This document shows, one piece after another, positions 1 to 60,165 of a stretch of 60,165 bases of DNA. How positions within the stretch are numbered: the first letter of the stretch is position 1; every line of letters begins with the position of its first letter. Origin of the DNA: Thermoplasmata archaeon (lineage in GTDB: Archaea > Thermoplasmatota > Thermoplasmata > Lutacidiplasmatales > UBA184). The notes below the pieces were generated by a model. That model had not been told where the DNA came from and made no database searches. It saw only the letters and a list, made by a program, of their open reading frames with translations. The stretch is taken from the NCBI GenBank assembly GCA_021827405.1, contig JAKAVY010000006.1, forward strand, positions 1 to 60,165. Direction: 5' to 3'. A program made the position numbers and the translations under genes.

Positions 1-674
1 CGGCCCCCGCCCCCCTCCCGTCGTCCGTAGCCACCCCCGCCACGACCGTAGCCTCCCCGACCCCCAGCCCCCTCTCCCCGGGACTCCCGAGGGGGTAGGG
101 TGAACTGGTTGCCACAGGAGGTGCACGTCCCGGTCACCGACCCATCCTCGTTCGGGGTGAACCGTAGGGGGGCGCCGCACTCCCGGCATCCCCGCCGGGG
201 TGCGGCCTCTTCGCGACCCCAGCCGCCCCGCCCCTGGGGACGCGGGCGCTCCCATCCTCCGGCCCGGCGAGGCGGGGCCGGGCGGTTGAGCTGGAAGGTG
301 AACTGGGTTGAGCATTGGGAGCAGGTACCGATCACCTTCCCTTCCTCGTTCTCTTCGAACGTGAGCGCCTCCCCGCACTTCCGGCATCCTCGGGTGAAGC
401 CGCGCTCCCCCTCACCGGGCCCTTCCGGCCCGCGCGTGCGGAAGCGGGGCCGGGGGGGCCTGGGCCGCTCCTCCTCCTCGTCGCTCCCCTCGTCCCCTTC
501 CGGGGCCTCCGGGCGCGACCCGGCGTCCGGTCCAGCCCCTTCCGACGCGGGCGGGGCCCCGGCCGCCGTCACGTCAAAGGAGTTGCCGCAGACCTGGCAG
601 ACGGCGGATTGGCTCCCGTCCTCGTTCTCTCGAATGGCCAGGTCTCCGCCACAGTCCGGGCAGGTCTTCGTCAT
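1..674 (-). CDS. Triple Zn-ribbon repeat protein with RGG/YG-rich tail (partial, runs off window start)
   Basis: Translated by hand from ATG 674: MTKTCPDCGG..NEDG..CQVCGNSF / CRKCGE..NEEG..CSQCSTQF / CRECGA..NEDG..CTSCGNQF, then ..GGRGGYGRGGGGYGRREGGGG. No stop before base 1, so it is absent from the ORF track. Confidence 0.8.
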   Translation of the reverse strand, partial: MTKTCPDCGGDLAIRENEDGSQSAVCQVCGNSFDVTAAGAPPASEGAGPDAGSRPEAPEGDEGSDEEEERPRPPRPRFRTRGPEGPGEGERGFTRGCRKCGEALTFEENEEGKVIGTCSQCSTQFTFQLNRPAPPRRAGGWERPRPQGRGGWGREEAAPRRGCRECGAPLRFTPNEDGSVTGTCTSCGNQFTLPPRESRGEGAGGRGGYGRGGGGYGRREGGGG

Positions 675-751
675 GGGTGACCGAGCGGCAGACATCTGCC
701 CTACTTCATGACCACCCAACGGCCCGGAACGGGCCGGTGGGTGGGATTCCA

Positions 752-967
752 CTAGAAAGGCGCCCGGGACCGCCCATCCCCCCGGGGGCCCGGCGCGATC
801 AAGCCCCTAGACCCGAAGGGGCCCTGCCCGAAGGGGCCCTCGTCCCCCTCCTCCTCCCCTTCGTCGGCGGGGAAGGGTTGCGGGTAAGGATGGGGGGCCG
901 GGATCGGAGGGCGCGGGGGCAAGCTCCTCGACCAGGGTATCCGGGGAGGCGTTCGGTTCGCGGTCAC
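752..967 (-). CDS. Small Pro-rich hypothetical protein (71 aa)
   Basis: GTG at 967 lies ~26 nt downstream of a TTAAG box (993-997, minus strand). It fills the gap upstream of the Zn-ribbon gene and has an internal GPFG-Q-GPFG repeat. Confidence 0.35.
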   Translation of the reverse strand: MTANRTPPRIPWSRSLPPRPPIPAPHPYPQPFPADEGEEEGDEGPFGQGPFGSRGLIAPGPRGDGRSRAPF

Positions 968-1001
968 TAGGCCCGCCGGACGCCCCCCAGGTCTTAACCT
1001 T

Positions 1002-1943
1002 GTGCTCGCCGGCAAGGCCCGCCCGGATACGAGGGCTGAAGCCCTCGCCGGTTCTCGGCCGCCCGTGCTGGCCACCGAGGACATCCTCCTCCTGGTGGCC
1101 CTCGCCGGGGGTTTCGCGCTGGGCCATTGGCATCGCATGCCCCGCCGGGGACTCTGGGCCACCCGGGCCAGCATCCTCCTCCTGGTGGGCTCCCTGGGGG
1201 TCTATCTCTCCGGAGAGGGGCCCATCAGCCCCCTGGGGGTCCTCCTCCCGTCCTTGGCGGTGGCCGCCACCCTGGTGGGAGGGACCGTCCTCTTGGTCCG
1301 CGTCCTGGCGCGGAAACGCTCCCGGGGCTCCCGTCCGGCCCGGGGGAAGCTCACCCGCTCCAGCTGGCTGTTCCCTCCCGCCATCCTCACTTCCCTCCTC
1401 CTCGGCTACGCCCTCGGCTCTTTCGTGCCCTCCCTCCGGCCGGGGGGACCTCCCGGGATCGAGGTCTTCCTCTTCGTCCTGCTCTTCCTCGTGGGGTGGG
1501 ATGCCCATGTGGACCTGCACGGCCTCAAGCAGGTGCCCCTCCCGCTGGCCGGCGCCATTCTCGGGTCGCTCCTCGCCACTCCCCTCTTGTTCCTCTTGAC
1601 CGGGGAGGCGTGGAACGTCTCGCTCGCCACCACCTTCGCCTTCAGCTGGTACACCCTGGCGGGACCGGCGGTCTCCCAGGCCGTTTCCCCCACCGCCGGG
1701 CTCATCGCGTTCCTCGTGAACTTCCTGCGGGAGGACCTGACCATGCTCTCCGCCCCCTGGCTGGGGGCCTTTGCCGGGGCGGAGGGGATCGCCGCCTGCG
1801 GCGGGGCCGCCTCCATGGACACGACCCTCTACTTCGTCACCACCTACGGCCGGAGGGACGCGGCCACGTTAGGCCTGGCCGTGGGTACGGTGCTCACCCT
1901 CCTCGCCCCGGTCCTCTTGAGCCTGTTGCTTTCCGGGATCTGA
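1002..1943 (+). CDS. lysO: LysO/DUF340 family amino-acid exporter (true start may be GTG 1065)
   Basis: Multi-TM protein with FSWYTLAG, NFLRE and GGAASMDTTL motifs typical of LysO. Confidence 0.75.
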   Translation: MLAGKARPDTRAEALAGSRPPVLATEDILLLVALAGGFALGHWHRMPRRGLWATRASILLLVGSLGVYLSGEGPISPLGVLLPSLAVAATLVGGTVLLVRVLARKRSRGSRPARGKLTRSSWLFPPAILTSLLLGYALGSFVPSLRPGGPPGIEVFLFVLLFLVGWDAHVDLHGLKQVPLPLAGAILGSLLATPLLFLLTGEAWNVSLATTFAFSWYTLAGPAVSQAVSPTAGLIAFLVNFLREDLTMLSAPWLGAFAGAEGIAACGGAASMDTTLYFVTTYGRRDAATLGLAVGTVLTLLAPVLLSLLLSGI

Positions 1944-2039
1944 CGTGCCCTCGGGGAGCCGGGGGCCCGGGAGGGGCATCGTTCCCGCTTGACCGAAGCC
2001 TTTTAGCCCGGACACCGGGTGCCGTCCACCGAGGCGAAC

Positions 2040-3437
2040 ATGGTGACTTCCACCGCCCGGACGAGCCCCCCTGAGACACCCCGACCGGCGCCGAAAGCCT
2101 CCCGGGGCGTGGAGATCCACACGGAGATCCCCGGGCCGAAGGGGAAGGCCATCGTGGAGAAGGACCAGCGCTACCTGATGACCTCGACGAAGACGGCCCC
2201 CATCGTCGCGGACCATGCCCAAGGGGTCTGGGTGACGGACGTCGACGGGAACCGGTTCTTGGATTTCGCGGCCGGGGTGGGCGTGATCAACACCGGCCAT
2301 TGCCATCCGACGGTGGTGAAAGCGGTCCAGGACCAGGCGTCCCGGCTCATGCACTTCGCCGGCACCGACTATTACTACGAGGTGCAGGCGCTTCTGGCCG
2401 AGAAGCTCTCCCGCTCGGCCCCCGGCAAGGCCGAGCGCAAGGTGTTCTTCGTCAACTCGGGTACCGAGAGCGTGGAGGCCGCCCTCAAGCTCGCCCGGTG
2501 GAACACCGGCCGCCCGCTCTTCTTGGGCCTCATCGGGGCCTTCCATGGACGGACCATGGGCTCGCTCACGATGACCGCCAGCAAGGCCACCCAGCGCCGT
2601 CGGTTCAACCCCCAGGCCGGCGGAGGCTTCCACATCCCGCCTCCGAACTGCTACCGCTGCCCGTACAAGCTCGAGTACCCGAGCTGCGGGCTCTACTGCC
2701 TGAAGATCCTGGACGAGCTCTACTTCCCCAGCGTGCTCCCCCCGGAGGACGTGGCCGCCTTCGTGACGGAACCCGTCATGGGGGAGGGGGGATACATCGT
2801 CCCCCCCAAGGACTACTTCACCACCGCCGAGAAGATCCTCAAGCCCCACGGGATCCTCCACGTGGACGACGAGGTGCAGGCCGGCATGGGCCGGACGGGG
2901 AAGCTCTGGGCCATCGAGCACTTCGGTGTCGCCCCGGAGATCCTCACCTCGGCCAAGGCGTTGGGAGGCGGACTGCCCTTGGGCGCGACGGTCTTCAACA
3001 AGGAGCTCGATTACTCCTACCCCGGGGCCCACTCCAACACGTTCGGGGGGAACCCGGTCTCCTGCGCGGCCGCACTTGCCACCTTTGACGTCTATGAGCA
3101 CGAACACCTGCTGGAGAATGCCCGGCGCCAGGGCGAGTACCTGAAGAAGCGCCTGGAGGAGCTCCAGACCCGCTACGAGGTCATGGGCGATGTCCGGGGC
3201 CTCGGGCTCATGGTCGCCACCGAGTTCGTGAAGGACCGGCGGACGAAGGAGCCGGCCGCGAAGCTCAGGGACCGGGTGGAGACGGAGGCCTACCGCCGGG
3301 GATTGATCCTCCTCGGCTGCGGGACCTCGGCGCTGAGGTTCATCCCGCCCCTGGTGGTCCAGGAGGCCCACCTCGACGAGGCGGTGGAGATCCTGGAGGC
3401 TTCCCTGAAGGCGGCCCTCGCCTCCAAGGCCGCCTGA
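2040..3437 (+). CDS. Class III PLP aminotransferase (4-aminobutyrate/acetylornithine aminotransferase family)
   Basis: NSGTESVEAALK, AFHGRT, EPVMGEGG, DEVQAGMGRTG, SAKALGGG (PLP lysine), HSNTFGGNP. Confidence 0.92.
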   Translation: MVTSTARTSPPETPRPAPKASRGVEIHTEIPGPKGKAIVEKDQRYLMTSTKTAPIVADHAQGVWVTDVDGNRFLDFAAGVGVINTGHCHPTVVKAVQDQASRLMHFAGTDYYYEVQALLAEKLSRSAPGKAERKVFFVNSGTESVEAALKLARWNTGRPLFLGLIGAFHGRTMGSLTMTASKATQRRRFNPQAGGGFHIPPPNCYRCPYKLEYPSCGLYCLKILDELYFPSVLPPEDVAAFVTEPVMGEGGYIVPPKDYFTTAEKILKPHGILHVDDEVQAGMGRTGKLWAIEHFGVAPEILTSAKALGGGLPLGATVFNKELDYSYPGAHSNTFGGNPVSCAAALATFDVYEHEHLLENARRQGEYLKKRLEELQTRYEVMGDVRGLGLMVATEFVKDRRTKEPAAKLRDRVETEAYRRGLILLGCGTSALRFIPPLVVQEAHLDEAVEILEASLKAALASKAA

Positions 3438-3462
3438 GGTCCCCTTCCGTCCAGGGAGTCCG

Positions 3463-4494
3463 GTGCGTAGCGCGCTCTTGAGCTCCGGGGGCCTCGCCCT
3501 CTCCACCCTCCCGGACCCCTCCCCCCCGCCGGGAGGCCTCCTCATCGCGCTGCGCGCCTGCGGGGTCTGCGGGACCGACCTGGAGAAGGTGCGGGGAGGG
3601 TACCGCGCCACCGGGCGCATCGGTCACGAGCCCGCCGGGGTGGTCCGGCAGGTGGGCGAGGGGGTCGAGGGCTTCCGCCCTGGGGACCGCGTCTTCGCCC
3701 ATCACCACGTCCCGTGCTATGCCTGTGACGTCTGCCGGGCCGGGGCGTACACCTTCTGCCCCACGTTCCAGTCCACGAACCTGGACCCGGGGGGGTTCTC
3801 CGAGCTGTTCACCGTCTCCCGCGCCCACCTGGACCGGGGAGCGGTCCTCCCGCTGCCGGGAACGGTCTCGGACGAGGAAGGCACGTTCGTCGAACCGCTG
3901 GGGTGCTGCTTGGAGGCCATCGCCGAGGTGGGCCCGGTGGAGGGAAGGCGCGTCCTGATCGTGGGGCTGGGTCCCATCGGGCAGATGTACCTCCGGCTCC
4001 TGAGGGCCTTCGGGGCGAGCTGGATCGGCGCGGCGGACCTTTCCCCCCGCCGACGGGCCCTCGGGGAGCGGGGGGGCGCGGACGAGACCTTCGATCCCCG
4101 GGACCCGGCGAACCTCCGCGAGCGGACCCTCCGGGCCACCCGGGGACTCGGACCCGACCTGGTGGTGGTGGCCACGGGGGCTCCCGCGGCCATCGCCGAC
4201 GCCTGCCGGATCGTCCGGCGGGGGGGGACGGTGAATCTCTTTGGCCTTCCCGAGAAGGACCGGGTCCTGGACGTGGAGCTTCAGGACCTCTACCTTCGGG
4301 GCGTCCGGCTCCTCCCCACCTATGCCACCACCGAGACCGGGACCTCCCGGGCCCTGGGCCTCCTCGCCGCCGGGCGCGTGAAGGTCTCGGACCTGGTGAC
4401 CCACCGCTTCCCGCTGGAGCAGGTCACGGAGGCCTTCGCCGTGGCGGCCCGGACCGAGGAGGCCGTGAAGGTGCTCGTGACGGCCTCCCGCTGA
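3463..4494 (+). CDS. Zn-dependent medium-chain alcohol dehydrogenase (sorbitol/threonine DH-like)
   Basis: CGVCGTD, GHE, structural Zn CxxCxxCx7C, GLGPIG Rossmann motif. Confidence 0.9.
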   Translation: MRSALLSSGGLALSTLPDPSPPPGGLLIALRACGVCGTDLEKVRGGYRATGRIGHEPAGVVRQVGEGVEGFRPGDRVFAHHHVPCYACDVCRAGAYTFCPTFQSTNLDPGGFSELFTVSRAHLDRGAVLPLPGTVSDEEGTFVEPLGCCLEAIAEVGPVEGRRVLIVGLGPIGQMYLRLLRAFGASWIGAADLSPRRRALGERGGADETFDPRDPANLRERTLRATRGLGPDLVVVATGAPAAIADACRIVRRGGTVNLFGLPEKDRVLDVELQDLYLRGVRLLPTYATTETGTSRALGLLAAGRVKVSDLVTHRFPLEQVTEAFAVAARTEEAVKVLVTASR

Positions 4495-4559
4495 GGACCC
4501 CTCCCGGGCAGCAAGCCATAAGAAACGCTCCGCCTCTGGCCCCCCCGGGGAGCAGGACC

Positions 4560-5399
4560 ATGGATTGGGGCTGGCAGAACCGGATGGCGAGGATGTTCCC
4601 GGCGCCCACGGGCCGGACCGTCATGCTGGCAGTGGACCACGGCTACTTCATGGGACCGACCCACGGCCTGGAGGTGCCCCGTCAGACCCTGGCCCCGCTC
4701 CTTGGGCTCTGCGACGCGGTGGCGCTCACCCGAGGTGTGCTGAGGACCAGCGTCCCTCCCTCCACGAACACCCCGGTCGTCCTCCGGGTCTCCGGGGGAG
4801 CCAGCGTGGTGGGGGCCGACCTCTCCCACGAGGCCCTGACCACTTCCGTGGAGGACGCCCTCCGTCTCAACGTCTCGGCGGTGGCCATGAGCGTCTTCGT
4901 GGGCTCGGCCCACGAGCACGAGAGCCTGGTGAACCTGGGCACCCTGGTGAACCAGGGGGAGGCCGTGGGTCTCCCGGTCATGGGCATCACCGCGGTGGGG
5001 AAGGAACTGGACAAGCGGGACGCCCGCTACCTCTCCCTCGCCTCCCGGATCGCGGCCGAGCAGGGGGCGCATGTGGTGAAGACCTACTATTGCGAGGACG
5101 GCTTCTCCCGGGTGGTGGAAGGTTGCCCGGTGCCCATCGTGGTGGCGGGAGGCCCCCGCCTCGAGAGCGACCGGGCCGTCCTGGAACTCGTCCACGCCTC
5201 CATCGCGGCCGGCGCCCGGGGGGTGGACATGGGCCGGAACATCTGGCAGTCCGACCATCCGGTGGCGATGCTCAAGGCGATCCGGTCCGTCGTCCACGAG
5301 GACCTCACCGTGAAGGAGGCCCTCCAGGCGCTGGAGGAGTCCCGTCGGGCCCCGGAGGCCCGGGCGGCCCGTGCCGACGCCTCCGCCGTCCGGGCCTGA
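4560..5399 (+). CDS. lsrF: LsrF-type thiolase / DhnA class I aldolase family
   Basis: Start MDWGWQNRMARMF; AVDHGYFMGP, VVKTYYC, VAGGP and GVDMGRNIWQS are characteristic of LsrF. Confidence 0.85.
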   Translation: MDWGWQNRMARMFPAPTGRTVMLAVDHGYFMGPTHGLEVPRQTLAPLLGLCDAVALTRGVLRTSVPPSTNTPVVLRVSGGASVVGADLSHEALTTSVEDALRLNVSAVAMSVFVGSAHEHESLVNLGTLVNQGEAVGLPVMGITAVGKELDKRDARYLSLASRIAAEQGAHVVKTYYCEDGFSRVVEGCPVPIVVAGGPRLESDRAVLELVHASIAAGARGVDMGRNIWQSDHPVAMLKAIRSVVHEDLTVKEALQALEESRRAPEARAARADASAVRA

Positions 5400-5430
5400 A
5401 GGGGCGGACCCTCCCCCGGGCCGGATCCGG

Positions 5431-6312
5431 GTGGAGGACCGTCCCGCCGGCAGCGTCCTCACGCGTTCCCGCCGGGGCGCCCTTCGCTATGGGTTTGCCT
5501 ACTCCGTGAACCCCTACCGCGGGTGCCCACACGCCTGTGCCTATTGCTATGCCGACTCGGTGACGCGGGACGGTCGGCCCTGGGGATCGGCCCTGGACCG
5601 GAAGGTGGGCGCCCCCCAGGTTCTGTCCCGGGAGCTCCAGACGGCTCCCAAGGGCCTGGTCATGCTCTCCTCGGCGACCGACCCGTATCCCCCCGAGGAG
5701 GTGCGCTCCCGCCTCACGGAAGGCTGCCTCCGCGCCCTGCGGGAGGCCCGCTTCCCGGTGAGCATCCTCACTCGAAGCCCGTTGGTCCTGCGGGACCTTC
5801 CGCTCCTCCAAGGGTTTCCCGGGGTGGAGGTGGGCTTCTCCTTCACTTCCTCCCGGGACCGGCCCGACCTCGAGCCCCGGGTGCCCCCGGTGGCCTCCCG
5901 GCTGCGGGCGATACGCCAGCTCTCTCGATCCGGCGTCCCGACCTTCGCTTCCGTGGCCCCGCTGCTCCCCGGTACCTCGGGGGAGGACCTCCGCACCCTG
6001 GTGGAAGCCCTGTGGGGGGCGGGGGTGCGCGCCGCCTTCGCCGACCCCCTCTCGCTTTCCTCCTACCCCGCCGCAGCGCGGCGGATGCGAGCGCTGGGGG
6101 CCCGGCCGTTCGGCCCGGGGGAGGCGGAGCACCTCTTGTCCGGCCTGGAGCTCGAGGCTGGAAAGGTGGGACTGCCGGTCTACCGCAGGCTCTTCGCCTG
6201 GAGGCCTGACGCCGTCCCTCCCCGGAGGGGCGGATCCCCTGCCTTCCGAACCGGGGCCCGATTCGACCTGCTCTCAAGACCCGAGGAGGGGCTTCCGGGT
6301 CGAGCTCAGTAG
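5431..6312 (+). CDS. Radical SAM protein (spore photoproduct lyase-like / DNA repair-associated family)
   Basis: NPYRGCPHACAYCYA (CxxxCxxC), SSATDPY, ILTRS. Start uncertain (track start 5371 overlaps lsrF). Confidence 0.85.
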   Translation: MEDRPAGSVLTRSRRGALRYGFAYSVNPYRGCPHACAYCYADSVTRDGRPWGSALDRKVGAPQVLSRELQTAPKGLVMLSSATDPYPPEEVRSRLTEGCLRALREARFPVSILTRSPLVLRDLPLLQGFPGVEVGFSFTSSRDRPDLEPRVPPVASRLRAIRQLSRSGVPTFASVAPLLPGTSGEDLRTLVEALWGAGVRAAFADPLSLSSYPAAARRMRALGARPFGPGEAEHLLSGLELEAGKVGLPVYRRLFAWRPDAVPPRRGGSPAFRTGARFDLLSRPEEGLPGRAQ

Positions 6313-6353
6313 GGACGTAGCCCGGGGGTCCCCCGGCCCGGTCGCGACACCGC

Positions 6354-7355
6354 TCAGGCCTTCTGGCCCGGGTCCTCCAGGGCCCGGCAGACGCCCACCA
6401 GCCTCTCGTCGGGCGCGACCACCACCCCCGGCCCGAGGACGGAGTCCTTGACGAGGGCCCCGGGCCCGATCTCCGCGGCGTCCAAGACCACCGAGTTCTC
6501 CACCCGGGCCCCCCGGCGCAGCTTGACGTTCCTCCCGAGCGTCACGTAGCGGCCCACCGTGGCCCCCTCCCCGGAGGAACCGGCTCCCACGGCGATCGGG
6601 GGGAGGACCCGGGCCCCGTCGAGGCGGCTGGGGGCGGGCAACCGGTCCGTCCGGGGGTGGTCGAAGAGGAGGGCCTGGGCATTCAGGAGCCGCGCGGGGG
6701 TCCCCGCATCTTCCCACCACGCGCGATAGCGCATTCCGAGCACCTTGCGCGGCAGAAGGCCCGGAAGGATCTCCCGCTCGAAGCTGACGGCGACCCCGGG
6801 CGGGATCGCCTCCAGCACCTCCCGCCGCCAGAGCGAGACCCCGGCATTGATCCACCGGCTGGGGGCGGCCTCCCGGGAAGGCTTCTCCACGAACTCCACC
6901 ACCCGGCCGGCGGGGTCGAACCGAGCCACCCCGTACGGGGACGGGTCCTCTACCTCCACGAACCCGAGGATCCCAAGCCCCCCCTCCTCCGTGAGGGTCC
7001 GGGAGAGCGGCTCTAAGTCGAAGCCGGCGATCACGTCGCCGTTCAGGAGGTAGAAGGGGTCGGTGGCCTCCGACGCCACGTTCTTGAGCCCGCCGCCGGT
7101 GCCCAGCGGCGTCGTCTCCCGCACGAGCTTCACCGGCCGGGGGTAGGGGTTCGCCTGAAGGTAGGCCTCGAACACCTCGGCCTTGTAGCCGCAGGCCAGC
7201 ACGATCCGGTCCACCTCCGGGGGCAAGAGGTCCAGCGCGTGGTAGAGGATCGGTCGCCCGGCGACGGGGATGAGCTGCTTGGGGACGGTGTAGGTCACCG
7301 GCCGTAGCCGCGTCCCAAAACCCCCGACCAGGACCAACCCGGTGACCCCGCCCAT
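6354..7355 (-). CDS. NDP-sugar synthase / sugar-phosphate nucleotidyltransferase (mannose-1-P guanylyltransferase-like) with C-terminal LbH repeats
   Basis: LVGGFGTRLRP..PKQL, LGTGG, NGD, EKP, INAG, WEDAGTP; hexapeptide repeats at the C-terminus. Confidence 0.9.
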   Translation of the reverse strand: MGGVTGLVLVGGFGTRLRPVTYTVPKQLIPVAGRPILYHALDLLPPEVDRIVLACGYKAEVFEAYLQANPYPRPVKLVRETTPLGTGGGLKNVASEATDPFYLLNGDVIAGFDLEPLSRTLTEEGGLGILGFVEVEDPSPYGVARFDPAGRVVEFVEKPSREAAPSRWINAGVSLWRREVLEAIPPGVAVSFEREILPGLLPRKVLGMRYRAWWEDAGTPARLLNAQALLFDHPRTDRLPAPSRLDGARVLPPIAVGAGSSGEGATVGRYVTLGRNVKLRRGARVENSVVLDAAEIGPGALVKDSVLGPGVVVAPDERLVGVCRALEDPGQKA

Positions 7356-7437
7356 GATCGGATGGCCCCTCTCCGCGGGAGGAGGCCTCCCGCCTCTTGA
7401 CCCTTCACCGAGGGTGGGTCGGGGCTCCATAGCCATC

Positions 7438-7443
7438 CTTAAG
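7438..7443. promoter_or_regulatory. Palindromic TATA-like box CTTAAG between divergent genes
   Basis: AT-rich hexamer in a GC-rich background, ~26 nt before ATG 7469 (leaderless spacing). Similar boxes lie ~25-30 nt before the starts at 10815, 28123, 30665 and 32840. Confidence 0.55.
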
Positions 7444-7468
7444 AATCGACCATCGCCTCGCGGGGAGC

Positions 7469-7804
7469 ATGAGCGAAAGGTCCTCCGGTCATCCCCGCGG
7501 CGACACCGGGCACTCGGGCTCCACGCTGAAGGGGGCGGCCACCCCCGTGGGCTGCGGCATGGAGGGGTGTCACGAGACGACCCAGTTACGGTTCGTCGGC
7601 CCCTCCCCCTTCGAGGCCTTCCGCTTCGATGAGGAGGGCTGGACCGTCGTCGAGGACATGGACGATGGGCGAACCGTCTTCCTCTGCCCCAACTGCACCG
7701 AGGCCTTCGAAGAGGAGATGGAGGGGGAGGAGGAGGACGAGGACGACGAAGATGAGGAGGACGACGAGGCGGAGCTGGAGGGGCCCGCCGGGAAGGGCCC
7801 CTAG
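7469..7804 (+). CDS. Small putative Zn-binding protein with acidic C-terminal tail
   Basis: CGMEGC...CPNC, then a poly-D/E tract; leaderless promoter spacing. Confidence 0.65.
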   Translation: MSERSSGHPRGDTGHSGSTLKGAATPVGCGMEGCHETTQLRFVGPSPFEAFRFDEEGWTVVEDMDDGRTVFLCPNCTEAFEEEMEGEEEDEDDEDEEDDEAELEGPAGKGP

Positions 7805-7885
7805 CCCTCCCCCGTCCGGCCGGGCCCCCTTCCCCTCCCTCCCCTTCTCCCCGGGCCTCCTCTTGTCCTTGGGGGGCCCGCCACC

Positions 7886-8689
7886 GTGCTGATCTCCCCC
7901 GAGCTCAGGTTCCTGCTCCTTCGGGAGGACCGGGCGCTGGCACTGCTCTTCGGTGGTTACGCCGTGGAGTGGCCCGGGGGCACCCTGGTGGTCAACGAGC
8001 GGGTGCCGGCCGGGCGCTTCAACTTCGTCCAGGACGTGCGCCTCGGCCCGGGACGCATCCTGGCCTTCGTGGAGAAGGCCCTGGAGCACTACTACCAACG
8101 GGCCCTGAGGCCCACCTTCGAGCTTCCCCCTGATCCGCCCCAGCCCGGGACGGTCCGGGCCCTGGCCGAGGCCGGCTACCTTCCCCTGGGACCGCACCGG
8201 TCCCGGACGCTGCTGCTCCGGGAGGGCGGGGAGCTGCCGCCGTCCGACGCCCGCTACCGTGTCCGCCCCGCCTCGGAGGAGGAGCATGGGACCTTTCTCG
8301 GTTTCCTGGCCGAGCCGCGCTACCAGATGGAACTGAACCGGTATCTCGAGGAGGATGTCTTCCACCCCCATCCGGGGGAGAGGACGGTGCCCTACCTGGC
8401 CTGGCGGGGGACGGACCCGGTGGCGGTGGCCCTCTTCCACGAGGCCGGCCCGGTCCGGGGGATCCACATCGTGGCCACCGATCCCCGGTACCGGGGCCAG
8501 AGGGCGGCCTCCACGCTGGTCACGGAGGTCCTCCGGGCCGAGGCCGGCTCTTCCCCGGGCCCCTGCGCCCTCTTCCGGGAGGGCCCGGGCGTCCCGCGTC
8601 CCCTCCGGGAACTGGGCTTCCGCGATGTCCTGTCGTTCGAGACCTACGGGTTGCCGGATCGACGCCCCTCCCCGGGGAAGGCACCGTAG
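7886..8689 (+). CDS. GNAT family N-acetyltransferase
   Basis: C-terminal VATDPRYRGQRAAS (motif A) and LRELGF. Confidence 0.75.
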   Translation: MLISPELRFLLLREDRALALLFGGYAVEWPGGTLVVNERVPAGRFNFVQDVRLGPGRILAFVEKALEHYYQRALRPTFELPPDPPQPGTVRALAEAGYLPLGPHRSRTLLLREGGELPPSDARYRVRPASEEEHGTFLGFLAEPRYQMELNRYLEEDVFHPHPGERTVPYLAWRGTDPVAVALFHEAGPVRGIHIVATDPRYRGQRAASTLVTEVLRAEAGSSPGPCALFREGPGVPRPLRELGFRDVLSFETYGLPDRRPSPGKAP

Positions 8690-8711
8690 CGAGGGGCCAC
8701 TCCCCGAGGCC

Positions 8712-9971
8712 TCAAGGGAGGGGGACGGGGCGGTCCCGCCCCGTGGGGCTCTTGGACCAGCCGAAGAAGTGCACGTACAGGAAGACATTCCCGAAGACCG
8801 CGGCGGCGTACCCCAGGAAAGGGACCGAGAGGGCCAGATTGTCCACCGCCCAACCGGAGAAGGCGGTGGCCCCGCCGGCCGAGGCGACCCGGGCCGCCTG
8901 GTTGGCCCCGCTCCCCTCGGCCCGGTCCTCTGGTGGAAGCATGCCCATCATGGCCGAGGTCTGGGTGGGGAGGGCCACCACCCGGAGCGCCGGGAGGGTC
9001 AGGTAGATGGCCACCGAGACCGGGAAGACCCTCAGGAAGGGGAGGAGGACGGCCAGGACGGCCCCGGTCCCCCGGGTGTAGGACAGGCTGGGGACGAACC
9101 CCCAATGCCGTTCCAGCAGGGGGGAGAAGAGCAGCGCCACGGTCGCCGAGGCCCCGCTCGCCGCCGTGTAGATGGACATCTCCCCCGCGGGGAGGTGATA
9201 GACCAGGACGAAGAAGGGCACCAAAAACGGGGTGATAAGCCCCTGGGACACCCCATTGAGGATCCCCGTGGCGCTGAACTTCCGGATCACCCGTCGGGAA
9301 CCGGTGGTGGGGCGATGTCCCCGTCGGATCCGTCGGATCTCCACCGGGACGGTGATGACCAGGGCCGCCACCGAGAGCACCAGGCCGAGGGGGAAGAGCT
9401 CCCTCAACGCGACCACCGCCACCAGGAGGGCCCCCAGCGCCGCGCTCAGGCCGTTCACGAAGGAGAGGAGGCTCAGCCACCGGGTGCGTTCGGCGGGGGG
9501 TACCAGGTCCGCCACCAGGGCCGTCTGGAAGGGCTGGACGGCGCCCCCCACGCCCCCGCCGGCGAGCGAGCCGGTCGCGCTGAAGCCCCCCAAGGCCGCC
9601 CCGAGGGCCACCAAGGGGAAGCTCCCCGGGAAGGAGAGGAGGAGGCAGGAGACGGGGAGGAGGGAGAGGGCGAGGAAGTACCCCCACCGCTGATGGTAGC
9701 GGCTCCCGAAGCGCCCCAGGCTGAAGGCGAGCAACGCGGTGGAGAGCCCTCCGCCGGCGTAGAGGAGCCCCAGGACGGTGACGCTCTGGTGAAGCTGGGT
9801 GAGGATGAGGTAGGGAAAGGCGAGGTTGAGGAAACCGGCCGCCAGGCTCCGGACGACCCGGCTGGAGGTGAGGAGGGCCAGGGAGCGCTTCCAGTGGGGG
9901 AAGGGGGAGACGGTGGGGTCGAGGAGGACGGCGGGAGGGACCGGGGACCGCTCGGGTTCTGGGGTGGCCGT
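8712..9971 (-). CDS. MFS transporter (419 aa; apparent non-canonical ACG start)
   Basis: Frame is open 79 codons upstream of the track's TTG 9734 and encodes TM1-2 (SRVVRSLAAGFLNLAFPYL..VLGLLYAGGG). AGGAGG at 9984-9979 lies 7 nt before ACG 9971. MFS hydropathy pattern. Confidence 0.8.
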   Translation of the reverse strand, partial: TATPEPERSPVPPAVLLDPTVSPFPHWKRSLALLTSSRVVRSLAAGFLNLAFPYLILTQLHQSVTVLGLLYAGGGLSTALLAFSLGRFGSRYHQRWGYFLALSLLPVSCLLLSFPGSFPLVALGAALGGFSATGSLAGGGVGGAVQPFQTALVADLVPPAERTRWLSLLSFVNGLSAALGALLVAVVALRELFPLGLVLSVAALVITVPVEIRRIRRGHRPTTGSRRVIRKFSATGILNGVSQGLITPFLVPFFVLVYHLPAGEMSIYTAASGASATVALLFSPLLERHWGFVPSLSYTRGTGAVLAVLLPFLRVFPVSVAIYLTLPALRVVALPTQTSAMMGMLPPEDRAEGSGANQAARVASAGGATAFSGWAVDNLALSVPFLGYAAAVFGNVFLYVHFFGWSKSPTGRDRPVPLP

Positions 9972-10062
9972 GCTCTTGCCTCCTTTGCTCGTTCACCGGA
10001 TCGGCGCGGGATCTTCGGTCGGAGCGCCAGCGCCCGGCCCTTTAAGACCCGGCGGACCGAGC

Positions 10063-10815
10063 TCAGAACGAGAACCAGGGTAGCCGGGCGGCCGGGGATT
10101 GGGGCTGGGCGATGAGCTCGTGGAGCGAGCCCCCCTGGTCTCCCGGGGCGTAGCCGTGTCGCTGGGCCAGTTGGTAGAGGAGGAAGAGGGCGTCCTCGGT
10201 GCTCTCCACGCCGAGGGACCCTTCCAGGTCCACGAGGAGCGTCCCCTTGAGCTCCCGGACCATCCCCGGCAGGTCCACGGTGAACCCCTCCTCGCCGCCC
10301 TCGGCCCGGGAGCGCTGGGCGAGGCCCAAGAGGGTCCCGGTGGCGAGGGTGAGCAGTTCCGCGCCACGGACCTTGTGGTGCTCCCACCGCCAGTGGGCTC
10401 GGGAGTCTTCCGGGGAGCCCGGGGAGCGGACCAGGATCCGGACGAAGAAGCGCTCGAACCGGTCGACCGGGGCGGGGCCCTCGGTGAGCCCTTCCACCAC
10501 GTGCCGGGCGGCCTCGTCGCCGTCGACGACCAGGATCGAGCCCCACGGTGTGGGGGCCCCGGCGGACCGGAGCCCCCGGGACCAGCGGGCCAGGAGGGCA
10601 GCGGGCCCCTCCGGCGCGGTGGCCCGGTCCTTGAGGGAGGAGAAGACCGGCAGTTTCCGGCCGGGGGTGCCGGGGGCGCGGACCCAGAAGTCCGCTTCCG
10701 CCGCGGGACGGCCGGCCCGGGGAGACTCTGGGCGGAAGCCCATCCCCTCGAGAACGCGTTGCACGCCGGGAGGATCGCTCGGGGAGGACGATGTCTCGGG
10801 GGCGTTCCGGGGCAT
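10063..10815 (-). CDS. Hypothetical protein
   Basis: 250-aa ORF with protein-like composition; CTTAAG box ~25 nt upstream. Confidence 0.65.
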   Translation of the reverse strand: MPRNAPETSSSPSDPPGVQRVLEGMGFRPESPRAGRPAAEADFWVRAPGTPGRKLPVFSSLKDRATAPEGPAALLARWSRGLRSAGAPTPWGSILVVDGDEAARHVVEGLTEGPAPVDRFERFFVRILVRSPGSPEDSRAHWRWEHHKVRGAELLTLATGTLLGLAQRSRAEGGEEGFTVDLPGMVRELKGTLLVDLEGSLGVESTEDALFLLYQLAQRHGYAPGDQGGSLHELIAQPQSPAARLPWFSF

Positions 10816-10887
10816 GGGGGCCCGGAACCCTCCCGATGGCTTAAGGTTCCGGGGAAGCGGGCCGTCGGCCGGGCGCCGCGGCGGGGC

Positions 10888-11838
10888 TCAGAGCCCGGGC
10901 CAGCGGTACACGAGCCAGTTCACGAGCATGGCGAGAGCGACCCCGGTCAGGTAGAGCCCCGAGAAGATGAAGCTCCGGAGGGCGACCGGGCGCTCCACGC
11001 TGCGGAGGAGCCCGGTCAAGAGATAGGTGAACCCGAGCCCCAGGGCCAGGGCCAGGGCGAGGAAGACCGCGTAGTCCCGGAAGAGGAGCCCGAAGGCGAC
11101 CGTGGGGAGGAGCAGGAGGGCCCCGGAGTAGAAGGTGATCCGCCCGGAGCGGAGGGGCTCCCCCGGGGCGGGGAGCATGGGCAGTTGCGCGCGTTCGTAG
11201 TCGTCCTTCAAGGCGAGCGCGAGGGACCAGAAGTGCGGTGGGGTCCAGAGGAAGACGAGGAGGGCGAGCAGCAACCCGGCGGGGTTGAAGGTCCCCAGGA
11301 CGGCGGCGCAGCCGGCGAGGACCGGGGCGCTGCCCGCGTAGCCCCCGATGACGATGTTCCAGCGGGTCCGGCGCTTCAACCAGACGGTGTAGACCCCCAC
11401 GTACACCAGCGTCCCCGAGGCCAGGGCGAGGAAGGAGAGCCACGGGAGCCACCACGCGGCCAGGGCCCACCCGAGCGCGGTGAGCCCCAGCCCGAAGGAG
11501 AGTACGGCCCCGGCGGAGAGCCGGTCGGAGGGGAGCGGCCGGAACCGGGTCCGGCGCATCACCAGGTCGAGGTCCCGGTCGTACCAGTGGTTGAGCGCGG
11601 CGGCCCCGCCGGAGGCGAGTCCCCCGGCGACCAGGAGCTCGGCCAGGCGCCACCACGGCGGCGGGTAGGCGGGGTCCCCGGCGAAGAAGCCGGCCACGGC
11701 CATGAGCAGGATGAGCCCGGTGATCCCCGGCTTGGTCAGGGCGAGATAGGCCGAGCCCAGGGAGGGGCGCTTCCGCTCCGGGGCTCCCGTGAGGCCCGGG
11801 CCGGCCGGCTCAGGGGCCGGTGGCGCGGATGGCATCAT
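10888..11838 (-). CDS. ctaB: Heme o synthase (protoheme IX farnesyltransferase)
   Basis: LTKPGI, NHWYDRDLD..MRRTRFRPL, YTVWLKRRT, FLWTPPHF, DDY..AQLPMLP. Confidence 0.95.
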   Translation of the reverse strand: MMPSAPPAPEPAGPGLTGAPERKRPSLGSAYLALTKPGITGLILLMAVAGFFAGDPAYPPPWWRLAELLVAGGLASGGAAALNHWYDRDLDLVMRRTRFRPLPSDRLSAGAVLSFGLGLTALGWALAAWWLPWLSFLALASGTLVYVGVYTVWLKRRTRWNIVIGGYAGSAPVLAGCAAVLGTFNPAGLLLALLVFLWTPPHFWSLALALKDDYERAQLPMLPAPGEPLRSGRITFYSGALLLLPTVAFGLLFRDYAVFLALALALGLGFTYLLTGLLRSVERPVALRSFIFSGLYLTGVALAMLVNWLVYRWPGL

Positions 11839-12358
11839 CCTCCCCGAAGAGGCTCACGCGCCAGCGGGGGGGAAGGTGGGGGATGTTCACCAGGAGGGCC
11901 ACCACCAGGATCACGGCGAAGATGAGGATGGCCACGGCGAGGTGGAGGATCACCACGATCGGGTCCGCCTGGGTGAAGATGATCACCCCTCCGAGGGCCG
12001 CCTGGAGGACCACCAGGCCCAGGGACAGGGCTCCCAGGCGCCGGACGGCCCGCCCGTTCGGCTCGTAGGCCAGCACCAGGGCCAGGAGGGCGAGGATGAG
12101 CACGGAGAGGGTGAGGGCGGCCAGCCGGTGGGAGAACTCCGCGAGCACGGCGTTGGTCAGGGCATCCGGGAAGAGCCCGTTGCCGTTGCAGGTGGGCCAG
12201 CTTGGGCAAGCGAGGCTGGAGTTCGACGCCGTCACGTCGGCCCCGATGACGATGGTCACGTACGTCCAGACGGCGGTGACCACGCTGACCACGCGGACCC
12301 ACCGGTGCCCCCGGGGGTGCGGGGCCCGGGGCGGAGAGGGCCCCTCGGTCAGGCCCAT
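11810..12358 (-). CDS. ctaA: Heme A synthase, compact 4-TM archaeal type (COX15/CtaA)
   Basis: C-terminal 182 aa of track ORF 11810..14614 from ATG 12358: CPSWPTC, EFSHR, LQAALGG, ILHLAVA. Confidence 0.85.
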
Positions 12359-14604
12359 GGGTCCTCCGAGGCGGGGGTCCCCCGGTACCGGCTCACCACC
12401 ATGTTGAAGATGAAGATGAGCTGAGCGATGCCGAAGATCCCGGCCCCGATGGTGGAGAGCAGGTTCAGCTGAGCGAAGTTCAGCCCGATGGGGGTGGAGA
12501 GCCCGGGGATGTAGGAGTACACCCGGCGAGGCATCCCGCCCATCCCCAGGAAGAACATGGGGAACAGGAGCATGTTCGCCCCCACGTAGCTCAGGACGAA
12601 ATGCCAGTTGGCCAGTTCCTGGTTGTACCAGCGCTTGGTCACGATGGGATAGAGGAAGTAGATGGCCGCGAAGGAGGCCATGAGGGTCCCGCCGAGGAGG
12701 GTGTAGTGGAAGTGGGCCACCACGAAGTAGGTGGCGTGGACGAGGTAGTCGATGGGGATGGACCCGAGCATGACGCCGGAAAGCCCCCCGATGAGGAACA
12801 TGGTGAAGAAGGCGATCAAGAACCAGGTGGGGGTCTCCAGCCGGACGGACCCGCCCCAGAGGGTCCCCAGCCAGTTGAACATCTTGACCCCGGTGGGGAC
12901 CGCGATGGCCATGGTGGTGAGCATGAAGGTGAACCGGACGTCGGTGGCCTCCCCGGTGGTGAACATGTGGTGCTGCCAGACCACGAAGCCCAGGATCCCG
13001 ATGGCCGCAATGGACAGGGCCATGGCGGTGTAGCCGAAGATGTGCCGGCGGACCATCTTGGGGAGGACGGTGGAGACGAGCCCGAAGGCCGGAAGGATGA
13101 GGATGTAGACCTCGGGATGGCCGAAGAACCAGAAGAGGTTCTGGTACATGAGCGGACCTCCGAGGGGGGAACCGTTCACCGCGTAGGTGAAGTGGGTCCC
13201 GAAGTTGCGGTCCGACAGGATCATGGTGAGGGCCACGGAGAGGGAGGGCATGGCGGCCAGCACCAGGAAGCTGTTGATGAACACCGACCAGACGAAGATG
13301 GGCATGTTCCAGAAGGTCACGCCCGGGGCCTTGTGCTTCATCACGGTGACGATGAAGTTCACCGCCCCGAGGATGGAGGAGACGGAGGTGATGTGGAGCG
13401 CGGCCACCCAGAGGTCGATCCCGTGCCCGGGCTCCAAGGTGGCGAGGGGGACGTAGCCGGTCCACCCGGCGTTGGCATTCGAGAGCAGAAGGATGATGGC
13501 CGCGGGAGGGAGCAGCCAGAAGGCGAGGTTGTTGATCCGGGGCATGGCCATGTCCTTCGAGCCGATCATGGTGGGGAGCAGGTAGTTCCCGAACCCGCTC
13601 ATCAGCGGCATGATGGCGAAGAAGATCATGACCGTCCCGTGCTCGGTGAAGAGCGTGGAGTACATGTCCGGGGAGATCCCGATCGAGGAGGCGGTGATCC
13701 CCAACGCGGGGACCCCCAGGTCGGTCCGGATGAGCATGGCGTAGACACCGCCCACGAAGAACATGAGGAACGCGAAGACGATGTACATCAGGCCGATGTC
13801 CTTGTGGTCGGTGGTCACCAGCCAGCGGAGCACATGGCGGCGGAACCAGTACGGGAGCGGCCGGCTCCGCGCGACCTTCTGGTAGGCCAGGTCCCGGGAG
13901 CGGTGGAGCACGTCCAGGACGTGGAAGAGGAGTCCCCCTCCCAGGGCCATGAAGGCGATGGCGAAGCCGAAGGTGCTCTCCACCCCGGGCGTGGTCAACG
14001 GGGGAAGCGTGAGGATGAAGCCGGCGAGCACCCCTTCGCCGGCGAGGACCAAGACCACCCCGGCGATGTAGTAGTCGAGCTTGCGGCTGAGGCCCTCGGG
14101 GACCTCCTCCCCGGCCGGGTAGCTCACCACGCCGGCGTAGGCGATGAAGACCCCGGCGGCGAAGGGGATAAGTCCCACTGCCCCGAGGGTCCCCTGGACA
14201 TAGCCGGTGACCGTGACCTGGATGGGGGCGGTCAGCGCGCTCGAGCTGTTCACGTAGAAGTACTGTCCGGGCGCGAGGTCGAACTGGAAGCCGTTGGACT
14301 CCCCGGCGAGGACCGCGATCCGGGGTCCCAGCGTGCTGCAGCTCGCGTCCGATCCGCAGGAGAAGACCTGGATGACGGAGTTGTTGGTGCTCCCGATCCA
14401 GCTGACGTTGTAGACCACGTCCTGGCTTAACCCGTAGGGCGTGCTGTAGCCCACCACCTGGGAGGGGTTCACCGGCTGGGGCCCGCTCCCGCCCGCGGGG
14501 GCCCCCGTGATCTGGAAGCTCCAGGAGGGGGTGGCCGGGGAGACCACCAGGGCGCCTCCGATGACGAGGAGGACGAGCCCGAGCACCAAGAGACCTCTGC
14601 GCAT
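12349..14604 (-). CDS. coxA: Heme-copper oxidase subunit I, A1 type, with ~270-aa N-terminal extension
   Basis: [24 protein letters not shown] (D-channel), [22 protein letters not shown] (K-channel), VAHFHY, GMPRR. Confidence 0.95.
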
Positions 14605-14610
14605 GTTCCC

Positions 14611-14886
14611 TCACTCGAACAGCCGGATGCGGCGGGAGAGCGGGTTACGGAGCCGGTCGAGGCGATAGACCACCCCGAGGGTGAGGTAGAGGAAGAAGAC
14701 GAAGCCGACGCTCCCGAGGACCCCCAGGACGAGCATGAGGGCGACGGACCCTCCGCCGAGCGCCGCGGCGAAGGCCTCGGCGCCGCCGATCCCGCAGGCC
14801 ATCCCGGCGAGCGCGAGCAGGGTGAGGACGACCCAGATCACCCAGGTCCGGACCCGGGGAGGTCTTTCGAGGGGCTCAGTTCCCAC
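14611..14886 (-). CDS. Small 2-TM membrane protein in respiratory operon
   Basis: Two hydrophobic segments; tightly packed between cytochrome b and CoxI. Confidence 0.7.
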   Translation of the reverse strand: MGTEPLERPPRVRTWVIWVVLTLLALAGMACGIGGAEAFAAALGGGSVALMLVLGVLGSVGFVFFLYLTLGVVYRLDRLRNPLSRRIRLFE

Positions 14887-16291
14887 GGGTCGACACCTCC
14901 AGGGGAGGCGCCGCCGTCGGACGGGGGGAGGGGAGCGGGCCGGCCGGGGCGGGGGCGCCTCCCGGGGCGGGTCCCTTGGTCTTGAGCTCCCGGGCCAGCA
15001 TCCGTCGCCGGTAGTTGGCCTTGTAGAGGGGATAGAGGACCAGGAGCGGGAGGGCGTTCGCGGCCACGAGGATCCCCAGGTAGGTCCCGTAGATCGTGGC
15101 CGGGATCTGCACCCCGGGCATGATGCCGCCCCAGATGGTCATGAGCACGAAGAAGGAGACCAGGAAGTTTCCCAGGAAGACCATCACGGGCCGGTCCCGG
15201 GGGTGCCGGCGCTTGCCCCCATCCAGCCAGGGGAGAATCTGGACGATCCAGGGGAGGAAGAGGATGAAGAGCAGCAACGCCGTGACGGAGCCCACGGCGA
15301 CCACGGGGGTCACGTACTGGAAGTCCGCCATCTTGTAGAGCCAGAGGAAGTACCAGTCCGGCTCGGGAGAGGCGGCTCCCGCCGTGGAGCCGTAGTAGAC
15401 CGGGAGCTGCCAGGGCCAGGCGGCCGCGATGAGGAAGAGCAGCCCGACGTAGAAGAGCGCCCACTTGGTCATGTAGAAGAAGACCCGGGGGAAGAAGCGC
15501 CCGAGCTTCCGGTCGTCGTGCTCCGTGAACTTGTTCTTCGCCCGGGGGTCGCTGGTGGCCTTCGGCGCGATCCCGTGGCTCTCGAAGAGGGAGAGGTGGG
15601 CGTAGAGCAGCCCGGCCAGGGCGAGCGGGATCACCACCACGTGGAGGGCGAACATCCGGGAGAGCAGCCCCTGGGTGGTACCGTCGGAGATGAGGAGACG
15701 GGCCGCCAGCGGGCCTAAGGTGGGGACGGAGAGGGTGAGGGAGATCCCCACGTCGGTGGCCCCCACGCTGAGCGCCGTGAAGGGGAGCAGGTAGCCGGTG
15801 AAGCCCATGCCGAGCATGGCCACCAAAAGGAGGGTCCCTACCATCCAGGAGAGCTCCCGGGGGGGTTTGTACACCCCGGTGTAGAACCCGCGGAAGAAGT
15901 GGACGAAGGCGAGGAAGATGGTGGCGTAGGCCCCGTACAGATGGGAGGAGAGCAAAAGCCAGCCCATGGGGACGCTGGTGATGATGTAGTTGGTGGAGGC
16001 CCAGGCCTCGGGGGTCCCCCCGGGGCCGGTGAGGGCCGCGGAGGGGATGTAGTAGAGGAGGAGGAGCAGGCCGGTGACCACCTGGACCAGGAAGGCGGTG
16101 GCCACGAAGGCGCCGGTCCAGTACGAGGCGTTGAAGCTGAAGGCGGGTTGGGGGCGAAGGGCCCAGGTCTTGATCCCGGCCCGGTCCTCCACGAAGTCCC
16201 AGACCCGGTCCAGGGAGCGGTTCATGGGGGAGCGCCAGGGCGGGGGCGCGCTGCCCGGAGGGGGGGGAGGTCCGGAGGGTTCGTTCGCCAT
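14876..16291 (-). CDS. petB: Cytochrome b of Rieske/cyt b complex
   Basis: SHLYGA..FVHFFRG heme ligands, YKPPRELSW, FTGYLLP, FALHVV..YAHL, PDWY (PEWY-equivalent Qo motif). Confidence 0.93.
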   Translation of the reverse strand: MANEPSGPPPPPGSAPPPWRSPMNRSLDRVWDFVEDRAGIKTWALRPQPAFSFNASYWTGAFVATAFLVQVVTGLLLLLYYIPSAALTGPGGTPEAWASTNYIITSVPMGWLLLSSHLYGAYATIFLAFVHFFRGFYTGVYKPPRELSWMVGTLLLVAMLGMGFTGYLLPFTALSVGATDVGISLTLSVPTLGPLAARLLISDGTTQGLLSRMFALHVVVIPLALAGLLYAHLSLFESHGIAPKATSDPRAKNKFTEHDDRKLGRFFPRVFFYMTKWALFYVGLLFLIAAAWPWQLPVYYGSTAGAASPEPDWYFLWLYKMADFQYVTPVVAVGSVTALLLFILFLPWIVQILPWLDGGKRRHPRDRPVMVFLGNFLVSFFVLMTIWGGIMPGVQIPATIYGTYLGILVAANALPLLVLYPLYKANYRRRMLARELKTKGPAPGGAPAPAGPLPSPRPTAAPPLEVSTRGN

Positions 16292-16309
16292 TCGGTTCCT
16301 TGCACCTCC

Positions 16310-17131
16310 TTACGCGGGGCACTGCTGGTTGGACGGGGTGAGGTTGGACGCCTGGGAGCGCCCGGAGACGCCCGTCCCACCGGTGAGGCTCGTGAAGTGG
16401 TCCTTCACGGGGGGGCCGATCATGCTGTAGGCGTAGATGTTCCCTTCCGCGTCGGTCTTGAGCAGCGTCTGGGGGATGGGGAGGACGGTGGGGCCGGTGA
16501 GGATGGCGGCCCCGCCCCCGTCCGAGGTCTGCGAGACGAACGGGTCGTAGGTGGACCCGTGGCAGATGCAGTGGATGATGGCCCGCCCGTTGTTGAAGTT
16601 GCCGCACTTCCCGGCCGGATAGTAGGAGATGAATGGGGGGACGCAGCCCAGGTGCTGGCAGATGGCGCTGTAGGAGACCACCCCATTGTTCGGTCCGATC
16701 CCGTTCGGGGCGGCGGACCCCAGGTAGAGCAGGAAGTTCGGCTCGTTGGTGAGCGGATAGTTGTACAGGGTCAACTCGTTGGAGTCCGGGTTGATGTGGT
16801 CGGCGATGTTGTCCACCGTGACCGCCGACCCGTCGCTGTAGAAGAGCTGGACCGTGGGGTAGCTCGCCAGCCCCTGCAGCGGCGGTTGGGCATACTGGAG
16901 GGCCCCGGCGACGGCCCCCCCGCCGGCCACGGCGGCGAGCCCGCCGATGGCCATCAGTTTCAGGATGTTGCGCTTCGCCTCGTCCACCTGGCCCTGGGTC
17001 TTCGGGTTGCTCAGGTCCGCCGGCGCCACGTGGCGGACCACGCCCGGAGGGGTCCGGTCGAAGAGGGCCAGAAAGTCCGCCAGGCGCTGATCGTAGGCTT
17101 CCTCGCTGAAGTACGACGGTGCTCCGTTCAT
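16310..17131 (-). CDS. Rieske 2Fe-2S protein of Rieske/cyt b complex
   Basis: Start MNGAPSYF (ATG 17131); KRNILKL Tat-like signal plus TM; CQHLGC and CICHGSTY boxes. Confidence 0.92.
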   Translation of the reverse strand: MNGAPSYFSEEAYDQRLADFLALFDRTPPGVVRHVAPADLSNPKTQGQVDEAKRNILKLMAIGGLAAVAGGGAVAGALQYAQPPLQGLASYPTVQLFYSDGSAVTVDNIADHINPDSNELTLYNYPLTNEPNFLLYLGSAAPNGIGPNNGVVSYSAICQHLGCVPPFISYYPAGKCGNFNNGRAIIHCICHGSTYDPFVSQTSDGGGAAILTGPTVLPIPQTLLKTDAEGNIYAYSMIGPPVKDHFTSLTGGTGVSGRSQASNLTPSNQQCPA

Positions 17132-17556
17132 GGTTGCCTTCCCTCCGCTTCCCGCTCTCGCTCCTTTCTGAGCCGGAACTGAAGCTCCTCCTCCCCCGTG
17201 ACCGGGACCTCCTCGGCGTCCCCGGGAAGCTCCGCCTGGTCCGCGTCCTTGTAGACGTAGAGGATCACCATGATCCCGAAGAGGACGAGCACGAGGGTGG
17301 TCAGGTTCAGCACGAAGAGGCAGTTGAAGCTCATCCCCCCCACGCTGACCGGGGGGAGCGGGCAGGAGATGGTGGTGGGGAACCCCGGGGTGGACGGGGG
17401 GGACGAGCTCCCGTTGAGGGGGCTGGCCGCGGCCGTCGGGGCCACGGACGCGATGCCCGTCCCGCCGAGGCTCCCGCCCGGGAAGGAGAGCGCGGCCACC
17501 AACCCTACGAGGAGAACGAGGACCAACGAGACGCGGAAAGCCGTGCTGCCCCTCAA
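17128..17556 (-). CDS. Hypothetical membrane protein (N-terminal signal/TM, Cys pair, C-terminal TM)
   Basis: Overlaps both neighbours by 4 nt; two hydrophobic segments. Confidence 0.65.
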   Translation of the reverse strand: MRGSTAFRVSLVLVLLVGLVAALSFPGGSLGGTGIASVAPTAAASPLNGSSSPPSTPGFPTTISCPLPPVSVGGMSFNCLFVLNLTTLVLVLFGIMVILYVYKDADQAELPGDAEEVPVTGEEELQFRLRKEREREAEGRQP

Positions 17557-17921
17557 GGTGCGTCCTCCAACGGGTCGTCGGGGGGGAGAGGCTCGACCCT
17601 ATGAACCTCACCCACCGACCAGACCCCGGGAGAGGAGATCGCGACGGCCGACGGGGGCGGGGGGGCCACGGGGAGCCCGGGGGAGGACCAGGCCGGGGGA
17701 GCGGGGGGGCTTCCCATGGGGGCAGAGGGGGCCCGGGTCGGGCTGCCCGGGCCGAGCTCGGTGGCGTCCCGGAGCTCCCGGAGGAACTCGTCCCGCATGC
17801 GGAGGACCTTGGCGTAGAGCCGTCCGGCGGTGCGGAAGAGCTCCCGGTTGTCCCCGCCGAGCAGCAGCAGGCCGCCGACCAGGAGAAGGATGGTCCAATC
17901 CACGTCCGAAAAGAGGCTCAT
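17553..17921 (-). CDS. TatA/TatB-like translocase subunit
   Basis: N-terminal TM ending in LLLGG, amphipathic helix (ELFRTAGRLYAKVLRMRDEF) and Pro-rich tail; directly downstream of tatC. Confidence 0.6.
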   Translation of the reverse strand: MSLFSDVDWTILLLVGGLLLLGGDNRELFRTAGRLYAKVLRMRDEFLRELRDATELGPGSPTRAPSAPMGSPPAPPAWSSPGLPVAPPPPSAVAISSPGVWSVGEVHRVEPLPPDDPLEDAP

Positions 17922-18745
17922 GCGGTCCCTCCCAGGGGGCCGCCGCGGTAGGGGGCGCTCTCCCGGCGCTCGTGCCGCTCGGCCGCCACCATGCCCCCCA
18001 CGTAGAGGCCCATCATGGGGATCGCGATGAGCAGCATGGTGATGCCCGAGTTGTCCGGGGTGATGAGCATCCCGAAGATCAGGCAGCCGAGGACCGCGCC
18101 CCGCCAGTGCTTCCGCCAGAAGTTCGCCGGCACCAAGCGCAGCCGGCTCAAGGTGTAGATGAAGACCGGGAGCTCGAAGACCACCCCGAAGGCCACGGTG
18201 TAGAGGAGGGCGAAGGCGAGGAAGCTCCCGACGCTCAGGACCGGGGCCAGGTTCAGGGCCCCTACGTAGCGGAAGAGGAGCAGGAAGGTGAACGGGGTGA
18301 GCCAGAAGAGGGCCAGCAGGAAGCCCACGGCGAAGAGGAGCGTGGCGGGGGCGGCCACGCTTCGGATCAGGGCCCGCTCGTTGGTCCTGAGCGCGGGGAC
18401 GAGGAAGGCCCCCACCTCATGGGCGATCCAGGGGGTGGAGAGGACCAGGGAGAGGAGAAGCCCGATCTCCATCTGGGCGACCACGGAGTCCCCGACCCCG
18501 ATGTTGAGCAGGGTGACGCCCGGCGGGAGCATGTCGTGGACGAACCAGAGGAAGACCTGGGCCGTGATGTTGTAGAAGGGGCTCGGGATGGGGAGCACCA
18601 GGGGGAAGGGGAGCCCGGCCACCGGGAAGGTCTGAAGCTTGAAGAAGAGCACGAAGCCGAAGATCGGGACCACCACCCAGAGGATGCGGACGACCCGGCG
18701 TCGGAGCTCGTCCAGCACGCTGAAGAACTGGTGGAGCTCGCTCAT
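17918..18745 (-). CDS. tatC: Twin-arginine translocase TatC
   Basis: LDELRRR, FLVPALRTNE, VFELP, LITPD motifs; 6 TM. Confidence 0.92.
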   Translation of the reverse strand: MSELHQFFSVLDELRRRVVRILWVVVPIFGFVLFFKLQTFPVAGLPFPLVLPIPSPFYNITAQVFLWFVHDMLPPGVTLLNIGVGDSVVAQMEIGLLLSLVLSTPWIAHEVGAFLVPALRTNERALIRSVAAPATLLFAVGFLLALFWLTPFTFLLLFRYVGALNLAPVLSVGSFLAFALLYTVAFGVVFELPVFIYTLSRLRLVPANFWRKHWRGAVLGCLIFGMLITPDNSGITMLLIAIPMMGLYVGGMVAAERHERRESAPYRGGPLGGTA

Positions 18746-18750
18746 GCCCT

Positions 18751-19359
18751 CTATCGGGACCCGGGCGGCTGGAGGACGACGCGTTGCGGGTCCTCGTGCC
18801 GGTTAAGGAAGAAGGTGACCAGGGGCTTCTCCGCGGGTCCCTCGAGCACCCGCCCGTCCCGTCCCGCGAACCGGCTGCCGCAGCGGGGGCAGGACCAGCG
18901 GTCCTCCCGGGGCTCGTAGAGCAGCGGCCCGGCGTCCCGGGGGCACAGGGTGCTGGCGCAACGGAGCCGGTCGGTGGCGGTGAGGATCGCCTCCCCCGGG
19001 GAGAGCCCGGGGCCCCGGGAGAAGAGCCCAGGCCCTCGTTGGTCCCCGAGCCAGTGGAAGGGCAGCGGGCCCTCCCTGAGCTGGCGGCGGAACTCGAAGA
19101 GGCTCAGGTAGCGCCCTCCCTGGACCAAGCGCCACTCGGCGTCCAGGAGGGGGCGGGCATCGACACCGGCGGAAGGGGGAACGAAACCGGGGGCCGGGTC
19201 GGGGGACGGGGAGGGAGGGGGTTCCAAGAACTGTCGGACGGGCCGGGGGAGCCCGAGGGCCCCGGCGGCGAGGGCCGCCCCCGCCAGGAGACCGAGGTCC
19301 GGGCGGGTCAGGGGGGCCGGCGCGTCCGTCGGGGCCTTCCGGTCAGGGCGTCCGCTCAT
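18751..19359 (-). CDS. Rieske-fold protein with non-canonical ligands
   Basis: STLCPRD...WSCPRCGSRF..DGRVLEGPAEKPL matches the Rieske fold, but both His ligands are replaced. Confidence 0.65.
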   Translation of the reverse strand: MSGRPDRKAPTDAPAPLTRPDLGLLAGAALAAGALGLPRPVRQFLEPPPSPSPDPAPGFVPPSAGVDARPLLDAEWRLVQGGRYLSLFEFRRQLREGPLPFHWLGDQRGPGLFSRGPGLSPGEAILTATDRLRCASTLCPRDAGPLLYEPREDRWSCPRCGSRFAGRDGRVLEGPAEKPLVTFFLNRHEDPQRVVLQPPGSR

Positions 19360-19385
19360 CGGTCCGTCCGTTACGGTCCCGGGTT

Positions 19386-19589
19386 TCAGCGAAGTTGGGC
19401 CTGGTCCCGGGCCACGCGGGCGTTGTTCTGGGACTGGGCGAGCTCGAGCTCGGACTCAGCCTTCCCCTTCTTGAACTCCCCCACGGCCCGGCCCAGGCTG
19501 TGGGCGAGCTGGGGGATCTTGGCCGAGCCCCAGAACAGAATGGCGAAGACCACGGCAATGATGATCCAGTCGTCGATGCTGTCGAACAT
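19386..19589 (-). CDS. tatA: Twin-arginine translocase TatA
   Basis: ILFWGSAKIPQLAHSLGRAVGEFKKG. Confidence 0.93.
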   Translation of the reverse strand: MFDSIDDWIIIAVVFAILFWGSAKIPQLAHSLGRAVGEFKKGKAESELELAQSQNNARVARDQAQLR

Positions 19590-19624
19590 GGGAGGGGACC
19601 TGCAGGGCCACGGTGACCACGCGC

Positions 19625-19672
19625 CTTATGGCGTTCGTACCGGAGGTACGAGTCAGTACGGACTGTTCGTAC
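19625..19672 (-). promoter_or_regulatory. tatA-operon promoter with four GTTCGTAC-type half-sites
   Basis: GTTCGTAC 19633-40, GTACGAG 19646-52, GTACGGAC 19656-63 and GTTCGTAC 19665-72, adjacent to a CATAAG box (minus, 19630-25). Confidence 0.55.
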
Positions 19673-19692
19673 TCGCCGAGGGCAAGTCCGGC

Positions 19693-20733
19693 TCAGGGAC
19701 CCGGGGGTGTGCGGGACTCCCGGGGGTCTCCCGTGACCGCACGGTCCATGGCCACCTCCACCAACCCCTCGAGGTTCTTGGCCCCTTGGCGGAGGGCCGT
19801 GTTGAAGGAGAGCGGGGTACGCCCCGAGACCCTCCGGGACCGCTCGGGACGGGCGGACTCGAGCTTCCGCTGCAGGGTATGGACCTGGTCCCGGGCCGCA
19901 CAAGCGCGGGTGAGGGACGGGTGGACCAGGGCGTCCACCACCGTCTCCAACCCGGCCTGGTAGGCCTGGAGGATCTCCGCCCGGGCCGGGTTGGGGGTCC
20001 CCCGCCCCCGGGAGAGCGTGGGGAGGAGGTCCACCAGGATCCGTCCGCTCTCCCCCAGGGACTGGACCACCACGCGCCAGGAGAGGAGGTGACGGGGATC
20101 GGGGCTCCCGATCTCCCGGGCCAGGGACCAGTCCCGGCTCGCCAGCTGGAGCTGCCGGACGAGGAGGGCGTGGACCTTCCCGAGCTCCTCGGAGAGCGCC
20201 GGGGCGCGCTTGGAGCGAGAGGGGCCCTCCCGTCGGACCAGCCCCTCGGCCTCCTCCACCAGCGCGCTCAGGATCATCCGCATCCGCTGGATCATCTGGG
20301 GGAGGGAGTACTTCGACGGGTCGAGGAAGCTCTGGACCACCAGGCGGTTCGGTTCGTGGGCCACCACGCTGACGCCGAGGAGGCGGCGGGCCGCGGCCTG
20401 TACCTCCTCCACCGCCTCCAGGGTCAGGGGGACATCGGAGAGGATCTCGATGGAGTCATGGCCGGCCCGGTAGGCGCCGGCCACCAGGAACTCCAGCTCC
20501 CCGGGAGAGGCGAAGAGGGTGGCCTCCACCTGGAAGGGCGCGAGCGACCTTCCCCCGGACTTTCCCTGGGCCGGCCGGAGGTAGAGCGTACCGTCATCGT
20601 TCTGGTCGAAGACCACCATGTCCCCCGGGCGAAGGTGGAGGGCCTGGGCCCAAGGTTTCGGGAGGGTCACCGCGATGGAGGAATGCCCGGCCTTGAGGAC
20701 CCGGCGTTCCCTCGACGGTCCCCCCCACGGCAT
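19693..20733 (-). CDS. AbrB-domain / PhoU-domain transcriptional regulator (archaeal phosphate-uptake regulator family)
   Basis: N-terminal RRVLKAGHSSIAVTLPKPWA..LRPGD (AbrB), GAYRAGHDSIEI, followed by helical PhoU-like repeats. Confidence 0.85.
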   Translation of the reverse strand: MPWGGPSRERRVLKAGHSSIAVTLPKPWAQALHLRPGDMVVFDQNDDGTLYLRPAQGKSGGRSLAPFQVEATLFASPGELEFLVAGAYRAGHDSIEILSDVPLTLEAVEEVQAAARRLLGVSVVAHEPNRLVVQSFLDPSKYSLPQMIQRMRMILSALVEEAEGLVRREGPSRSKRAPALSEELGKVHALLVRQLQLASRDWSLAREIGSPDPRHLLSWRVVVQSLGESGRILVDLLPTLSRGRGTPNPARAEILQAYQAGLETVVDALVHPSLTRACAARDQVHTLQRKLESARPERSRRVSGRTPLSFNTALRQGAKNLEGLVEVAMDRAVTGDPRESRTPPGP

Positions 20734-20888
20734 GGTCTCCCCCGCGGAAGATGTCTCCCGCGCTGGGCGCTGACCCGGGCGGGGTATTAAAGGCCCTTGC
20801 GTGACGGGACCCGGGGGTCTTTCCCGGATCTACTGACGGTGCGGGGTCATCTGCGGGCGCGGGCAGAGCCGGGGTCCTTCCGAAACGA

Positions 20889-20906
20889 GTTCGTATACGT
20901 ACGAAC
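20889..20906. promoter_or_regulatory. Palindrome GTTCGTA-N4-TACGAAC upstream of the regulator gene
   Basis: Perfect 7-bp inverted repeat in intergenic DNA, plus a further half-site GTTCGCAT at 20908-15. Confidence 0.55.
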
Positions 20907-20930
20907 CGTTCGCATGAGCGCCCGGGAGGG

Positions 20931-21668
20931 TCACGGGCTCCCCGGCTTCGCCGGGGGCTCCTCCTCGTCGTCCGGCGGCTCCTCCCGGGCCTCGGCGAGG
21001 TCCAGGGGATACGGGCGGGAGTCGTTGTAGTACTCCACCCGGCTCGTCAGGGGGGTGCCCTCCCGGGGGACCACCCCCTCCTCGGGGCTCCCTCGCTTCC
21101 CGTAGACCACGCCTAAGACGAGCGCCAGGAAGGCCAGGACGACCACGGCGATCACCACGTACCAGAACGCGGCGAAGGACGGGGCCGCTGCCGGGGCGAT
21201 GCTCTCGTCCACGTAGACCAAGCCCTGCATCCCGAGGGGATAATGGGGCCGGCAGATGAACTGGTAGGCGCCCGGCGCTCCGAACGTGACGTTCACGTAG
21301 ACCACCTGGGAGGCGTTCACCGTCCGGTCCGCGTACACGTCCCCGGGGACAAAGAAGCTCGGCCAGTTCGAATCGGTCGCCGGAGGGGCGGTCTTGTTCA
21401 CCTGGTTGGACAGGGTGAACGTGTGGGCCAGGTCGCCTCCCACATTCGAGATGATGAACTCCACCGCCTTCGTCGTCACCTGGACGTCGTCCGGGACGAA
21501 GGTGAAGGAGTTCGTCGTGGTGATGTTCACCACCGTCACCCCGTTGTGGGCGGCCGGGTGCACCAAGGTCCCGTTGGGACCCGTGGGGCCCGTCTGCGCC
21601 GCCCAGCCCAGCGCCGAGAGGGCCACCGCCACCGCGAAGAGCACTGCTGCCCAGCGTAATGCACCCAT
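20931..21668 (-). CDS. Membrane-anchored blue (type-1) copper protein, cupredoxin family
   Basis: Signal peptide, AHTFT, YQFICRPHYPLGMQG (Cys-His-Met), C-terminal TM anchor. Confidence 0.88.
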   Translation of the reverse strand: MGALRWAAVLFAVAVALSALGWAAQTGPTGPNGTLVHPAAHNGVTVVNITTTNSFTFVPDDVQVTTKAVEFIISNVGGDLAHTFTLSNQVNKTAPPATDSNWPSFFVPGDVYADRTVNASQVVYVNVTFGAPGAYQFICRPHYPLGMQGLVYVDESIAPAAAPSFAAFWYVVIAVVVLAFLALVLGVVYGKRGSPEEGVVPREGTPLTSRVEYYNDSRPYPLDLAEAREEPPDDEEEPPAKPGSP

Positions 21669-21712
21669 CGATTCCGCGCTCCCGGGGACTTCGGACCGGC
21701 TATCGCGCCTTG

Positions 21713-21791
21713 CTTAAGGCCGTTGCGTATGAACCGGCCGAAGGGAGGACCGCCCCGCTCCCCCGGTCGCAGTTCGTACGCCGGGATTAAG
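21713..21791. promoter_or_regulatory. Divergent promoters (cupredoxin / CoxII), each with GTTCRTAC upstream of a TTAAG box
   Basis: Minus: GTTCATAC (21734-27)-N8-CTTAAG (21718-13). Plus: GTTCGTAC (21772-79)-N6-ATTAAG (21786-91). Confidence 0.55.
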
Positions 21792-21831
21792 AACCTCCGC
21801 CGGGTTCCCACCGGCCGATGGAGGTCATCGC

Positions 21832-22059
21832 TTGCCTCTGACCGGGGAAGGCGTAGCGGCCTGGCTCCTCCCGGCCCTCCAGACCCCGTTCCAACTGACC
21901 TACTGGCTCCTCCTCACCATCTTCTTCATGGCGCTCGCCGTGGGTCTGGTCTTCGTGGGGCTCCTGGTCTACGGGCTCATCCACTTCCATGGTCGGGAGG
22001 TCCCCGCCCACCTGAAGAACGTCGCCCGGCCCCCTCGGTCCCCCCCTTCGCACCCATGA
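21832..22059 (+). CDS. CoxII N-terminal TM1-like small protein (first part of apparently split subunit II)
   Basis: GGAGGT SD then TTG; TIFFMALAVGLVFVGLLVYGLIHFH resembles CoxII helix 1; stop overlaps the next start (ATGA). Confidence 0.65.
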   Translation: MPLTGEGVAAWLLPALQTPFQLTYWLLLTIFFMALAVGLVFVGLLVYGLIHFHGREVPAHLKNVARPPRSPPSHP

Positions 22060-22613
22060 CCGCTCCCGCTCCCTCCCGGCCCCCGCTCACCCCCCGCGAA
22101 CGGGCCCGCCGGAACAAGCGGATCGAGTGGATCTGGACCCTCATCCCGATCGTCCTGGTCATGATCGTGGCGGGGATCTCCACCCCGCTGTTGTTCAACC
22201 TCGATACCGGTCCCGCCGGGTTCGGCTCCAACCCGAACATGAACGTCGACGTGACGGGCTACCAGTGGTTCTGGGAGTTCCACTACACCGACCCCTTCGG
22301 CAAGGAACTGACCAACGGGACCGGGCAGGTCTTCTCCAACGGCACCCTCTGGGTCCCCCAGAACGCCATCGTCTGGATCAACGTCACCTCCGGCGATGTG
22401 GTCCACTCCTTCAACATCCCCCAGCTCGGGGTGCGCATCGACGCGATCCCCGGGCGGATCAACCATTACTGGTTCTCGATCCCCGCCGGTACCGCCGTGG
22501 GCACGCAGTTCCTCGCCCAATGCACGGAATTCTGTGGGGCCGGCCATTACGACATGCGGGCGGAGATCGTGGTCACCCCGGCCTCTCCCCTCCTGCATCC
22601 GATGTCGATCTGA
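22056..22613 (+). CDS. coxB: Heme-copper oxidase subunit II (TM2 + CuA domain)
   Basis: IEWIWTLIP, GYQWFWEF, DVVHSF, DAIPG, CTEFCGAGHYDM (complete CuA ligand set). Confidence 0.93.
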   Translation: MTAPAPSRPPLTPRERARRNKRIEWIWTLIPIVLVMIVAGISTPLLFNLDTGPAGFGSNPNMNVDVTGYQWFWEFHYTDPFGKELTNGTGQVFSNGTLWVPQNAIVWINVTSGDVVHSFNIPQLGVRIDAIPGRINHYWFSIPAGTAVGTQFLAQCTEFCGAGHYDMRAEIVVTPASPLLHPMSI

Positions 22614-22703
22614 CCCGTAGCGGGGGCTCCCGGGGAAGGACCAGAAGCCGCCCTCCGGCCCCTGTCTTTGGCGTTCCCCGTGCCCTAACGCTCGCGATCC
22701 CGA

Positions 22704-23828
22704 TCAGGGGGAGGCGGGGGCCGCTACCGGATCCGCCCCGGGCGAGAGCACCTGGGCGGTCGCCCGGGCGATCTCCAGGTCCTCCCGGGCCCGAAGGACG
22801 AAGGCCCGGACCGGGGCGGACGCCGACCCGACCTCCCGGTCCGGCTCCCCGGAACGGTTCTTCGCCGGGTCGAGCGCGAGGCCCAGGAAACCCAGCCCCT
22901 CCAGCGCCCGGGACCGGATGACCTCCGAGTTCTCCCCCACCCCTCCCGTGAAGGCGATCGCGTCCAGGCCCCCGAGCGCCGCGGCCATGCTGGCGATGCC
23001 GGCGCGCAGCCGGTGGAGGTAGACCCCCACCGCGAGCCCGGCGTCCGCGTCGCCCCGCGCCTCGGCCTCCAGCACCTCCCTGAGGTCGGCGGAGCCGGCC
23101 AGGCCCGCGAGCCCCGAGCGATGCTCGAGGGTCGCCGCCAGTTCGGAGGGGGGCATCCCGGTGTGCTCCTCGAGCCAGAGCACCAGACCGGGGTCGACGC
23201 TCCCGGATCGGGTGCCCATCACCAGCCCCTCCAGGGGGGTGAAGCCCATGGTGGTGTCCACCGAGGTCCCCCGGTCCACCGCGGCGAGGGAGGCCCCGGA
23301 GCCCAGGTGGCAGGTCACGAGACGGAGCGTGGCGAGGTCCCTCCCGAGGAGCTCTCCGACCCGCCGGGAGGCGTAGGCATGGGAGAGGCCGTGGAAGCCG
23401 AAGCGCCGGAGCCCCCAGCGTTGCCGCCACTCCCGGGGGAGGGCGTAGGTGGAGGCGGCCGGCGGCAGATGGGCGTGGAAGGAGGTGTCGAATACCGCCA
23501 CCGCGGGGACCCCCGGGAGGAGGCGTGTGACCAGGTCCAGGGCGTTCAGGGACTTGGGCTGGTGCAACGGGGCGAGATCGGTGAGGGCCCCCAGGCGCTG
23601 CCGGACGGCCTCGTTCAGGCGGACCGGTCCCAGGAACTCCGTCCCCCCGTGGACGATCCGGTGGCCCACGGCGTCCACGGGCCCGTGGTCCGAGAGGAAC
23701 TGCCGGACGGCCCCCTCCTCGGTCCGCCCCCCGGGGGTAGGGAGGGTCTGGTCGGCCCCTAGTTGCCCGTCCTTTAGGACGGAGAGCTTGAGGCTGCTGG
23801 AACCAGCGTTGACCGTGAGGATCCGCAT
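22704..23828 (-). CDS. ackA: Acetate/propionate kinase
   Basis: NAGSSSLK, GHRIVHGG, APLH, FDTSFH, GFHGLSH, HLGSGAS, FTGGVGEN. Confidence 0.95.
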   Translation of the reverse strand: MRILTVNAGSSSLKLSVLKDGQLGADQTLPTPGGRTEEGAVRQFLSDHGPVDAVGHRIVHGGTEFLGPVRLNEAVRQRLGALTDLAPLHQPKSLNALDLVTRLLPGVPAVAVFDTSFHAHLPPAASTYALPREWRQRWGLRRFGFHGLSHAYASRRVGELLGRDLATLRLVTCHLGSGASLAAVDRGTSVDTTMGFTPLEGLVMGTRSGSVDPGLVLWLEEHTGMPPSELAATLEHRSGLAGLAGSADLREVLEAEARGDADAGLAVGVYLHRLRAGIASMAAALGGLDAIAFTGGVGENSEVIRSRALEGLGFLGLALDPAKNRSGEPDREVGSASAPVRAFVLRAREDLEIARATAQVLSPGADPVAAPASP

Positions 23829-23840
23829 GGGTCCGACCGC

Positions 23841-26213
23841 TCAGTACGGCCAGGACCAGCCCCGGATCTCGGGCGGGTCCTCCCCGTGGGCGCGGGTGTA
23901 CGCCCGGCAGCGTACCCGCGCGTCCTCCATGTCCTGGCGCAGCCGGGCCGCGTGGGAGGCCAGGCCGGGCACCCGGTCGATCACGTCCATCACCAGGTGG
24001 AAGCGGTCCAGGTCGTTCAGCATGACCATGTCGAAGGGGGTGGTGGTGGTCCCCTCCTCGTTGTACCCCCGGACATGGAAGTTCGCGTGGTTGTTCCGTC
24101 GGTAGGTGAGGCGGTGGATGAGGGCGGGGTACCCGTGATAGGCGAAGAGCACCGGGCGGTCCCGGGTGAACAGGGAGTCGAACTCGGCATCCGAGAGCCC
24201 GTGGGGGTGCACCGAGGCCGGCTCCAGCCGCATCAGGTCCACCACGTTCACCACCCGGATCTTCAGGGTCGGGAGCTTCTGCCTGAGGAGGTCCACCGCC
24301 GCCAGGGTCTCCAGGGTGGGGATGTCCCCGCAGCAGGCCATCACCACGTCCGGGTCCCCTGCGTCGTTGGAGGCCCACTCCCAGATACCGAGACCCCGGG
24401 TGCAATGGAGCACGGCCTGGTCCATGGGCAGGTAGTTCAGCGAGGGCTGCTTCCCCGCGACGATCACGTTCACGTAGTTGCGGCTCCGCAGGCAGTGGTG
24501 GGCCACCGAGAGCAGGCAGTTGGCGTCCGGGGGGAGGTACACCCGGATCACCTCGGCCTTCTTGTTCACCACATGGTCGATGAACCCGGGGTCCTGGTGG
24601 GAGAAGCCGTTGTGGTCCTGCCGCCACACGTGGGAGGAGAGCAGGTAGTTCAGGGAGGCGATGGGCCGGCGCCAGGGGATCTCCCGGGTGGTCTTCAGCC
24701 ACTTGGCGTGCTGGTTGAACATGGAGTCGACGATGTGGATGAACGCCTCGTAGCAGTTGAACAGCCCGTGGCGCCCGGTCAGCAAGTAGCCCTCCAGCCA
24801 TCCCTGGCACTGGTGCTCGGAGAGCACCTCCATCACCCGGCCCTCCCGGGCCAGGTGGTCGTCGGTGGGAAGCCGCTCCGCCTCCCATTGCCGGTCCGTC
24901 ACCTCGAACACCGCCTCGAGCCGGTTGGAGACGGTCTCGTCGGGTCCGAAGAGGCGGAAGTGCGTGGGGTTCTGCCGGATCACGTCCCGGAGATACCCCC
25001 CCAGGACCCGGGTGGCCTCGGCGAACGTGGTCCCGGGCCGGGGGACCTCCACCCGGTACTCCGTAAAGTCGGGGAGGGAGAGCTCCTGGAGGAGCAGCCC
25101 GCCGTTGGCGTGGGGGTTCGCGCTCATCCGCCGATGGGCCCTGGGAGGCAGGGAGGCCAGTTCCGCCACGAGCGCCCCTTGCCTGTCGAAGAGCTCCTCG
25201 GGCCGGTAGCTCCTCATCCAGGCCTCCAGTTGGGTGAGGTGCTCCGGGTTCGTCCTTACCTCGGGAAGCGGGACCTGGTGGGCCCGCCACGTTCCCTCCA
25301 CCGGGAGGCCATCCACCACCTTCGGTCCGGTCCAGCCCTTGGGGGTCCGTAGCACGATGAGCGGCCAGCGGGGCCGGCCGGTGTCCGACCCGGAACGGGC
25401 GGCCCGCTGGACCCGGAGGATCTCGCCCACCGCCGCGTCCAGCGCCTCCGCCATGGCCCGGTGCATCTCCCCCGGGACCTCCCCGGAGACCCAGGTGACC
25501 GCGTACCCGTACCCCTCCAGGAGGGAGGTGAGCTCCCGGTCGCCGATCCGGGCCAGGACGCTGGGGTTCGCGATCTTGTACCCGTTCAGATGGAGGATGG
25601 GCAGGACCGCCCCGTCCTTGGCGGGGTCGAGGAACTTGTTCGAGTGCCAGCCGGTGGCCAAGGGCCCCGTCTCCGCCTCCCCATCGCCCACGATGCAGCA
25701 GACCAGAAGGTCCGGGTTGTCGAAGGCCGCCCCGTAGGCGTGGGCGAGCGAGTAGCCCAGTTCCCCTCCTTCGTTGATCGATCCCGGGGTCTCCGGGGCC
25801 ACGTGGGAGGGCACCCCGCCCGGGAACGAGAACTGGCGGAAGAGCCGTCGGAGCCCGTCTTCGTTCCGGCCGATGAGCGGGTAGACCTCCGAGTAGGTCC
25901 CCTCCAGGTAGGCGTTGGCCACCGCGGCCGGGCCGCCGTGGCCCGGGCCGATGACCAGGAGCGTGTTGAGGTCCCAGTTCCGGATGACCCGGTTCATGTG
26001 GGCGCAGATGAAGTTGATCCCCGGGGTCGTCCCCCAATGTCCCAGGAGCCGGGGCTTCACGTGCTCGGGCTTGAGGGGTTGGCGGAGCAGCGGGTTGTCC
26101 ATGAGGTAGATCTGCCCCACCGACAGGTAGTTCGCGGCCCTCCAGTACGCGTGGATCCGCGAGACCTCGTCGTCGCTGAGGGGCCGTTGCGCGGACACCG
26201 GCGAGGCGCTCAC
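23841..26213 (-). CDS. xfp: Xylulose-5-P/fructose-6-P phosphoketolase
   Basis: [33 protein letters not shown] (TPP), [35 protein letters not shown]; start taken at GTG 26213. Confidence 0.95.
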
Positions 26214-26453
26214 GGCCCGGTCCCGGCCGGGCCCGGCGGCGGGGCCCCCCGCCTGCTTCGAGGTGGGGCAGAGCCCGGTCGATCCGGCCCCTCCCCGCGG
26301 GGGCCTGGTGAAGGGAAGCCTGGCATCGGCGCAGGGGAGCGGTGTTCGCTTAAAAGTCCGTAGAAGAACGCTCCGGCGCTCGGGCGCGCCCCTCTCCGGG
26401 CTCAAGCCGACCTGAGGATACCTCTTCATAGGGCCGGGATTTTCCTCCTCGAC

Positions 26454-26999
26454 ATGCCGAGGAAGAAGCGGGCCCCCCCGCGAAGGAAACGGTCCCCTTC
26501 CCGGGACCGCCCTGCTGGCACCTCCCCCCGTCGCCGGCCGGTCCCCCGGGCCCCCGTCTCCTCCCACCTCTCCCGGGACCTCTTCGAGACCTTGGAGCTC
26601 CTGGGGGATGCCTTCGAAGAGGCGGTGGAACACGTCCTGAGCCGGCCGGCGGCTCCCGCGCTCCGCGCCGGACCCCGTCTCCCCCTTCCGCTCTCCCGCC
26701 TTCTCTCCGGATACGTCGGATGGCAGATCGAGCTGAGGGGAGAACCCAAGGGGGCTCCCTCCCCTCCCTGGGGCGTCCTCTACCTGTTGGCGAGCCCGGC
26801 CCCCGTCGGGAGGCCCGCTCCCCGGACCGGGGAGACCCCGGTGCAAGGGGTGCGTTGGAAGGAGGTCCACGCCCTGGAACTGGCCTCCGCCGGGGCCCGG
26901 CTCCTCCTTCTCGCCTGGCCGAAGGACCCGAGCGACCTCCCGCGCTTCCGGGATCTAGCCGAGGAGGTCCGGGCGGAGTTCCGCCCGGACCAGGACTGA
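26454..26999 (+). CDS. Hypothetical protein
   Basis: 181-aa ORF filling the gap, divergent from xfp; basic N-terminus. Confidence 0.5.
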
Positions 27000-27013
27000 G
27001 GCCCTCCCCCGGT

Positions 27014-28123
27014 TCAAGGGTGGGCCGGCGGGGAGGTCCCCGGGTCCCCTCCCGGAGGGGTCTCCCGCTTGCGGCGGGCGGTGTTGCTCTCGCTCATCCC
27101 CATGAGGACCAGGAAACCGGCCCCGGCGAGCACCACCGCCGCCACCACGAAGAGCCCCACCTGGACGACCTGGCCGACCACCGGCACGTTGTTCGGGGGT
27201 TGTGGCGTGACCCCCACGTAGATGTGTCCCTGCATCCCTGGGAAGTGACCGGGGACCGTGCAGACGTACTCGTACACCCCGTGGCTGGCCGGCATGGGGA
27301 TGGGGGGGGTCACCACCGGCGGAGCGCTGGGGCTCAGCGGGTCGTTCACCAGCGGAGGGTGGGCGACGAAGTAGGCGAGCAGTTGGCTGTTGGAGAAGCT
27401 GTTGGACAGGCCGGTGTCGTTGGGGATGGAGTCCAGGGTGAAGGTGTGGGAGAGCGCTCCCTGGACCCCCACCTCAAAGACGATGGGAAGCCCCGGGGAG
27501 GCGATGAGGATCGCGGGGACGAAGGTGATGGAGCCGGTGGCGTTCAGGAAGACCACCTGGTGGGGGCCGACCACGCCCGAGCCCACGTTCAGGAAGCCGA
27601 AGAGCCCGGCCTTGAACTGATACCCGCCGGAGGCGAGGGAGAGGAACTCGTAGCTGTCCCCCGACGGGCCCTTCAGGGTGTGGAAGGTGTAGTTCCAGTA
27701 CCCGACCTGCCCGGGGGCCAGGGTCAGGTTGACCAGGGAGGCGTTGGGGGGGGCGAAGAGGGCGAGGAGCTTCGCGGGGGTGATGTTCGCCGGGATCACC
27801 TGGTTGGGCGTGGCGTCCACGGTGAACGTGTGCTCCACGCTTCCCACGTTGACCAGGCGGAGGGAGAGCGTGGTGTTCGTCGAGACGTTCAGGGTGGACG
27901 GCTCGTAGCCGTTGTCGGTGACGTTGACCGTCAGGTTCTCCTGGGAGGCGGGAGAGCCTCCCGGCACGTACCGGGCGTAGCCGATGCTCTGGGGGCTGAC
28001 ATACCCGTCGAGATGGAGGAGGTAGGGGACGGAAAAGGCGCTCGCCACCATGGCGAGCACCACCACCAGGGAGAGGACTCCCCGGCGGGAACGCCCGGGC
28101 CCGCGCCTCCAGGGGGATCTCAT
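27014..28123 (-). CDS. Two-domain cupredoxin (rusticyanin/sulfocyanin-like), membrane anchored, probable Tat substrate
   Basis: SRRGVL twin-Arg signal; two HTFT motifs; domain 2 has YEYVCTVPGHFPGMQG; C-terminal TM. Confidence 0.85.
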   Translation of the reverse strand: MRSPWRRGPGRSRRGVLSLVVVLAMVASAFSVPYLLHLDGYVSPQSIGYARYVPGGSPASQENLTVNVTDNGYEPSTLNVSTNTTLSLRLVNVGSVEHTFTVDATPNQVIPANITPAKLLALFAPPNASLVNLTLAPGQVGYWNYTFHTLKGPSGDSYEFLSLASGGYQFKAGLFGFLNVGSGVVGPHQVVFLNATGSITFVPAILIASPGLPIVFEVGVQGALSHTFTLDSIPNDTGLSNSFSNSQLLAYFVAHPPLVNDPLSPSAPPVVTPPIPMPASHGVYEYVCTVPGHFPGMQGHIYVGVTPQPPNNVPVVGQVVQVGLFVVAAVVLAGAGFLVLMGMSESNTARRKRETPPGGDPGTSPPAHP

Positions 28124-28147
28124 GGGGAAAAGCCCACGGGGCCGGCG

Positions 28148-28169
28148 TACATATCCCTGCGGTACTAAC
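28148..28169 (-). promoter_or_regulatory. Promoter of two-domain cupredoxin: GTTAGTAC-N7-ATATGTA
   Basis: Same architecture as 21713-21791; AT-rich box 25 nt before ATG 28123. Confidence 0.4.
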
Positions 28170-28178
28170 CGGCCCGGT

Positions 28179-29060
28179 TCAGCCCCCGGCCCGGTGTTCC
28201 TCCCGGGGGACGGGCGGACCGTGGCGGGGGAGGACCCGGGGGGCCTCCTCCCCCTCGAACCGACGGATGAGCTGGGTGGTGACCTCGATGAGGGGGTGGT
28301 GGCCCGACCGGTCGACCTCGATGTCCTCCAGGCCGACCAGGTGGTGCTCCCGGGCCAGACGTTCGAGCCCGATCTCCACCTTGTCGAAGTCCTCCGGCGT
28401 GTCGCAGACGAGCACGAAGGCCTGGAGCTGGCGGAGCCCCATCTCCCGGGCCGCGAGCGCCCGGTGGTGGCCGTCCACCAGCAGGTAGTCCTCCCCCTTG
28501 CGGATGGCCAGGACCGGCTCGGCGAACCCCCGCTCCAGTTCGTAGCGCCGTCCCTCCAGCTCGTCCTGGTAGACCTTCCACTGGGTGGGGTGCATCCGGC
28601 CCAGCGGGATGGTCATCCTCCGTAGGGAGAAGGTGAAACCGTAGCGGTCGTTCAGCAGCCGCCTGAGCGTCTCCGCCTTGAGGGGGCTCGCCCGTTCGAA
28701 GTGGCTCCGGACCACGTCCAGGTTGCTGAGGATCCCCACCAGCCGGCCGTCCTTGTCGACGACCGGGAGGTCCCGGAGCCCGTAGCGGAAGAGCACCCGG
28801 GCCGCGTCCTCCAGGTCCATCTCCGGGGTCGCCGTGTACGTCCCCGGGCGGGTGATCTGGGAGAGCGGGCGGTCCCGGTCCCCGGCGTTCCGGAGGAGCT
28901 CCTTGGCCGAGACGAACCCCACCAGCCTTCCCTGCCCATCGGTCACCGGCAAGCCGTGGTGCCGGCTCTGGGTCAGCTGGTCGATGGCCTCCCCGACCGT
29001 GGCCTCCCGGGTCACATGCTCCACCCGGAGCACCATGTAATCGCGGACCTTGTCGGCCAT
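28179..29060 (-). CDS. CBS-pair + ParB/Srx-like domain protein
   Basis: Two CBS repeats (HGLPVTD..LVG; RDLPVVD..LVG), then PTQWKVY..EP..LVDGHHR. Confidence 0.88.
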   Translation of the reverse strand: MADKVRDYMVLRVEHVTREATVGEAIDQLTQSRHHGLPVTDGQGRLVGFVSAKELLRNAGDRDRPLSQITRPGTYTATPEMDLEDAARVLFRYGLRDLPVVDKDGRLVGILSNLDVVRSHFERASPLKAETLRRLLNDRYGFTFSLRRMTIPLGRMHPTQWKVYQDELEGRRYELERGFAEPVLAIRKGEDYLLVDGHHRALAAREMGLRQLQAFVLVCDTPEDFDKVEIGLERLAREHHLVGLEDIEVDRSGHHPLIEVTTQLIRRFEGEEAPRVLPRHGPPVPREEHRAGG

Positions 29061-29091
29061 GCTGTTCCGCCGGGGAGCGGCCCCGGGGGGG

Positions 29092-29688
29092 CTACCGGCT
29101 CCGTTCGTCCCGGAAGTACGAGCAGAGCAGGTGGCCCAGGATCAGGTGGGCGTCCTCGATGTGCTGCATGTTCTGGGAGGGGACCACCACGGCCCGGTCG
29201 CAGAGGGCCTTCTGCTTCCCTCCCCCCATGCCGATGAGCCCCACCGTCACCATCCCCAACTTCCGGGCCTCCTCCAGGCCCCGGAGCACGTTGGGGGAGT
29301 TCCCGCTCCCCGAGATCCCGACGGCCACGTCCCCGGGGCGGCCCAGGTTCTTCAGCTGCTCGGCGTACACCTCGGCGTAGGCCAGGTCGTTCGCCCAGGC
29401 CAGGAGGGTGGGGACGGGGTCGGAGAGCGAGAGGCACCGGAACCTCGGCTGCCCCGGGGCGATGGTGAGCTTGGCCAGGTCGTTGGCCAGGTGGCTACCG
29501 GTGGAGGCGCTGCCACCGTTCCCGAAGAAGAAGATCGTGGACCCGTCCTTGCGGGCGCGGGAGAAGAGCTCCGTGAGCTCCCCCAGCCCCTCGAGCAGGT
29601 AGGGGGCGGTGACGGAGGCCACGGTCTCGGCCACATATCCATGGACGTATTCCTCGAGGCTCTTCCCCATCGGGCCTTCCTCCTTCAC
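29092..29688 (-). CDS. gmhA: D-sedoheptulose-7-phosphate isomerase (SIS domain)
   Basis: FGNGGSASTGSH, AWAND, GISGSGNSPNV, IEDAH. Confidence 0.88.
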   Translation of the reverse strand: MKEEGPMGKSLEEYVHGYVAETVASVTAPYLLEGLGELTELFSRARKDGSTIFFFGNGGSASTGSHLANDLAKLTIAPGQPRFRCLSLSDPVPTLLAWANDLAYAEVYAEQLKNLGRPGDVAVGISGSGNSPNVLRGLEEARKLGMVTVGLIGMGGGKQKALCDRAVVVPSQNMQHIEDAHLILGHLLCSYFRDERSR

Positions 29689-30665
29689 CGTCCCACGAAG
29701 ACGATCCGCGACCCCTCGTTGGAGATGTGGACCGGCAAGTGGCGATGTCCTGAGAGAGCCTCGGCTACTTGAGGGCTCTTCCCGGGGGGGACCACCAGGA
29801 GGAGGAACCCTCCCCCCCCCGCCCCCGTGACCTTCCCTCCGAGAGCCCCGGCCTTCCGGGCCTTCGCGTACATGGCATCGATGTCCCCGTTGCTGATCCC
29901 GTGGCTCAGGGTCTTCTTCAGCTCCCAGCCCTCGTCGAGGAGGCGGCCGACCCCTTCGTAATCGCCGGCGAGGACGGCCTCCCGGGTCCGGACGGCCAGG
30001 TCCCGGAGCCGGTCCAGGGCCGGGGCGTTCTCCGCCGAACGGCGGTTCTGCTCCCCCAGGATCTGTCCGGAGCGCCGGGTGGTGCCCGTGTAGTACAGGG
30101 ACAGGTACGCCTCGAAGCGTTCCGTCTCCGCCCGGGAGAGGGGAAGCGGCTCCACCGAGACGCTATCGTCGGGGAGGAAGGTGTAGTGCCGGACCCCGCC
30201 GAAGGCGGCGGCGTACTGGTCTTGCTTCCCGCTGGGCTCTCCCAGCCGCTCGATCTCGATCCGGCAGGCCTCCTCGGCGAGCTCCCGGGGGCTCTTCAAT
30301 TGCCCCCGGAAGGCCCAGAGCGCGTTGAGGATGCCCACCGCGAAGGAGCTCGACGAGCCGAGGCCGGTGCCCTCGGCGGGGATGTCCGAGACCGTGACGA
30401 TCTCCACCGCGCCGGTGACGCCCGTGGTCTGCATCGCCTCCCGGATCATGGGGTGGTTAACGTCCTCCACCCGGCGGACGTACTCGGCCGTCCGGGAGTA
30501 GCTCACCCGGATGTCCTGGTCGAACTTCTCGTTCACCAGGACGTAGACGTAGCGGTCCAAGGCCGCCGAGACCACCTCCCCACCCCCCCGGGCCCGGTAG
30601 TACGAGGCGAGGTCGGTCCCCCCGCCGGCGAGGGAGACCCTGAGGGGGGTCCGGCTGATGATCAC
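29685..30665 (-). CDS. hddA: D-glycero-D-manno-heptose-7-phosphate kinase (GHMP, HddA-like)
   Basis: RTPLRVSLAGGGTD, GTGLGSSS, GKQDQY, GGKVTGAGGGG; overlaps gmhA. Confidence 0.85.
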   Translation of the reverse strand: MIISRTPLRVSLAGGGTDLASYYRARGGGEVVSAALDRYVYVLVNEKFDQDIRVSYSRTAEYVRRVEDVNHPMIREAMQTTGVTGAVEIVTVSDIPAEGTGLGSSSSFAVGILNALWAFRGQLKSPRELAEEACRIEIERLGEPSGKQDQYAAAFGGVRHYTFLPDDSVSVEPLPLSRAETERFEAYLSLYYTGTTRRSGQILGEQNRRSAENAPALDRLRDLAVRTREAVLAGDYEGVGRLLDEGWELKKTLSHGISNGDIDAMYAKARKAGALGGKVTGAGGGGFLLLVVPPGKSPQVAEALSGHRHLPVHISNEGSRIVFVGR

Positions 30666-30689
30666 GAGGGCCCGGGAGGGAGGGGAGCA

Positions 30690-32840
30690 TTAAGGGTCTT
30701 CGGGGACCGGGGACCCCCCCGAGGCCGGTTCCGGGCGGTGGCGAGGGCGTGCCCCCTTCGGGATGGCCTCCGCCGGGTGGCGCCGGCCTTTGAAGATCCG
30801 CTCCACCTCGTCCCGGACCGAGACCAACGGTTTGAGGCCCGGGAGCGCGTCCGCGAACTGGACCGCCCGCCGGTCGAGGAGGATGCCCAGGCCCCGGTCG
30901 TCCTCGGAGCGGATCATCCGGCCGAGGGCCTGGAGCACGGCCCGCCGGGCGGGCGCCACCATGCCATACTCCCATCCCCGGCCGGTCAGGTGGTCCAGGT
31001 ATCGGATGAGCGCTTCCCGCCGGGCGGTGGGGCGGGGGAAGGGGATGCCCACGAGGATCACGCACTCGAGCTCTTCGTCCGGGAAGTCGATCCCTTCGGC
31101 CACGCGTCCCCCGCACACGCCGAGGAGGATCCCCGCCCCGGGGGAGCGTTTGAACCCCTCCACCAGGTTCCAGAGCTGTTCGGAAGGCATCCTACGGCTC
31201 TCCATGACCGCCCCCCGGGGGAGCTCGGAGGAGAGCCCCTGGGCCAGGAACCGGTCCAAGAGGGCGAAGCTGGGGAAGAAGGCGGCCGTCTTCACCGGCA
31301 GCTCCCTCAGGGTCCCCACGAGGGCCCGGTAGAGCCGGGGGAGCGCCTCGGGGTCCCCCTGGAGGTCCTCGTGGCGGCTGGTCACGTCGGGAACGTAGCG
31401 CAGGACCCGATGGGAGACCGGGAACGGGGAAGGCACGGTCAGCCGGGCGCTGTCCACGGGGAGCCCCAGAGTGTCCCGATATTCCTCCAGGGGCGCGAGG
31501 GTGCCGGAGAGATGGACGGAGAGGTGCGTCCCCAGGATAGGGCTCGCCGGCTCCCGGGCGTCCAGCGCGTAGGCCTCCACCGCCCGGTGGGGGCTCGCGA
31601 CGGCGGCCTTCACGTATTCCGGGGGGTCCACGCCGCCCCACGAAAGGAGGTTCTCGGCGACCGTGGCCGCGTAGGAACGGGGGAGCCGACGGGCCTGCCT
31701 CCGGCGGTCCCGGAGGCGTTCCCCCCACTCGGCAAGGGACAGGAGCATCTGGCGGAGGTCGTGGCTGGTCCCCCCCACCTCGGACAGGAGCCGGTCTTCC
31801 AGCCCGCCGGGGGGAAGGAGCCCGTCCTCCTCACCGGCGTACTCCTCCACGACCTCGGAAAGGACCTCCTCCACCTGGGTGAGGAAGGCCACGGCCGGCC
31901 GTTGGGGAAGCGGGCCCCCCGGGGCGGAGCCCACCGCCAGGAGGGGGAAGTCGCCGTGCTCCTCCACCTCCTCCCGGGCCCGGTGCACCGTCTCGAGTCC
32001 GAGCCTCAAGGTGATGCTCTCCCGGAGGTACTCGGGGAGGTTGTGGGCCTCGTCGATGACCAGGTCCACCTGGTCCAGGGAGACCCCCAACCAAGTGAGG
32101 AGCGAGGGCCGGATCCTCGGGTGGAAGAAGAACACGTAGGGGGCGACCACCACCGTCGCGTCCCGGCAGAGCCGTTTGGCGAGCTCGTAGGGGCAGAGGT
32201 TCTCCGCCGAGGCCAGGGCCTTGAACCGGTTGGAATCCGGCGCCTCCTGGGCGATCCGCTCGGCCATCCGGGGGAGGTCGGCGGCGATGAGCTGGGCGTA
32301 GTACGGGCACCCTTCCAGGTCGGTCAGTTCGAGGGTGGACTTCTTCCGGCCCCGGGCCGGCGGGCCCGCCGGGGTCGGTCCGGTCCGGTCCGGGGCGGCG
32401 GGCCGCTCGGTGGCCCGCTTGCGGTCCGCGCAGAGCTTCCCGATCTCCTCCGCGCTGGCCCCCTCCATCTCCGGCAACGCCTCGAAGAGGAGACAGCGTG
32501 CCTGTCGCCCCTCCAAGGCCAAGGCGAGCACCGGGTGCCCGGTCCGACGGGCGATGGCCCGGGTCTCGGCCAGGACCTGGGCGCTCTGGGAGTGGGTCCG
32601 GACCAGGTAGAGGACCTTGTGCCCGCTCTCCCGGGCATGGGGGATGAGCGGGGCGAGCACGGCCACCGTCTTGCCGCTGCCCGTGGGGGCATCCAGAAGG
32701 AGCGCCCCTCCGCGATGGGTCCGTTCCGTGACGGCCCGGAGGATCCCTTCCTGGGAGGGGCGGACCCGGTACGGGAAGGCCCCTCCGGCCGGCCGGGCCT
32801 TCTTTTCGGGGGGCCGGGGGAAGGAGGCGGGAGGGGGCAT
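30690..32840 (-). CDS. xpd: XPD/Rad3-type Fe-S DNA helicase
   Basis: APTGSGKT, four Cys (ARC..LC..CPYY..LCPYE), DEAHN, SGTL, EGIDF, QALGRMIR. Confidence 0.92.
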   Translation of the reverse strand: MPPPASFPRPPEKKARPAGGAFPYRVRPSQEGILRAVTERTHRGGALLLDAPTGSGKTVAVLAPLIPHARESGHKVLYLVRTHSQSAQVLAETRAIARRTGHPVLALALEGRQARCLLFEALPEMEGASAEEIGKLCADRKRATERPAAPDRTGPTPAGPPARGRKKSTLELTDLEGCPYYAQLIAADLPRMAERIAQEAPDSNRFKALASAENLCPYELAKRLCRDATVVVAPYVFFFHPRIRPSLLTWLGVSLDQVDLVIDEAHNLPEYLRESITLRLGLETVHRAREEVEEHGDFPLLAVGSAPGGPLPQRPAVAFLTQVEEVLSEVVEEYAGEEDGLLPPGGLEDRLLSEVGGTSHDLRQMLLSLAEWGERLRDRRRQARRLPRSYAATVAENLLSWGGVDPPEYVKAAVASPHRAVEAYALDAREPASPILGTHLSVHLSGTLAPLEEYRDTLGLPVDSARLTVPSPFPVSHRVLRYVPDVTSRHEDLQGDPEALPRLYRALVGTLRELPVKTAAFFPSFALLDRFLAQGLSSELPRGAVMESRRMPSEQLWNLVEGFKRSPGAGILLGVCGGRVAEGIDFPDEELECVILVGIPFPRPTARREALIRYLDHLTGRGWEYGMVAPARRAVLQALGRMIRSEDDRGLGILLDRRAVQFADALPGLKPLVSVRDEVERIFKGRRHPAEAIPKGARPRHRPEPASGGSPVPEDP

Positions 32841-33035
32841 CAGACCTCGCCGTGGGGGGCCCCGCCGGACGATAAAGCCCCCCGCCGGCCGCGGGGCGGG
32901 CCCCCGCGGGCCGGGCCATGAACGGAGAGGGACCGTCCGAAGTCCCGGAACCCTCCCCGCGCAGGGGAGAGCCCCCCGAAGCGCGCGGGGGGGGTCTGGC
33001 CGGTCCCGGGGACCCGCGTCCGTGGCGGGCCGGGC

Positions 33036-34286
33036 TCAGCGGAGCGCGCCCTTCCACGCCCCCGGGACCCGGGAAGGGTAGGTCACCCGGTCCGCTCCCA
33101 CGGCCGAGGCCAGGCGGGCCACGGCGGCCCGGATCCTCTCCCCGGTGTGCCGGTCTTGAGGGGCACCGGGTTCGGCGTGGACCGCCTGGATGTGGAGGAC
33201 ACCGGATTCCCGGTCGAGGCGCGGATCGATCCGGCCCAGGAACCGGTCTCCCCAGAGGATGGGGAGCACGTAGGTCCCGAACCGGCGCTTCTCTGGAGGG
33301 AGGAACTGCTCCCGGACGTAGTCGAAGTCGAAGAGGCGCCGGGTCCGGGGGATCTCGTAGAGCATGTTGTCGAACGGGGGTAACAGGGAGAGTCGGGGTT
33401 CCCAGCTCCCATCGCCCAGGGTCTGGAGGAGAGGCCGGTCCTCCGCGTGGAGGTAGCGCTCTTCCCGGCGCCGGGAGCCTTCGACGTTCACGGGGACGAT
33501 GGTCCCCTCCTTCCGGAGAGACTCGAGCGCCCGCGGAAGGTCCTGGTAGCGGCCTCGTGGGAAGTAGCGGTGGATCTCCCGGGGCGTGGCGATGCCGAGG
33601 GCCCGGAGGGCGCGTTGGGCCGCTTCCCGTTCGAGCTCCTCTTCCGGCAGCTCCTTCCTCTGGACCGAACCCGGCAGGAACGTATCCGTCAGTCCCCAGA
33701 CGTTCTGGCCCCCCTGGTGCGCGACCACCATCACCTTACCCTGCATGTGCAGGTGGTAGAGCATCTGGGCGACATCGCTGCTCGGGCTCCAGTCCCCGTC
33801 GCGGCGCTTCGTGGTGGGATGGTCCCGGAATCCGCTGAGCGGGAGGGGGCCGTTCCGGAGCTCGGCGAGCATCCTCCTCCTAAGGTCGGAGCGCTCGCTC
33901 AGGAAACGCTGGTACCGGGCCCGCTGCGCCCCCCACGACCGGGTCAGCGAATACGGGTATCTTCGCATCAGGGAGTAGTACAGGGGGTAATCCTCGGTGA
34001 GGACGAGGGAGGCGATGGGGGTCCAGTGGAGCATGAGGCTCTTCTCCTTCCAGAGCATCCGTTCGAGCCCCGCGGGATCGAACCTCTCCAGGCGGGCCCA
34101 CAGGGAAAGGAGGTGCGAGGGGGCCACGATGGGGACGGGGTCCCATTGTACGTAGGCCAGGTCCCGGATCACGGAGAGCGCGTCCGCGCGGGTCCCCCTC
34201 AAGAGGGGCGCACCCCCAAGGTGCTGCTTCGTCACGACCAGCCGCCGGGCGGTCTCCGCGCTGATGGACAGCGGGGTCTCGCTCAT
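33036..34286 (-). CDS. YcaQ/AlkZ-family (HTH_42) crosslink-repair DNA glycosylase
   Basis: VQWDP..VAPSH (QxD motif), LLPPFDN, FDFDY..E.F.P..KRRFGTYVLPIL.GD..GRID. Confidence 0.85.
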   Translation of the reverse strand: MSETPLSISAETARRLVVTKQHLGGAPLLRGTRADALSVIRDLAYVQWDPVPIVAPSHLLSLWARLERFDPAGLERMLWKEKSLMLHWTPIASLVLTEDYPLYYSLMRRYPYSLTRSWGAQRARYQRFLSERSDLRRRMLAELRNGPLPLSGFRDHPTTKRRDGDWSPSSDVAQMLYHLHMQGKVMVVAHQGGQNVWGLTDTFLPGSVQRKELPEEELEREAAQRALRALGIATPREIHRYFPRGRYQDLPRALESLRKEGTIVPVNVEGSRRREERYLHAEDRPLLQTLGDGSWEPRLSLLPPFDNMLYEIPRTRRLFDFDYVREQFLPPEKRRFGTYVLPILWGDRFLGRIDPRLDRESGVLHIQAVHAEPGAPQDRHTGERIRAAVARLASAVGADRVTYPSRVPGAWKGALR

Positions 34287-34562
34287 GGACGGCGCCGCCG
34301 GGGCCCGCCGGCGGAGGGCTTCCCCCATTGGAGCGGCCCTCTCGAGGCGTTCGAGACGAGCCGGCCAGCCCGAACGGCGGGCACGTCCGGGAAGCGGGAG
34401 GGCCTCCGGCTCCGGGAATCCCGAAGGCAGATCACCGGGACCCCCGCCCCGCAGATGGGGGTACGGTCCTCGGCCGCCATCCTCAGGGTCCGCGTGAGCA
34501 TGCCCGGGAGAGGTCTCGCCTCCCGATAAACGGCGCGGACGGGCCGCTGGGGAGCCGGTCCC

Positions 34563-35153
34563 TCAGCTCCCCGGGGGCTTGCGGTAGGGATGGAATTCGT
34601 CGGCGAGCAACCCGAAGCGCTCCCCCCTCCGGTACTCCCCATCGATGAGCCATTGGTCCCGGTCGAACCCCTCGGACCGGAAGCCGAGCCGGGTCAGGAC
34701 CGCCCGGGACCGTGCGTTGCCCTCGACGATCCCCGTTTCCAGGCGGTGGAGCCGCAGGGTCCCGAAGGCCTCCTCGCAGAGGCGGGAGGCGGCCTCACTG
34801 GCGTAACCGTGCCCCCAGTGCTCTCGTTCGACCCAGTATCCCAGGTGCCCGCGACGGTCGCGCAAGGACCGCACCTCGAGCCCCGCCCCGCCCACCAGCT
34901 CCCCGGTGTCGGAGAGGGTGCAGTGAAGGGGATAGCGTTCCCCCGAGGCGATACCCTTTCGCGCCCGGGCGATGAACTGGCGGGCATCGGCGAGGGTGTA
35001 CCGGGGCCAGAGAGGAAGGGTCCGGGTGATCTCCCGGTTGGAGAAGGCCTTCGCGAGGACACGGGCGTCGGAGGGGCGCGGGGCTCTCAGGAGCAACCGG
35101 GCCGTCCGAAGCGGCAACCGGATCCGGCGCAGACGGACGGGCTCGGGAGGCAT
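34563..35153 (-). CDS. RimJ/RimL-family GNAT acetyltransferase
   Basis: LRTARLLLR, LGYW..HWGHGYASEA, NARSRAVL.RLGFRSEG. Confidence 0.88.
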   Translation of the reverse strand: MPPEPVRLRRIRLPLRTARLLLRAPRPSDARVLAKAFSNREITRTLPLWPRYTLADARQFIARARKGIASGERYPLHCTLSDTGELVGGAGLEVRSLRDRRGHLGYWVEREHWGHGYASEAASRLCEEAFGTLRLHRLETGIVEGNARSRAVLTRLGFRSEGFDRDQWLIDGEYRRGERFGLLADEFHPYRKPPGS

Positions 35154-35289
35154 AGGCGGGAAGTCTCCAGACGGGAGATTATGCTTTTGCCGGTCCCCAG
35201 GGGGCCCGGTCTGCGCCCACAGGACCGGTCCCCCCCCAACCGAGGGTCCAGCCTCTTCCTTCCGGGGTCGATGGGGTCCTCGGTGGGGA

Positions 35290-36567
35290 TCACCTCTTGT
35301 GCGCCTCGCTCCAGCGCGTCCGGATCTCCCGGATCCGGTCCTGGTTCAGACCGAGAAGGGGATTCAGCGAGGGAAAGAGTACCGGAAGGGTCCCGACGGC
35401 CCAGACCAGCGCTAGGCCTACCAAGAGAGCCCCCAGAGCCTCGGCGGCCCCGCGGAAGGCAGGACCGCCCGCTCCTCCCGACAAGGCAAAGCCCGCGACC
35501 CCGCTGATCAGCACCGCCGAGAGGGTCCACAACATCCGTTTGGTCCACTGGTGGGAGACGCGCTGGAAAGGCGCGATCATTCCGAACCACATCAGTAGGA
35601 TGGTCAGGCCAAAGAACCCCAGAAGACCAAGCATCGCGTGGACCGGGATCTGGGTGAACCGGCCGGTGGAGAGCATCCAGAGCGCGACTGTTCCCCCGCC
35701 GATGAAGAAGGCTGCCGCCGTAACGTGGAGGACCGCTTGGGGTCGGGGGGTCTTCGCCCGTCCCGCGAGGTCGACAAGGATGACCAGGAAGGTCACCGCA
35801 AAGATCATCTCGGGAATGGCAAGAAGGGAAAGTAGACCTTCGGGGTCAGAGGAGGGGATGAGCATCCCGGCGGGGACGAGGATGGCCCCCAGGGGCCCGG
35901 TGACGGTCATCAGGCCGGTCGCGAAGGGAGGCGGATCGGCCGCGAGGGAGCGCGGGACCATCCGAAGCGAGACCGCTCCGATCAGCAAGACGACGTGCCC
36001 TAGTACGAACAGATGGACCCCCGCGATCCACCACCCGAACCCGGGGCCGGTCTGAAAGGCAGAGACCGTGAACAACAACCCCGCCCCCGCGGCAGCCACC
36101 CAGGAGGACAGGAAGAGCGGAATGGTGGAAAAGTCGGCGGGCCTTGCCGGAGGACCAGCCCCGGCAACGGGAGGGGTGCGGAAGGCGCCAGCGAACCGGA
36201 GAGAGATCACCAGGAAAGTGACGGTCAGCAGTCCAGCGGCTAACGCGAAGCCGGTGGCGGCAAAGGTCGCGGGGAGAAGCCCCGATAGCGCGATGAATCC
36301 TAGGAGGGTGCCGGTCTCGGCCACGCCCGCCATTACCGGGTCCCCGGTCCGGGGATGAAGCGGCCGCCTGGCCACGGCCGGGAAGAGATGGAGGGCGAAT
36401 CCGAGGGTCGAAAAGGCGAGGAATCCCATCAGAAGGAGCCAGAGGAAGGCGTCCCATCGAGCTCCCAGTACCCCGGTGTAGGCGATGAACGCCAGCAATC
36501 CCCCGGCGAGCGCCAGGTGTGCCAGCGCGCCGGTCAGGAAAATGCGTGAGGACGTGTGCAAGGGCAT
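35290..36567 (-). CDS. His-containing ~12-TM membrane protein (NnrS / heme-Cu oxidase-associated-like)
   Basis: Highly hydrophobic 425 aa with intramembrane His motifs (AHLA, LHLFP, VHLFVLGH, VHAMLGLLGF). Confidence 0.7.
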   Translation of the reverse strand: MPLHTSSRIFLTGALAHLALAGGLLAFIAYTGVLGARWDAFLWLLLMGFLAFSTLGFALHLFPAVARRPLHPRTGDPVMAGVAETGTLLGFIALSGLLPATFAATGFALAAGLLTVTFLVISLRFAGAFRTPPVAGAGPPARPADFSTIPLFLSSWVAAAGAGLLFTVSAFQTGPGFGWWIAGVHLFVLGHVVLLIGAVSLRMVPRSLAADPPPFATGLMTVTGPLGAILVPAGMLIPSSDPEGLLSLLAIPEMIFAVTFLVILVDLAGRAKTPRPQAVLHVTAAAFFIGGGTVALWMLSTGRFTQIPVHAMLGLLGFFGLTILLMWFGMIAPFQRVSHQWTKRMLWTLSAVLISGVAGFALSGGAGGPAFRGAAEALGALLVGLALVWAVGTLPVLFPSLNPLLGLNQDRIREIRTRWSEAHKR

Positions 36568-36769
36568 AGGATAGGCCCGTCCACTCTAGTTCAGGCCCCT
36601 ACCAGGAGGCGTGGGGCCTTTTGAGCTCCGGGGGTCATGGACCGGGGAGGATCGGAACCCAGGACCAGCCGCCCCCGGTCTTGGCCGGGTCTGCTTGGGG
36701 ACCGTAGGGTTGGGTCGGGAGCGGGGCAGCGCCCGGGTCCGCCTGCCGTTAAGGGGTCCCGAGGGTGTG

Positions 36770-36958
36770 TCAGGCCGCTTTCGCTTCGACAGCGTTCGCT
36801 CCCCTTTCCAGCCAAGCCCGGTACCACGCGACCCGGGCATTCAGTTCTTGGGCAAGGCGAGAAGGGTCCTCGTCCTCTGCCTCGTGCCGGCGGGCCATTC
36901 CCGGACCGTCCGTCTCCCGGGTCTTGTCCGTCTCGCGGAGCGCTCGGAAAGCCTCCAT
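36770..36958 (-). CDS. Small hypothetical protein (62 aa)
   Basis: AAAGGAG SD 5 nt before ATG 36958; charged helical sequence. Confidence 0.4.
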   Translation of the reverse strand: MEAFRALRETDKTRETDGPGMARRHEAEDEDPSRLAQELNARVAWYRAWLERGANAVEAKAA

Positions 36959-37075
36959 CGGTACTCCTTTCCCCCTCTCGTTCGGGGCATCTCCATGAAC
37001 GCCCCGGTCGGGATAGGGGTCCCGTCGAAACCTTTCGGAGGGAGGCCGCACTGAGGAAGTCCCGGGGACCCGAGG

Positions 37076-37762
37076 CTAGGCCCGTCCTTCGAGGATCTTC
37101 TTCTCGATGACCGCAAGGGTCACGGAGAGGGTGGAGATGGCCACCCCTATCCGTTGGGCCAGGTCTGTCAGGGAAATGCGCCGGGGGACGTCAAAGTACC
37201 CCTCGACCATCGCGCGGTGGAGGATCTCCTGCTGTCGCGGCGTGAGCAGGGGGGACCCTCTGGGTACGGGACCGTGATGGACCGCCTCCACTCGGACCCC
37301 GCTCGCCTGACGTTGCAGCTTCTTCAGCAGCTCGCGGACCCTTCCCTCCGGTCCGACCACGGTCCATGTCGCCACGCCCTCCTGGACCGGAAAGGGGAAG
37401 TGCCGAAGCAGTTTCAGCTCCTTCAGAAGCGGGAGGAACGTCCTTCCTCGGAAGGTGACCCGAAAGATCTGTGCCCCCCCGGCGGCATCGATAAGCTCCA
37501 GGTCGTGGACGCCGGGCAGCCCACGGATCTCCTCGCTCCAACCCCGCCCCTGAGAGGGGGGGAGCTGGACCTCGAGCATGGTGAGGCCATTCCCAAGTTC
37601 CATGCGGTCCATGACCTCTGCATGGACGTCGGGATGGGCCGCGGTGAGCGCCTGGAGCCAGAGACCTGTCGGAAGGGTAACCCGGACCCGGCAGGCAAGG
37701 ATCGCCTGCTCCCGGCCCTCGGCGGCAGCTTCCTTCAAGCTTCGCGGGAGGGAGGCCTTCAT
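37076..37762 (-). CDS. Bat/HTH_10-family archaeal transcriptional regulator
   Basis: C-terminal LTPRQQEIL..A..EGYFDVPRRISLTDLAQRIGV..ST.S..L...EKKI. Confidence 0.9.
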   Translation of the reverse strand: MKASLPRSLKEAAAEGREQAILACRVRVTLPTGLWLQALTAAHPDVHAEVMDRMELGNGLTMLEVQLPPSQGRGWSEEIRGLPGVHDLELIDAAGGAQIFRVTFRGRTFLPLLKELKLLRHFPFPVQEGVATWTVVGPEGRVRELLKKLQRQASGVRVEAVHHGPVPRGSPLLTPRQQEILHRAMVEGYFDVPRRISLTDLAQRIGVAISTLSVTLAVIEKKILEGRA

Positions 37763-37985
37763 CGCTCTTCCTCGGTCCCTTCGACGGGTCCCCGGCATGA
37801 TCTCTCGGAACGTGCACCCGGGGCGGACCCAGCGGGCCCACAGTCGAGGTCGACAGGCCTAATGTAACCACCGGGGCTTCCCCACGAAAGCTCTAGCCCC
37901 CTCCTCCAAGGTCTAAGAGGCATTCTTGGGGAGGGAGCCAGAGATCATGACCGCCGGAAGTGAGACCCTTCGAGGGGGGGCAACG

Positions 37986-38336
37986 ATGATCAGAACGAAG
38001 CGAGCCTATGAACGCCCTTCCCCCGAGGATGGGAAGCGGGTCTTGGTCGACCGGCTCTGGCCCCGGGGCCTTACCAAGGACCGGGCCAAGATAGACGAAT
38101 GGCGGAGGGACCTAGCTCCGAGCGAGGACCTCCGCCGTTGGTTCGGGCACGACCCGGCAAAGTTCCCGGAGTTCCGGTCCCGGTACCGGGTGGAACTATT
38201 GCGGCAACGCAACGTGTTGGCAGACCTCGTGTGCGCCGCGGAGCGAGGGGTGGTCACGTTGGTGTACGCCGCCAGGGACACCGAGCACTGCAATGCGACG
38301 GTCCTGAAGGAGCTGCTCGACGAGAGCCTCAACTGA
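37986..38336 (+). CDS. DUF488 family protein (YeaO-like)
   Basis: KRAYE, RVLVDRLWPRGL, APSEDLRRWFGHDP, TLVYAARD..HCNA. Confidence 0.92.
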   Translation: MIRTKRAYERPSPEDGKRVLVDRLWPRGLTKDRAKIDEWRRDLAPSEDLRRWFGHDPAKFPEFRSRYRVELLRQRNVLADLVCAAERGVVTLVYAARDTEHCNATVLKELLDESLN

Positions 38337-38348
38337 AGGAGAGCGGAC

Positions 38349-38801
38349 ATGGAGGAAGGGCCGGCGCCGGGGGCCGGGGCGGAACCGGTCGCCCCCCTTG
38401 GCGAGCGGATGGAGAGGGATCATGACCGCCTGAACGACCTTTGGGACGAGGCGCGCCGCCTCTGGCCGGAGGACCGGGGGAGATCGACCCCGCTCTTCGA
38501 AGCCTTTCGGACCGGGCTGCTGCACCACATCCGAGAGGAGGAAGAGTTCATGTTCCCATTGTACGAGAGCCGGAACGCGGCCTCGGCGAAGTACTTGACC
38601 GACTTTCTCCGGGAGGAGCACGACCAGATCCGTTCCGAGCTGGAGTCGCTGCTGAGGAAGGTCCTGGCGGGCGTAGCGGACTTGGAGCCGGAGAACACGC
38701 GGTTGACGAACGTGCTGTGGGCCCACAACACCCGGGAAGAGGGGCTCCTCTACCCCTGGTTTGACGAAGACCGGACGGAAGGGGAACGGCTCGCCCCCTA
38801 G
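38349..38801 (+). CDS. Hemerythrin-like (HHE) di-iron protein
   Basis: DH..L, HIREEE.FMFP, EH, HNTREEGLLYP: complete HHE motif set. Confidence 0.9.
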   Translation: MEEGPAPGAGAEPVAPLGERMERDHDRLNDLWDEARRLWPEDRGRSTPLFEAFRTGLLHHIREEEEFMFPLYESRNAASAKYLTDFLREEHDQIRSELESLLRKVLAGVADLEPENTRLTNVLWAHNTREEGLLYPWFDEDRTEGERLAP

Positions 38802-38811
38802 GGGGAAGGCA

Positions 38812-40017
38812 ATGCCCGGGGAGTCCCCAAGCCCCCTGCCGACAACCGGGCCCCTGGTGATCCTAGGGGCCGGTTACGCTGGGGTCACCCTGGCCCAGGG
38901 CGTTTGGCACAGGACCAAGGGGAGCCTACCGGTCATCCTGGTAGACCAGAGCCCGTTGCACGTGCTTCGCACGGAGCTCTACGAGATCGGGAAGATGGCC
39001 CTGGTCCAGGAGGATTCCCCCTGGGCCCTCCCTCTGGAAACGATCTTTGACCGGACCAACGTGCGCCATCAACTGGGCCGGGTCCAGGCCATCGACCTGG
39101 TCCACCGCAAGGTCAAGCTCGACTCCGCCGATGTCCCATTCGGTACGCTCGCGATCTGCCTGGGGAGCCAGCCCGCTTCTTACGGAGTGCCGGGGGCCTT
39201 GGTGCACGCGCACCAGGTATACGGGCTGGAGGGGGCCCGGCGTCTCGCGAGGGCGATCCGGGAGGTGGAGACGGCTTCGGTCCAACTCCAGGGAGAGCGG
39301 CGCCCCCGCTTCGTGGTCATCGGAGGAGGGGCCACCGGTGCTGAGTTGGCCGCGGACCTGGCCATGACGGACTGGCCCAGCGTTACCCTCCGATCCGCAC
39401 GCGCTCCTGAGATCCTGTTGGTCCCGGGGGCGCTGCCGTTCCTGCTTGGCCTTCCCCCTTCCGTGCAGCGTCGTGTCCGCGAAATGCTTCAATGCGCGGG
39501 AGTCGGCTTCCTCTCAGGGATCAATGCCACCGGTGTCGAGCCGAGGTGCGTCCTCTTGGAGGACGGGACCCGACTCGTGGCGGACCTCGTGGTCTGGGCC
39601 GCCGGTGTGGAGGCGCCCGAACTCGTGCGTGCCCTGCCCGTGCCCCATGGGAGGGGAGGGCGGATCTCGGTCAGCAGCACCCTCGAGGTCCCGGGTCACC
39701 GGGGGATATTCGCCGTCGGCGACGTGGCCGAGGTCCTCGACCCGGTCACGGGCTTGCCGGTCCCTCAGACCGCGCAGGCCGCCATCGCCGAGGCCCGCAC
39801 CGCGGCCTACAACGTGGTCGCCCTTCAAAAAGGAACGAGGCCCCGCCGTTTCCGGTATCAAGAGATGGCCTCGATCCTCGCGTTGGGGTCCGGACGTGGA
39901 GCGGCGTCGGTGAAAGGGCTCCCGCTCTGGGGACGGCCGGCCTCTTGGCTCAAGAAGCTGGTCCAAACGGAATACGCGCGATCCATCCGACGTGGAGAAC
40001 CGTCCCCGTACCTGTGA
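38812..40017 (+). CDS. FAD-dependent NAD(P)H oxidoreductase, NDH-2-like
   Basis: GAGYAG, GGGATGAELA, VWAAG, FAVGD, PQTAQAA. Confidence 0.88.
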   Translation: MPGESPSPLPTTGPLVILGAGYAGVTLAQGVWHRTKGSLPVILVDQSPLHVLRTELYEIGKMALVQEDSPWALPLETIFDRTNVRHQLGRVQAIDLVHRKVKLDSADVPFGTLAICLGSQPASYGVPGALVHAHQVYGLEGARRLARAIREVETASVQLQGERRPRFVVIGGGATGAELAADLAMTDWPSVTLRSARAPEILLVPGALPFLLGLPPSVQRRVREMLQCAGVGFLSGINATGVEPRCVLLEDGTRLVADLVVWAAGVEAPELVRALPVPHGRGGRISVSSTLEVPGHRGIFAVGDVAEVLDPVTGLPVPQTAQAAIAEARTAAYNVVALQKGTRPRRFRYQEMASILALGSGRGAASVKGLPLWGRPASWLKKLVQTEYARSIRRGEPSPYL

Positions 40018-40516
40018 GCGCTCTCTTCGCGGGACCTTCGGTCCGAGCTGCGCGGCCGAGCCTGGAAGGGGTGAGGGGGCCCTTGCGGCAGAACAGTCTG
40101 AGCAGGAGCGGGCCTACCAACGGGGTTGCCTGGACGCGCCAACCGAAGGAGGCCTTCGGTGCCGATAGGAGCGGTCACGGAGGGTCTCCCGAGGTCCCGG
40201 GTTGCCTTGCGGGTCTCGTTCTTCGGCTCAGAGGGATGGCACCTCCTCGCAGCCGTGGAGGGGAAGAGCCCCGATCGGATGGCTTGGGTTCCGGTGGACC
40301 GCCCGCGCCCCCCCACCCGGTCGGCTCGAGGGGGGGTCGACCTTCCGGTCCCCGGGACCCGCGGCGGGCGGGGGGACCCCTACGGCCGCTTCGGTTAGGT
40401 TCGGTACGGCTCCTTGACCTCTCCTGTGGTTGCGCAGCCGGGGCCTGAAGCGACCCGCGGGTCGAACCTTCTCCCGGCCACGTCGGAGGGTACGCGGGGG
40501 AGCGCCGGACGCCGCT

Positions 40517-41308
40517 TCACTCCTCCGATTCGCCCCAGCGATCGACAAAGATCCGGTCCCTCCGGCCTTTCAGCTGGAGGGAAAGCGCCTGCATCTGGCT
40601 GACCATCGGGTTGGACCCGCAGATGTACACGTCCGCCATGGAGAGGTCCGGGAACCGGCCGCTCACCGCTTCCTCCACATGGCCGACCGCCCCCTTCCAG
40701 GATCCGTCTGCCGGCGGCCGGGAGATCACCGGGACAAAGTGGAACGTGGGCCAGGCGGCCGAGAGCGCACGGAGCTCCGTGTGGTAGACCATCTCCGCAG
40801 CGTATCGGTTCCCGAGGAACAACCACACGGGCGTTTCCGGGCGGTCACGGCGCAACAGCTCGAGCATGGGAACAAAGGGCGCGAGGCCGACCCCCGTCGC
40901 CACGAGCACCACGATCCGACCACCAGGGTCCTGAAGGACGAACCTCCCCAACGGGGCCAGTGCCATCAGAGACGGTCTTGCCGCGGGCGAGAGCCCGCAG
41001 AGGTAGGTCGACGCGAAGCCGTGCGGGACCTCCTTAACGAGAAGCGACACCCTCTCATGACGTTCCGCGGAGGAGAAGATGGAATAGGAGCGGGTGACCG
41101 ACCGACCCTCCCGTTGCAGGTAGAATGTCACGTATTGGCCTGGAAGGAAGTAGAGCGGGTCGGTCGGTGGCAGATCGAACGTCAGCACATGGATCGCCGG
41201 CGCAACCTCCTCATTCGATACCAGGGCGAGCGACCGACGATGGGGGGGCTGACCCGAAGGCAGCGGGCCTAGGGCAGGCTGGGGAAGAGGTAGAGCATCA
41301 GCCGTCAT
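40517..41308 (-). CDS. Ferredoxin-NAD(P)+ reductase-type FAD oxidoreductase (no Fe-S domain)
   Basis: FLPGQYV, RSYSI, GFASTYL, ATGVGLAPF, YICG. Confidence 0.9.
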   Translation of the reverse strand: MTADALPLPQPALGPLPSGQPPHRRSLALVSNEEVAPAIHVLTFDLPPTDPLYFLPGQYVTFYLQREGRSVTRSYSIFSSAERHERVSLLVKEVPHGFASTYLCGLSPAARPSLMALAPLGRFVLQDPGGRIVVLVATGVGLAPFVPMLELLRRDRPETPVWLFLGNRYAAEMVYHTELRALSAAWPTFHFVPVISRPPADGSWKGAVGHVEEAVSGRFPDLSMADVYICGSNPMVSQMQALSLQLKGRRDRIFVDRWGESEE

Positions 41309-41676
41309 CGGGATCTACCTCGCGCCCGTCGGTCATGCCCCCACACGGGAGGCGGCCCTTTCCCGAGGGCGGGGAGTGAACGTTCGTCCGCCAGAGTCTC
41401 ATGGCCCTTCCCTCCCTGGAGAGGCCACGGACTGCCCAAAGCCGATCACCGAAACGTTTCGCAGCGAGGGCATCCCCCCCGTCTGTCCTACGCCCAGGGG
41501 AGCGACGGGAGGCCGCGGCCCCCCGGGCGGGACGATGGGTCCTCTGGCCCCTTCGCGTCCGTCTTCTAGCGAAGCTCTGGTGACCCCGCGTCTCCGTCCT
41601 CTGTCCCGGCCGGGACCCGGGAAAGGTCACCAGAGCGGGTGAGGTAGATCCCCTGACCTGAGCGCGGAGGCACCCA

Positions 41677-42252
41677 CTAGGTCCGGTAGGTGCCGTCGAG
41701 GAACCGTCCAATCCTCACTTCGAGCGCCTTCCGCGTCCCCGCATGGTCTTCGAACCGGCTCTGGAGAAGCCTCTGGGCCCCCTCCGGGATCGCGGACCGG
41801 AGACAGGCGAGCGCATACGCCTCCTCGTATTGGACCGCCTCATAGTCCCGGGTCGCGAGCTCGAGGATCCCCCTTCCCACCCGAGCCTGGGCGGCCGCAT
41901 CGCCGGTGGCCCACAGACGGATGTCGCGCAGAAGCTGCTGGGCCCGGTGGCACATCTCGCTGTGATTGGTGCTCATGTGGCCCAGGTGTATGGCACAATC
42001 CCCCCGTGTCATGGGCTCCACATCGGGCCTCAGGTCCCGGTCCTCTTCCCCCACGTGGACCCGGTGCAGATAGGCGTCCAACAGCGAAACCCCGATCAGA
42101 GCGCTCCGCGGGTCCACGGGTTGTCCCGAACGGAGGCGATCGCCCATCTCCATCAACCGCTTCAACAGCGGCTGTACGAACGCGTGTTCCTGGCTGAGCT
42201 CCGCCAGAGGGCCGCGGGGCTCTGGGATCGCGGTTTCGCCTTGAGCGCTCAT
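41677..42252 (-). CDS. Divergent hemerythrin-like protein A
   Basis: LSQEH, HRVHVGEED..L.P, NH; C-terminal motif altered to YEEAYALACL. Confidence 0.7.
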   Translation of the reverse strand: MSAQGETAIPEPRGPLAELSQEHAFVQPLLKRLMEMGDRLRSGQPVDPRSALIGVSLLDAYLHRVHVGEEDRDLRPDVEPMTRGDCAIHLGHMSTNHSEMCHRAQQLLRDIRLWATGDAAAQARVGRGILELATRDYEAVQYEEAYALACLRSAIPEGAQRLLQSRFEDHAGTRKALEVRIGRFLDGTYRT

Positions 42253-43115
42253 GCGGGCAGTCCCCTCGAGACCCTGCGATCTAGAGAGACCAGGGAGACC
42301 CTTCTGCCTTCTTCAGCCCCATCCACCCGACCCGCTGGCTCGGCGGTCGCCCTTGGGGGCTGGCCCGCCGGATCCGGACCGTGGGGGTCCCCCTCGGGCC
42401 GCCCGACTCCCGGCTCCCCCCGGGTGGCCTCCCGGAACTCCGTGCTCCGTCCCTGCGGTGGTGCGTACGGGAAGGAGGTGCCCGCCAGGCCCGGAAGTGT
42501 TTGGGGGGTCACCGTGGCCGCATAACCCCCCTTGGCGCTGGAGGTCTGCGGCTTCGGCCCTCGCTCCCCTGGAGAGGGGGCTAGCACCCGAGCGAGCCCC
42601 CCTTCGAGCTCCTCGATCGCAGGCTGGGTCTCCCGGAACCGTTCCGCGACCAGCTCGGCCGAGTCGTCCGGAAGGACGGTCAGCAGGCAGGAGAGTGGAT
42701 AATCCCCCTCATAGACCGTGGTCTCATGGTCCTTGGTCGCGAGCCCCTCCAGGAGCTCCGCAAGATGCGCCCGGGACCCAGGGGGGTCCCGTCCATAGAC
42801 TTCCAGCGCCTTGAGCGCCTCGCTGGTCCGCCGCTGTCCTTCCTTGTGGTCCTTCAGGACCTTGTCCAGGTGCGGGAAGCATCCCTCCATGGCAACTCGG
42901 CGAGCGTAGGGCATCAGGTCCTGGTCGAGCCTCCGGGCGTGTACGGCGAGGTACTGATCGAGCCAGCGGAGCATCCCGGAGACTTCGTCCGGGGGTACGT
43001 CCGCCCCCGCTTTCAGAAGTTCGGCCACCTCGAGGATGCGCGTCAAGACGTTCACCAGGACATCGTTCTCCCGCTGAAGTTCCTCCAGCGGGTCATGGAT
43101 CTCTTGTGCGGTCAT
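42249..43115 (-). CDS. Divergent hemerythrin-like protein B with low-complexity tail
   Basis: Collinear paralog of 41677..42252 (PLEEL.., LD.YL..H, CxxHL, YExxYxLxCL); ATGA overlap with it. Confidence 0.65.
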   Translation of the reverse strand: MTAQEIHDPLEELQRENDVLVNVLTRILEVAELLKAGADVPPDEVSGMLRWLDQYLAVHARRLDQDLMPYARRVAMEGCFPHLDKVLKDHKEGQRRTSEALKALEVYGRDPPGSRAHLAELLEGLATKDHETTVYEGDYPLSCLLTVLPDDSAELVAERFRETQPAIEELEGGLARVLAPSPGERGPKPQTSSAKGGYAATVTPQTLPGLAGTSFPYAPPQGRSTEFREATRGEPGVGRPEGDPHGPDPAGQPPRATAEPAGRVDGAEEGRRVSLVSLDRRVSRGLPA

Positions 43116-43825
43116 GGTCGTGATTCCCTATCCGGGGCCTCTGGTCCAGGATAGAGGACCCCGGGCATTAGCGACTCTGGCTAGAGGCTTCGCATGCGTC
43201 GTGTGGCCCGTTGGGGGAAGGGCGTGTTAGCGGCACATCTGGGGGGATAGGGGGGGCGGCGCCATAGGGGGCGCCAAGCCCGCACGACGCGGGTCGTCTG
43301 CCTCCCATCGTTCCCCCCCAGATGGCGCTGGGGGAAAGACCGGTTCCCGAGGCGATGGAGGACGATGTGGTCAAGTTGCCTCAGGAGCCCGTCCGGGCAG
43401 GTCTCGGAAGGGTGGAGCGGAGGGAGGTCCGGCTGCGAGGCTGGGTCCGGAAGGTCATCGGAACATCCCGGGGCCAACGAAGGGCGACCGGACGTGGCGG
43501 AAGCGTCGGACCTGTCAAGGAGGGTTCCATGAGACCGTCGCCGGTACCACCCTAGCAAGTACGAGGCGGCCGGGGCATCGAGCTATCCAGCCGACCGGGC
43601 ATGGGAGGACCCGCAGAGCTCGGGGAGGGAGAGGGCCCACGGAAACGGGCCTCGACAGAAACCTCCTGGGGCGGGGCCGTACCGGGCGCCCTCCTCCTGC
43701 GCCAGCTGCATTTGGCAACGCGGGCAGGGACCCGGGGCGGGCGCCCCGGGTTGCCCTTCCGGGGCGGGCAGTACAGTTGTCCCTACGAGGAGTTCGCGCA
43801 ACAGCCGCCTGGCCCGTGCAGGTCC

Positions 43826-45208
43826 TCAGAGAACGGTGATCGTGCCGGTCATGTAACCGGGAACCCCCATAGGGGGGCCCTCGGGCGTGAGGGTCCCGCA
43901 GGGGGCCTCGCACGTCCAAGAGAACGTGCCGGTCTCGTTGAAGTACGTGGTGAAGGTGACCACGCTCATCCCGGGGCTCAGGACGTTCAGACCGAGCGCG
44001 GGCACGTCGAAGGTGTGGGCGATGTTCGAGTCGTTCAACGTGTGCAACGGTGTGCCGTTGAGTTGCTCCAGGTTCCCCACGGTACCCGTGACGGCGCACA
44101 GGCAACCCGGGAAGTACATGGGAGCGTCGTCGTCCACGATGGTGAGGCTGACCCGGCCCGACGGAACAGAGAAGTTCGCGGGGGTGTACTGGGGCCAGCC
44201 GTTCTGGAGGTTTATGGCGATGGTGAGCGTCAAGTTCGTGGAGAGGGAGGGGGCGCCGATCAGGGGGCCCGGGGCCTGCGCGCTGACGACGGAATAGGCC
44301 CCCACGCCCGCCACGGCCAACCCCAGGGCCAGCCCCAGCGCAAGAAAGCTGAGCTTGGTGTGGGCGGAGGGGTAGAGCACGCTGTAGACCGGATCGGCTC
44401 CGGGCCCTCCGGGGCCTGCTCCGGCCAGAAAGGTCGCCCCATCTCGGCCGGCCGGTCTCTCCGTCCTCAGGACCCCCCTGGGCGACGCGATCCAACGGGA
44501 GAGACGAGGGAAGCGTGCGTGTCCCGAGGCCCAGACCCAATGATCGAAAGCGAAGTACTGTCCCGCCCCTCCCAGGAACAGGATGAGGTAAATGAGGATG
44601 TAGAGCGGGTGGGGCCCTACGTCGGTCCCCGTACCATCCAAGGCGAAGGTGGAGTAGAATTGGGTGACGATGAAGAGGGAGGAGGCGATGCCTCCCACGA
44701 TACAGGCCAGACGGGTAGTGGTCCCACTGAGGAAAGCGACCGCCAGGTATCCCGTGAGGAGCGCGACACCCCAGGCAAAGACGGCGGGGTACGAGGCGGC
44801 GAGGTTGGCCAGGCCCGGACCCCCGAGCGAGCTGTTGGCGAACCCGCTCGCCGTCTGCCGGAACCCAGAGAAGAACTGATTGGAGGGGGCGAGGATAAAG
44901 ATCAGGTTCAGCGCCCAGACGATGCCGATCCCCACGCGCAGCAAGTCCACCGCCACGCCCTTGGGGTTGCTCCGCCAAGTCGCGCTGGACCGAAGGGAAC
45001 GGGCCGCCCTTGCTACCGGGTCTGGGCTGACCCGCGGCTCCGAGACCCTTCTCGTTGAGGAGGAAGAGGCGTCGGCTGGTCGGGCTCGAGCCGAGTCACC
45101 GGCGTGGGTCGATCCCCCCCGCCCAGGGGTCCCTCCCTCCCCCCCGTCTGTAGGGGGGCCTCCCTGGCGAGCGAGAGGCGGTGCTTCCGGGCCGCGTGTT
45201 GGCTCCAT
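43826..45208 (-). CDS. DoxX/DoxD-like membrane domain fused to C-terminal cupredoxin
   Basis: LLRVGIGIVW..GTTTRLA..GAGQYFAFD (DoxX-like), TM linker, then AHTF..LGLN..WTCEAPCG..PMG..GYMTG; GGAGG SD before ATG 45208. Confidence 0.75.
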   Translation of the reverse strand: MEPTRGPEAPPLARQGGPPTDGGEGGTPGRGGSTHAGDSARARPADASSSSTRRVSEPRVSPDPVARAARSLRSSATWRSNPKGVAVDLLRVGIGIVWALNLIFILAPSNQFFSGFRQTASGFANSSLGGPGLANLAASYPAVFAWGVALLTGYLAVAFLSGTTTRLACIVGGIASSLFIVTQFYSTFALDGTGTDVGPHPLYILIYLILFLGGAGQYFAFDHWVWASGHARFPRLSRWIASPRGVLRTERPAGRDGATFLAGAGPGGPGADPVYSVLYPSAHTKLSFLALGLALGLAVAGVGAYSVVSAQAPGPLIGAPSLSTNLTLTIAINLQNGWPQYTPANFSVPSGRVSLTIVDDDAPMYFPGCLCAVTGTVGNLEQLNGTPLHTLNDSNIAHTFDVPALGLNVLSPGMSVVTFTTYFNETGTFSWTCEAPCGTLTPEGPPMGVPGYMTGTITVL

Positions 45209-45882
45209 GGTCCTCCCCCCCCCAGGGGACGCGACCCTCTTACCAACTGGACCTAAACGGTTCGACCGGCCCTCTCCCCGAGGGTAGGTCATGTGTGGTC
45301 CTCCCATGAGATCGCTCGAGGAGAGACCTGGCGCCGCTAGGCAAGGGAGGAGACGCCCGGCCGCAGCCAGAAGCGTGCAAGACATTTCTTCGACGGAGGA
45401 AGGGGTGGGGTAGGAAAGCCCCTTTGGGGATCTCCCGGGCTTCCCCCGCTCAGATCCCTCGGTCGACGGTTGTCGGGAGGCGGAACGGCTCGGTATTCTC
45501 CGGGCTCAGGACCCGGATCCGGCGTTCGGGCGGGAGGGTTCCCGGGAATCTCCACCCCACTCGAGGGAACCCGGTCCTTCGCCGGATGCGGCGGACCTGG
45601 GCCGCGGCCAGAAACCCCCCGGACGACCAGGGCGGAGCCCGGGCACCCCTGGTCAGGAAGGAGGGTTGGCGGGGCCCCGGGCCTCGCCGGTTGGGGGATC
45701 GAGGGTAAGACGACCTCGGTGTCGGGGGCATCGCGCGACGCAGGTCCCTCCGGCTTGGGGAGCCGGCGCTAAGGGAGCCCCAAGCTCCTTCCCCCATCGA
45801 CCCCGGAGATTGCCGGGTAGCCGTAGAGGCCAAGGGCGCCCCGTCGCTCGGGTCTCTCGGAAGGCCTCGAGGGAGGCTTCCC

Positions 45883-47274
45883 TCAGGGCGCCTTCTTCAC
45901 GGCCTGGACCAGCTCGGCCACCACGTGCTGGGCGTCGCCGTAGAGCATCCGGCAGTTGTCCTTGTAGAACAGGTCGTTCTCGATCCCGGCGAAGCCCTTC
46001 CCCTGGCCCCGCTTGATGACGATGACGTTCTTCGCCTGGTCCACGTCCAGGATCGGCATCCCCTGCAGCGCGCTCCCCGTCCGCCGGGCCGCCGGGTTCA
46101 CCACGTCGTTGGCCCCGATGACCAGGGCCACGTCGGTGTGCGCGAACTCGGGGTTGATCTCGTCCCGGTCGAACAGCTTGTCGTAGGAGACGCCCGCCTC
46201 GGCCAGGAGCACGTTCATGTGCCCGGGCATCCGCCCGGCGACCGGGTGGATCGCGAACTTCACCGTGACCCCCCGGGCCTCGAGGGCGTCGGCCAGCTCC
46301 TTGACCTTCTGCTGCGCCTGGGCCACGGCCATCCCGTACCCGGGGGCGATCACCACCTGTCCGGAGTACTCCATCAGGACGGCGGCATCGGCCACGTCGA
46401 TGGGCTTGAGGGACCCCGCGACCGGGCCCCCGGTGTCCGCCCCGCTCCCGAAGGCCCCGAAGAGCACGTTCCCCAGGGAACGGTTCATGGCCCGGGCCAT
46501 GAGGAGGGTGAGGAGCGACCCGGCCGCCCCCACCAGGGTCCCGGCGATGACCATAGCGTAGCCCGCGTCCCCCAGGGGCCCGTTGACCAGGGCAAACCCG
46601 TCGAGCGCGACCGCGACCCCCGTGAGCGCGTTGAACAGGCTGATCACCACCGGCATGTCGGCTCCCCCGATCGGCAGCGTGAGGAGGATCCCGTAGAGCA
46701 AGAGGAGCCCGAAGAAGGGGAGGAGATAGAACGACTGCGTCACCAGCACGGCCACGCCGCCGAAGCCCACCCCCACGACGAGGACCGCGAAGTTCACCAC
46801 CTGGCGGGCGGGCAGGACGATGGGCTTGCCGGGCAGCCAGCCCTGAAGCTTGGAGAAGGCGATGAAGCTCCCCGCGATGGAGATGCTGCCGATGATGCCT
46901 CCCGCCAGGCTGAGCCCGGTGGTGGCGCCGGCCGAGAGGCTGGTGAGCAGTTCCACGGCCGCGATGGCCGCGGCGGCTCCCCCCCCCATCCCGTTGAAGA
47001 TGGCGACCATCTGGGGCATGTCGGTCATCTTGACCACCCGCGCCCAGTACCAGCCGGCCCCTCCGCCGATGAACACCCCGAGGGCGATGAGGGCGAAGTT
47101 CCCGAGGCCTCCCGTGGCGAAGGTGACCAGGACCGCCACCAGCATGGCCACCCCCGCGTAGAGGATCCCCCGGCGGGCGGTCTCCGGGGAGCTCATCGCC
47201 TTGAGCCCCAAGATGAAGGCGATCACCGCAACCACGTAGACCGCGTCGATGACGGTGCCGACCCAGGCGATCAT
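45883..47274 (-). CDS. pntB: NAD(P)+ transhydrogenase subunit beta
   Basis: MPQMVAIFNGMGGG, IGGADMPVVISL, PGYGMAVAQAQ, HPVAGRMPGHMNVLLAEA, GANDVVNPAA. Confidence 0.96.
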   Translation of the reverse strand: MIAWVGTVIDAVYVVAVIAFILGLKAMSSPETARRGILYAGVAMLVAVLVTFATGGLGNFALIALGVFIGGGAGWYWARVVKMTDMPQMVAIFNGMGGGAAAAIAAVELLTSLSAGATTGLSLAGGIIGSISIAGSFIAFSKLQGWLPGKPIVLPARQVVNFAVLVVGVGFGGVAVLVTQSFYLLPFFGLLLLYGILLTLPIGGADMPVVISLFNALTGVAVALDGFALVNGPLGDAGYAMVIAGTLVGAAGSLLTLLMARAMNRSLGNVLFGAFGSGADTGGPVAGSLKPIDVADAAVLMEYSGQVVIAPGYGMAVAQAQQKVKELADALEARGVTVKFAIHPVAGRMPGHMNVLLAEAGVSYDKLFDRDEINPEFAHTDVALVIGANDVVNPAARRTGSALQGMPILDVDQAKNVIVIKRGQGKGFAGIENDLFYKDNCRMLYGDAQHVVAELVQAVKKAP

Positions 47275-47573
47275 GGGTGGCTCCCCGGTCGCTTGGACCG
47301 GTCGAACATGGCCAGGATCCGTTCGGTGACCACGTACCCGCCGGTCACGTTCATGGCCCCCATGATGACCGCCAGGAGGCCAATGGCCTCCTCCAGCGGC
47401 GTGGTGGCGAAGCCCAACGCCACGATCCCCCCCACGAGGACGATCCCGTGGATGAAGTTCGAGCCGCTCATCAGGGGGGTGTGGAGCAGCACCGGGACCC
47501 GGGAGATGACCTCGTAGCCGGTGAAGGCGGCCAGGATGGCGATGAACAACGCGGTCCAGACGTCGGCGGCCAT
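47271..47573 (-). CDS. pntAB: NAD(P)+ transhydrogenase alpha subunit part 2 (membrane)
   Basis: VP.LLHTPLMSGSN.IHG, NVTGGY.VT.R.L.MF. Confidence 0.93.
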   Translation of the reverse strand: MAADVWTALFIAILAAFTGYEVISRVPVLLHTPLMSGSNFIHGIVLVGGIVALGFATTPLEEAIGLLAVIMGAMNVTGGYVVTERILAMFDRSKRPGSHP

Positions 47574-47574
47574 C

Positions 47575-48720
47575 CTAGCTCCCTCCGGCAGAGGCCAGGA
47601 GGTCCGCCGTCCCCTTGTGGACGACCGCCCCGTCCCGGGTCACCATGCTCGCGGCCAGGATCTCATCGGTGTACTCGGTGACCCGGGCCCCCTCCTTGGT
47701 GAGGAGGAGCTCCAGGAAGGCTTGCAGGTTCTTCGCGAACATGAAGCTCGCATGGAAGGGTAGTTGGCTCGGCAGGTTCAGCGGGCCGGCGAGGGTGACC
47801 CCGTTGACCACCACCGTCTCCCCCGGTCGGGTGAGCTCGCAGTTCCCGCCCGTCTCCGCCGCCAGGTCCACGATGACGGAGCCCGGTCGCATCCGTTGCA
47901 CCATCTCCGACCGGACGAGGACGGGCGCCTTCCGGCCCGGGACCGCGGCCGTGGTCACGACAATGTCCGCGTCGGCGACCGCCTTGGCCACCATCTCCGC
48001 CTCCTGCTTCTTCTCCTCGGGGGTGAGCTCCCGGGCGTACCCTCCGCTCCCTTCCGCGTTGATGGCGAGCTCGAGGAACTTCGCTCCCAGGCTCCGGACC
48101 TGCTCGCCGGCAGCCCGGCGCACGTCGTAGCCTTCCACCACCGCCCCCATCCGGTGGGCCGTGGCGATCGCCATGAGGCCGGCGACCCCGGCCCCCAGGA
48201 TGAGGACCTTGGCGGGGCGGATGGTGCCGGCCGCTGTGGTCAGCATGGGAAGGAACTTGGGGGTGAGCTCCGCCCCGATGAGCATCGCCCGGTAGCCGGC
48301 CACGGTGGCCTGCGAGCTCAGCACGTCCATCCCCTGGGCGCGGGTGATCCGGGGCAGCAGTTCCAGCGCGAAGGAGGTGAAATTCACGTCCCGGAGGCGG
48401 GAGACGATGGGCAGGTTCCGGCTGGCGTTCAACTGGCAGACCAGGACCGACCCCGGGGAGAGCCACCCGGTCTCCTCCCCGGTGGGAGGCTGGACCTTGA
48501 GCAGGATCTCCGCCGAGGAGAACAGCGCCTTTCGGTCGGTCTCGAGCCGGGCCCCGGCAGCGGAGTACGCCGCGTCCGGATACCCCGCGGAGAGACCCGC
48601 GCCGGCTTCCACGGCCAGCGCATGCCCGGCCTTGGTGAGGCGCTGGACCACCTCGGGGACGAGGGCTACCCGCCGCTCCAGGGGCGTCACTTCCCGGGGG
48701 ACCGCGAACCTCACCGACAT
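47575..48720 (-). CDS. pntAA: NAD(P)+ transhydrogenase alpha subunit part 1 (domain I)
   Basis: ERRVALVP, PRITRAQGMDVLSSQ, GAGVAGL, EGSGGYA, DLAAETGGNC. Confidence 0.95.
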   Translation of the reverse strand: MSVRFAVPREVTPLERRVALVPEVVQRLTKAGHALAVEAGAGLSAGYPDAAYSAAGARLETDRKALFSSAEILLKVQPPTGEETGWLSPGSVLVCQLNASRNLPIVSRLRDVNFTSFALELLPRITRAQGMDVLSSQATVAGYRAMLIGAELTPKFLPMLTTAAGTIRPAKVLILGAGVAGLMAIATAHRMGAVVEGYDVRRAAGEQVRSLGAKFLELAINAEGSGGYARELTPEEKKQEAEMVAKAVADADIVVTTAAVPGRKAPVLVRSEMVQRMRPGSVIVDLAAETGGNCELTRPGETVVVNGVTLAGPLNLPSQLPFHASFMFAKNLQAFLELLLTKEGARVTEYTDEILAASMVTRDGAVVHKGTADLLASAGGS

Positions 48721-48885
48721 GTCCGGCCGCTCGGGACGCGGGAGGGATTATAGGCTTACGGTCTGCTGGACTTGAGCCTGGCCTCCGGCCGGGTCCGGTC
48801 GGCAGAAACGGGGACCTGCGGGGCCGGGGCCCCTTCGATCGCCGTACGGCAGGGGAGCGGCCCTTCCCCCACCGCGACCGCAGGC

Positions 48886-49026
48886 CTACGGCAGGGGGTA
48901 AGGGACACCCGGGACGTGCGGGAGCGTGAAGGTGACCAGCACGATGGCGAGGGCGACGGCCATCAGCGCGAAGAGGAACACCCAAGGGGCCAGTTCGCTC
49001 GCCCGGCTGTGTCCCGCTCTCGTCAT
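48886..49026 (-). CDS. Small single-TM membrane protein (46 aa)
   Basis: MTRAGHSRASELAPWVFLFALMAVALAIVLVTFTLPH..; clean hydrophobic helix. Confidence 0.5.
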   Translation of the reverse strand: MTRAGHSRASELAPWVFLFALMAVALAIVLVTFTLPHVPGVPYPLP

Positions 49027-49096
49027 CTTCCCAGGAATGGAGGCTTGTCCTTCATGTGCTTTGCGCTTCCGCTCAAGGCACGGCCCGCGGGTCCCT

Positions 49097-50227
49097 CTAT
49101 CCGGTCCCAAGGAGCGGCGGCCGGGGCACGGGGCGGGGACCCGGGCCGGTGTACTGGACCTCCGGCCGCACCAGCCGGTTGTGCTGGGCCTGTTCGGTCA
49201 GGTGGGAGACCCACCCGGCGGTCCTGGCCAGGGCAAAGGTCGGAGGGAAGAGCGGGCGGGGGATGCCCGCCGCCTCCAGGACCAGGGCGGCGTAGAACTC
49301 CACGTTGAGGCCCCAGGGCCGCTCCGGGTGCTGCCGGGATAGGGCCGCGAGTCCCGCCCGCTCCACGGCCTCCGCCACCGCCATCCGCTCCGGCTTGGCC
49401 ACCGAGCGGGCCAGCTCCCGGAGCCGCCGGGCCCGGGGGTCCTCGCCCCGGTAGACCCGGTGTCCGAAACCCATGAGCCGTTCCCCCCGGGCAACGGTCG
49501 CCTCCACCTCGGGCGCGGCCCTCTCGGGCGTACCGATGCGGTCCAGGAAGTCCGCCACCAAGGACGGCGCCCCTCCATGGAGCGGGCCCTTGAGCGATCC
49601 CACGGCGGCGCTCACCGCGGAAGCGGCGTCCGACCAGGTGGAGAGGACGGACCGGGCGACGAACGTGCTCGCGTTCATCCCGTGGTCCGCCACCAGGACG
49701 AAGTAGGCCTCCAGGGCCGCCAGGCGGCGGGGATCCGGTACGGCACCGGTCAGCCGCCACAGGTAGGCGGCGGCCTGCCCCAGCCCCTCCGGCTCCGCCA
49801 AAGGGGACTGGTGGTTCCGGCGCCGCCACAGGTTGGGAAGGAAGACCGGCGGGAAGGCCAGGAGGGTCTCGAACATCTCCTCCCGGGGCGGGAAGCCGTC
49901 CCACCCCCGCCCCAAGAGGGAGAACCCGCTGCGTAGCGCCTCCATGGGGGTCGCCTCGGCCGGGATCGCCCCCACGATGGCCGCCAGGTCCCCCAAAGAC
50001 CGGCGACGCTCCGCCAGGGTCGCCCGGAGCCGGTGGGCCTCTTCCGGGCCGGGCAGTTCGCCGCGGAGGAGGAGGTAGGCCGTCTCCTCCCAACCCACCG
50101 ACTCGGAGAGCTCGGGGACGGGGTAGCCCCGATAGTACAGTTTCCCCTCCGCTCCTCGGACATCGGTGATGGAGCTCTCCCCCACCACCACCCCTTCGAG
50201 TCCGCCTCGGGGGCGGGGCTCGGGCAT
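49097..50227 (-). CDS. gltA: Citrate synthase (short type)
   Basis: GLEGV, LYYRGY, DHGMNAST, GPLHGGA, GFGHRVY..DPR, NVEFY. Confidence 0.92.
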   Translation of the reverse strand: MPEPRPRGGLEGVVVGESSITDVRGAEGKLYYRGYPVPELSESVGWEETAYLLLRGELPGPEEAHRLRATLAERRRSLGDLAAIVGAIPAEATPMEALRSGFSLLGRGWDGFPPREEMFETLLAFPPVFLPNLWRRRNHQSPLAEPEGLGQAAAYLWRLTGAVPDPRRLAALEAYFVLVADHGMNASTFVARSVLSTWSDAASAVSAAVGSLKGPLHGGAPSLVADFLDRIGTPERAAPEVEATVARGERLMGFGHRVYRGEDPRARRLRELARSVAKPERMAVAEAVERAGLAALSRQHPERPWGLNVEFYAALVLEAAGIPRPLFPPTFALARTAGWVSHLTEQAQHNRLVRPEVQYTGPGPRPVPRPPLLGTG

Positions 50228-50236
50228 GGCGCGGCC

Positions 50237-51184
50237 TCAGTGCCCGGGGAGCGCGGAGAGCAGCTTCAGGTCCTCGGAGACGGCCCGGGCGCTCAGGTCG
50301 AGGGCCGCGCGCTCCTCCGGTGTCAACGTGACCTCATGGATCTTCTCCACCCCGGCACGCCCGACCGTCACCGGGACGGAGAGGAAGAGGTCCCGGTACC
50401 CATACTCCCCTTCCAGGAGCACCGAGCAGGAGAGGAGCCGGTGCTCGTTCCGGGCGATGGCCGAGACCATCTCCGCCTGGGCGGCGGCCGGCGCATAGTA
50501 CGCGCTCCCGGTCTTCAGGAGGTCGACGATCTCCCCTCCCCCCTTCTTGGTCCGCTCCACGATGGACGCGAGCTTCTCCGGGGAAAGGAGCCGGGTGACG
50601 GGGATCCCGTTCACCGAACAGTGAGAGAGGACGGGGACCATGGTGTCCCCGTGGGTCCCCAGGGTGAAGCCCACCACGTCCCGGGGGGCCAGACCGAGGG
50701 CCTCGGCCACGAACCAGCGGAACCGGGCCGAGTCCAGTGTCCCGCTCTCCGCCAGCACCCGGGCCCGGGGGAACCCGGTGACCTTCCGGACCCAGTAGGC
50801 CATCACATCCACCGGGTTGGTCACCACCACGACGACCGCCTTGGGGGCATGGTCCCGGATCGCTTCGGCGTGCCCCTGGACGATCTGGGCGTTCTTCCCC
50901 AGCAGGTCCGAGCGGCTCATCCCGGGCTTGCGGGCGAGCCCGGCCGTGAGGACCACCACGTCGCTCCCGGCCACGTCCTTGAGATCCGTGGAGCCCCGGA
51001 CCCGGGTGGAGAACCCCACCACCGGGGCCGACTCCTGGATGTCGAGGGCCTTTCCCTGGGGGAGGCCTTCCACGATGTCGAGCAGCGCGAGCTCCTCGGC
51101 GACGTCCTCCTCGGCCAGGCGCTGAGCGAGCGTTCCACCGATGTTCCCGGCCCCGACCACGGAGACCTTCCCCAACCCTGCCAT
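50237..51184 (-). CDS. mdh: Malate dehydrogenase (LDH-like)
   Basis: GAGNIG, RKPGMSRSDLL, VTNPVD, LDSARF, HGD, GSAYYAP. Confidence 0.95.
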   Translation of the reverse strand: MAGLGKVSVVGAGNIGGTLAQRLAEEDVAEELALLDIVEGLPQGKALDIQESAPVVGFSTRVRGSTDLKDVAGSDVVVLTAGLARKPGMSRSDLLGKNAQIVQGHAEAIRDHAPKAVVVVVTNPVDVMAYWVRKVTGFPRARVLAESGTLDSARFRWFVAEALGLAPRDVVGFTLGTHGDTMVPVLSHCSVNGIPVTRLLSPEKLASIVERTKKGGGEIVDLLKTGSAYYAPAAAQAEMVSAIARNEHRLLSCSVLLEGEYGYRDLFLSVPVTVGRAGVEKIHEVTLTPEERAALDLSARAVSEDLKLLSALPGH

Positions 51185-51315
51185 CTGGACCCATTCCCCC
51201 GGAAGACCGGTGCGGCGGGGGAGGCCTCCGGCCCTTTAAGCTGCGCCCCCGGGACCGGCCCGTGACGCCCCTCCAGAGGTGAACTTATTACGTCCCAGGG
51301 AAGTTCCCCCTCCTC

Positions 51316-51567
51316 GTGGACGTGGACGCCATCGTCGCCGGCCTGGCCGAGCGGGACCGCTGGAAGGCCCGGCTGGCCGCGCTCGAGCGGGATTGGAAGG
51401 CGCTCAAGGGTCGGCGGGCCCGGCTGGAGGCCCAGTTGGCCCGCCTGCTCCAGGAGCTCCGGGGGCTGGAGGCCATCTCCGGGGAGCTCCTCACGGCCCG
51501 AGGGATGCCCGGGGGAGGAGGGACCGGGAGCCATGAAGGTACGAGTACCTTCCGGCCTATCCGATAA
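51316..51567 (+). CDS. Small coiled-coil protein
   Basis: Leu heptads; CTTATTA box upstream. Confidence 0.55.
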   Translation: MDVDAIVAGLAERDRWKARLAALERDWKALKGRRARLEAQLARLLQELRGLEAISGELLTARGMPGGGGTGSHEGTSTFRPIR

Positions 51568-51760
51568 GCTCCAGGAGCTCCGGGACGGGGTCCTGGGCCT
51601 CCGGGAGGAGGTCAAGCGCCTCCGTCGGCAGGAGCGCTACCTGTTGAACCAGATGGCCCGGGCCCGACGTCAGCTCGCCTACTACGAGACGCTCCTGCGC
51701 GACTTGAGGACGCGGAACACCTCGCCCGACCGGCTCATGGAACTCCTCCAGCGGGGGTAG
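51533..51760 (+). CDS. Small coiled-coil protein
   Basis: Leu heptads (LQELRDGVLGLREEVKRL..); GGGAG before ATG. Confidence 0.6.
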   Translation: MKVRVPSGLSDKLQELRDGVLGLREEVKRLRRQERYLLNQMARARRQLAYYETLLRDLRTRNTSPDRLMELLQRG

Positions 51761-51824
51761 GTCCCGACGGGCGAAACGGGAAATGCCCCGGTGCCTTCCC
51801 GGGGCGCTGTGAGGGGGACGTAGG

Positions 51825-52757
51825 ATGCGCCTGGTGGTCTTCGGGGCCGGAGGGGTCGGGAGCCTCTTCGGGGCCTTCCTGGCCCGGGCCGGGCATGACG
51901 TCCTGCTCGTGGGCCGCAAGGAGCATGTCCAGTCCATCGAACGGGATGGCCTCCGGGTCGAGGGCGTCACGAACATGGCCGTCCGCCCCCGGGTGGCCAC
52001 GGCGCTCCGGGCCGGGGAGCGGGCCACCATGGTCATCCTCACGGTGAAGACCTACGATACCGAGGAGGCCTGCCGGACCATCGCCCGGGCCATGTCCTCG
52101 CGCCCCATCCTCTCCCTGCAGAACGGGCTGGGGAACCTGGAGGCGATGGAACGGGGGCTCTCCGCCGGGGGATGGACCACCCCCCGGCTGAACATCGCCC
52201 TGGGGGTCCTCAGCTGGGGCGTCACCTACCTGGCCCCGGGGCACATCCTCCATGCCGGCACCGGCTCCCTGGTCCTGGGAGACCTTTCCGGGGGCCGGGC
52301 CGCCAAGCGCTTCGCCTCTCTCTTCGAGGGGGTGGGGATCCCGACCCAGTACACCGACGACGTGATCCGGGCCATTTGGCGAAAGGTGATCATCAACGCC
52401 GCGGCCAACCCGGTCACCGCCGACCACAAGGTGCTCAACGGCGAGCTCCTCACCGACCCGCTCCGCGGCCAGGCCATCTCGCTCATGCGGGAGGCGTTGG
52501 AGGTGGCGGCGGCGGAGGGATATCCCTTCCCCGAGCACGAGGTGGAGGACGAGCTCTTCCGGGTGCTCCGCCAGACCGCGCACAACCGCTCCTCGATGCT
52601 CCAGGACGTCCTTCGGGGCAAACCCATGGAACTGGAGGCGATCAGCGGGGCGCTGATCGAGCGCGGCCAGCGCCACGGGCTCCGGCTCCCGCACACGGAA
52701 AGGATCTACAAGCGGCTCCTAGCCAAGCAGCCGGCCCGGGCCCCAGCGAAAGGCTGA
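51825..52757 (+). CDS. panE: 2-dehydropantoate 2-reductase
   Basis: GAGGVG, TVKTYD, LQNGLG, WRKVIINAAAN, SSMLQD, ELEAISG. Confidence 0.93.
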   Translation: MRLVVFGAGGVGSLFGAFLARAGHDVLLVGRKEHVQSIERDGLRVEGVTNMAVRPRVATALRAGERATMVILTVKTYDTEEACRTIARAMSSRPILSLQNGLGNLEAMERGLSAGGWTTPRLNIALGVLSWGVTYLAPGHILHAGTGSLVLGDLSGGRAAKRFASLFEGVGIPTQYTDDVIRAIWRKVIINAAANPVTADHKVLNGELLTDPLRGQAISLMREALEVAAAEGYPFPEHEVEDELFRVLRQTAHNRSSMLQDVLRGKPMELEAISGALIERGQRHGLRLPHTERIYKRLLAKQPARAPAKG

Positions 52758-52781
52758 AGGCCCGTTCCCCCTCGGGCCGGC

Positions 52782-53939
52782 ATGCGCAAGCGGTCCCTCC
52801 GCGACGTGGAGGTGGAGGGACGGACCGTCCTCCTTAGGGTGGACCACAACGTTCCGCTCGACGCGGAACAGCGCGTCGCCGATGACCGGCGGATGGTGGA
52901 GTCCCTCCCCACGATCCAATACCTGAAGGAGCGGGGGGCCCGGGTGGTCCTGCTGAGCCACTTGGGGCGGCCGGAAGGCCGCCCGTCGCCCGGGCTCAGC
53001 CTCGCCCCGGTGGCGGAACACCTCTCAGAGCTCCTGGGGGAGGCCGTCCCCCTCGCCCCGGACGCGGTGGGCCCCGGGGCCATGGACGCGGTGCGCCGTC
53101 TCGCCCCGGGAGGCGTGCTCTACCTGGAGAACCTCCGTTTCCATCCCGGGGAGGAGTCCAACGACCCGGGGTTCGCCTCAGAACTGGCCCGGCTGGGGGA
53201 CCTTTTCGTGGAGGAGGCCTTCGGCACGGTCCACCGGGCCCACGCCAGTACGGTGGGCCTCCCCCGGCGGCTCCCGTCCTGCGTGGGGTTCCTGGTGGAG
53301 CGGGAGGTCCTCGAGCTCGGGCGCCTCCTGGAGCACCCTCCCGAGCCTTTCGTGGTGGTCCTGGGAGGAGCGAAAGTGAAGGACAAGCTCCCCCTGGTTC
53401 GCCACCTCAGGACCTTGGCCGATGAGATCCTGCTGGGCGGCGCCCTAGCGGTGCCTCTGCTCCGACCCCCGGCCCCGGGCGAACCGGAGCGCGACCCGGC
53501 GGTCGAGGAGCTCCTTCATCAGCGCCCGGGGGAGGCCCCTGTGGTGCTTCCCCTGGACTTCCTGGTGGAGGGGCCGGCAGGGGCCGGGGTCGCGACGGTC
53601 CCGGCCGTCCCGCTCCCCCCGGGGGCCCGACCGCTGGACGTGGGCCCGGAGACGCGGCGCCTCTTCGCGTCGCGTCTGGAGAAGGCGCGGACGGTCTTCT
53701 TCAACGGGCCCTTGGGAAAGGTGGAGGACCCGCGCTTCGCGGGGGGGACCCGGGAGGTCCTGTCCGTGCTCCGTTCCCTGTCGGGACCCCGGGTGGCCGC
53801 GGGAGGAGACTCCTCCCGGGCCCTGCAGGACCTGGGCCTGGAATCCTGCTTCAGCTACGTCTCCACCGGGGGAGGGGCCGCCCTGGAGCTGTTGGAAGGA
53901 CGCGACCTCCCCGGGCTCACGGTGCTGCCGGACGCGTAG
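52782..53939 (+). CDS. pgk: Phosphoglycerate kinase
   Basis: RVDHNVP, SHLGRP, LENLRF, AFGTVHRAHAS, GGAKVKDK, STGGGA. Confidence 0.93.
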   Translation: MRKRSLRDVEVEGRTVLLRVDHNVPLDAEQRVADDRRMVESLPTIQYLKERGARVVLLSHLGRPEGRPSPGLSLAPVAEHLSELLGEAVPLAPDAVGPGAMDAVRRLAPGGVLYLENLRFHPGEESNDPGFASELARLGDLFVEEAFGTVHRAHASTVGLPRRLPSCVGFLVEREVLELGRLLEHPPEPFVVVLGGAKVKDKLPLVRHLRTLADEILLGGALAVPLLRPPAPGEPERDPAVEELLHQRPGEAPVVLPLDFLVEGPAGAGVATVPAVPLPPGARPLDVGPETRRLFASRLEKARTVFFNGPLGKVEDPRFAGGTREVLSVLRSLSGPRVAAGGDSSRALQDLGLESCFSYVSTGGGAALELLEGRDLPGLTVLPDA

Positions 53940-54351
53940 CGCCCCGGCGAGGGGGCTTCGAAGGGGCTAGGCCGGCGGCCCGGGCGGCCTCGGCGGGGTC
54001 GGAGTCCACCCCCTCCAGCACCCAACGCAGGTAGGGCTCGTCGACCCTGGCCGTCTCGGTCTCCACGAGCTCCGGGACCTCGTAAGGATGGAGGCGGCGG
54101 ATCTCCTCGAAGAGGGCCCCCACCTTCTTCGGCGACGTCTTGAAGAGGACCACCACCTCCGGGTTCTGCTCCACCTTCCCTTTCCACCGGTAGATGGAGT
54201 AGGCCGGAAGCTCGGTGGCGCAGGCGGCGAAGCCTCCCTCCACCACCCGGCGGCTCGTCTCCCGGGCGGTGCGGGAATCCGGGAAGGTGCTCCAGACGAA
54301 CCGTAGCGGGCTCGGGGGTCGGCCCTCCCCCAGCCCCGGGGCCCCCGTCAT
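53917..54351 (-). CDS. cutA: Divalent-cation tolerance protein CutA
   Basis: AAC, SIYRWKG, KT, HPYEVPE, YLRW. Confidence 0.9.
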   Translation of the reverse strand: MTGAPGLGEGRPPSPLRFVWSTFPDSRTARETSRRVVEGGFAACATELPAYSIYRWKGKVEQNPEVVVLFKTSPKKVGALFEEIRRLHPYEVPELVETETARVDEPYLRWVLEGVDSDPAEAARAAGLAPSKPPRRGATRPAAP

Positions 54352-55841
54352 GGGGTCTCCCCCCCGTCGATGCCCACGGGGGCCGGGTCGACCCGGCCCA
54401 GGAAGTCGAGGGTCCTCACCGAGCCCTGGGCCAGATCGACCAGGGTGGCCTTGGCGGGGTCCGGTCGGATGTTCCGCATCCGTTGGTACTCCGTCTCCGC
54501 CAGCCAGGTCGACGCGTTGACGAGCAGCGAACCGCGCCAGCGTTCCACGCCGTAGGTGTGGGTGTGGCCGGTGACGAAGAGGTCGGGGAGCGGGTCCAGG
54601 AGGAGCCCGTCGACGGCCCGGGGGGTCAGCGGGGTCTTCCCCCCGTAGGTGGGGCCCAGATGCCGCATGGAGAGCATCCGGCGCATGACGGGGAGGGGCT
54701 CCTCGTATCGGGCGTTCGGGATCCGGGGGATCATCTCGTCGAAGCTCCGCCCATGGTAGGCGGTCACCACGAGCCCCTCCAGGAGGAAGGTGCTGGGGTT
54801 CGGAAGGATGTGGACGTTGGGCGGGAGGGCCCGGGAGAGCTCGGGGGGAAGGGCCGGCTGAGGTTCGGCGGGGCAGACGGCATCGTGATTCCCGGGCACC
54901 GCGAGGATGTTCAGGTGGGACGGGAGCTCCCGGAGCCGGCGGCCCAGCTCGGCGTACTGCTCGACCACATCCGGGATGTCGAGGTCGGCCTCCTGGCCCG
55001 GATAGACGCCGATCCCGTCGACCAGGTCACCGGCAATGACCACATGCTCCAGTCCCTCCACCAGGTCCGGGGAGGGCCCCCGACCCCGGAGGAACTCCAC
55101 CAGGTCCTGCCAGGGCTCGGCGAGGAACCCCTTCGAACCGATGTGCAGGTCCGAGAGGAGCAGCACCCGGGAGGGGCGGGCGGCCTTCTTCGCCGTCCGT
55201 CGGGGGGGCACGTCGGGCCGGTAGATGGCCCGGGCCACGGCGAGGCCTCCTTCCTTGCGGGGGGGGAGGACCCTAAGACCGAGCACCTCGTCGGGCAGGA
55301 ACGTGTCCGCGCCCTCGGGAAGGTCCCGGGGGACGAGCACTTCGGCGCTTCCGCTCTCGTCCTCCAGGCTGAGGAGCCGGTGGTGGGACTTGCTGGTGAC
55401 CCTAAAGTCGGAGAGCATGGCGATGATGGCGACCTCCCCCTCGGCCCGGGCCAGGGCGGAGAGGGGGCGCCGGTCGGCGAGCTCGGGCCGACCTCTCAGG
55501 ATGCGGGTCAGGCGCTGGAACCGACCTTTGAGGAGCGCTTCCACCCCTTCTAACGGCCCGGAAATGCCCAGCGGGTCCGGGTCGCTCAACAGTTGGTAGG
55601 GGCGGGGGCCGTCCTCCCGGGGCCGGGGGGCGGGCGGGGTATCCATCATCCGGCGGACCATGTCCAGGGTGACGAACGGGGAGGGCCCCGGGTCCGAGGA
55701 GACCAGCGCCTGGGAGAGGTCCCAGGGCCGGGGACTTCCCAGGATCATCTCCAGGGCAGGCTCCTCCACGAGGCGGTGGTGGGTCTCGAAGTAGGCTAAG
55801 AGCTCGTCCCGCACGTTCCTTGTGAGGGGCCCCGGGTCCAC
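54348..55841 (-). CDS. DNA polymerase D small (proofreading exonuclease) subunit DP1
   Basis: OB-fold LEDESG, SDLHIGS, AGDLVDGIGVYPGQ, PGNHD, YHGRS, RHLGPTYG, TGHTH, QRMRNI.P. Confidence 0.93.
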   Translation of the reverse strand: MDPGPLTRNVRDELLAYFETHHRLVEEPALEMILGSPRPWDLSQALVSSDPGPSPFVTLDMVRRMMDTPPAPRPREDGPRPYQLLSDPDPLGISGPLEGVEALLKGRFQRLTRILRGRPELADRRPLSALARAEGEVAIIAMLSDFRVTSKSHHRLLSLEDESGSAEVLVPRDLPEGADTFLPDEVLGLRVLPPRKEGGLAVARAIYRPDVPPRRTAKKAARPSRVLLLSDLHIGSKGFLAEPWQDLVEFLRGRGPSPDLVEGLEHVVIAGDLVDGIGVYPGQEADLDIPDVVEQYAELGRRLRELPSHLNILAVPGNHDAVCPAEPQPALPPELSRALPPNVHILPNPSTFLLEGLVVTAYHGRSFDEMIPRIPNARYEEPLPVMRRMLSMRHLGPTYGGKTPLTPRAVDGLLLDPLPDLFVTGHTHTYGVERWRGSLLVNASTWLAETEYQRMRNIRPDPAKATLVDLAQGSVRTLDFLGRVDPAPVGIDGGETP

Positions 55842-56186
55842 CGGGTCCCAGGTGGGGGACGTCCAGGGGGCTCGGGGTCCTCTGGTCCGCCAAGCGATTC
55901 CGCGCTATTTCAACCCCCCGGGCGGGGCCCGGCCGCTCACCGGAGGTGAGCACCGCACCACGGGTCCTCCAGTGCGTCCGGGGCATCCCCCCCTGGGGGT
56001 TCGGTCCCTTGGTGAAGGCCATGTGGAACCCGACCCATCCGAGGAGCTACGCCCCCGTCAGTGATCTCGCCCTACGTCTCCCGACCCGGGAACCCGGGGA
56101 CCGGGAGAGTCTCGCTTGGGAGCGTGAGGCCCTCCCGACGCCGCAAGGAGGGCCAGAAGGGGCTGGGAACGGGGGCGACGCCCCGT

Positions 56187-56879
56187 TCAGGCCCGGTAGC
56201 TCTCCTTCGTCTCGGTGGCGCCTTTGGGGTAGTGCGCCTTCAGATGCTCCGTAAGGACGGTGGGGTCCGCCTTGAGGTGGCTGGAGTACCAGGAGACCAC
56301 GAGGTCCTTCAGGGCCTTGTGCAGGTCCCCCAGGCTCACCTCCTCCAGCGGTTCGTCGTAGAGGACGGCCTGGCGGATCACCCGCATCCACCCGGAGTAC
56401 TTGTGATAGGTCTCGCCTTCGCACCACTCGAAGATCATCCGGAGGTGGGAGCGGCCCTTGGGGTCCGGATAGTACCAGATCTTGACCGCGCTGCCGAGCC
56501 AACTGGGGGCCCGGTCCTTCAGCTCCATCACCTGCACGGCGCCGAAGTCGAACGAGTCCTTGAAGGCCCACTTCTCCGGGAACTCGGTGAAGGTGGCGAA
56601 GAGGGTCTGGGAAGGCTCGAGGGTGAGGTGTACGGAGATGTCCTCGAAGATGTTGTGGACCTCCCAGAGGTCCTGAAGGAGACGCCGGTTGAGGCTGGCG
56701 CGGCGGGAGGGGTCCTCCTCGGCCCGGGCCACCGTGGCCTGCTGGGTGTGGTTCAGTTCCTCCCTGAGGGATGCGAGGAAATCGTCCTCGGGAAGGGCCA
56801 CGGCCGTGCTGGTCGCCTCGTCCTCGTCCGGTGGGAGGGGGACCGCCGGGTCCTCCTTCTTGCCGCGTCCTCTGGGCAT
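56187..56879 (-). CDS. Hypothetical protein
   Basis: 230-aa ORF with strong GC3 bias and aromatic-rich globular core; TTTTAATA box at 57028. Confidence 0.75.
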   Translation of the reverse strand: MPRGRGKKEDPAVPLPPDEDEATSTAVALPEDDFLASLREELNHTQQATVARAEEDPSRRASLNRRLLQDLWEVHNIFEDISVHLTLEPSQTLFATFTEFPEKWAFKDSFDFGAVQVMELKDRAPSWLGSAVKIWYYPDPKGRSHLRMIFEWCEGETYHKYSGWMRVIRQAVLYDEPLEEVSLGDLHKALKDLVVSWYSSHLKADPTVLTEHLKAHYPKGATETKESYRA

Positions 56880-57247
56880 GAACTCCTCGGGCGCGCGCTA
56901 CACCCACCGTCTACAAGACCCTTGCCCCGGGTCGGAGGGGGGACCCGGGGCCCGGGGAGGTGGGGGAGCGGGGGACCCGGAGGGGGGGGCGCGCGCACCG
57001 GGCGGGTGCGAGGACGGCGCACGAGCCTTTTAATAGCCCGCCTGCGTCAATGCTACCAGGACAGCCAGGTTGAGGGAGGGAGAGATTCCCCTCGTTCCGT
57101 TTACGGGAGATGCTTATCTTATGCTCAAAGCTAAGTTGATGCACCGGCTCCGGAAACGGGCCGAAGCGAACTAGTCCTCCTGCCGCCCGTCCGTCCTTGC
57201 CGGGGCCCTGTAGGGCAGCCTGGCGCCATGCAACGAGGAAAGAGAAC

Positions 57248-58597
57248 ATGAACGTAGACCCCAATGCGACGAAATACATGATCCGCGCCCGGATCTCCGC
57301 CGACGGCGTCATCGAGAAGCCCGACGTGGTCGGGGCGGTCTTTGGCCAGACGGAAGGGCTGCTCGGGGACGAACTGGACCTGAGGGACCTCCAGAAGAGC
57401 GGCCGCGTGGGCCGGATCGAGGTGGAGATCGACTCCAAGAAGGGAAAGAGCGAGGGCGAGGTGCTCATCCCGTCCTCCCTGGACCAGGTGGAGACCGCCA
57501 TCCTGGCGAGCGGCCTGGAGACCGTGGACCGCATCGGGCCGTGCAAGGCCCGGATCGAGGTGGTCACGGTGGAGGACGTCCGGACCGCGAAGCGGGCCCG
57601 GATCGTGGACCGGGCGAAGGGCATCCTGAACAAGATGATGTCCGAGTCGAAGGACGTGGGGGCCGACCTGGCCGATGAGGTCCGCAAGTCCGTGCAGGTG
57701 GAGGAGATCACGTCCTACGGACGGGAGCGCCTCCCGGCGGGACCGAACGTGGACGCCTCCGACGCCATCATCGTGGTGGAGGGTCGCTCCGACGTGTTGA
57801 ACCTGTTGAGCTGCGGGATCAAGAACGTCATCGCGGTGGAGGGGACCTCGGTCCCCGAGACCGTCCGGGAGCTTTCCCGGGGGAAGACCGTGACCGCCTT
57901 CACCGACGGGGACCGATCGGGGGAGCTCATCCTCCGGGAGATGCTCCAGACCATGGACGTGGACTTCGTGGCCCGGGCCCCCCGCGGGACCGAGGTGGAG
58001 GACCTGACGCAGAAGCAGATCATGAAGTGCCTCCGGAACAAGATCCCCATCAACCAGTACCTGGAGATGACGGGCTTCGAGGCCACGGGAGCCTCCCGCG
58101 GCCCGATGGACGAGCGCGCGGGCCCCGGCGGCCCGCGGGAAGGGGGCGGTGGGGGTCGGCCGGACCGGCAGGGCCCGCCCGGGCCCCGCCGTGAGGCCCC
58201 GGAACCCGGGGGACCGGCACCCAACCGGATGCCTCCTCCGGCCCCGAGGCCGGTGGAGGCCCCCCGTCCCGCTCCGGCTCCGACCCCTGTGGACCCCCGG
58301 CTGGCCCGGTTCTTCGCGGACCTGAGCGCCTTGGAGAACCCGTCCCGGGCCCGGTTCCTTGGGGAGGAGGGCAACATCCTGACCGAGATCCCCGCGAAGG
58401 ACGTGGTGGAGAACCTGGTGAAGAGCGAGGGAGGGATCAAGACCCTCATCTTCGACGGGGTCGTGAGCCAGCGGCTCCTCGACGTGGCGCAGGAGAAGGG
58501 GATCCAGGAAGTGGTGGCGGTCCGTCTGGGCGCCATCGGCAAGATGCCGGACGGCATCCGGGTCTACACCCGGGCCGACCTGGAAGCCCCGGCCTAG
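57248..58597 (+). CDS. dnaG: Archaeal DnaG (TOPRIM; exosome-associated)
   Basis: EKPDVVGAVFGQTEGLLG..LDLRDLQKSGRVGRI, VVEGRSDV, DGDRSG, C-terminal FDGVVSQRL. Confidence 0.95.
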   Translation: MNVDPNATKYMIRARISADGVIEKPDVVGAVFGQTEGLLGDELDLRDLQKSGRVGRIEVEIDSKKGKSEGEVLIPSSLDQVETAILASGLETVDRIGPCKARIEVVTVEDVRTAKRARIVDRAKGILNKMMSESKDVGADLADEVRKSVQVEEITSYGRERLPAGPNVDASDAIIVVEGRSDVLNLLSCGIKNVIAVEGTSVPETVRELSRGKTVTAFTDGDRSGELILREMLQTMDVDFVARAPRGTEVEDLTQKQIMKCLRNKIPINQYLEMTGFEATGASRGPMDERAGPGGPREGGGGGRPDRQGPPGPRREAPEPGGPAPNRMPPPAPRPVEAPRPAPAPTPVDPRLARFFADLSALENPSRARFLGEEGNILTEIPAKDVVENLVKSEGGIKTLIFDGVVSQRLLDVAQEKGIQEVVAVRLGAIGKMPDGIRVYTRADLEAPA

Positions 58598-58639
58598 GGC
58601 GAAGGCTTACGCCCAGGTCGTTCGCGGGAGGCCAGGACC

Positions 58640-60165
58640 GTGACGAGCACCCCCACTTCCGGCCGGACGAGGGGAACCCCCCTCTCCCTGGAGGAGATCT
58701 CCAGCACGCTGGAGGTGCCGATCCCCTCGGACCCTCTGGAGCGGGTCATCGGCCAGGACCGGGCGGTGGAGCTGGCCCGGATCGCGGCCTACCAGCGGCG
58801 GCACCTGCTCCTGGTGGGGCCACCGGGGATCGGGAAGTCGATGACCGCCCAGGCGCTGGCGCTCCACCTCCCCCGACCGAAGCAGGAGATCCGGGTGGTG
58901 CACAATCCAGAGAACCCCGAGCGTCCCACGGTGGAGGTGGTGACCCGGGACGACGTCCTCGCGGAACGGGAGCGGGCCCGGGGCCTGGAGGGGGAGCTCC
59001 ATCGGCCCCAGGACGTCCCGAACTCCGTGGCCGAGCGGCTCGGGTACCGCTGCCCCCGCTGCGGGTTCTATTCCCTTCCCAGCGAGCGGCAGTGTCCGAG
59101 CTGCGGGAACGTGAAGCAGGTCCTGCCCAACGCCCCCACCTCGTCGGGGAATCCGTTCCGGGACCTGGTGGGAGGGATCCTGGAGGTCACGGTGGGCGGG
59201 GCCGGCGGGCTCTCTGAGGCGGTGCGGACCACCCGGTTGAAGAACGGGGTGGAGGAGGTGGTCGCCTACGAGCGGGCCGGGGAGATGATCAAGCTGTTGG
59301 ACCAGCCCGCGTTGGAGCGGCGCCGGCAGCTCCAGCGGGAGACCCCGTACAAGGTGCTGGTGAAGATCGACCGGAACCCCTTCGTCATGTCCACGGGGGC
59401 CAGTGAGACGGAGCTCTTGGGGGACGTGCGGCACGACCCGTATGGGGGTCACCCCCAGCTGGGGTCGCTCCCGTACGACCGGGTGATCCCGGGGGCGATC
59501 CACGAGGCGCACGAGGGGGTGCTCTTCATCGATGAGCTTCCCCACTTAGGTCCGCTCCAGCGCTTCATCCTCACGGCGATGCAGGAGCGGCGGTTCCCGA
59601 TCTCGGGGCGGAACCCGCAGAGCGGGGGCGCGTCGGTACGCATCGACGCGGTGCCTTGCGACTTCATCCTGGTGGCGGCGTGCAACATCCAGGACGTGGG
59701 GCGGATCCTGGCCCCCTTGCGCTCCCGGATCGCCGGGGGAGGGTACGAGACGCTGCTGGAGACGGCGATGCCGGACACCGAGGCGAACCGGCGGAAGCTT
59801 TTGCAGTTCTGTGCCCAGGAGATCGCAGTGGACGGGCGGATCCCGCCGGCGTCCCGGGGGGCGCTGGAGGAGTTCATCACCGAGGCGCGTCGGCGGGCGG
59901 AGCGGATGGACGGGCAGCGCAACGCGCTCACGCTCCGGTTGCGGGAGATGGGGGGGCTGCTCCGGGCGGCGGGGGACCTCGCCACGGTGGAGCACTCGGA
60001 GATGATCGAGGCGGCGCACCTGAAGGAGGCGATCCGCCGGGGAAGGCCCATCGAGGAGCAGATCCGGAGCCGCTACGGGTCGCTGGCCGGAGGGGTCCGT
60101 TCGGACTCCACGGAGGCTCAGCGCGAGGGCATGGGCTACTACTACTGGAACCACCAGGAGGAGAC
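58640..60165 (+). CDS. Archaeal LonB-like AAA+ ATPase with Zn-ribbon insert (partial, runs off window end)
   Basis: Translated by hand from GTG 58640: VIGQD, GPPGIGKS, CPRC..CPSC, LLGDVRHDPYGG, GAIHEAHEGVLFIDE, GRNPQSGGA, PLRSRI, LRLRE; absent from the track (no stop in window). Confidence 0.9.
   Translation, partial: MTSTPTSGRTRGTPLSLEEISSTLEVPIPSDPLERVIGQDRAVELARIAAYQRRHLLLVGPPGIGKSMTAQALALHLPRPKQEIRVVHNPENPERPTVEVVTRDDVLAERERARGLEGELHRPQDVPNSVAERLGYRCPRCGFYSLPSERQCPSCGNVKQVLPNAPTSSGNPFRDLVGGILEVTVGGAGGLSEAVRTTRLKNGVEEVVAYERAGEMIKLLDQPALERRRQLQRETPYKVLVKIDRNPFVMSTGASETELLGDVRHDPYGGHPQLGSLPYDRVIPGAIHEAHEGVLFIDELPHLGPLQRFILTAMQERRFPISGRNPQSGGASVRIDAVPCDFILVAACNIQDVGRILAPLRSRIAGGGYETLLETAMPDTEANRRKLLQFCAQEIAVDGRIPPASRGALEEFITEARRRAERMDGQRNALTLRLREMGGLLRAAGDLATVEHSEMIEAAHLKEAIRRGRPIEEQIRSRYGSLAGGVRSDSTEAQREGMGYYYWNHQEE

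What the first reader, a model, noticed from the sequence alone, without database searches (positions are those of the whole stretch)
10888..28123. Self-contained, cytochrome-c-free Rieske/cyt b - blue copper - A1 oxidase supercluster with its own Tat and heme maturation genes
Seen: tatA, Rieske-like, tatC, tatB-like, hyp, Rieske, cyt b, hyp, coxI, ctaA and ctaB in one tightly overlapping run, with CuA-type CoxII divergent and two anchored cupredoxins nearby. I saw no CxxCH protein and no subunit III. Known: SoxM-type complexes of Sulfolobus and clusters in Thermoplasmatales use blue copper proteins in place of cytochrome c. Inference: a lineage-specific supercomplex with several novel subunits; rusticyanin-like proteins could also feed in Fe(II)-derived electrons.
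Basis: partly seen in the sequence, partly recalled or inferred. Interest (0 to 1): 0.7.

Follow-up and report, generated by a model that had tools for sequence, protein, structure and literature searches.

The report
Oxidase fused to complex III subunit
This respiratory gene cluster of uncultured Thermoplasmata archaea was already published in 2022, but its oxygen-reducing enzyme has its copper subunit split over two genes, has no detectable subunit III, and carries on its main subunit a small membrane module that likely belongs to complex III and would tie the two respiratory complexes together.

Summary
The gene run is real and conserved (53-56 of 56 relatives' loci per core gene). It matches the complex III/IV locus published for Lutacidiplasmatales (Sheridan 2022), including blue-copper proteins in place of cytochrome c. 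No cytochrome c, maturation system or subunit III was found in this 91%-complete genome.

Two features go beyond that paper.
(1) coxII is split into a first-helix peptide (21832-22059) and a one-helix CuA subunit in 55 of 55 loci. The scan noted this split, and the CoxI fusion, earlier on other DNA.
(2) CoxI residues ~168-245 are a separate gene in most relatives. In one genus that gene stays with cytochrome b copy for copy when this oxidase is gone. A structure model docks a relative's free form on cytochrome b (0.61, best control 0.00; a mark reached by 116 of 157 solved and 2 of 215 mismatched pairs). The fusion therefore likely tethers complex IV to complex III covalently.

The Fe(II) idea is unsupported: neither cupredoxin is rusticyanin-like. 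The Tat genes are the genome's only set. Verdict: known locus, new variant; supercomplex inferred, not shown.

The parts
10888..11838 (-). ctaB, haem O synthase
   Evidence: TIGR01473 above cut-off; 53 of 56 loci
11810..12358 (-). ctaA, short four-helix haem A synthase (182 aa)
   Evidence: Weak NCBIfam haem A synthase match, E 5e-7; 4 helices, CxxWPxC and ExxHR motifs kept in relatives
12349..13851 (-). CoxI catalytic core (residues 252-751), A1 type
   Evidence: Pfam COX1 269-722; six His, E286, cross-link Tyr, K362, N139 invariant in 49 of 49 rows; fold matches aa3 subunit I
13870..14103 (-). Fused two-helix module N2 (CoxI residues ~168-245); free 121-128-aa three-helix protein in genera g4-g6; likely a cytochrome b-binding complex III subunit
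   Evidence: Separate ORF in g4-g6; follows cytochrome b in genus g3; model docks a relative's free form on cytochrome b; interface maps to CoxI residues 202-235
14104..14604 (-). Fused module N1 (helix, beta-rich outer domain, helix), no metal motif seen
   Evidence: AlphaFold strands at 50-134 with low confidence; 6 of 56 loci, g1/g2 type only; joined to N2 in a free 234-aa protein in g3
14611..14886 (-). 91-aa two-helix protein, likely complex III accessory subunit
   Evidence: 54 of 56 loci; kept with cytochrome b in 3 of 3 g3 genomes that have it; no family match
14876..16291 (-). Long cytochrome b, PDWY Qo motif
   Evidence: Pfam; best NCBIfam SoxC, below cut-off; four His invariant in 45 relatives' rows; PDWY 54 of 54
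16310..17131 (-). Rieske protein with KR/RR Tat-type signal anchor
   Evidence: Both cluster boxes intact; twin-basic motif in 54 of 55; best NCBIfam SoxL2, below cut-off
17128..17556 (-). 142-aa membrane protein (about 60 aa, one helix, in g4-g6), likely complex III-associated
   Evidence: 55 of 56 loci; kept beside Rieske in g3, also in the second copy of G009
17553..17921 (-). TatB-like (TatA/B paralogue)
   Evidence: HHalign to tatA 96.7%, E 3.5e-10
17918..18745 (-). tatC, the only one found in the genome
18751..19359 (-). Degenerate Rieske-fold protein, both His ligands lost
   Evidence: Weak PetC match; 2 of 56 loci, both g1, and two g3 genomes
19386..19589 (-). tatA
   Evidence: Pfam TatA_B_E
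19693..20733 (-). AbrB-domain protein, probable regulator
   Evidence: 51 of 56 loci
20931..21668 (-). Cupredoxin, 245 aa, N-terminal and C-terminal helix, full type-1 site
   Evidence: Pfam Copper-bind; best solved matches pseudoazurin and plastocyanin
21832..22059 (+). cox2a: separate peptide carrying the first membrane helix of subunit II
   Evidence: TTG start after GGAGGT; homologous to helix 1 of intact CoxII, HHalign 95%, E 3.6e-8; dN/dS about 0.17 against G001
22056..22613 (+). cox2b: second helix plus CuA domain
   Evidence: TIGR02866 match starts at profile position 51; CuA ligands and K-channel Glu invariant in 53 of 53
27014..28123 (-). Two-domain anchored cupredoxin; domain 1 has no complete copper site, domain 2 has one
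   Evidence: best solved match auracyanin A

Best explanation
The cluster encodes a Rieske/cytochrome b complex and an A1-type oxidase with subunit II in two pieces and no detectable subunit III, likely linked by membrane-anchored blue-copper proteins in place of cytochrome c, and likely held together in this genus by a complex III subunit fused to the front of oxidase subunit I. Shown in sequence: the genes, cofactor ligands, proton-channel residues, the split and the fusion. Inferred: quinol is oxidised at the PDWY site; the Tat-exported Rieske protein reduces a type-1 copper domain; that domain reduces CuA; electrons pass through haem a to the haem a3-CuB site, and protons are pumped. The Cox2a peptide would fill the place of the first helix of subunit II. 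The second helix of module N2 is predicted to pack on cytochrome b residues 268-293. Only about 35 residues separate it from the first core helix of CoxI, so each cytochrome b would hold one oxidase beside it (III2-IV2 if complex III is the usual dimer).
For: Cofactor and channel residues conserved. No cytochrome c or maturation genes in the genome and PF00034 in 1 of 150 family genomes. Cupredoxin domains are fused to CoxI in genus g3 and, by weaker profile matches, to CoxII in three loci of other families. Subunit III profile finds 4 of 5 g3 genomes but 0 of 2 g1, 0 of 4 g2, 2 of 121 g4, 0 of 8 g5, 0 of 9 g6. Split coxII in 55 of 55 loci with four junction geometries, and no indel at the junction in contigs of three runs from three studies. 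In g3, N2 matches cytochrome b copy number in 5 of 5 genomes (0/0, 2/2, 1/1, 1/1, 0/0) while this oxidase is missing from those loci; dN/dS about 0.16 for the free N1N2 gene. Complex model of a g4 relative's free subunit with cytochrome b and the 91-aa protein's homologue: score 0.61, best of 3 controls 0.00, contacts agree at least 68%, partner pLDDT at least 68; the mark was reached by 116 of 157 solved and 2 of 215 mismatched pairs. The interface lies in the part kept in the fusion.
Against: The complex model used a relative's free subunit, my own alignments and three chains, unlike the tool's calibration; the fused form was not modelled with cytochrome b, and the subunit was not tested against CoxI. 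The g3 profile rests on five related genomes, one only 64% complete, and neighbouring genes can be lost or kept together for position alone. G009, the genome with no oxidase match, keeps ctaB, so an oxidase may be unassembled there; the second G009 copy has N2 without the 91-aa protein. The AlphaFold model of the extension has pLDDT mostly under 50. Which cupredoxin serves which complex is untested. One of 49 junctions has ACG in place of ATG. The Mg-site Asp of CoxI is replaced in 49 of 49 rows.
Confidence: 0.6

Rival explanations
1. The small membrane proteins, including module N2, are oxidase subunits that replace the missing subunits III and IV; the fusion is an ordinary within-complex fusion and complexes III and IV are separate, linked only by mobile anchored cupredoxins.
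For: N2 is fused to CoxI or lies directly upstream of it in all loci that hold both. Subunit III and IV are absent here but present in the sister CoxI clade. A profile alignment places N2 on helices I-II of subunit III, without significance (probability 0.5%, E 0.12).
Against: N2 and the 91-aa protein stay with cytochrome b, under purifying selection, where this CoxI is gone, and N2 is absent from G004, which has an oxidase but no cytochrome b match. The complex model places the subunit on cytochrome b and the score falls to 0.00 when cytochrome b is replaced.
Confidence: 0.2
2. Module N2 is an assembly or membrane-insertion factor for cytochrome b or the Rieske protein that binds only transiently, so the fusion couples assembly but gives no stable supercomplex.
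For: It sits in an operon with Tat and haem synthesis genes; it has no cofactor motif; binding to cytochrome b in a model does not separate stable from transient contact.
Against: A permanent fusion to the catalytic subunit in two genera makes it stoichiometric with the oxidase.
Confidence: 0.12
3. The chain also oxidises Fe(II): one of the cluster's cupredoxins takes electrons from ferrous iron, as proposed for Ferroplasma.
For: Near-identical DNA occurs in mine drainage, tailings and sediment metagenomes (10 runs hold half or more of the words). A third cupredoxin elsewhere in the genome has a weak sulfocyanin match.
Against: Neither cluster cupredoxin matches rusticyanin or sulfocyanin models at E up to 0.01 or a rusticyanin structure at E up to 1. 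The same cluster is kept family-wide, and the published members are soil organisms described as possibly obligate heterotrophs. Such genes did not predict iron oxidation in Cuniculiplasma or Picrophilus (PMC5155288).
Confidence: 0.07
4. Subunit II is made as one chain by programmed ribosomal frameshifting, not as two polypeptides.
For: 49 of 49 g4-g6 junctions share one 8-nt overlap that a +1 shift would join; one has ACG in place of ATG.
Against: g1/g2 junctions differ (-4 in the window and 4 loci, +4 in one, +3 with an in-frame stop in one) and have Pro/Ser-rich tails at both free ends. The Tyr codon forming the ATG is TAT in 44 and TAC in 1, against 364 TAT of 3860 Tyr codons in neighbouring genes. 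The same 8-nt overlap joins another gene pair of the operon in 47 of 47 loci.
Confidence: 0.06

Closest known systems
Complex III/IV locus of Lutacidiplasmatales (Sheridan et al. 2022, PMC9287336; passages and supplementary Data 8 and 9 rows read)
   Same: Same genes in the same order: coxB, unknown, blue copper protein, unknown, tatA, tat, two unknowns, Rieske, cytochrome b, two unknowns, coxA (A1), ctaA, ctaB; no c-type cytochromes; coxC scored absent.
   Different: In what I read, the six small ORFs are left as unknown; the one beside the one-helix coxB is not recognised as its first helix, and no CoxI fusion or complex III assignment is given.
SoxM supercomplex of Sulfolobus acidocaldarius (recalled; cited as reference 43 in PMC9287336, not read)
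   Same: Rieske, cytochrome b, CuA subunit II, A-type subunit I and a blue copper protein encoded together, no cytochrome c.
   Different: SoxM is a subunit I+III fusion (PMC11237513 passage) and uses sulfocyanin; here subunit III is not found and the cluster cupredoxins do not match sulfocyanin.
Subunit IIa plus one-helix subunit II of B-type (ba3) oxidases (Prunetti et al. 2011, PMC3128077; passages read)
   Same: The first helix of subunit II is supplied by a small separate gene directly upstream.
   Different: IIa runs with opposite polarity and shows no sequence similarity to that helix; Cox2a is homologous to it and belongs to an A1 enzyme with D- and K-channel residues.
Cuniculiplasma-type oxidase (Golyshina et al. 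2016, PMC5155288; section 16 read)
   Same: Classed as A1, lacks subunits III and IV and cytochrome c; five loci of this type also have a one-helix CoxII behind a small membrane ORF.
   Different: Distant CoxI clade without the E286 Glu; its small ORF is not clearly homologous to helix 1 (HHalign 10%); complex III genes lie elsewhere. A shared origin of the two splits was not rejected (p-AU 0.061).
Obligate III2IV2 supercomplex of Actinobacteria (review PMC8361435; passages read)
   Same: No small soluble cytochrome c; complexes III and IV held together.
   Different: Linked electronically by a dihaem cytochrome cc; subunit III present (recalled); here the proposed link is copper and a covalent subunit fusion.

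Membership tests
Lutacidiplasmatales complex III/IV locus | Gene content and order as in the paper's Data 9 | tested here: met
   the window adds a degenerate Rieske gene and the CoxI fusion
Lutacidiplasmatales complex III/IV locus | Host placed in that order by marker genes | not tested
   Relatives are titled only Thermoplasmata; the order is inferred from the locus
A1 haem-copper oxygen reductase | Six His ligands, HPEVY motif with Glu and cross-link Tyr | tested here: met
   49 of 49 rows
A1 haem-copper oxygen reductase | D-channel (D132, N139) and K-channel (K362, T359, subunit II Glu) residues | tested here: met
   Window has all; D132 is Glu and T359 is Ser in 42 of 49 rows
A1 haem-copper oxygen reductase | CuA centre in subunit II | tested here: met
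   All ligands invariant in 53 of 53
A1 haem-copper oxygen reductase | Subunit II as one chain with two membrane helices | tested here: not met
   Two ORFs in 55 of 55 loci
A1 haem-copper oxygen reductase | Subunit III, separate or fused | tested here: not met
   genome 91% complete
A1 haem-copper oxygen reductase | Oxygen reduction with proton pumping | not testable with these tools
   needs purified enzyme
Rieske/cytochrome b complex | Cytochrome b with four haem His and Qo motif; Rieske boxes | tested here: met
Rieske/cytochrome b complex | c-type cytochrome subunit (bc1/b6f types) | tested here: not met
SoxM-type supercomplex | Subunit I+III fusion | tested here: not met
   CoxI ends right after the core; no subunit III match
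SoxM-type supercomplex | Sulfocyanin in the cluster | tested here: not met
SoxM-type supercomplex | Co-purification of complexes III and IV | not testable with these tools
   only a model of one subunit pair
B-type oxidase with subunit IIa | One-helix subunit II with a separate upstream helix gene | tested here: met
B-type oxidase with subunit IIa | IIa unrelated in sequence to helix 1; subunit I without D-channel | tested here: not met
Rusticyanin/sulfocyanin iron-oxidation system | Cluster cupredoxin matches rusticyanin or sulfocyanin | tested here: not met
Rusticyanin/sulfocyanin iron-oxidation system | Fe(II) oxidation | not testable with these tools
   uncultured

The most novel reading that the evidence does not exclude
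These archaea build a covalently stapled complex III-IV supercomplex: a cytochrome b-binding subunit, perhaps standing where the cytochrome c1 anchor helix stands in bc1 (recalled, not tested), is fused to oxidase subunit I, and a minimal A1 oxidase with a two-piece subunit II and no subunit III is fed by tethered copper domains alone.
Probability: 0.45. Interest if true: 0.75.

Novelty: new variant of a known kind. Interest (0 to 1): 0.55.

Why it matters
If true, a respiratory supercomplex would here be enforced by a gene fusion between subunits of two different complexes, and relatives with the same subunit free give a natural comparison for the old question of what III-IV association is for. 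The family also shows an A1 oxidase kept without subunit III and a recent, still recognisable fission of subunit II, a model for how the IIa/II arrangement of B-type oxidases may have arisen. It assigns likely roles to several of the six unknown proteins of a published, widespread locus. The cluster itself and the copper-for-cytochrome-c idea are not new.

Tried and rejected
Pfam and solved-structure profile searches did not identify Cox2a, the 91-aa protein or the free N2 subunit; Cox2a was identified only with a profile of 118 intact relatives. Atlas look-ups gave only leads under 0.9. N2 and the 91-aa protein as remnants of subunit III or IV: not supported. Pfam COX3 alone is too weak a test: it missed the fused subunit III of genus g3, so I built a local profile. 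Assembly error at the coxII junction: rejected. The fold search of the CoxI model returned oxidase subunit I only among the listed rows and said nothing on the extension. A separate fold of the extension or the free subunit was not obtained, so their folds stay open. The careful CoxI tree did not finish; quick trees are used. No RNA holder listed. A conserved Tat signal on the 369-aa cupredoxin was not established. No cytochrome bd match in the genome. Literature searches listed no paper describing the split or the fusion in these archaea; most hits were seen as listings only, subscription papers are not covered, the paper's SI text 'Complex IV evolution' did not show among my supplement search hits, and the bioRxiv version's supplements were not read.


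Full report
Observation. The window is a whole 60-kb contig of a 1.82-Mb, 91%-complete genome; its closest relatives are titled Thermoplasmata. On the minus strand lie tatA, a Rieske-like gene, tatC, a TatA/B paralogue, a 142-aa membrane protein, Rieske, cytochrome b, a 91-aa membrane protein, coxI, ctaA and ctaB, with gaps of -29 to +26 nt. Upstream are an AbrB-domain protein and a 245-aa cupredoxin; coxII is divergent; a 369-aa cupredoxin follows after ackA, a phosphoketolase and an unknown ORF. I fetched 56 loci from 55 genomes of five genera of the family, chosen because they had coxI or coxII matches. Each core gene was found in 53 to 56 of them, and the core misses are loci cut by a contig end. 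The Rieske-like gene (2 of 56), module N1 (6 of 56) and the AbrB-domain gene (51 of 56) are patchy.

Absences. No Ccm/Ccs or CcdA/DsbD protein was found in the genome. Sixteen CxxCH motifs in likely genes (24 in all ORFs) look like zinc or thioredoxin sites by my reading. PF00034 matched 1 of 150 family genomes. Pfam COX3 found nothing here but also missed a divergent fused subunit III in genus g3, so I built a profile from 14 Thermoplasmata subunit III sequences. It found 4 of 5 g3 genomes and 2 of the other 145 genomes, counting this one, both weak, and nothing better than E 0.026 in this genome. One of the two weak matches lies beside that genome's cytochrome c match in a fragmented caa3-like locus. 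There is one TatC, no SCO and no cytochrome bd. These are 'not found' results in incomplete genomes.

What is in print. Sheridan et al. 2022 (PMC9287336; passages and supplement rows) describe complex IV genes of Lutacidiplasmatales beside complex III, haem A and O synthesis, Tat, a cupredoxin and six unknown proteins, class all as A1, report no c-type cytochromes and propose blue copper carriers. Their Data 9 order matches this locus.

Split subunit II. The CuA gene (22056-22613) begins at the second helix; the first helix is in an upstream ORF (21832-22059) whose stop overlaps the next start by 4 nt. All 55 loci with coxII are split. In g4-g6 the overlap is 8 nt in 49 of 49, with ATG in 48; the Tyr codon that forms it is TAT in 44 and TAC in 1, against 364 TAT of 3860 in neighbouring genes. 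g1/g2 show gaps of -4, +4 and +3, the last with an in-frame stop, so no single frameshift joins them all. Contigs of three runs from three studies cross the junction without an indel; a fourth run did not cover it, and one may be the source sample. A profile of 118 intact subunit II N-termini scores 50 of 50 peptides at 8 bits or more (median 17.6) against medians of at most 5.1 for six other membrane peptide sets from these loci and from Cuniculiplasma-type loci; HHalign gives 95%, E 3.6e-8. The peptide is under purifying selection (dN/dS about 0.17). In quick CoxI trees of Thermoplasmata only, the split group is one clade (support 99) whose sister clade has intact subunit II, with separate subunits III and IV seen at three of its loci, so the split and the loss look derived. 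A distant Cuniculiplasma-type clade also has a one-helix subunit II; a common origin was not rejected (p-AU 0.061). The scan had noted the split before.

The CoxI extension. Residues 1-251 consist of module N1 (helix, beta-rich domain, helix; low-confidence model) and module N2 (two helices). In g4-g6 N2 is a free 121-128-aa protein encoded between the 91-aa gene and coxI; in g1/g2 it is fused. It was found only in this family (43 of 300 class genomes). Genus g3 separates the two complexes: three genomes keep Rieske, cytochrome b, the 142-aa and 91-aa genes, a free N1N2 protein and ctaB, but not the CoxI core, ctaA or coxII at that locus. Across the five g3 genomes N2 equals cytochrome b in copy number (G004 0/0, G009 2/2, G014 1/1, G019 1/1, G023 0/0), whereas the other, cupredoxin-I-III fused oxidase is in G004, G014, G019 and G023 and no oxidase was found in G009. 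The free gene is conserved (dN/dS about 0.16; cytochrome b 0.08). g3 is sister to g1+g2 in a cytochrome b tree, so its free protein is either the pre-fusion state or what was kept after the oxidase core was lost. A model of a g4 relative's cytochrome b, 91-aa homologue and free subunit supports binding of the subunit: score 0.61, best of three controls 0.00, runs agreeing in at least 68% of contacts, partner pLDDT at least 68; 116 of 157 solved complexes and 2 of 215 mismatched pairs reach this mark, counts that hold only roughly for this job. Confident contacts are with cytochrome b only and map to window CoxI 202-235 and cytochrome b 268-293 and 105-112. Limits: five related genomes, one 64% complete; G009 keeps ctaB; the fused form was not modelled, and binding to CoxI was not tested.

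Mechanism. Haem, copper and channel residues are intact in CoxI and Cox2b; D132 is Asp here and Glu in 42 of 49 rows, and the Mg-site Asp is replaced throughout. Cytochrome b has PDWY and four invariant His; the Rieske boxes are complete and preceded by a KR/RR signal in 54 of 55. Both cupredoxins have one full type-1 site; the first domain of the larger one lacks the Cys and second His family-wide. Fusions of such domains to CoxI in g3 and to CoxII in other families support them as donors to the oxidase. I infer quinol to Rieske to copper domain to CuA to oxygen, within a supercomplex held by N2. That loss of subunit III is better tolerated at low pH is recalled from Rhodobacter work and was not checked.

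Iron. The cluster cupredoxins match pseudoazurin/plastocyanin and auracyanin, not rusticyanin or sulfocyanin; a third cupredoxin elsewhere has a sub-threshold sulfocyanin match. The organism's DNA occurs in mine drainage and tailings runs, so iron oxidation is not excluded, but such genes did not predict it in cultured relatives (PMC5155288).

Verdict. Observation confirmed; interpretation partly supported; locus known; split subunit II well supported; complex III identity of the fused module likely; covalent supercomplex inferred. I found neither feature in print in nine searches of the held library. Interest 0.55.

Noticed in passing
G000:C30:10660-13398 (+): A second, very divergent haem-copper protein of 912 aa: subunit I fused to a subunit II-like domain with no Cys (no CuA); HSIVY motif keeps the Tyr. 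Similar ~915-aa ORFs matched in several g4 genomes. Possibly a B-family quinol oxidase.
   Followed up: partly
L074:10588-13722 and L073, L075, L211 (genus g3): A 1044-aa cupredoxin-CoxI-subunit III triple fusion with an intact CoxII, in four genomes.
   Followed up: partly
L178, L179, L182, L195, L196, L197 (families f24, f27, f29, f32): The sister CoxI clade has SHPAVY in place of the E286 motif; three loci have CoxII extended by cupredoxin-like domains.
   Followed up: partly
L189, L190, L192, L193, L194 (family f20): Cuniculiplasma-type oxidases have a one-helix CoxII behind a conserved ~82-aa membrane ORF, and lack the E286 Glu although published as A1.
   Followed up: partly
window 18751-19359: Rieske-fold protein between tatA and tatC with Cys residues kept but both His lost; only g1 and g3; could bind another metal or chaperone the Rieske protein.
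   Followed up: partly
window 27014-28123, domain 1: The copper-less first domain keeps a strongly conserved loop with Ser and Gln at the Cys and His positions across the family, which suggests a docking role.
   Followed up: partly
window 10063-10815: A 250-aa soluble protein of no Pfam or NCBIfam family follows ctaB in 53 of 56 loci.
   Followed up: no
window 22704-26240: Phosphoketolase and acetate kinase genes sit between coxII and the distal cupredoxin here and in G001, not in G002; probably a recent insertion.
   Followed up: no
window 35290-43115: A group of hemerythrin-like, flavoprotein and FAD/NAD reductase-like ORFs, named by eye from translations only.
   Followed up: no
L208 (G118:C4:7670-11125): A fragmented caa3-like locus with cytochrome c and subunit III matches in one g4 genome; transfer or contamination.
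   Followed up: partly
G000:C60:34447-35148 (-): Third cupredoxin, N-terminally anchored, weak sulfocyanin match, outside the cluster.
   Followed up: partly
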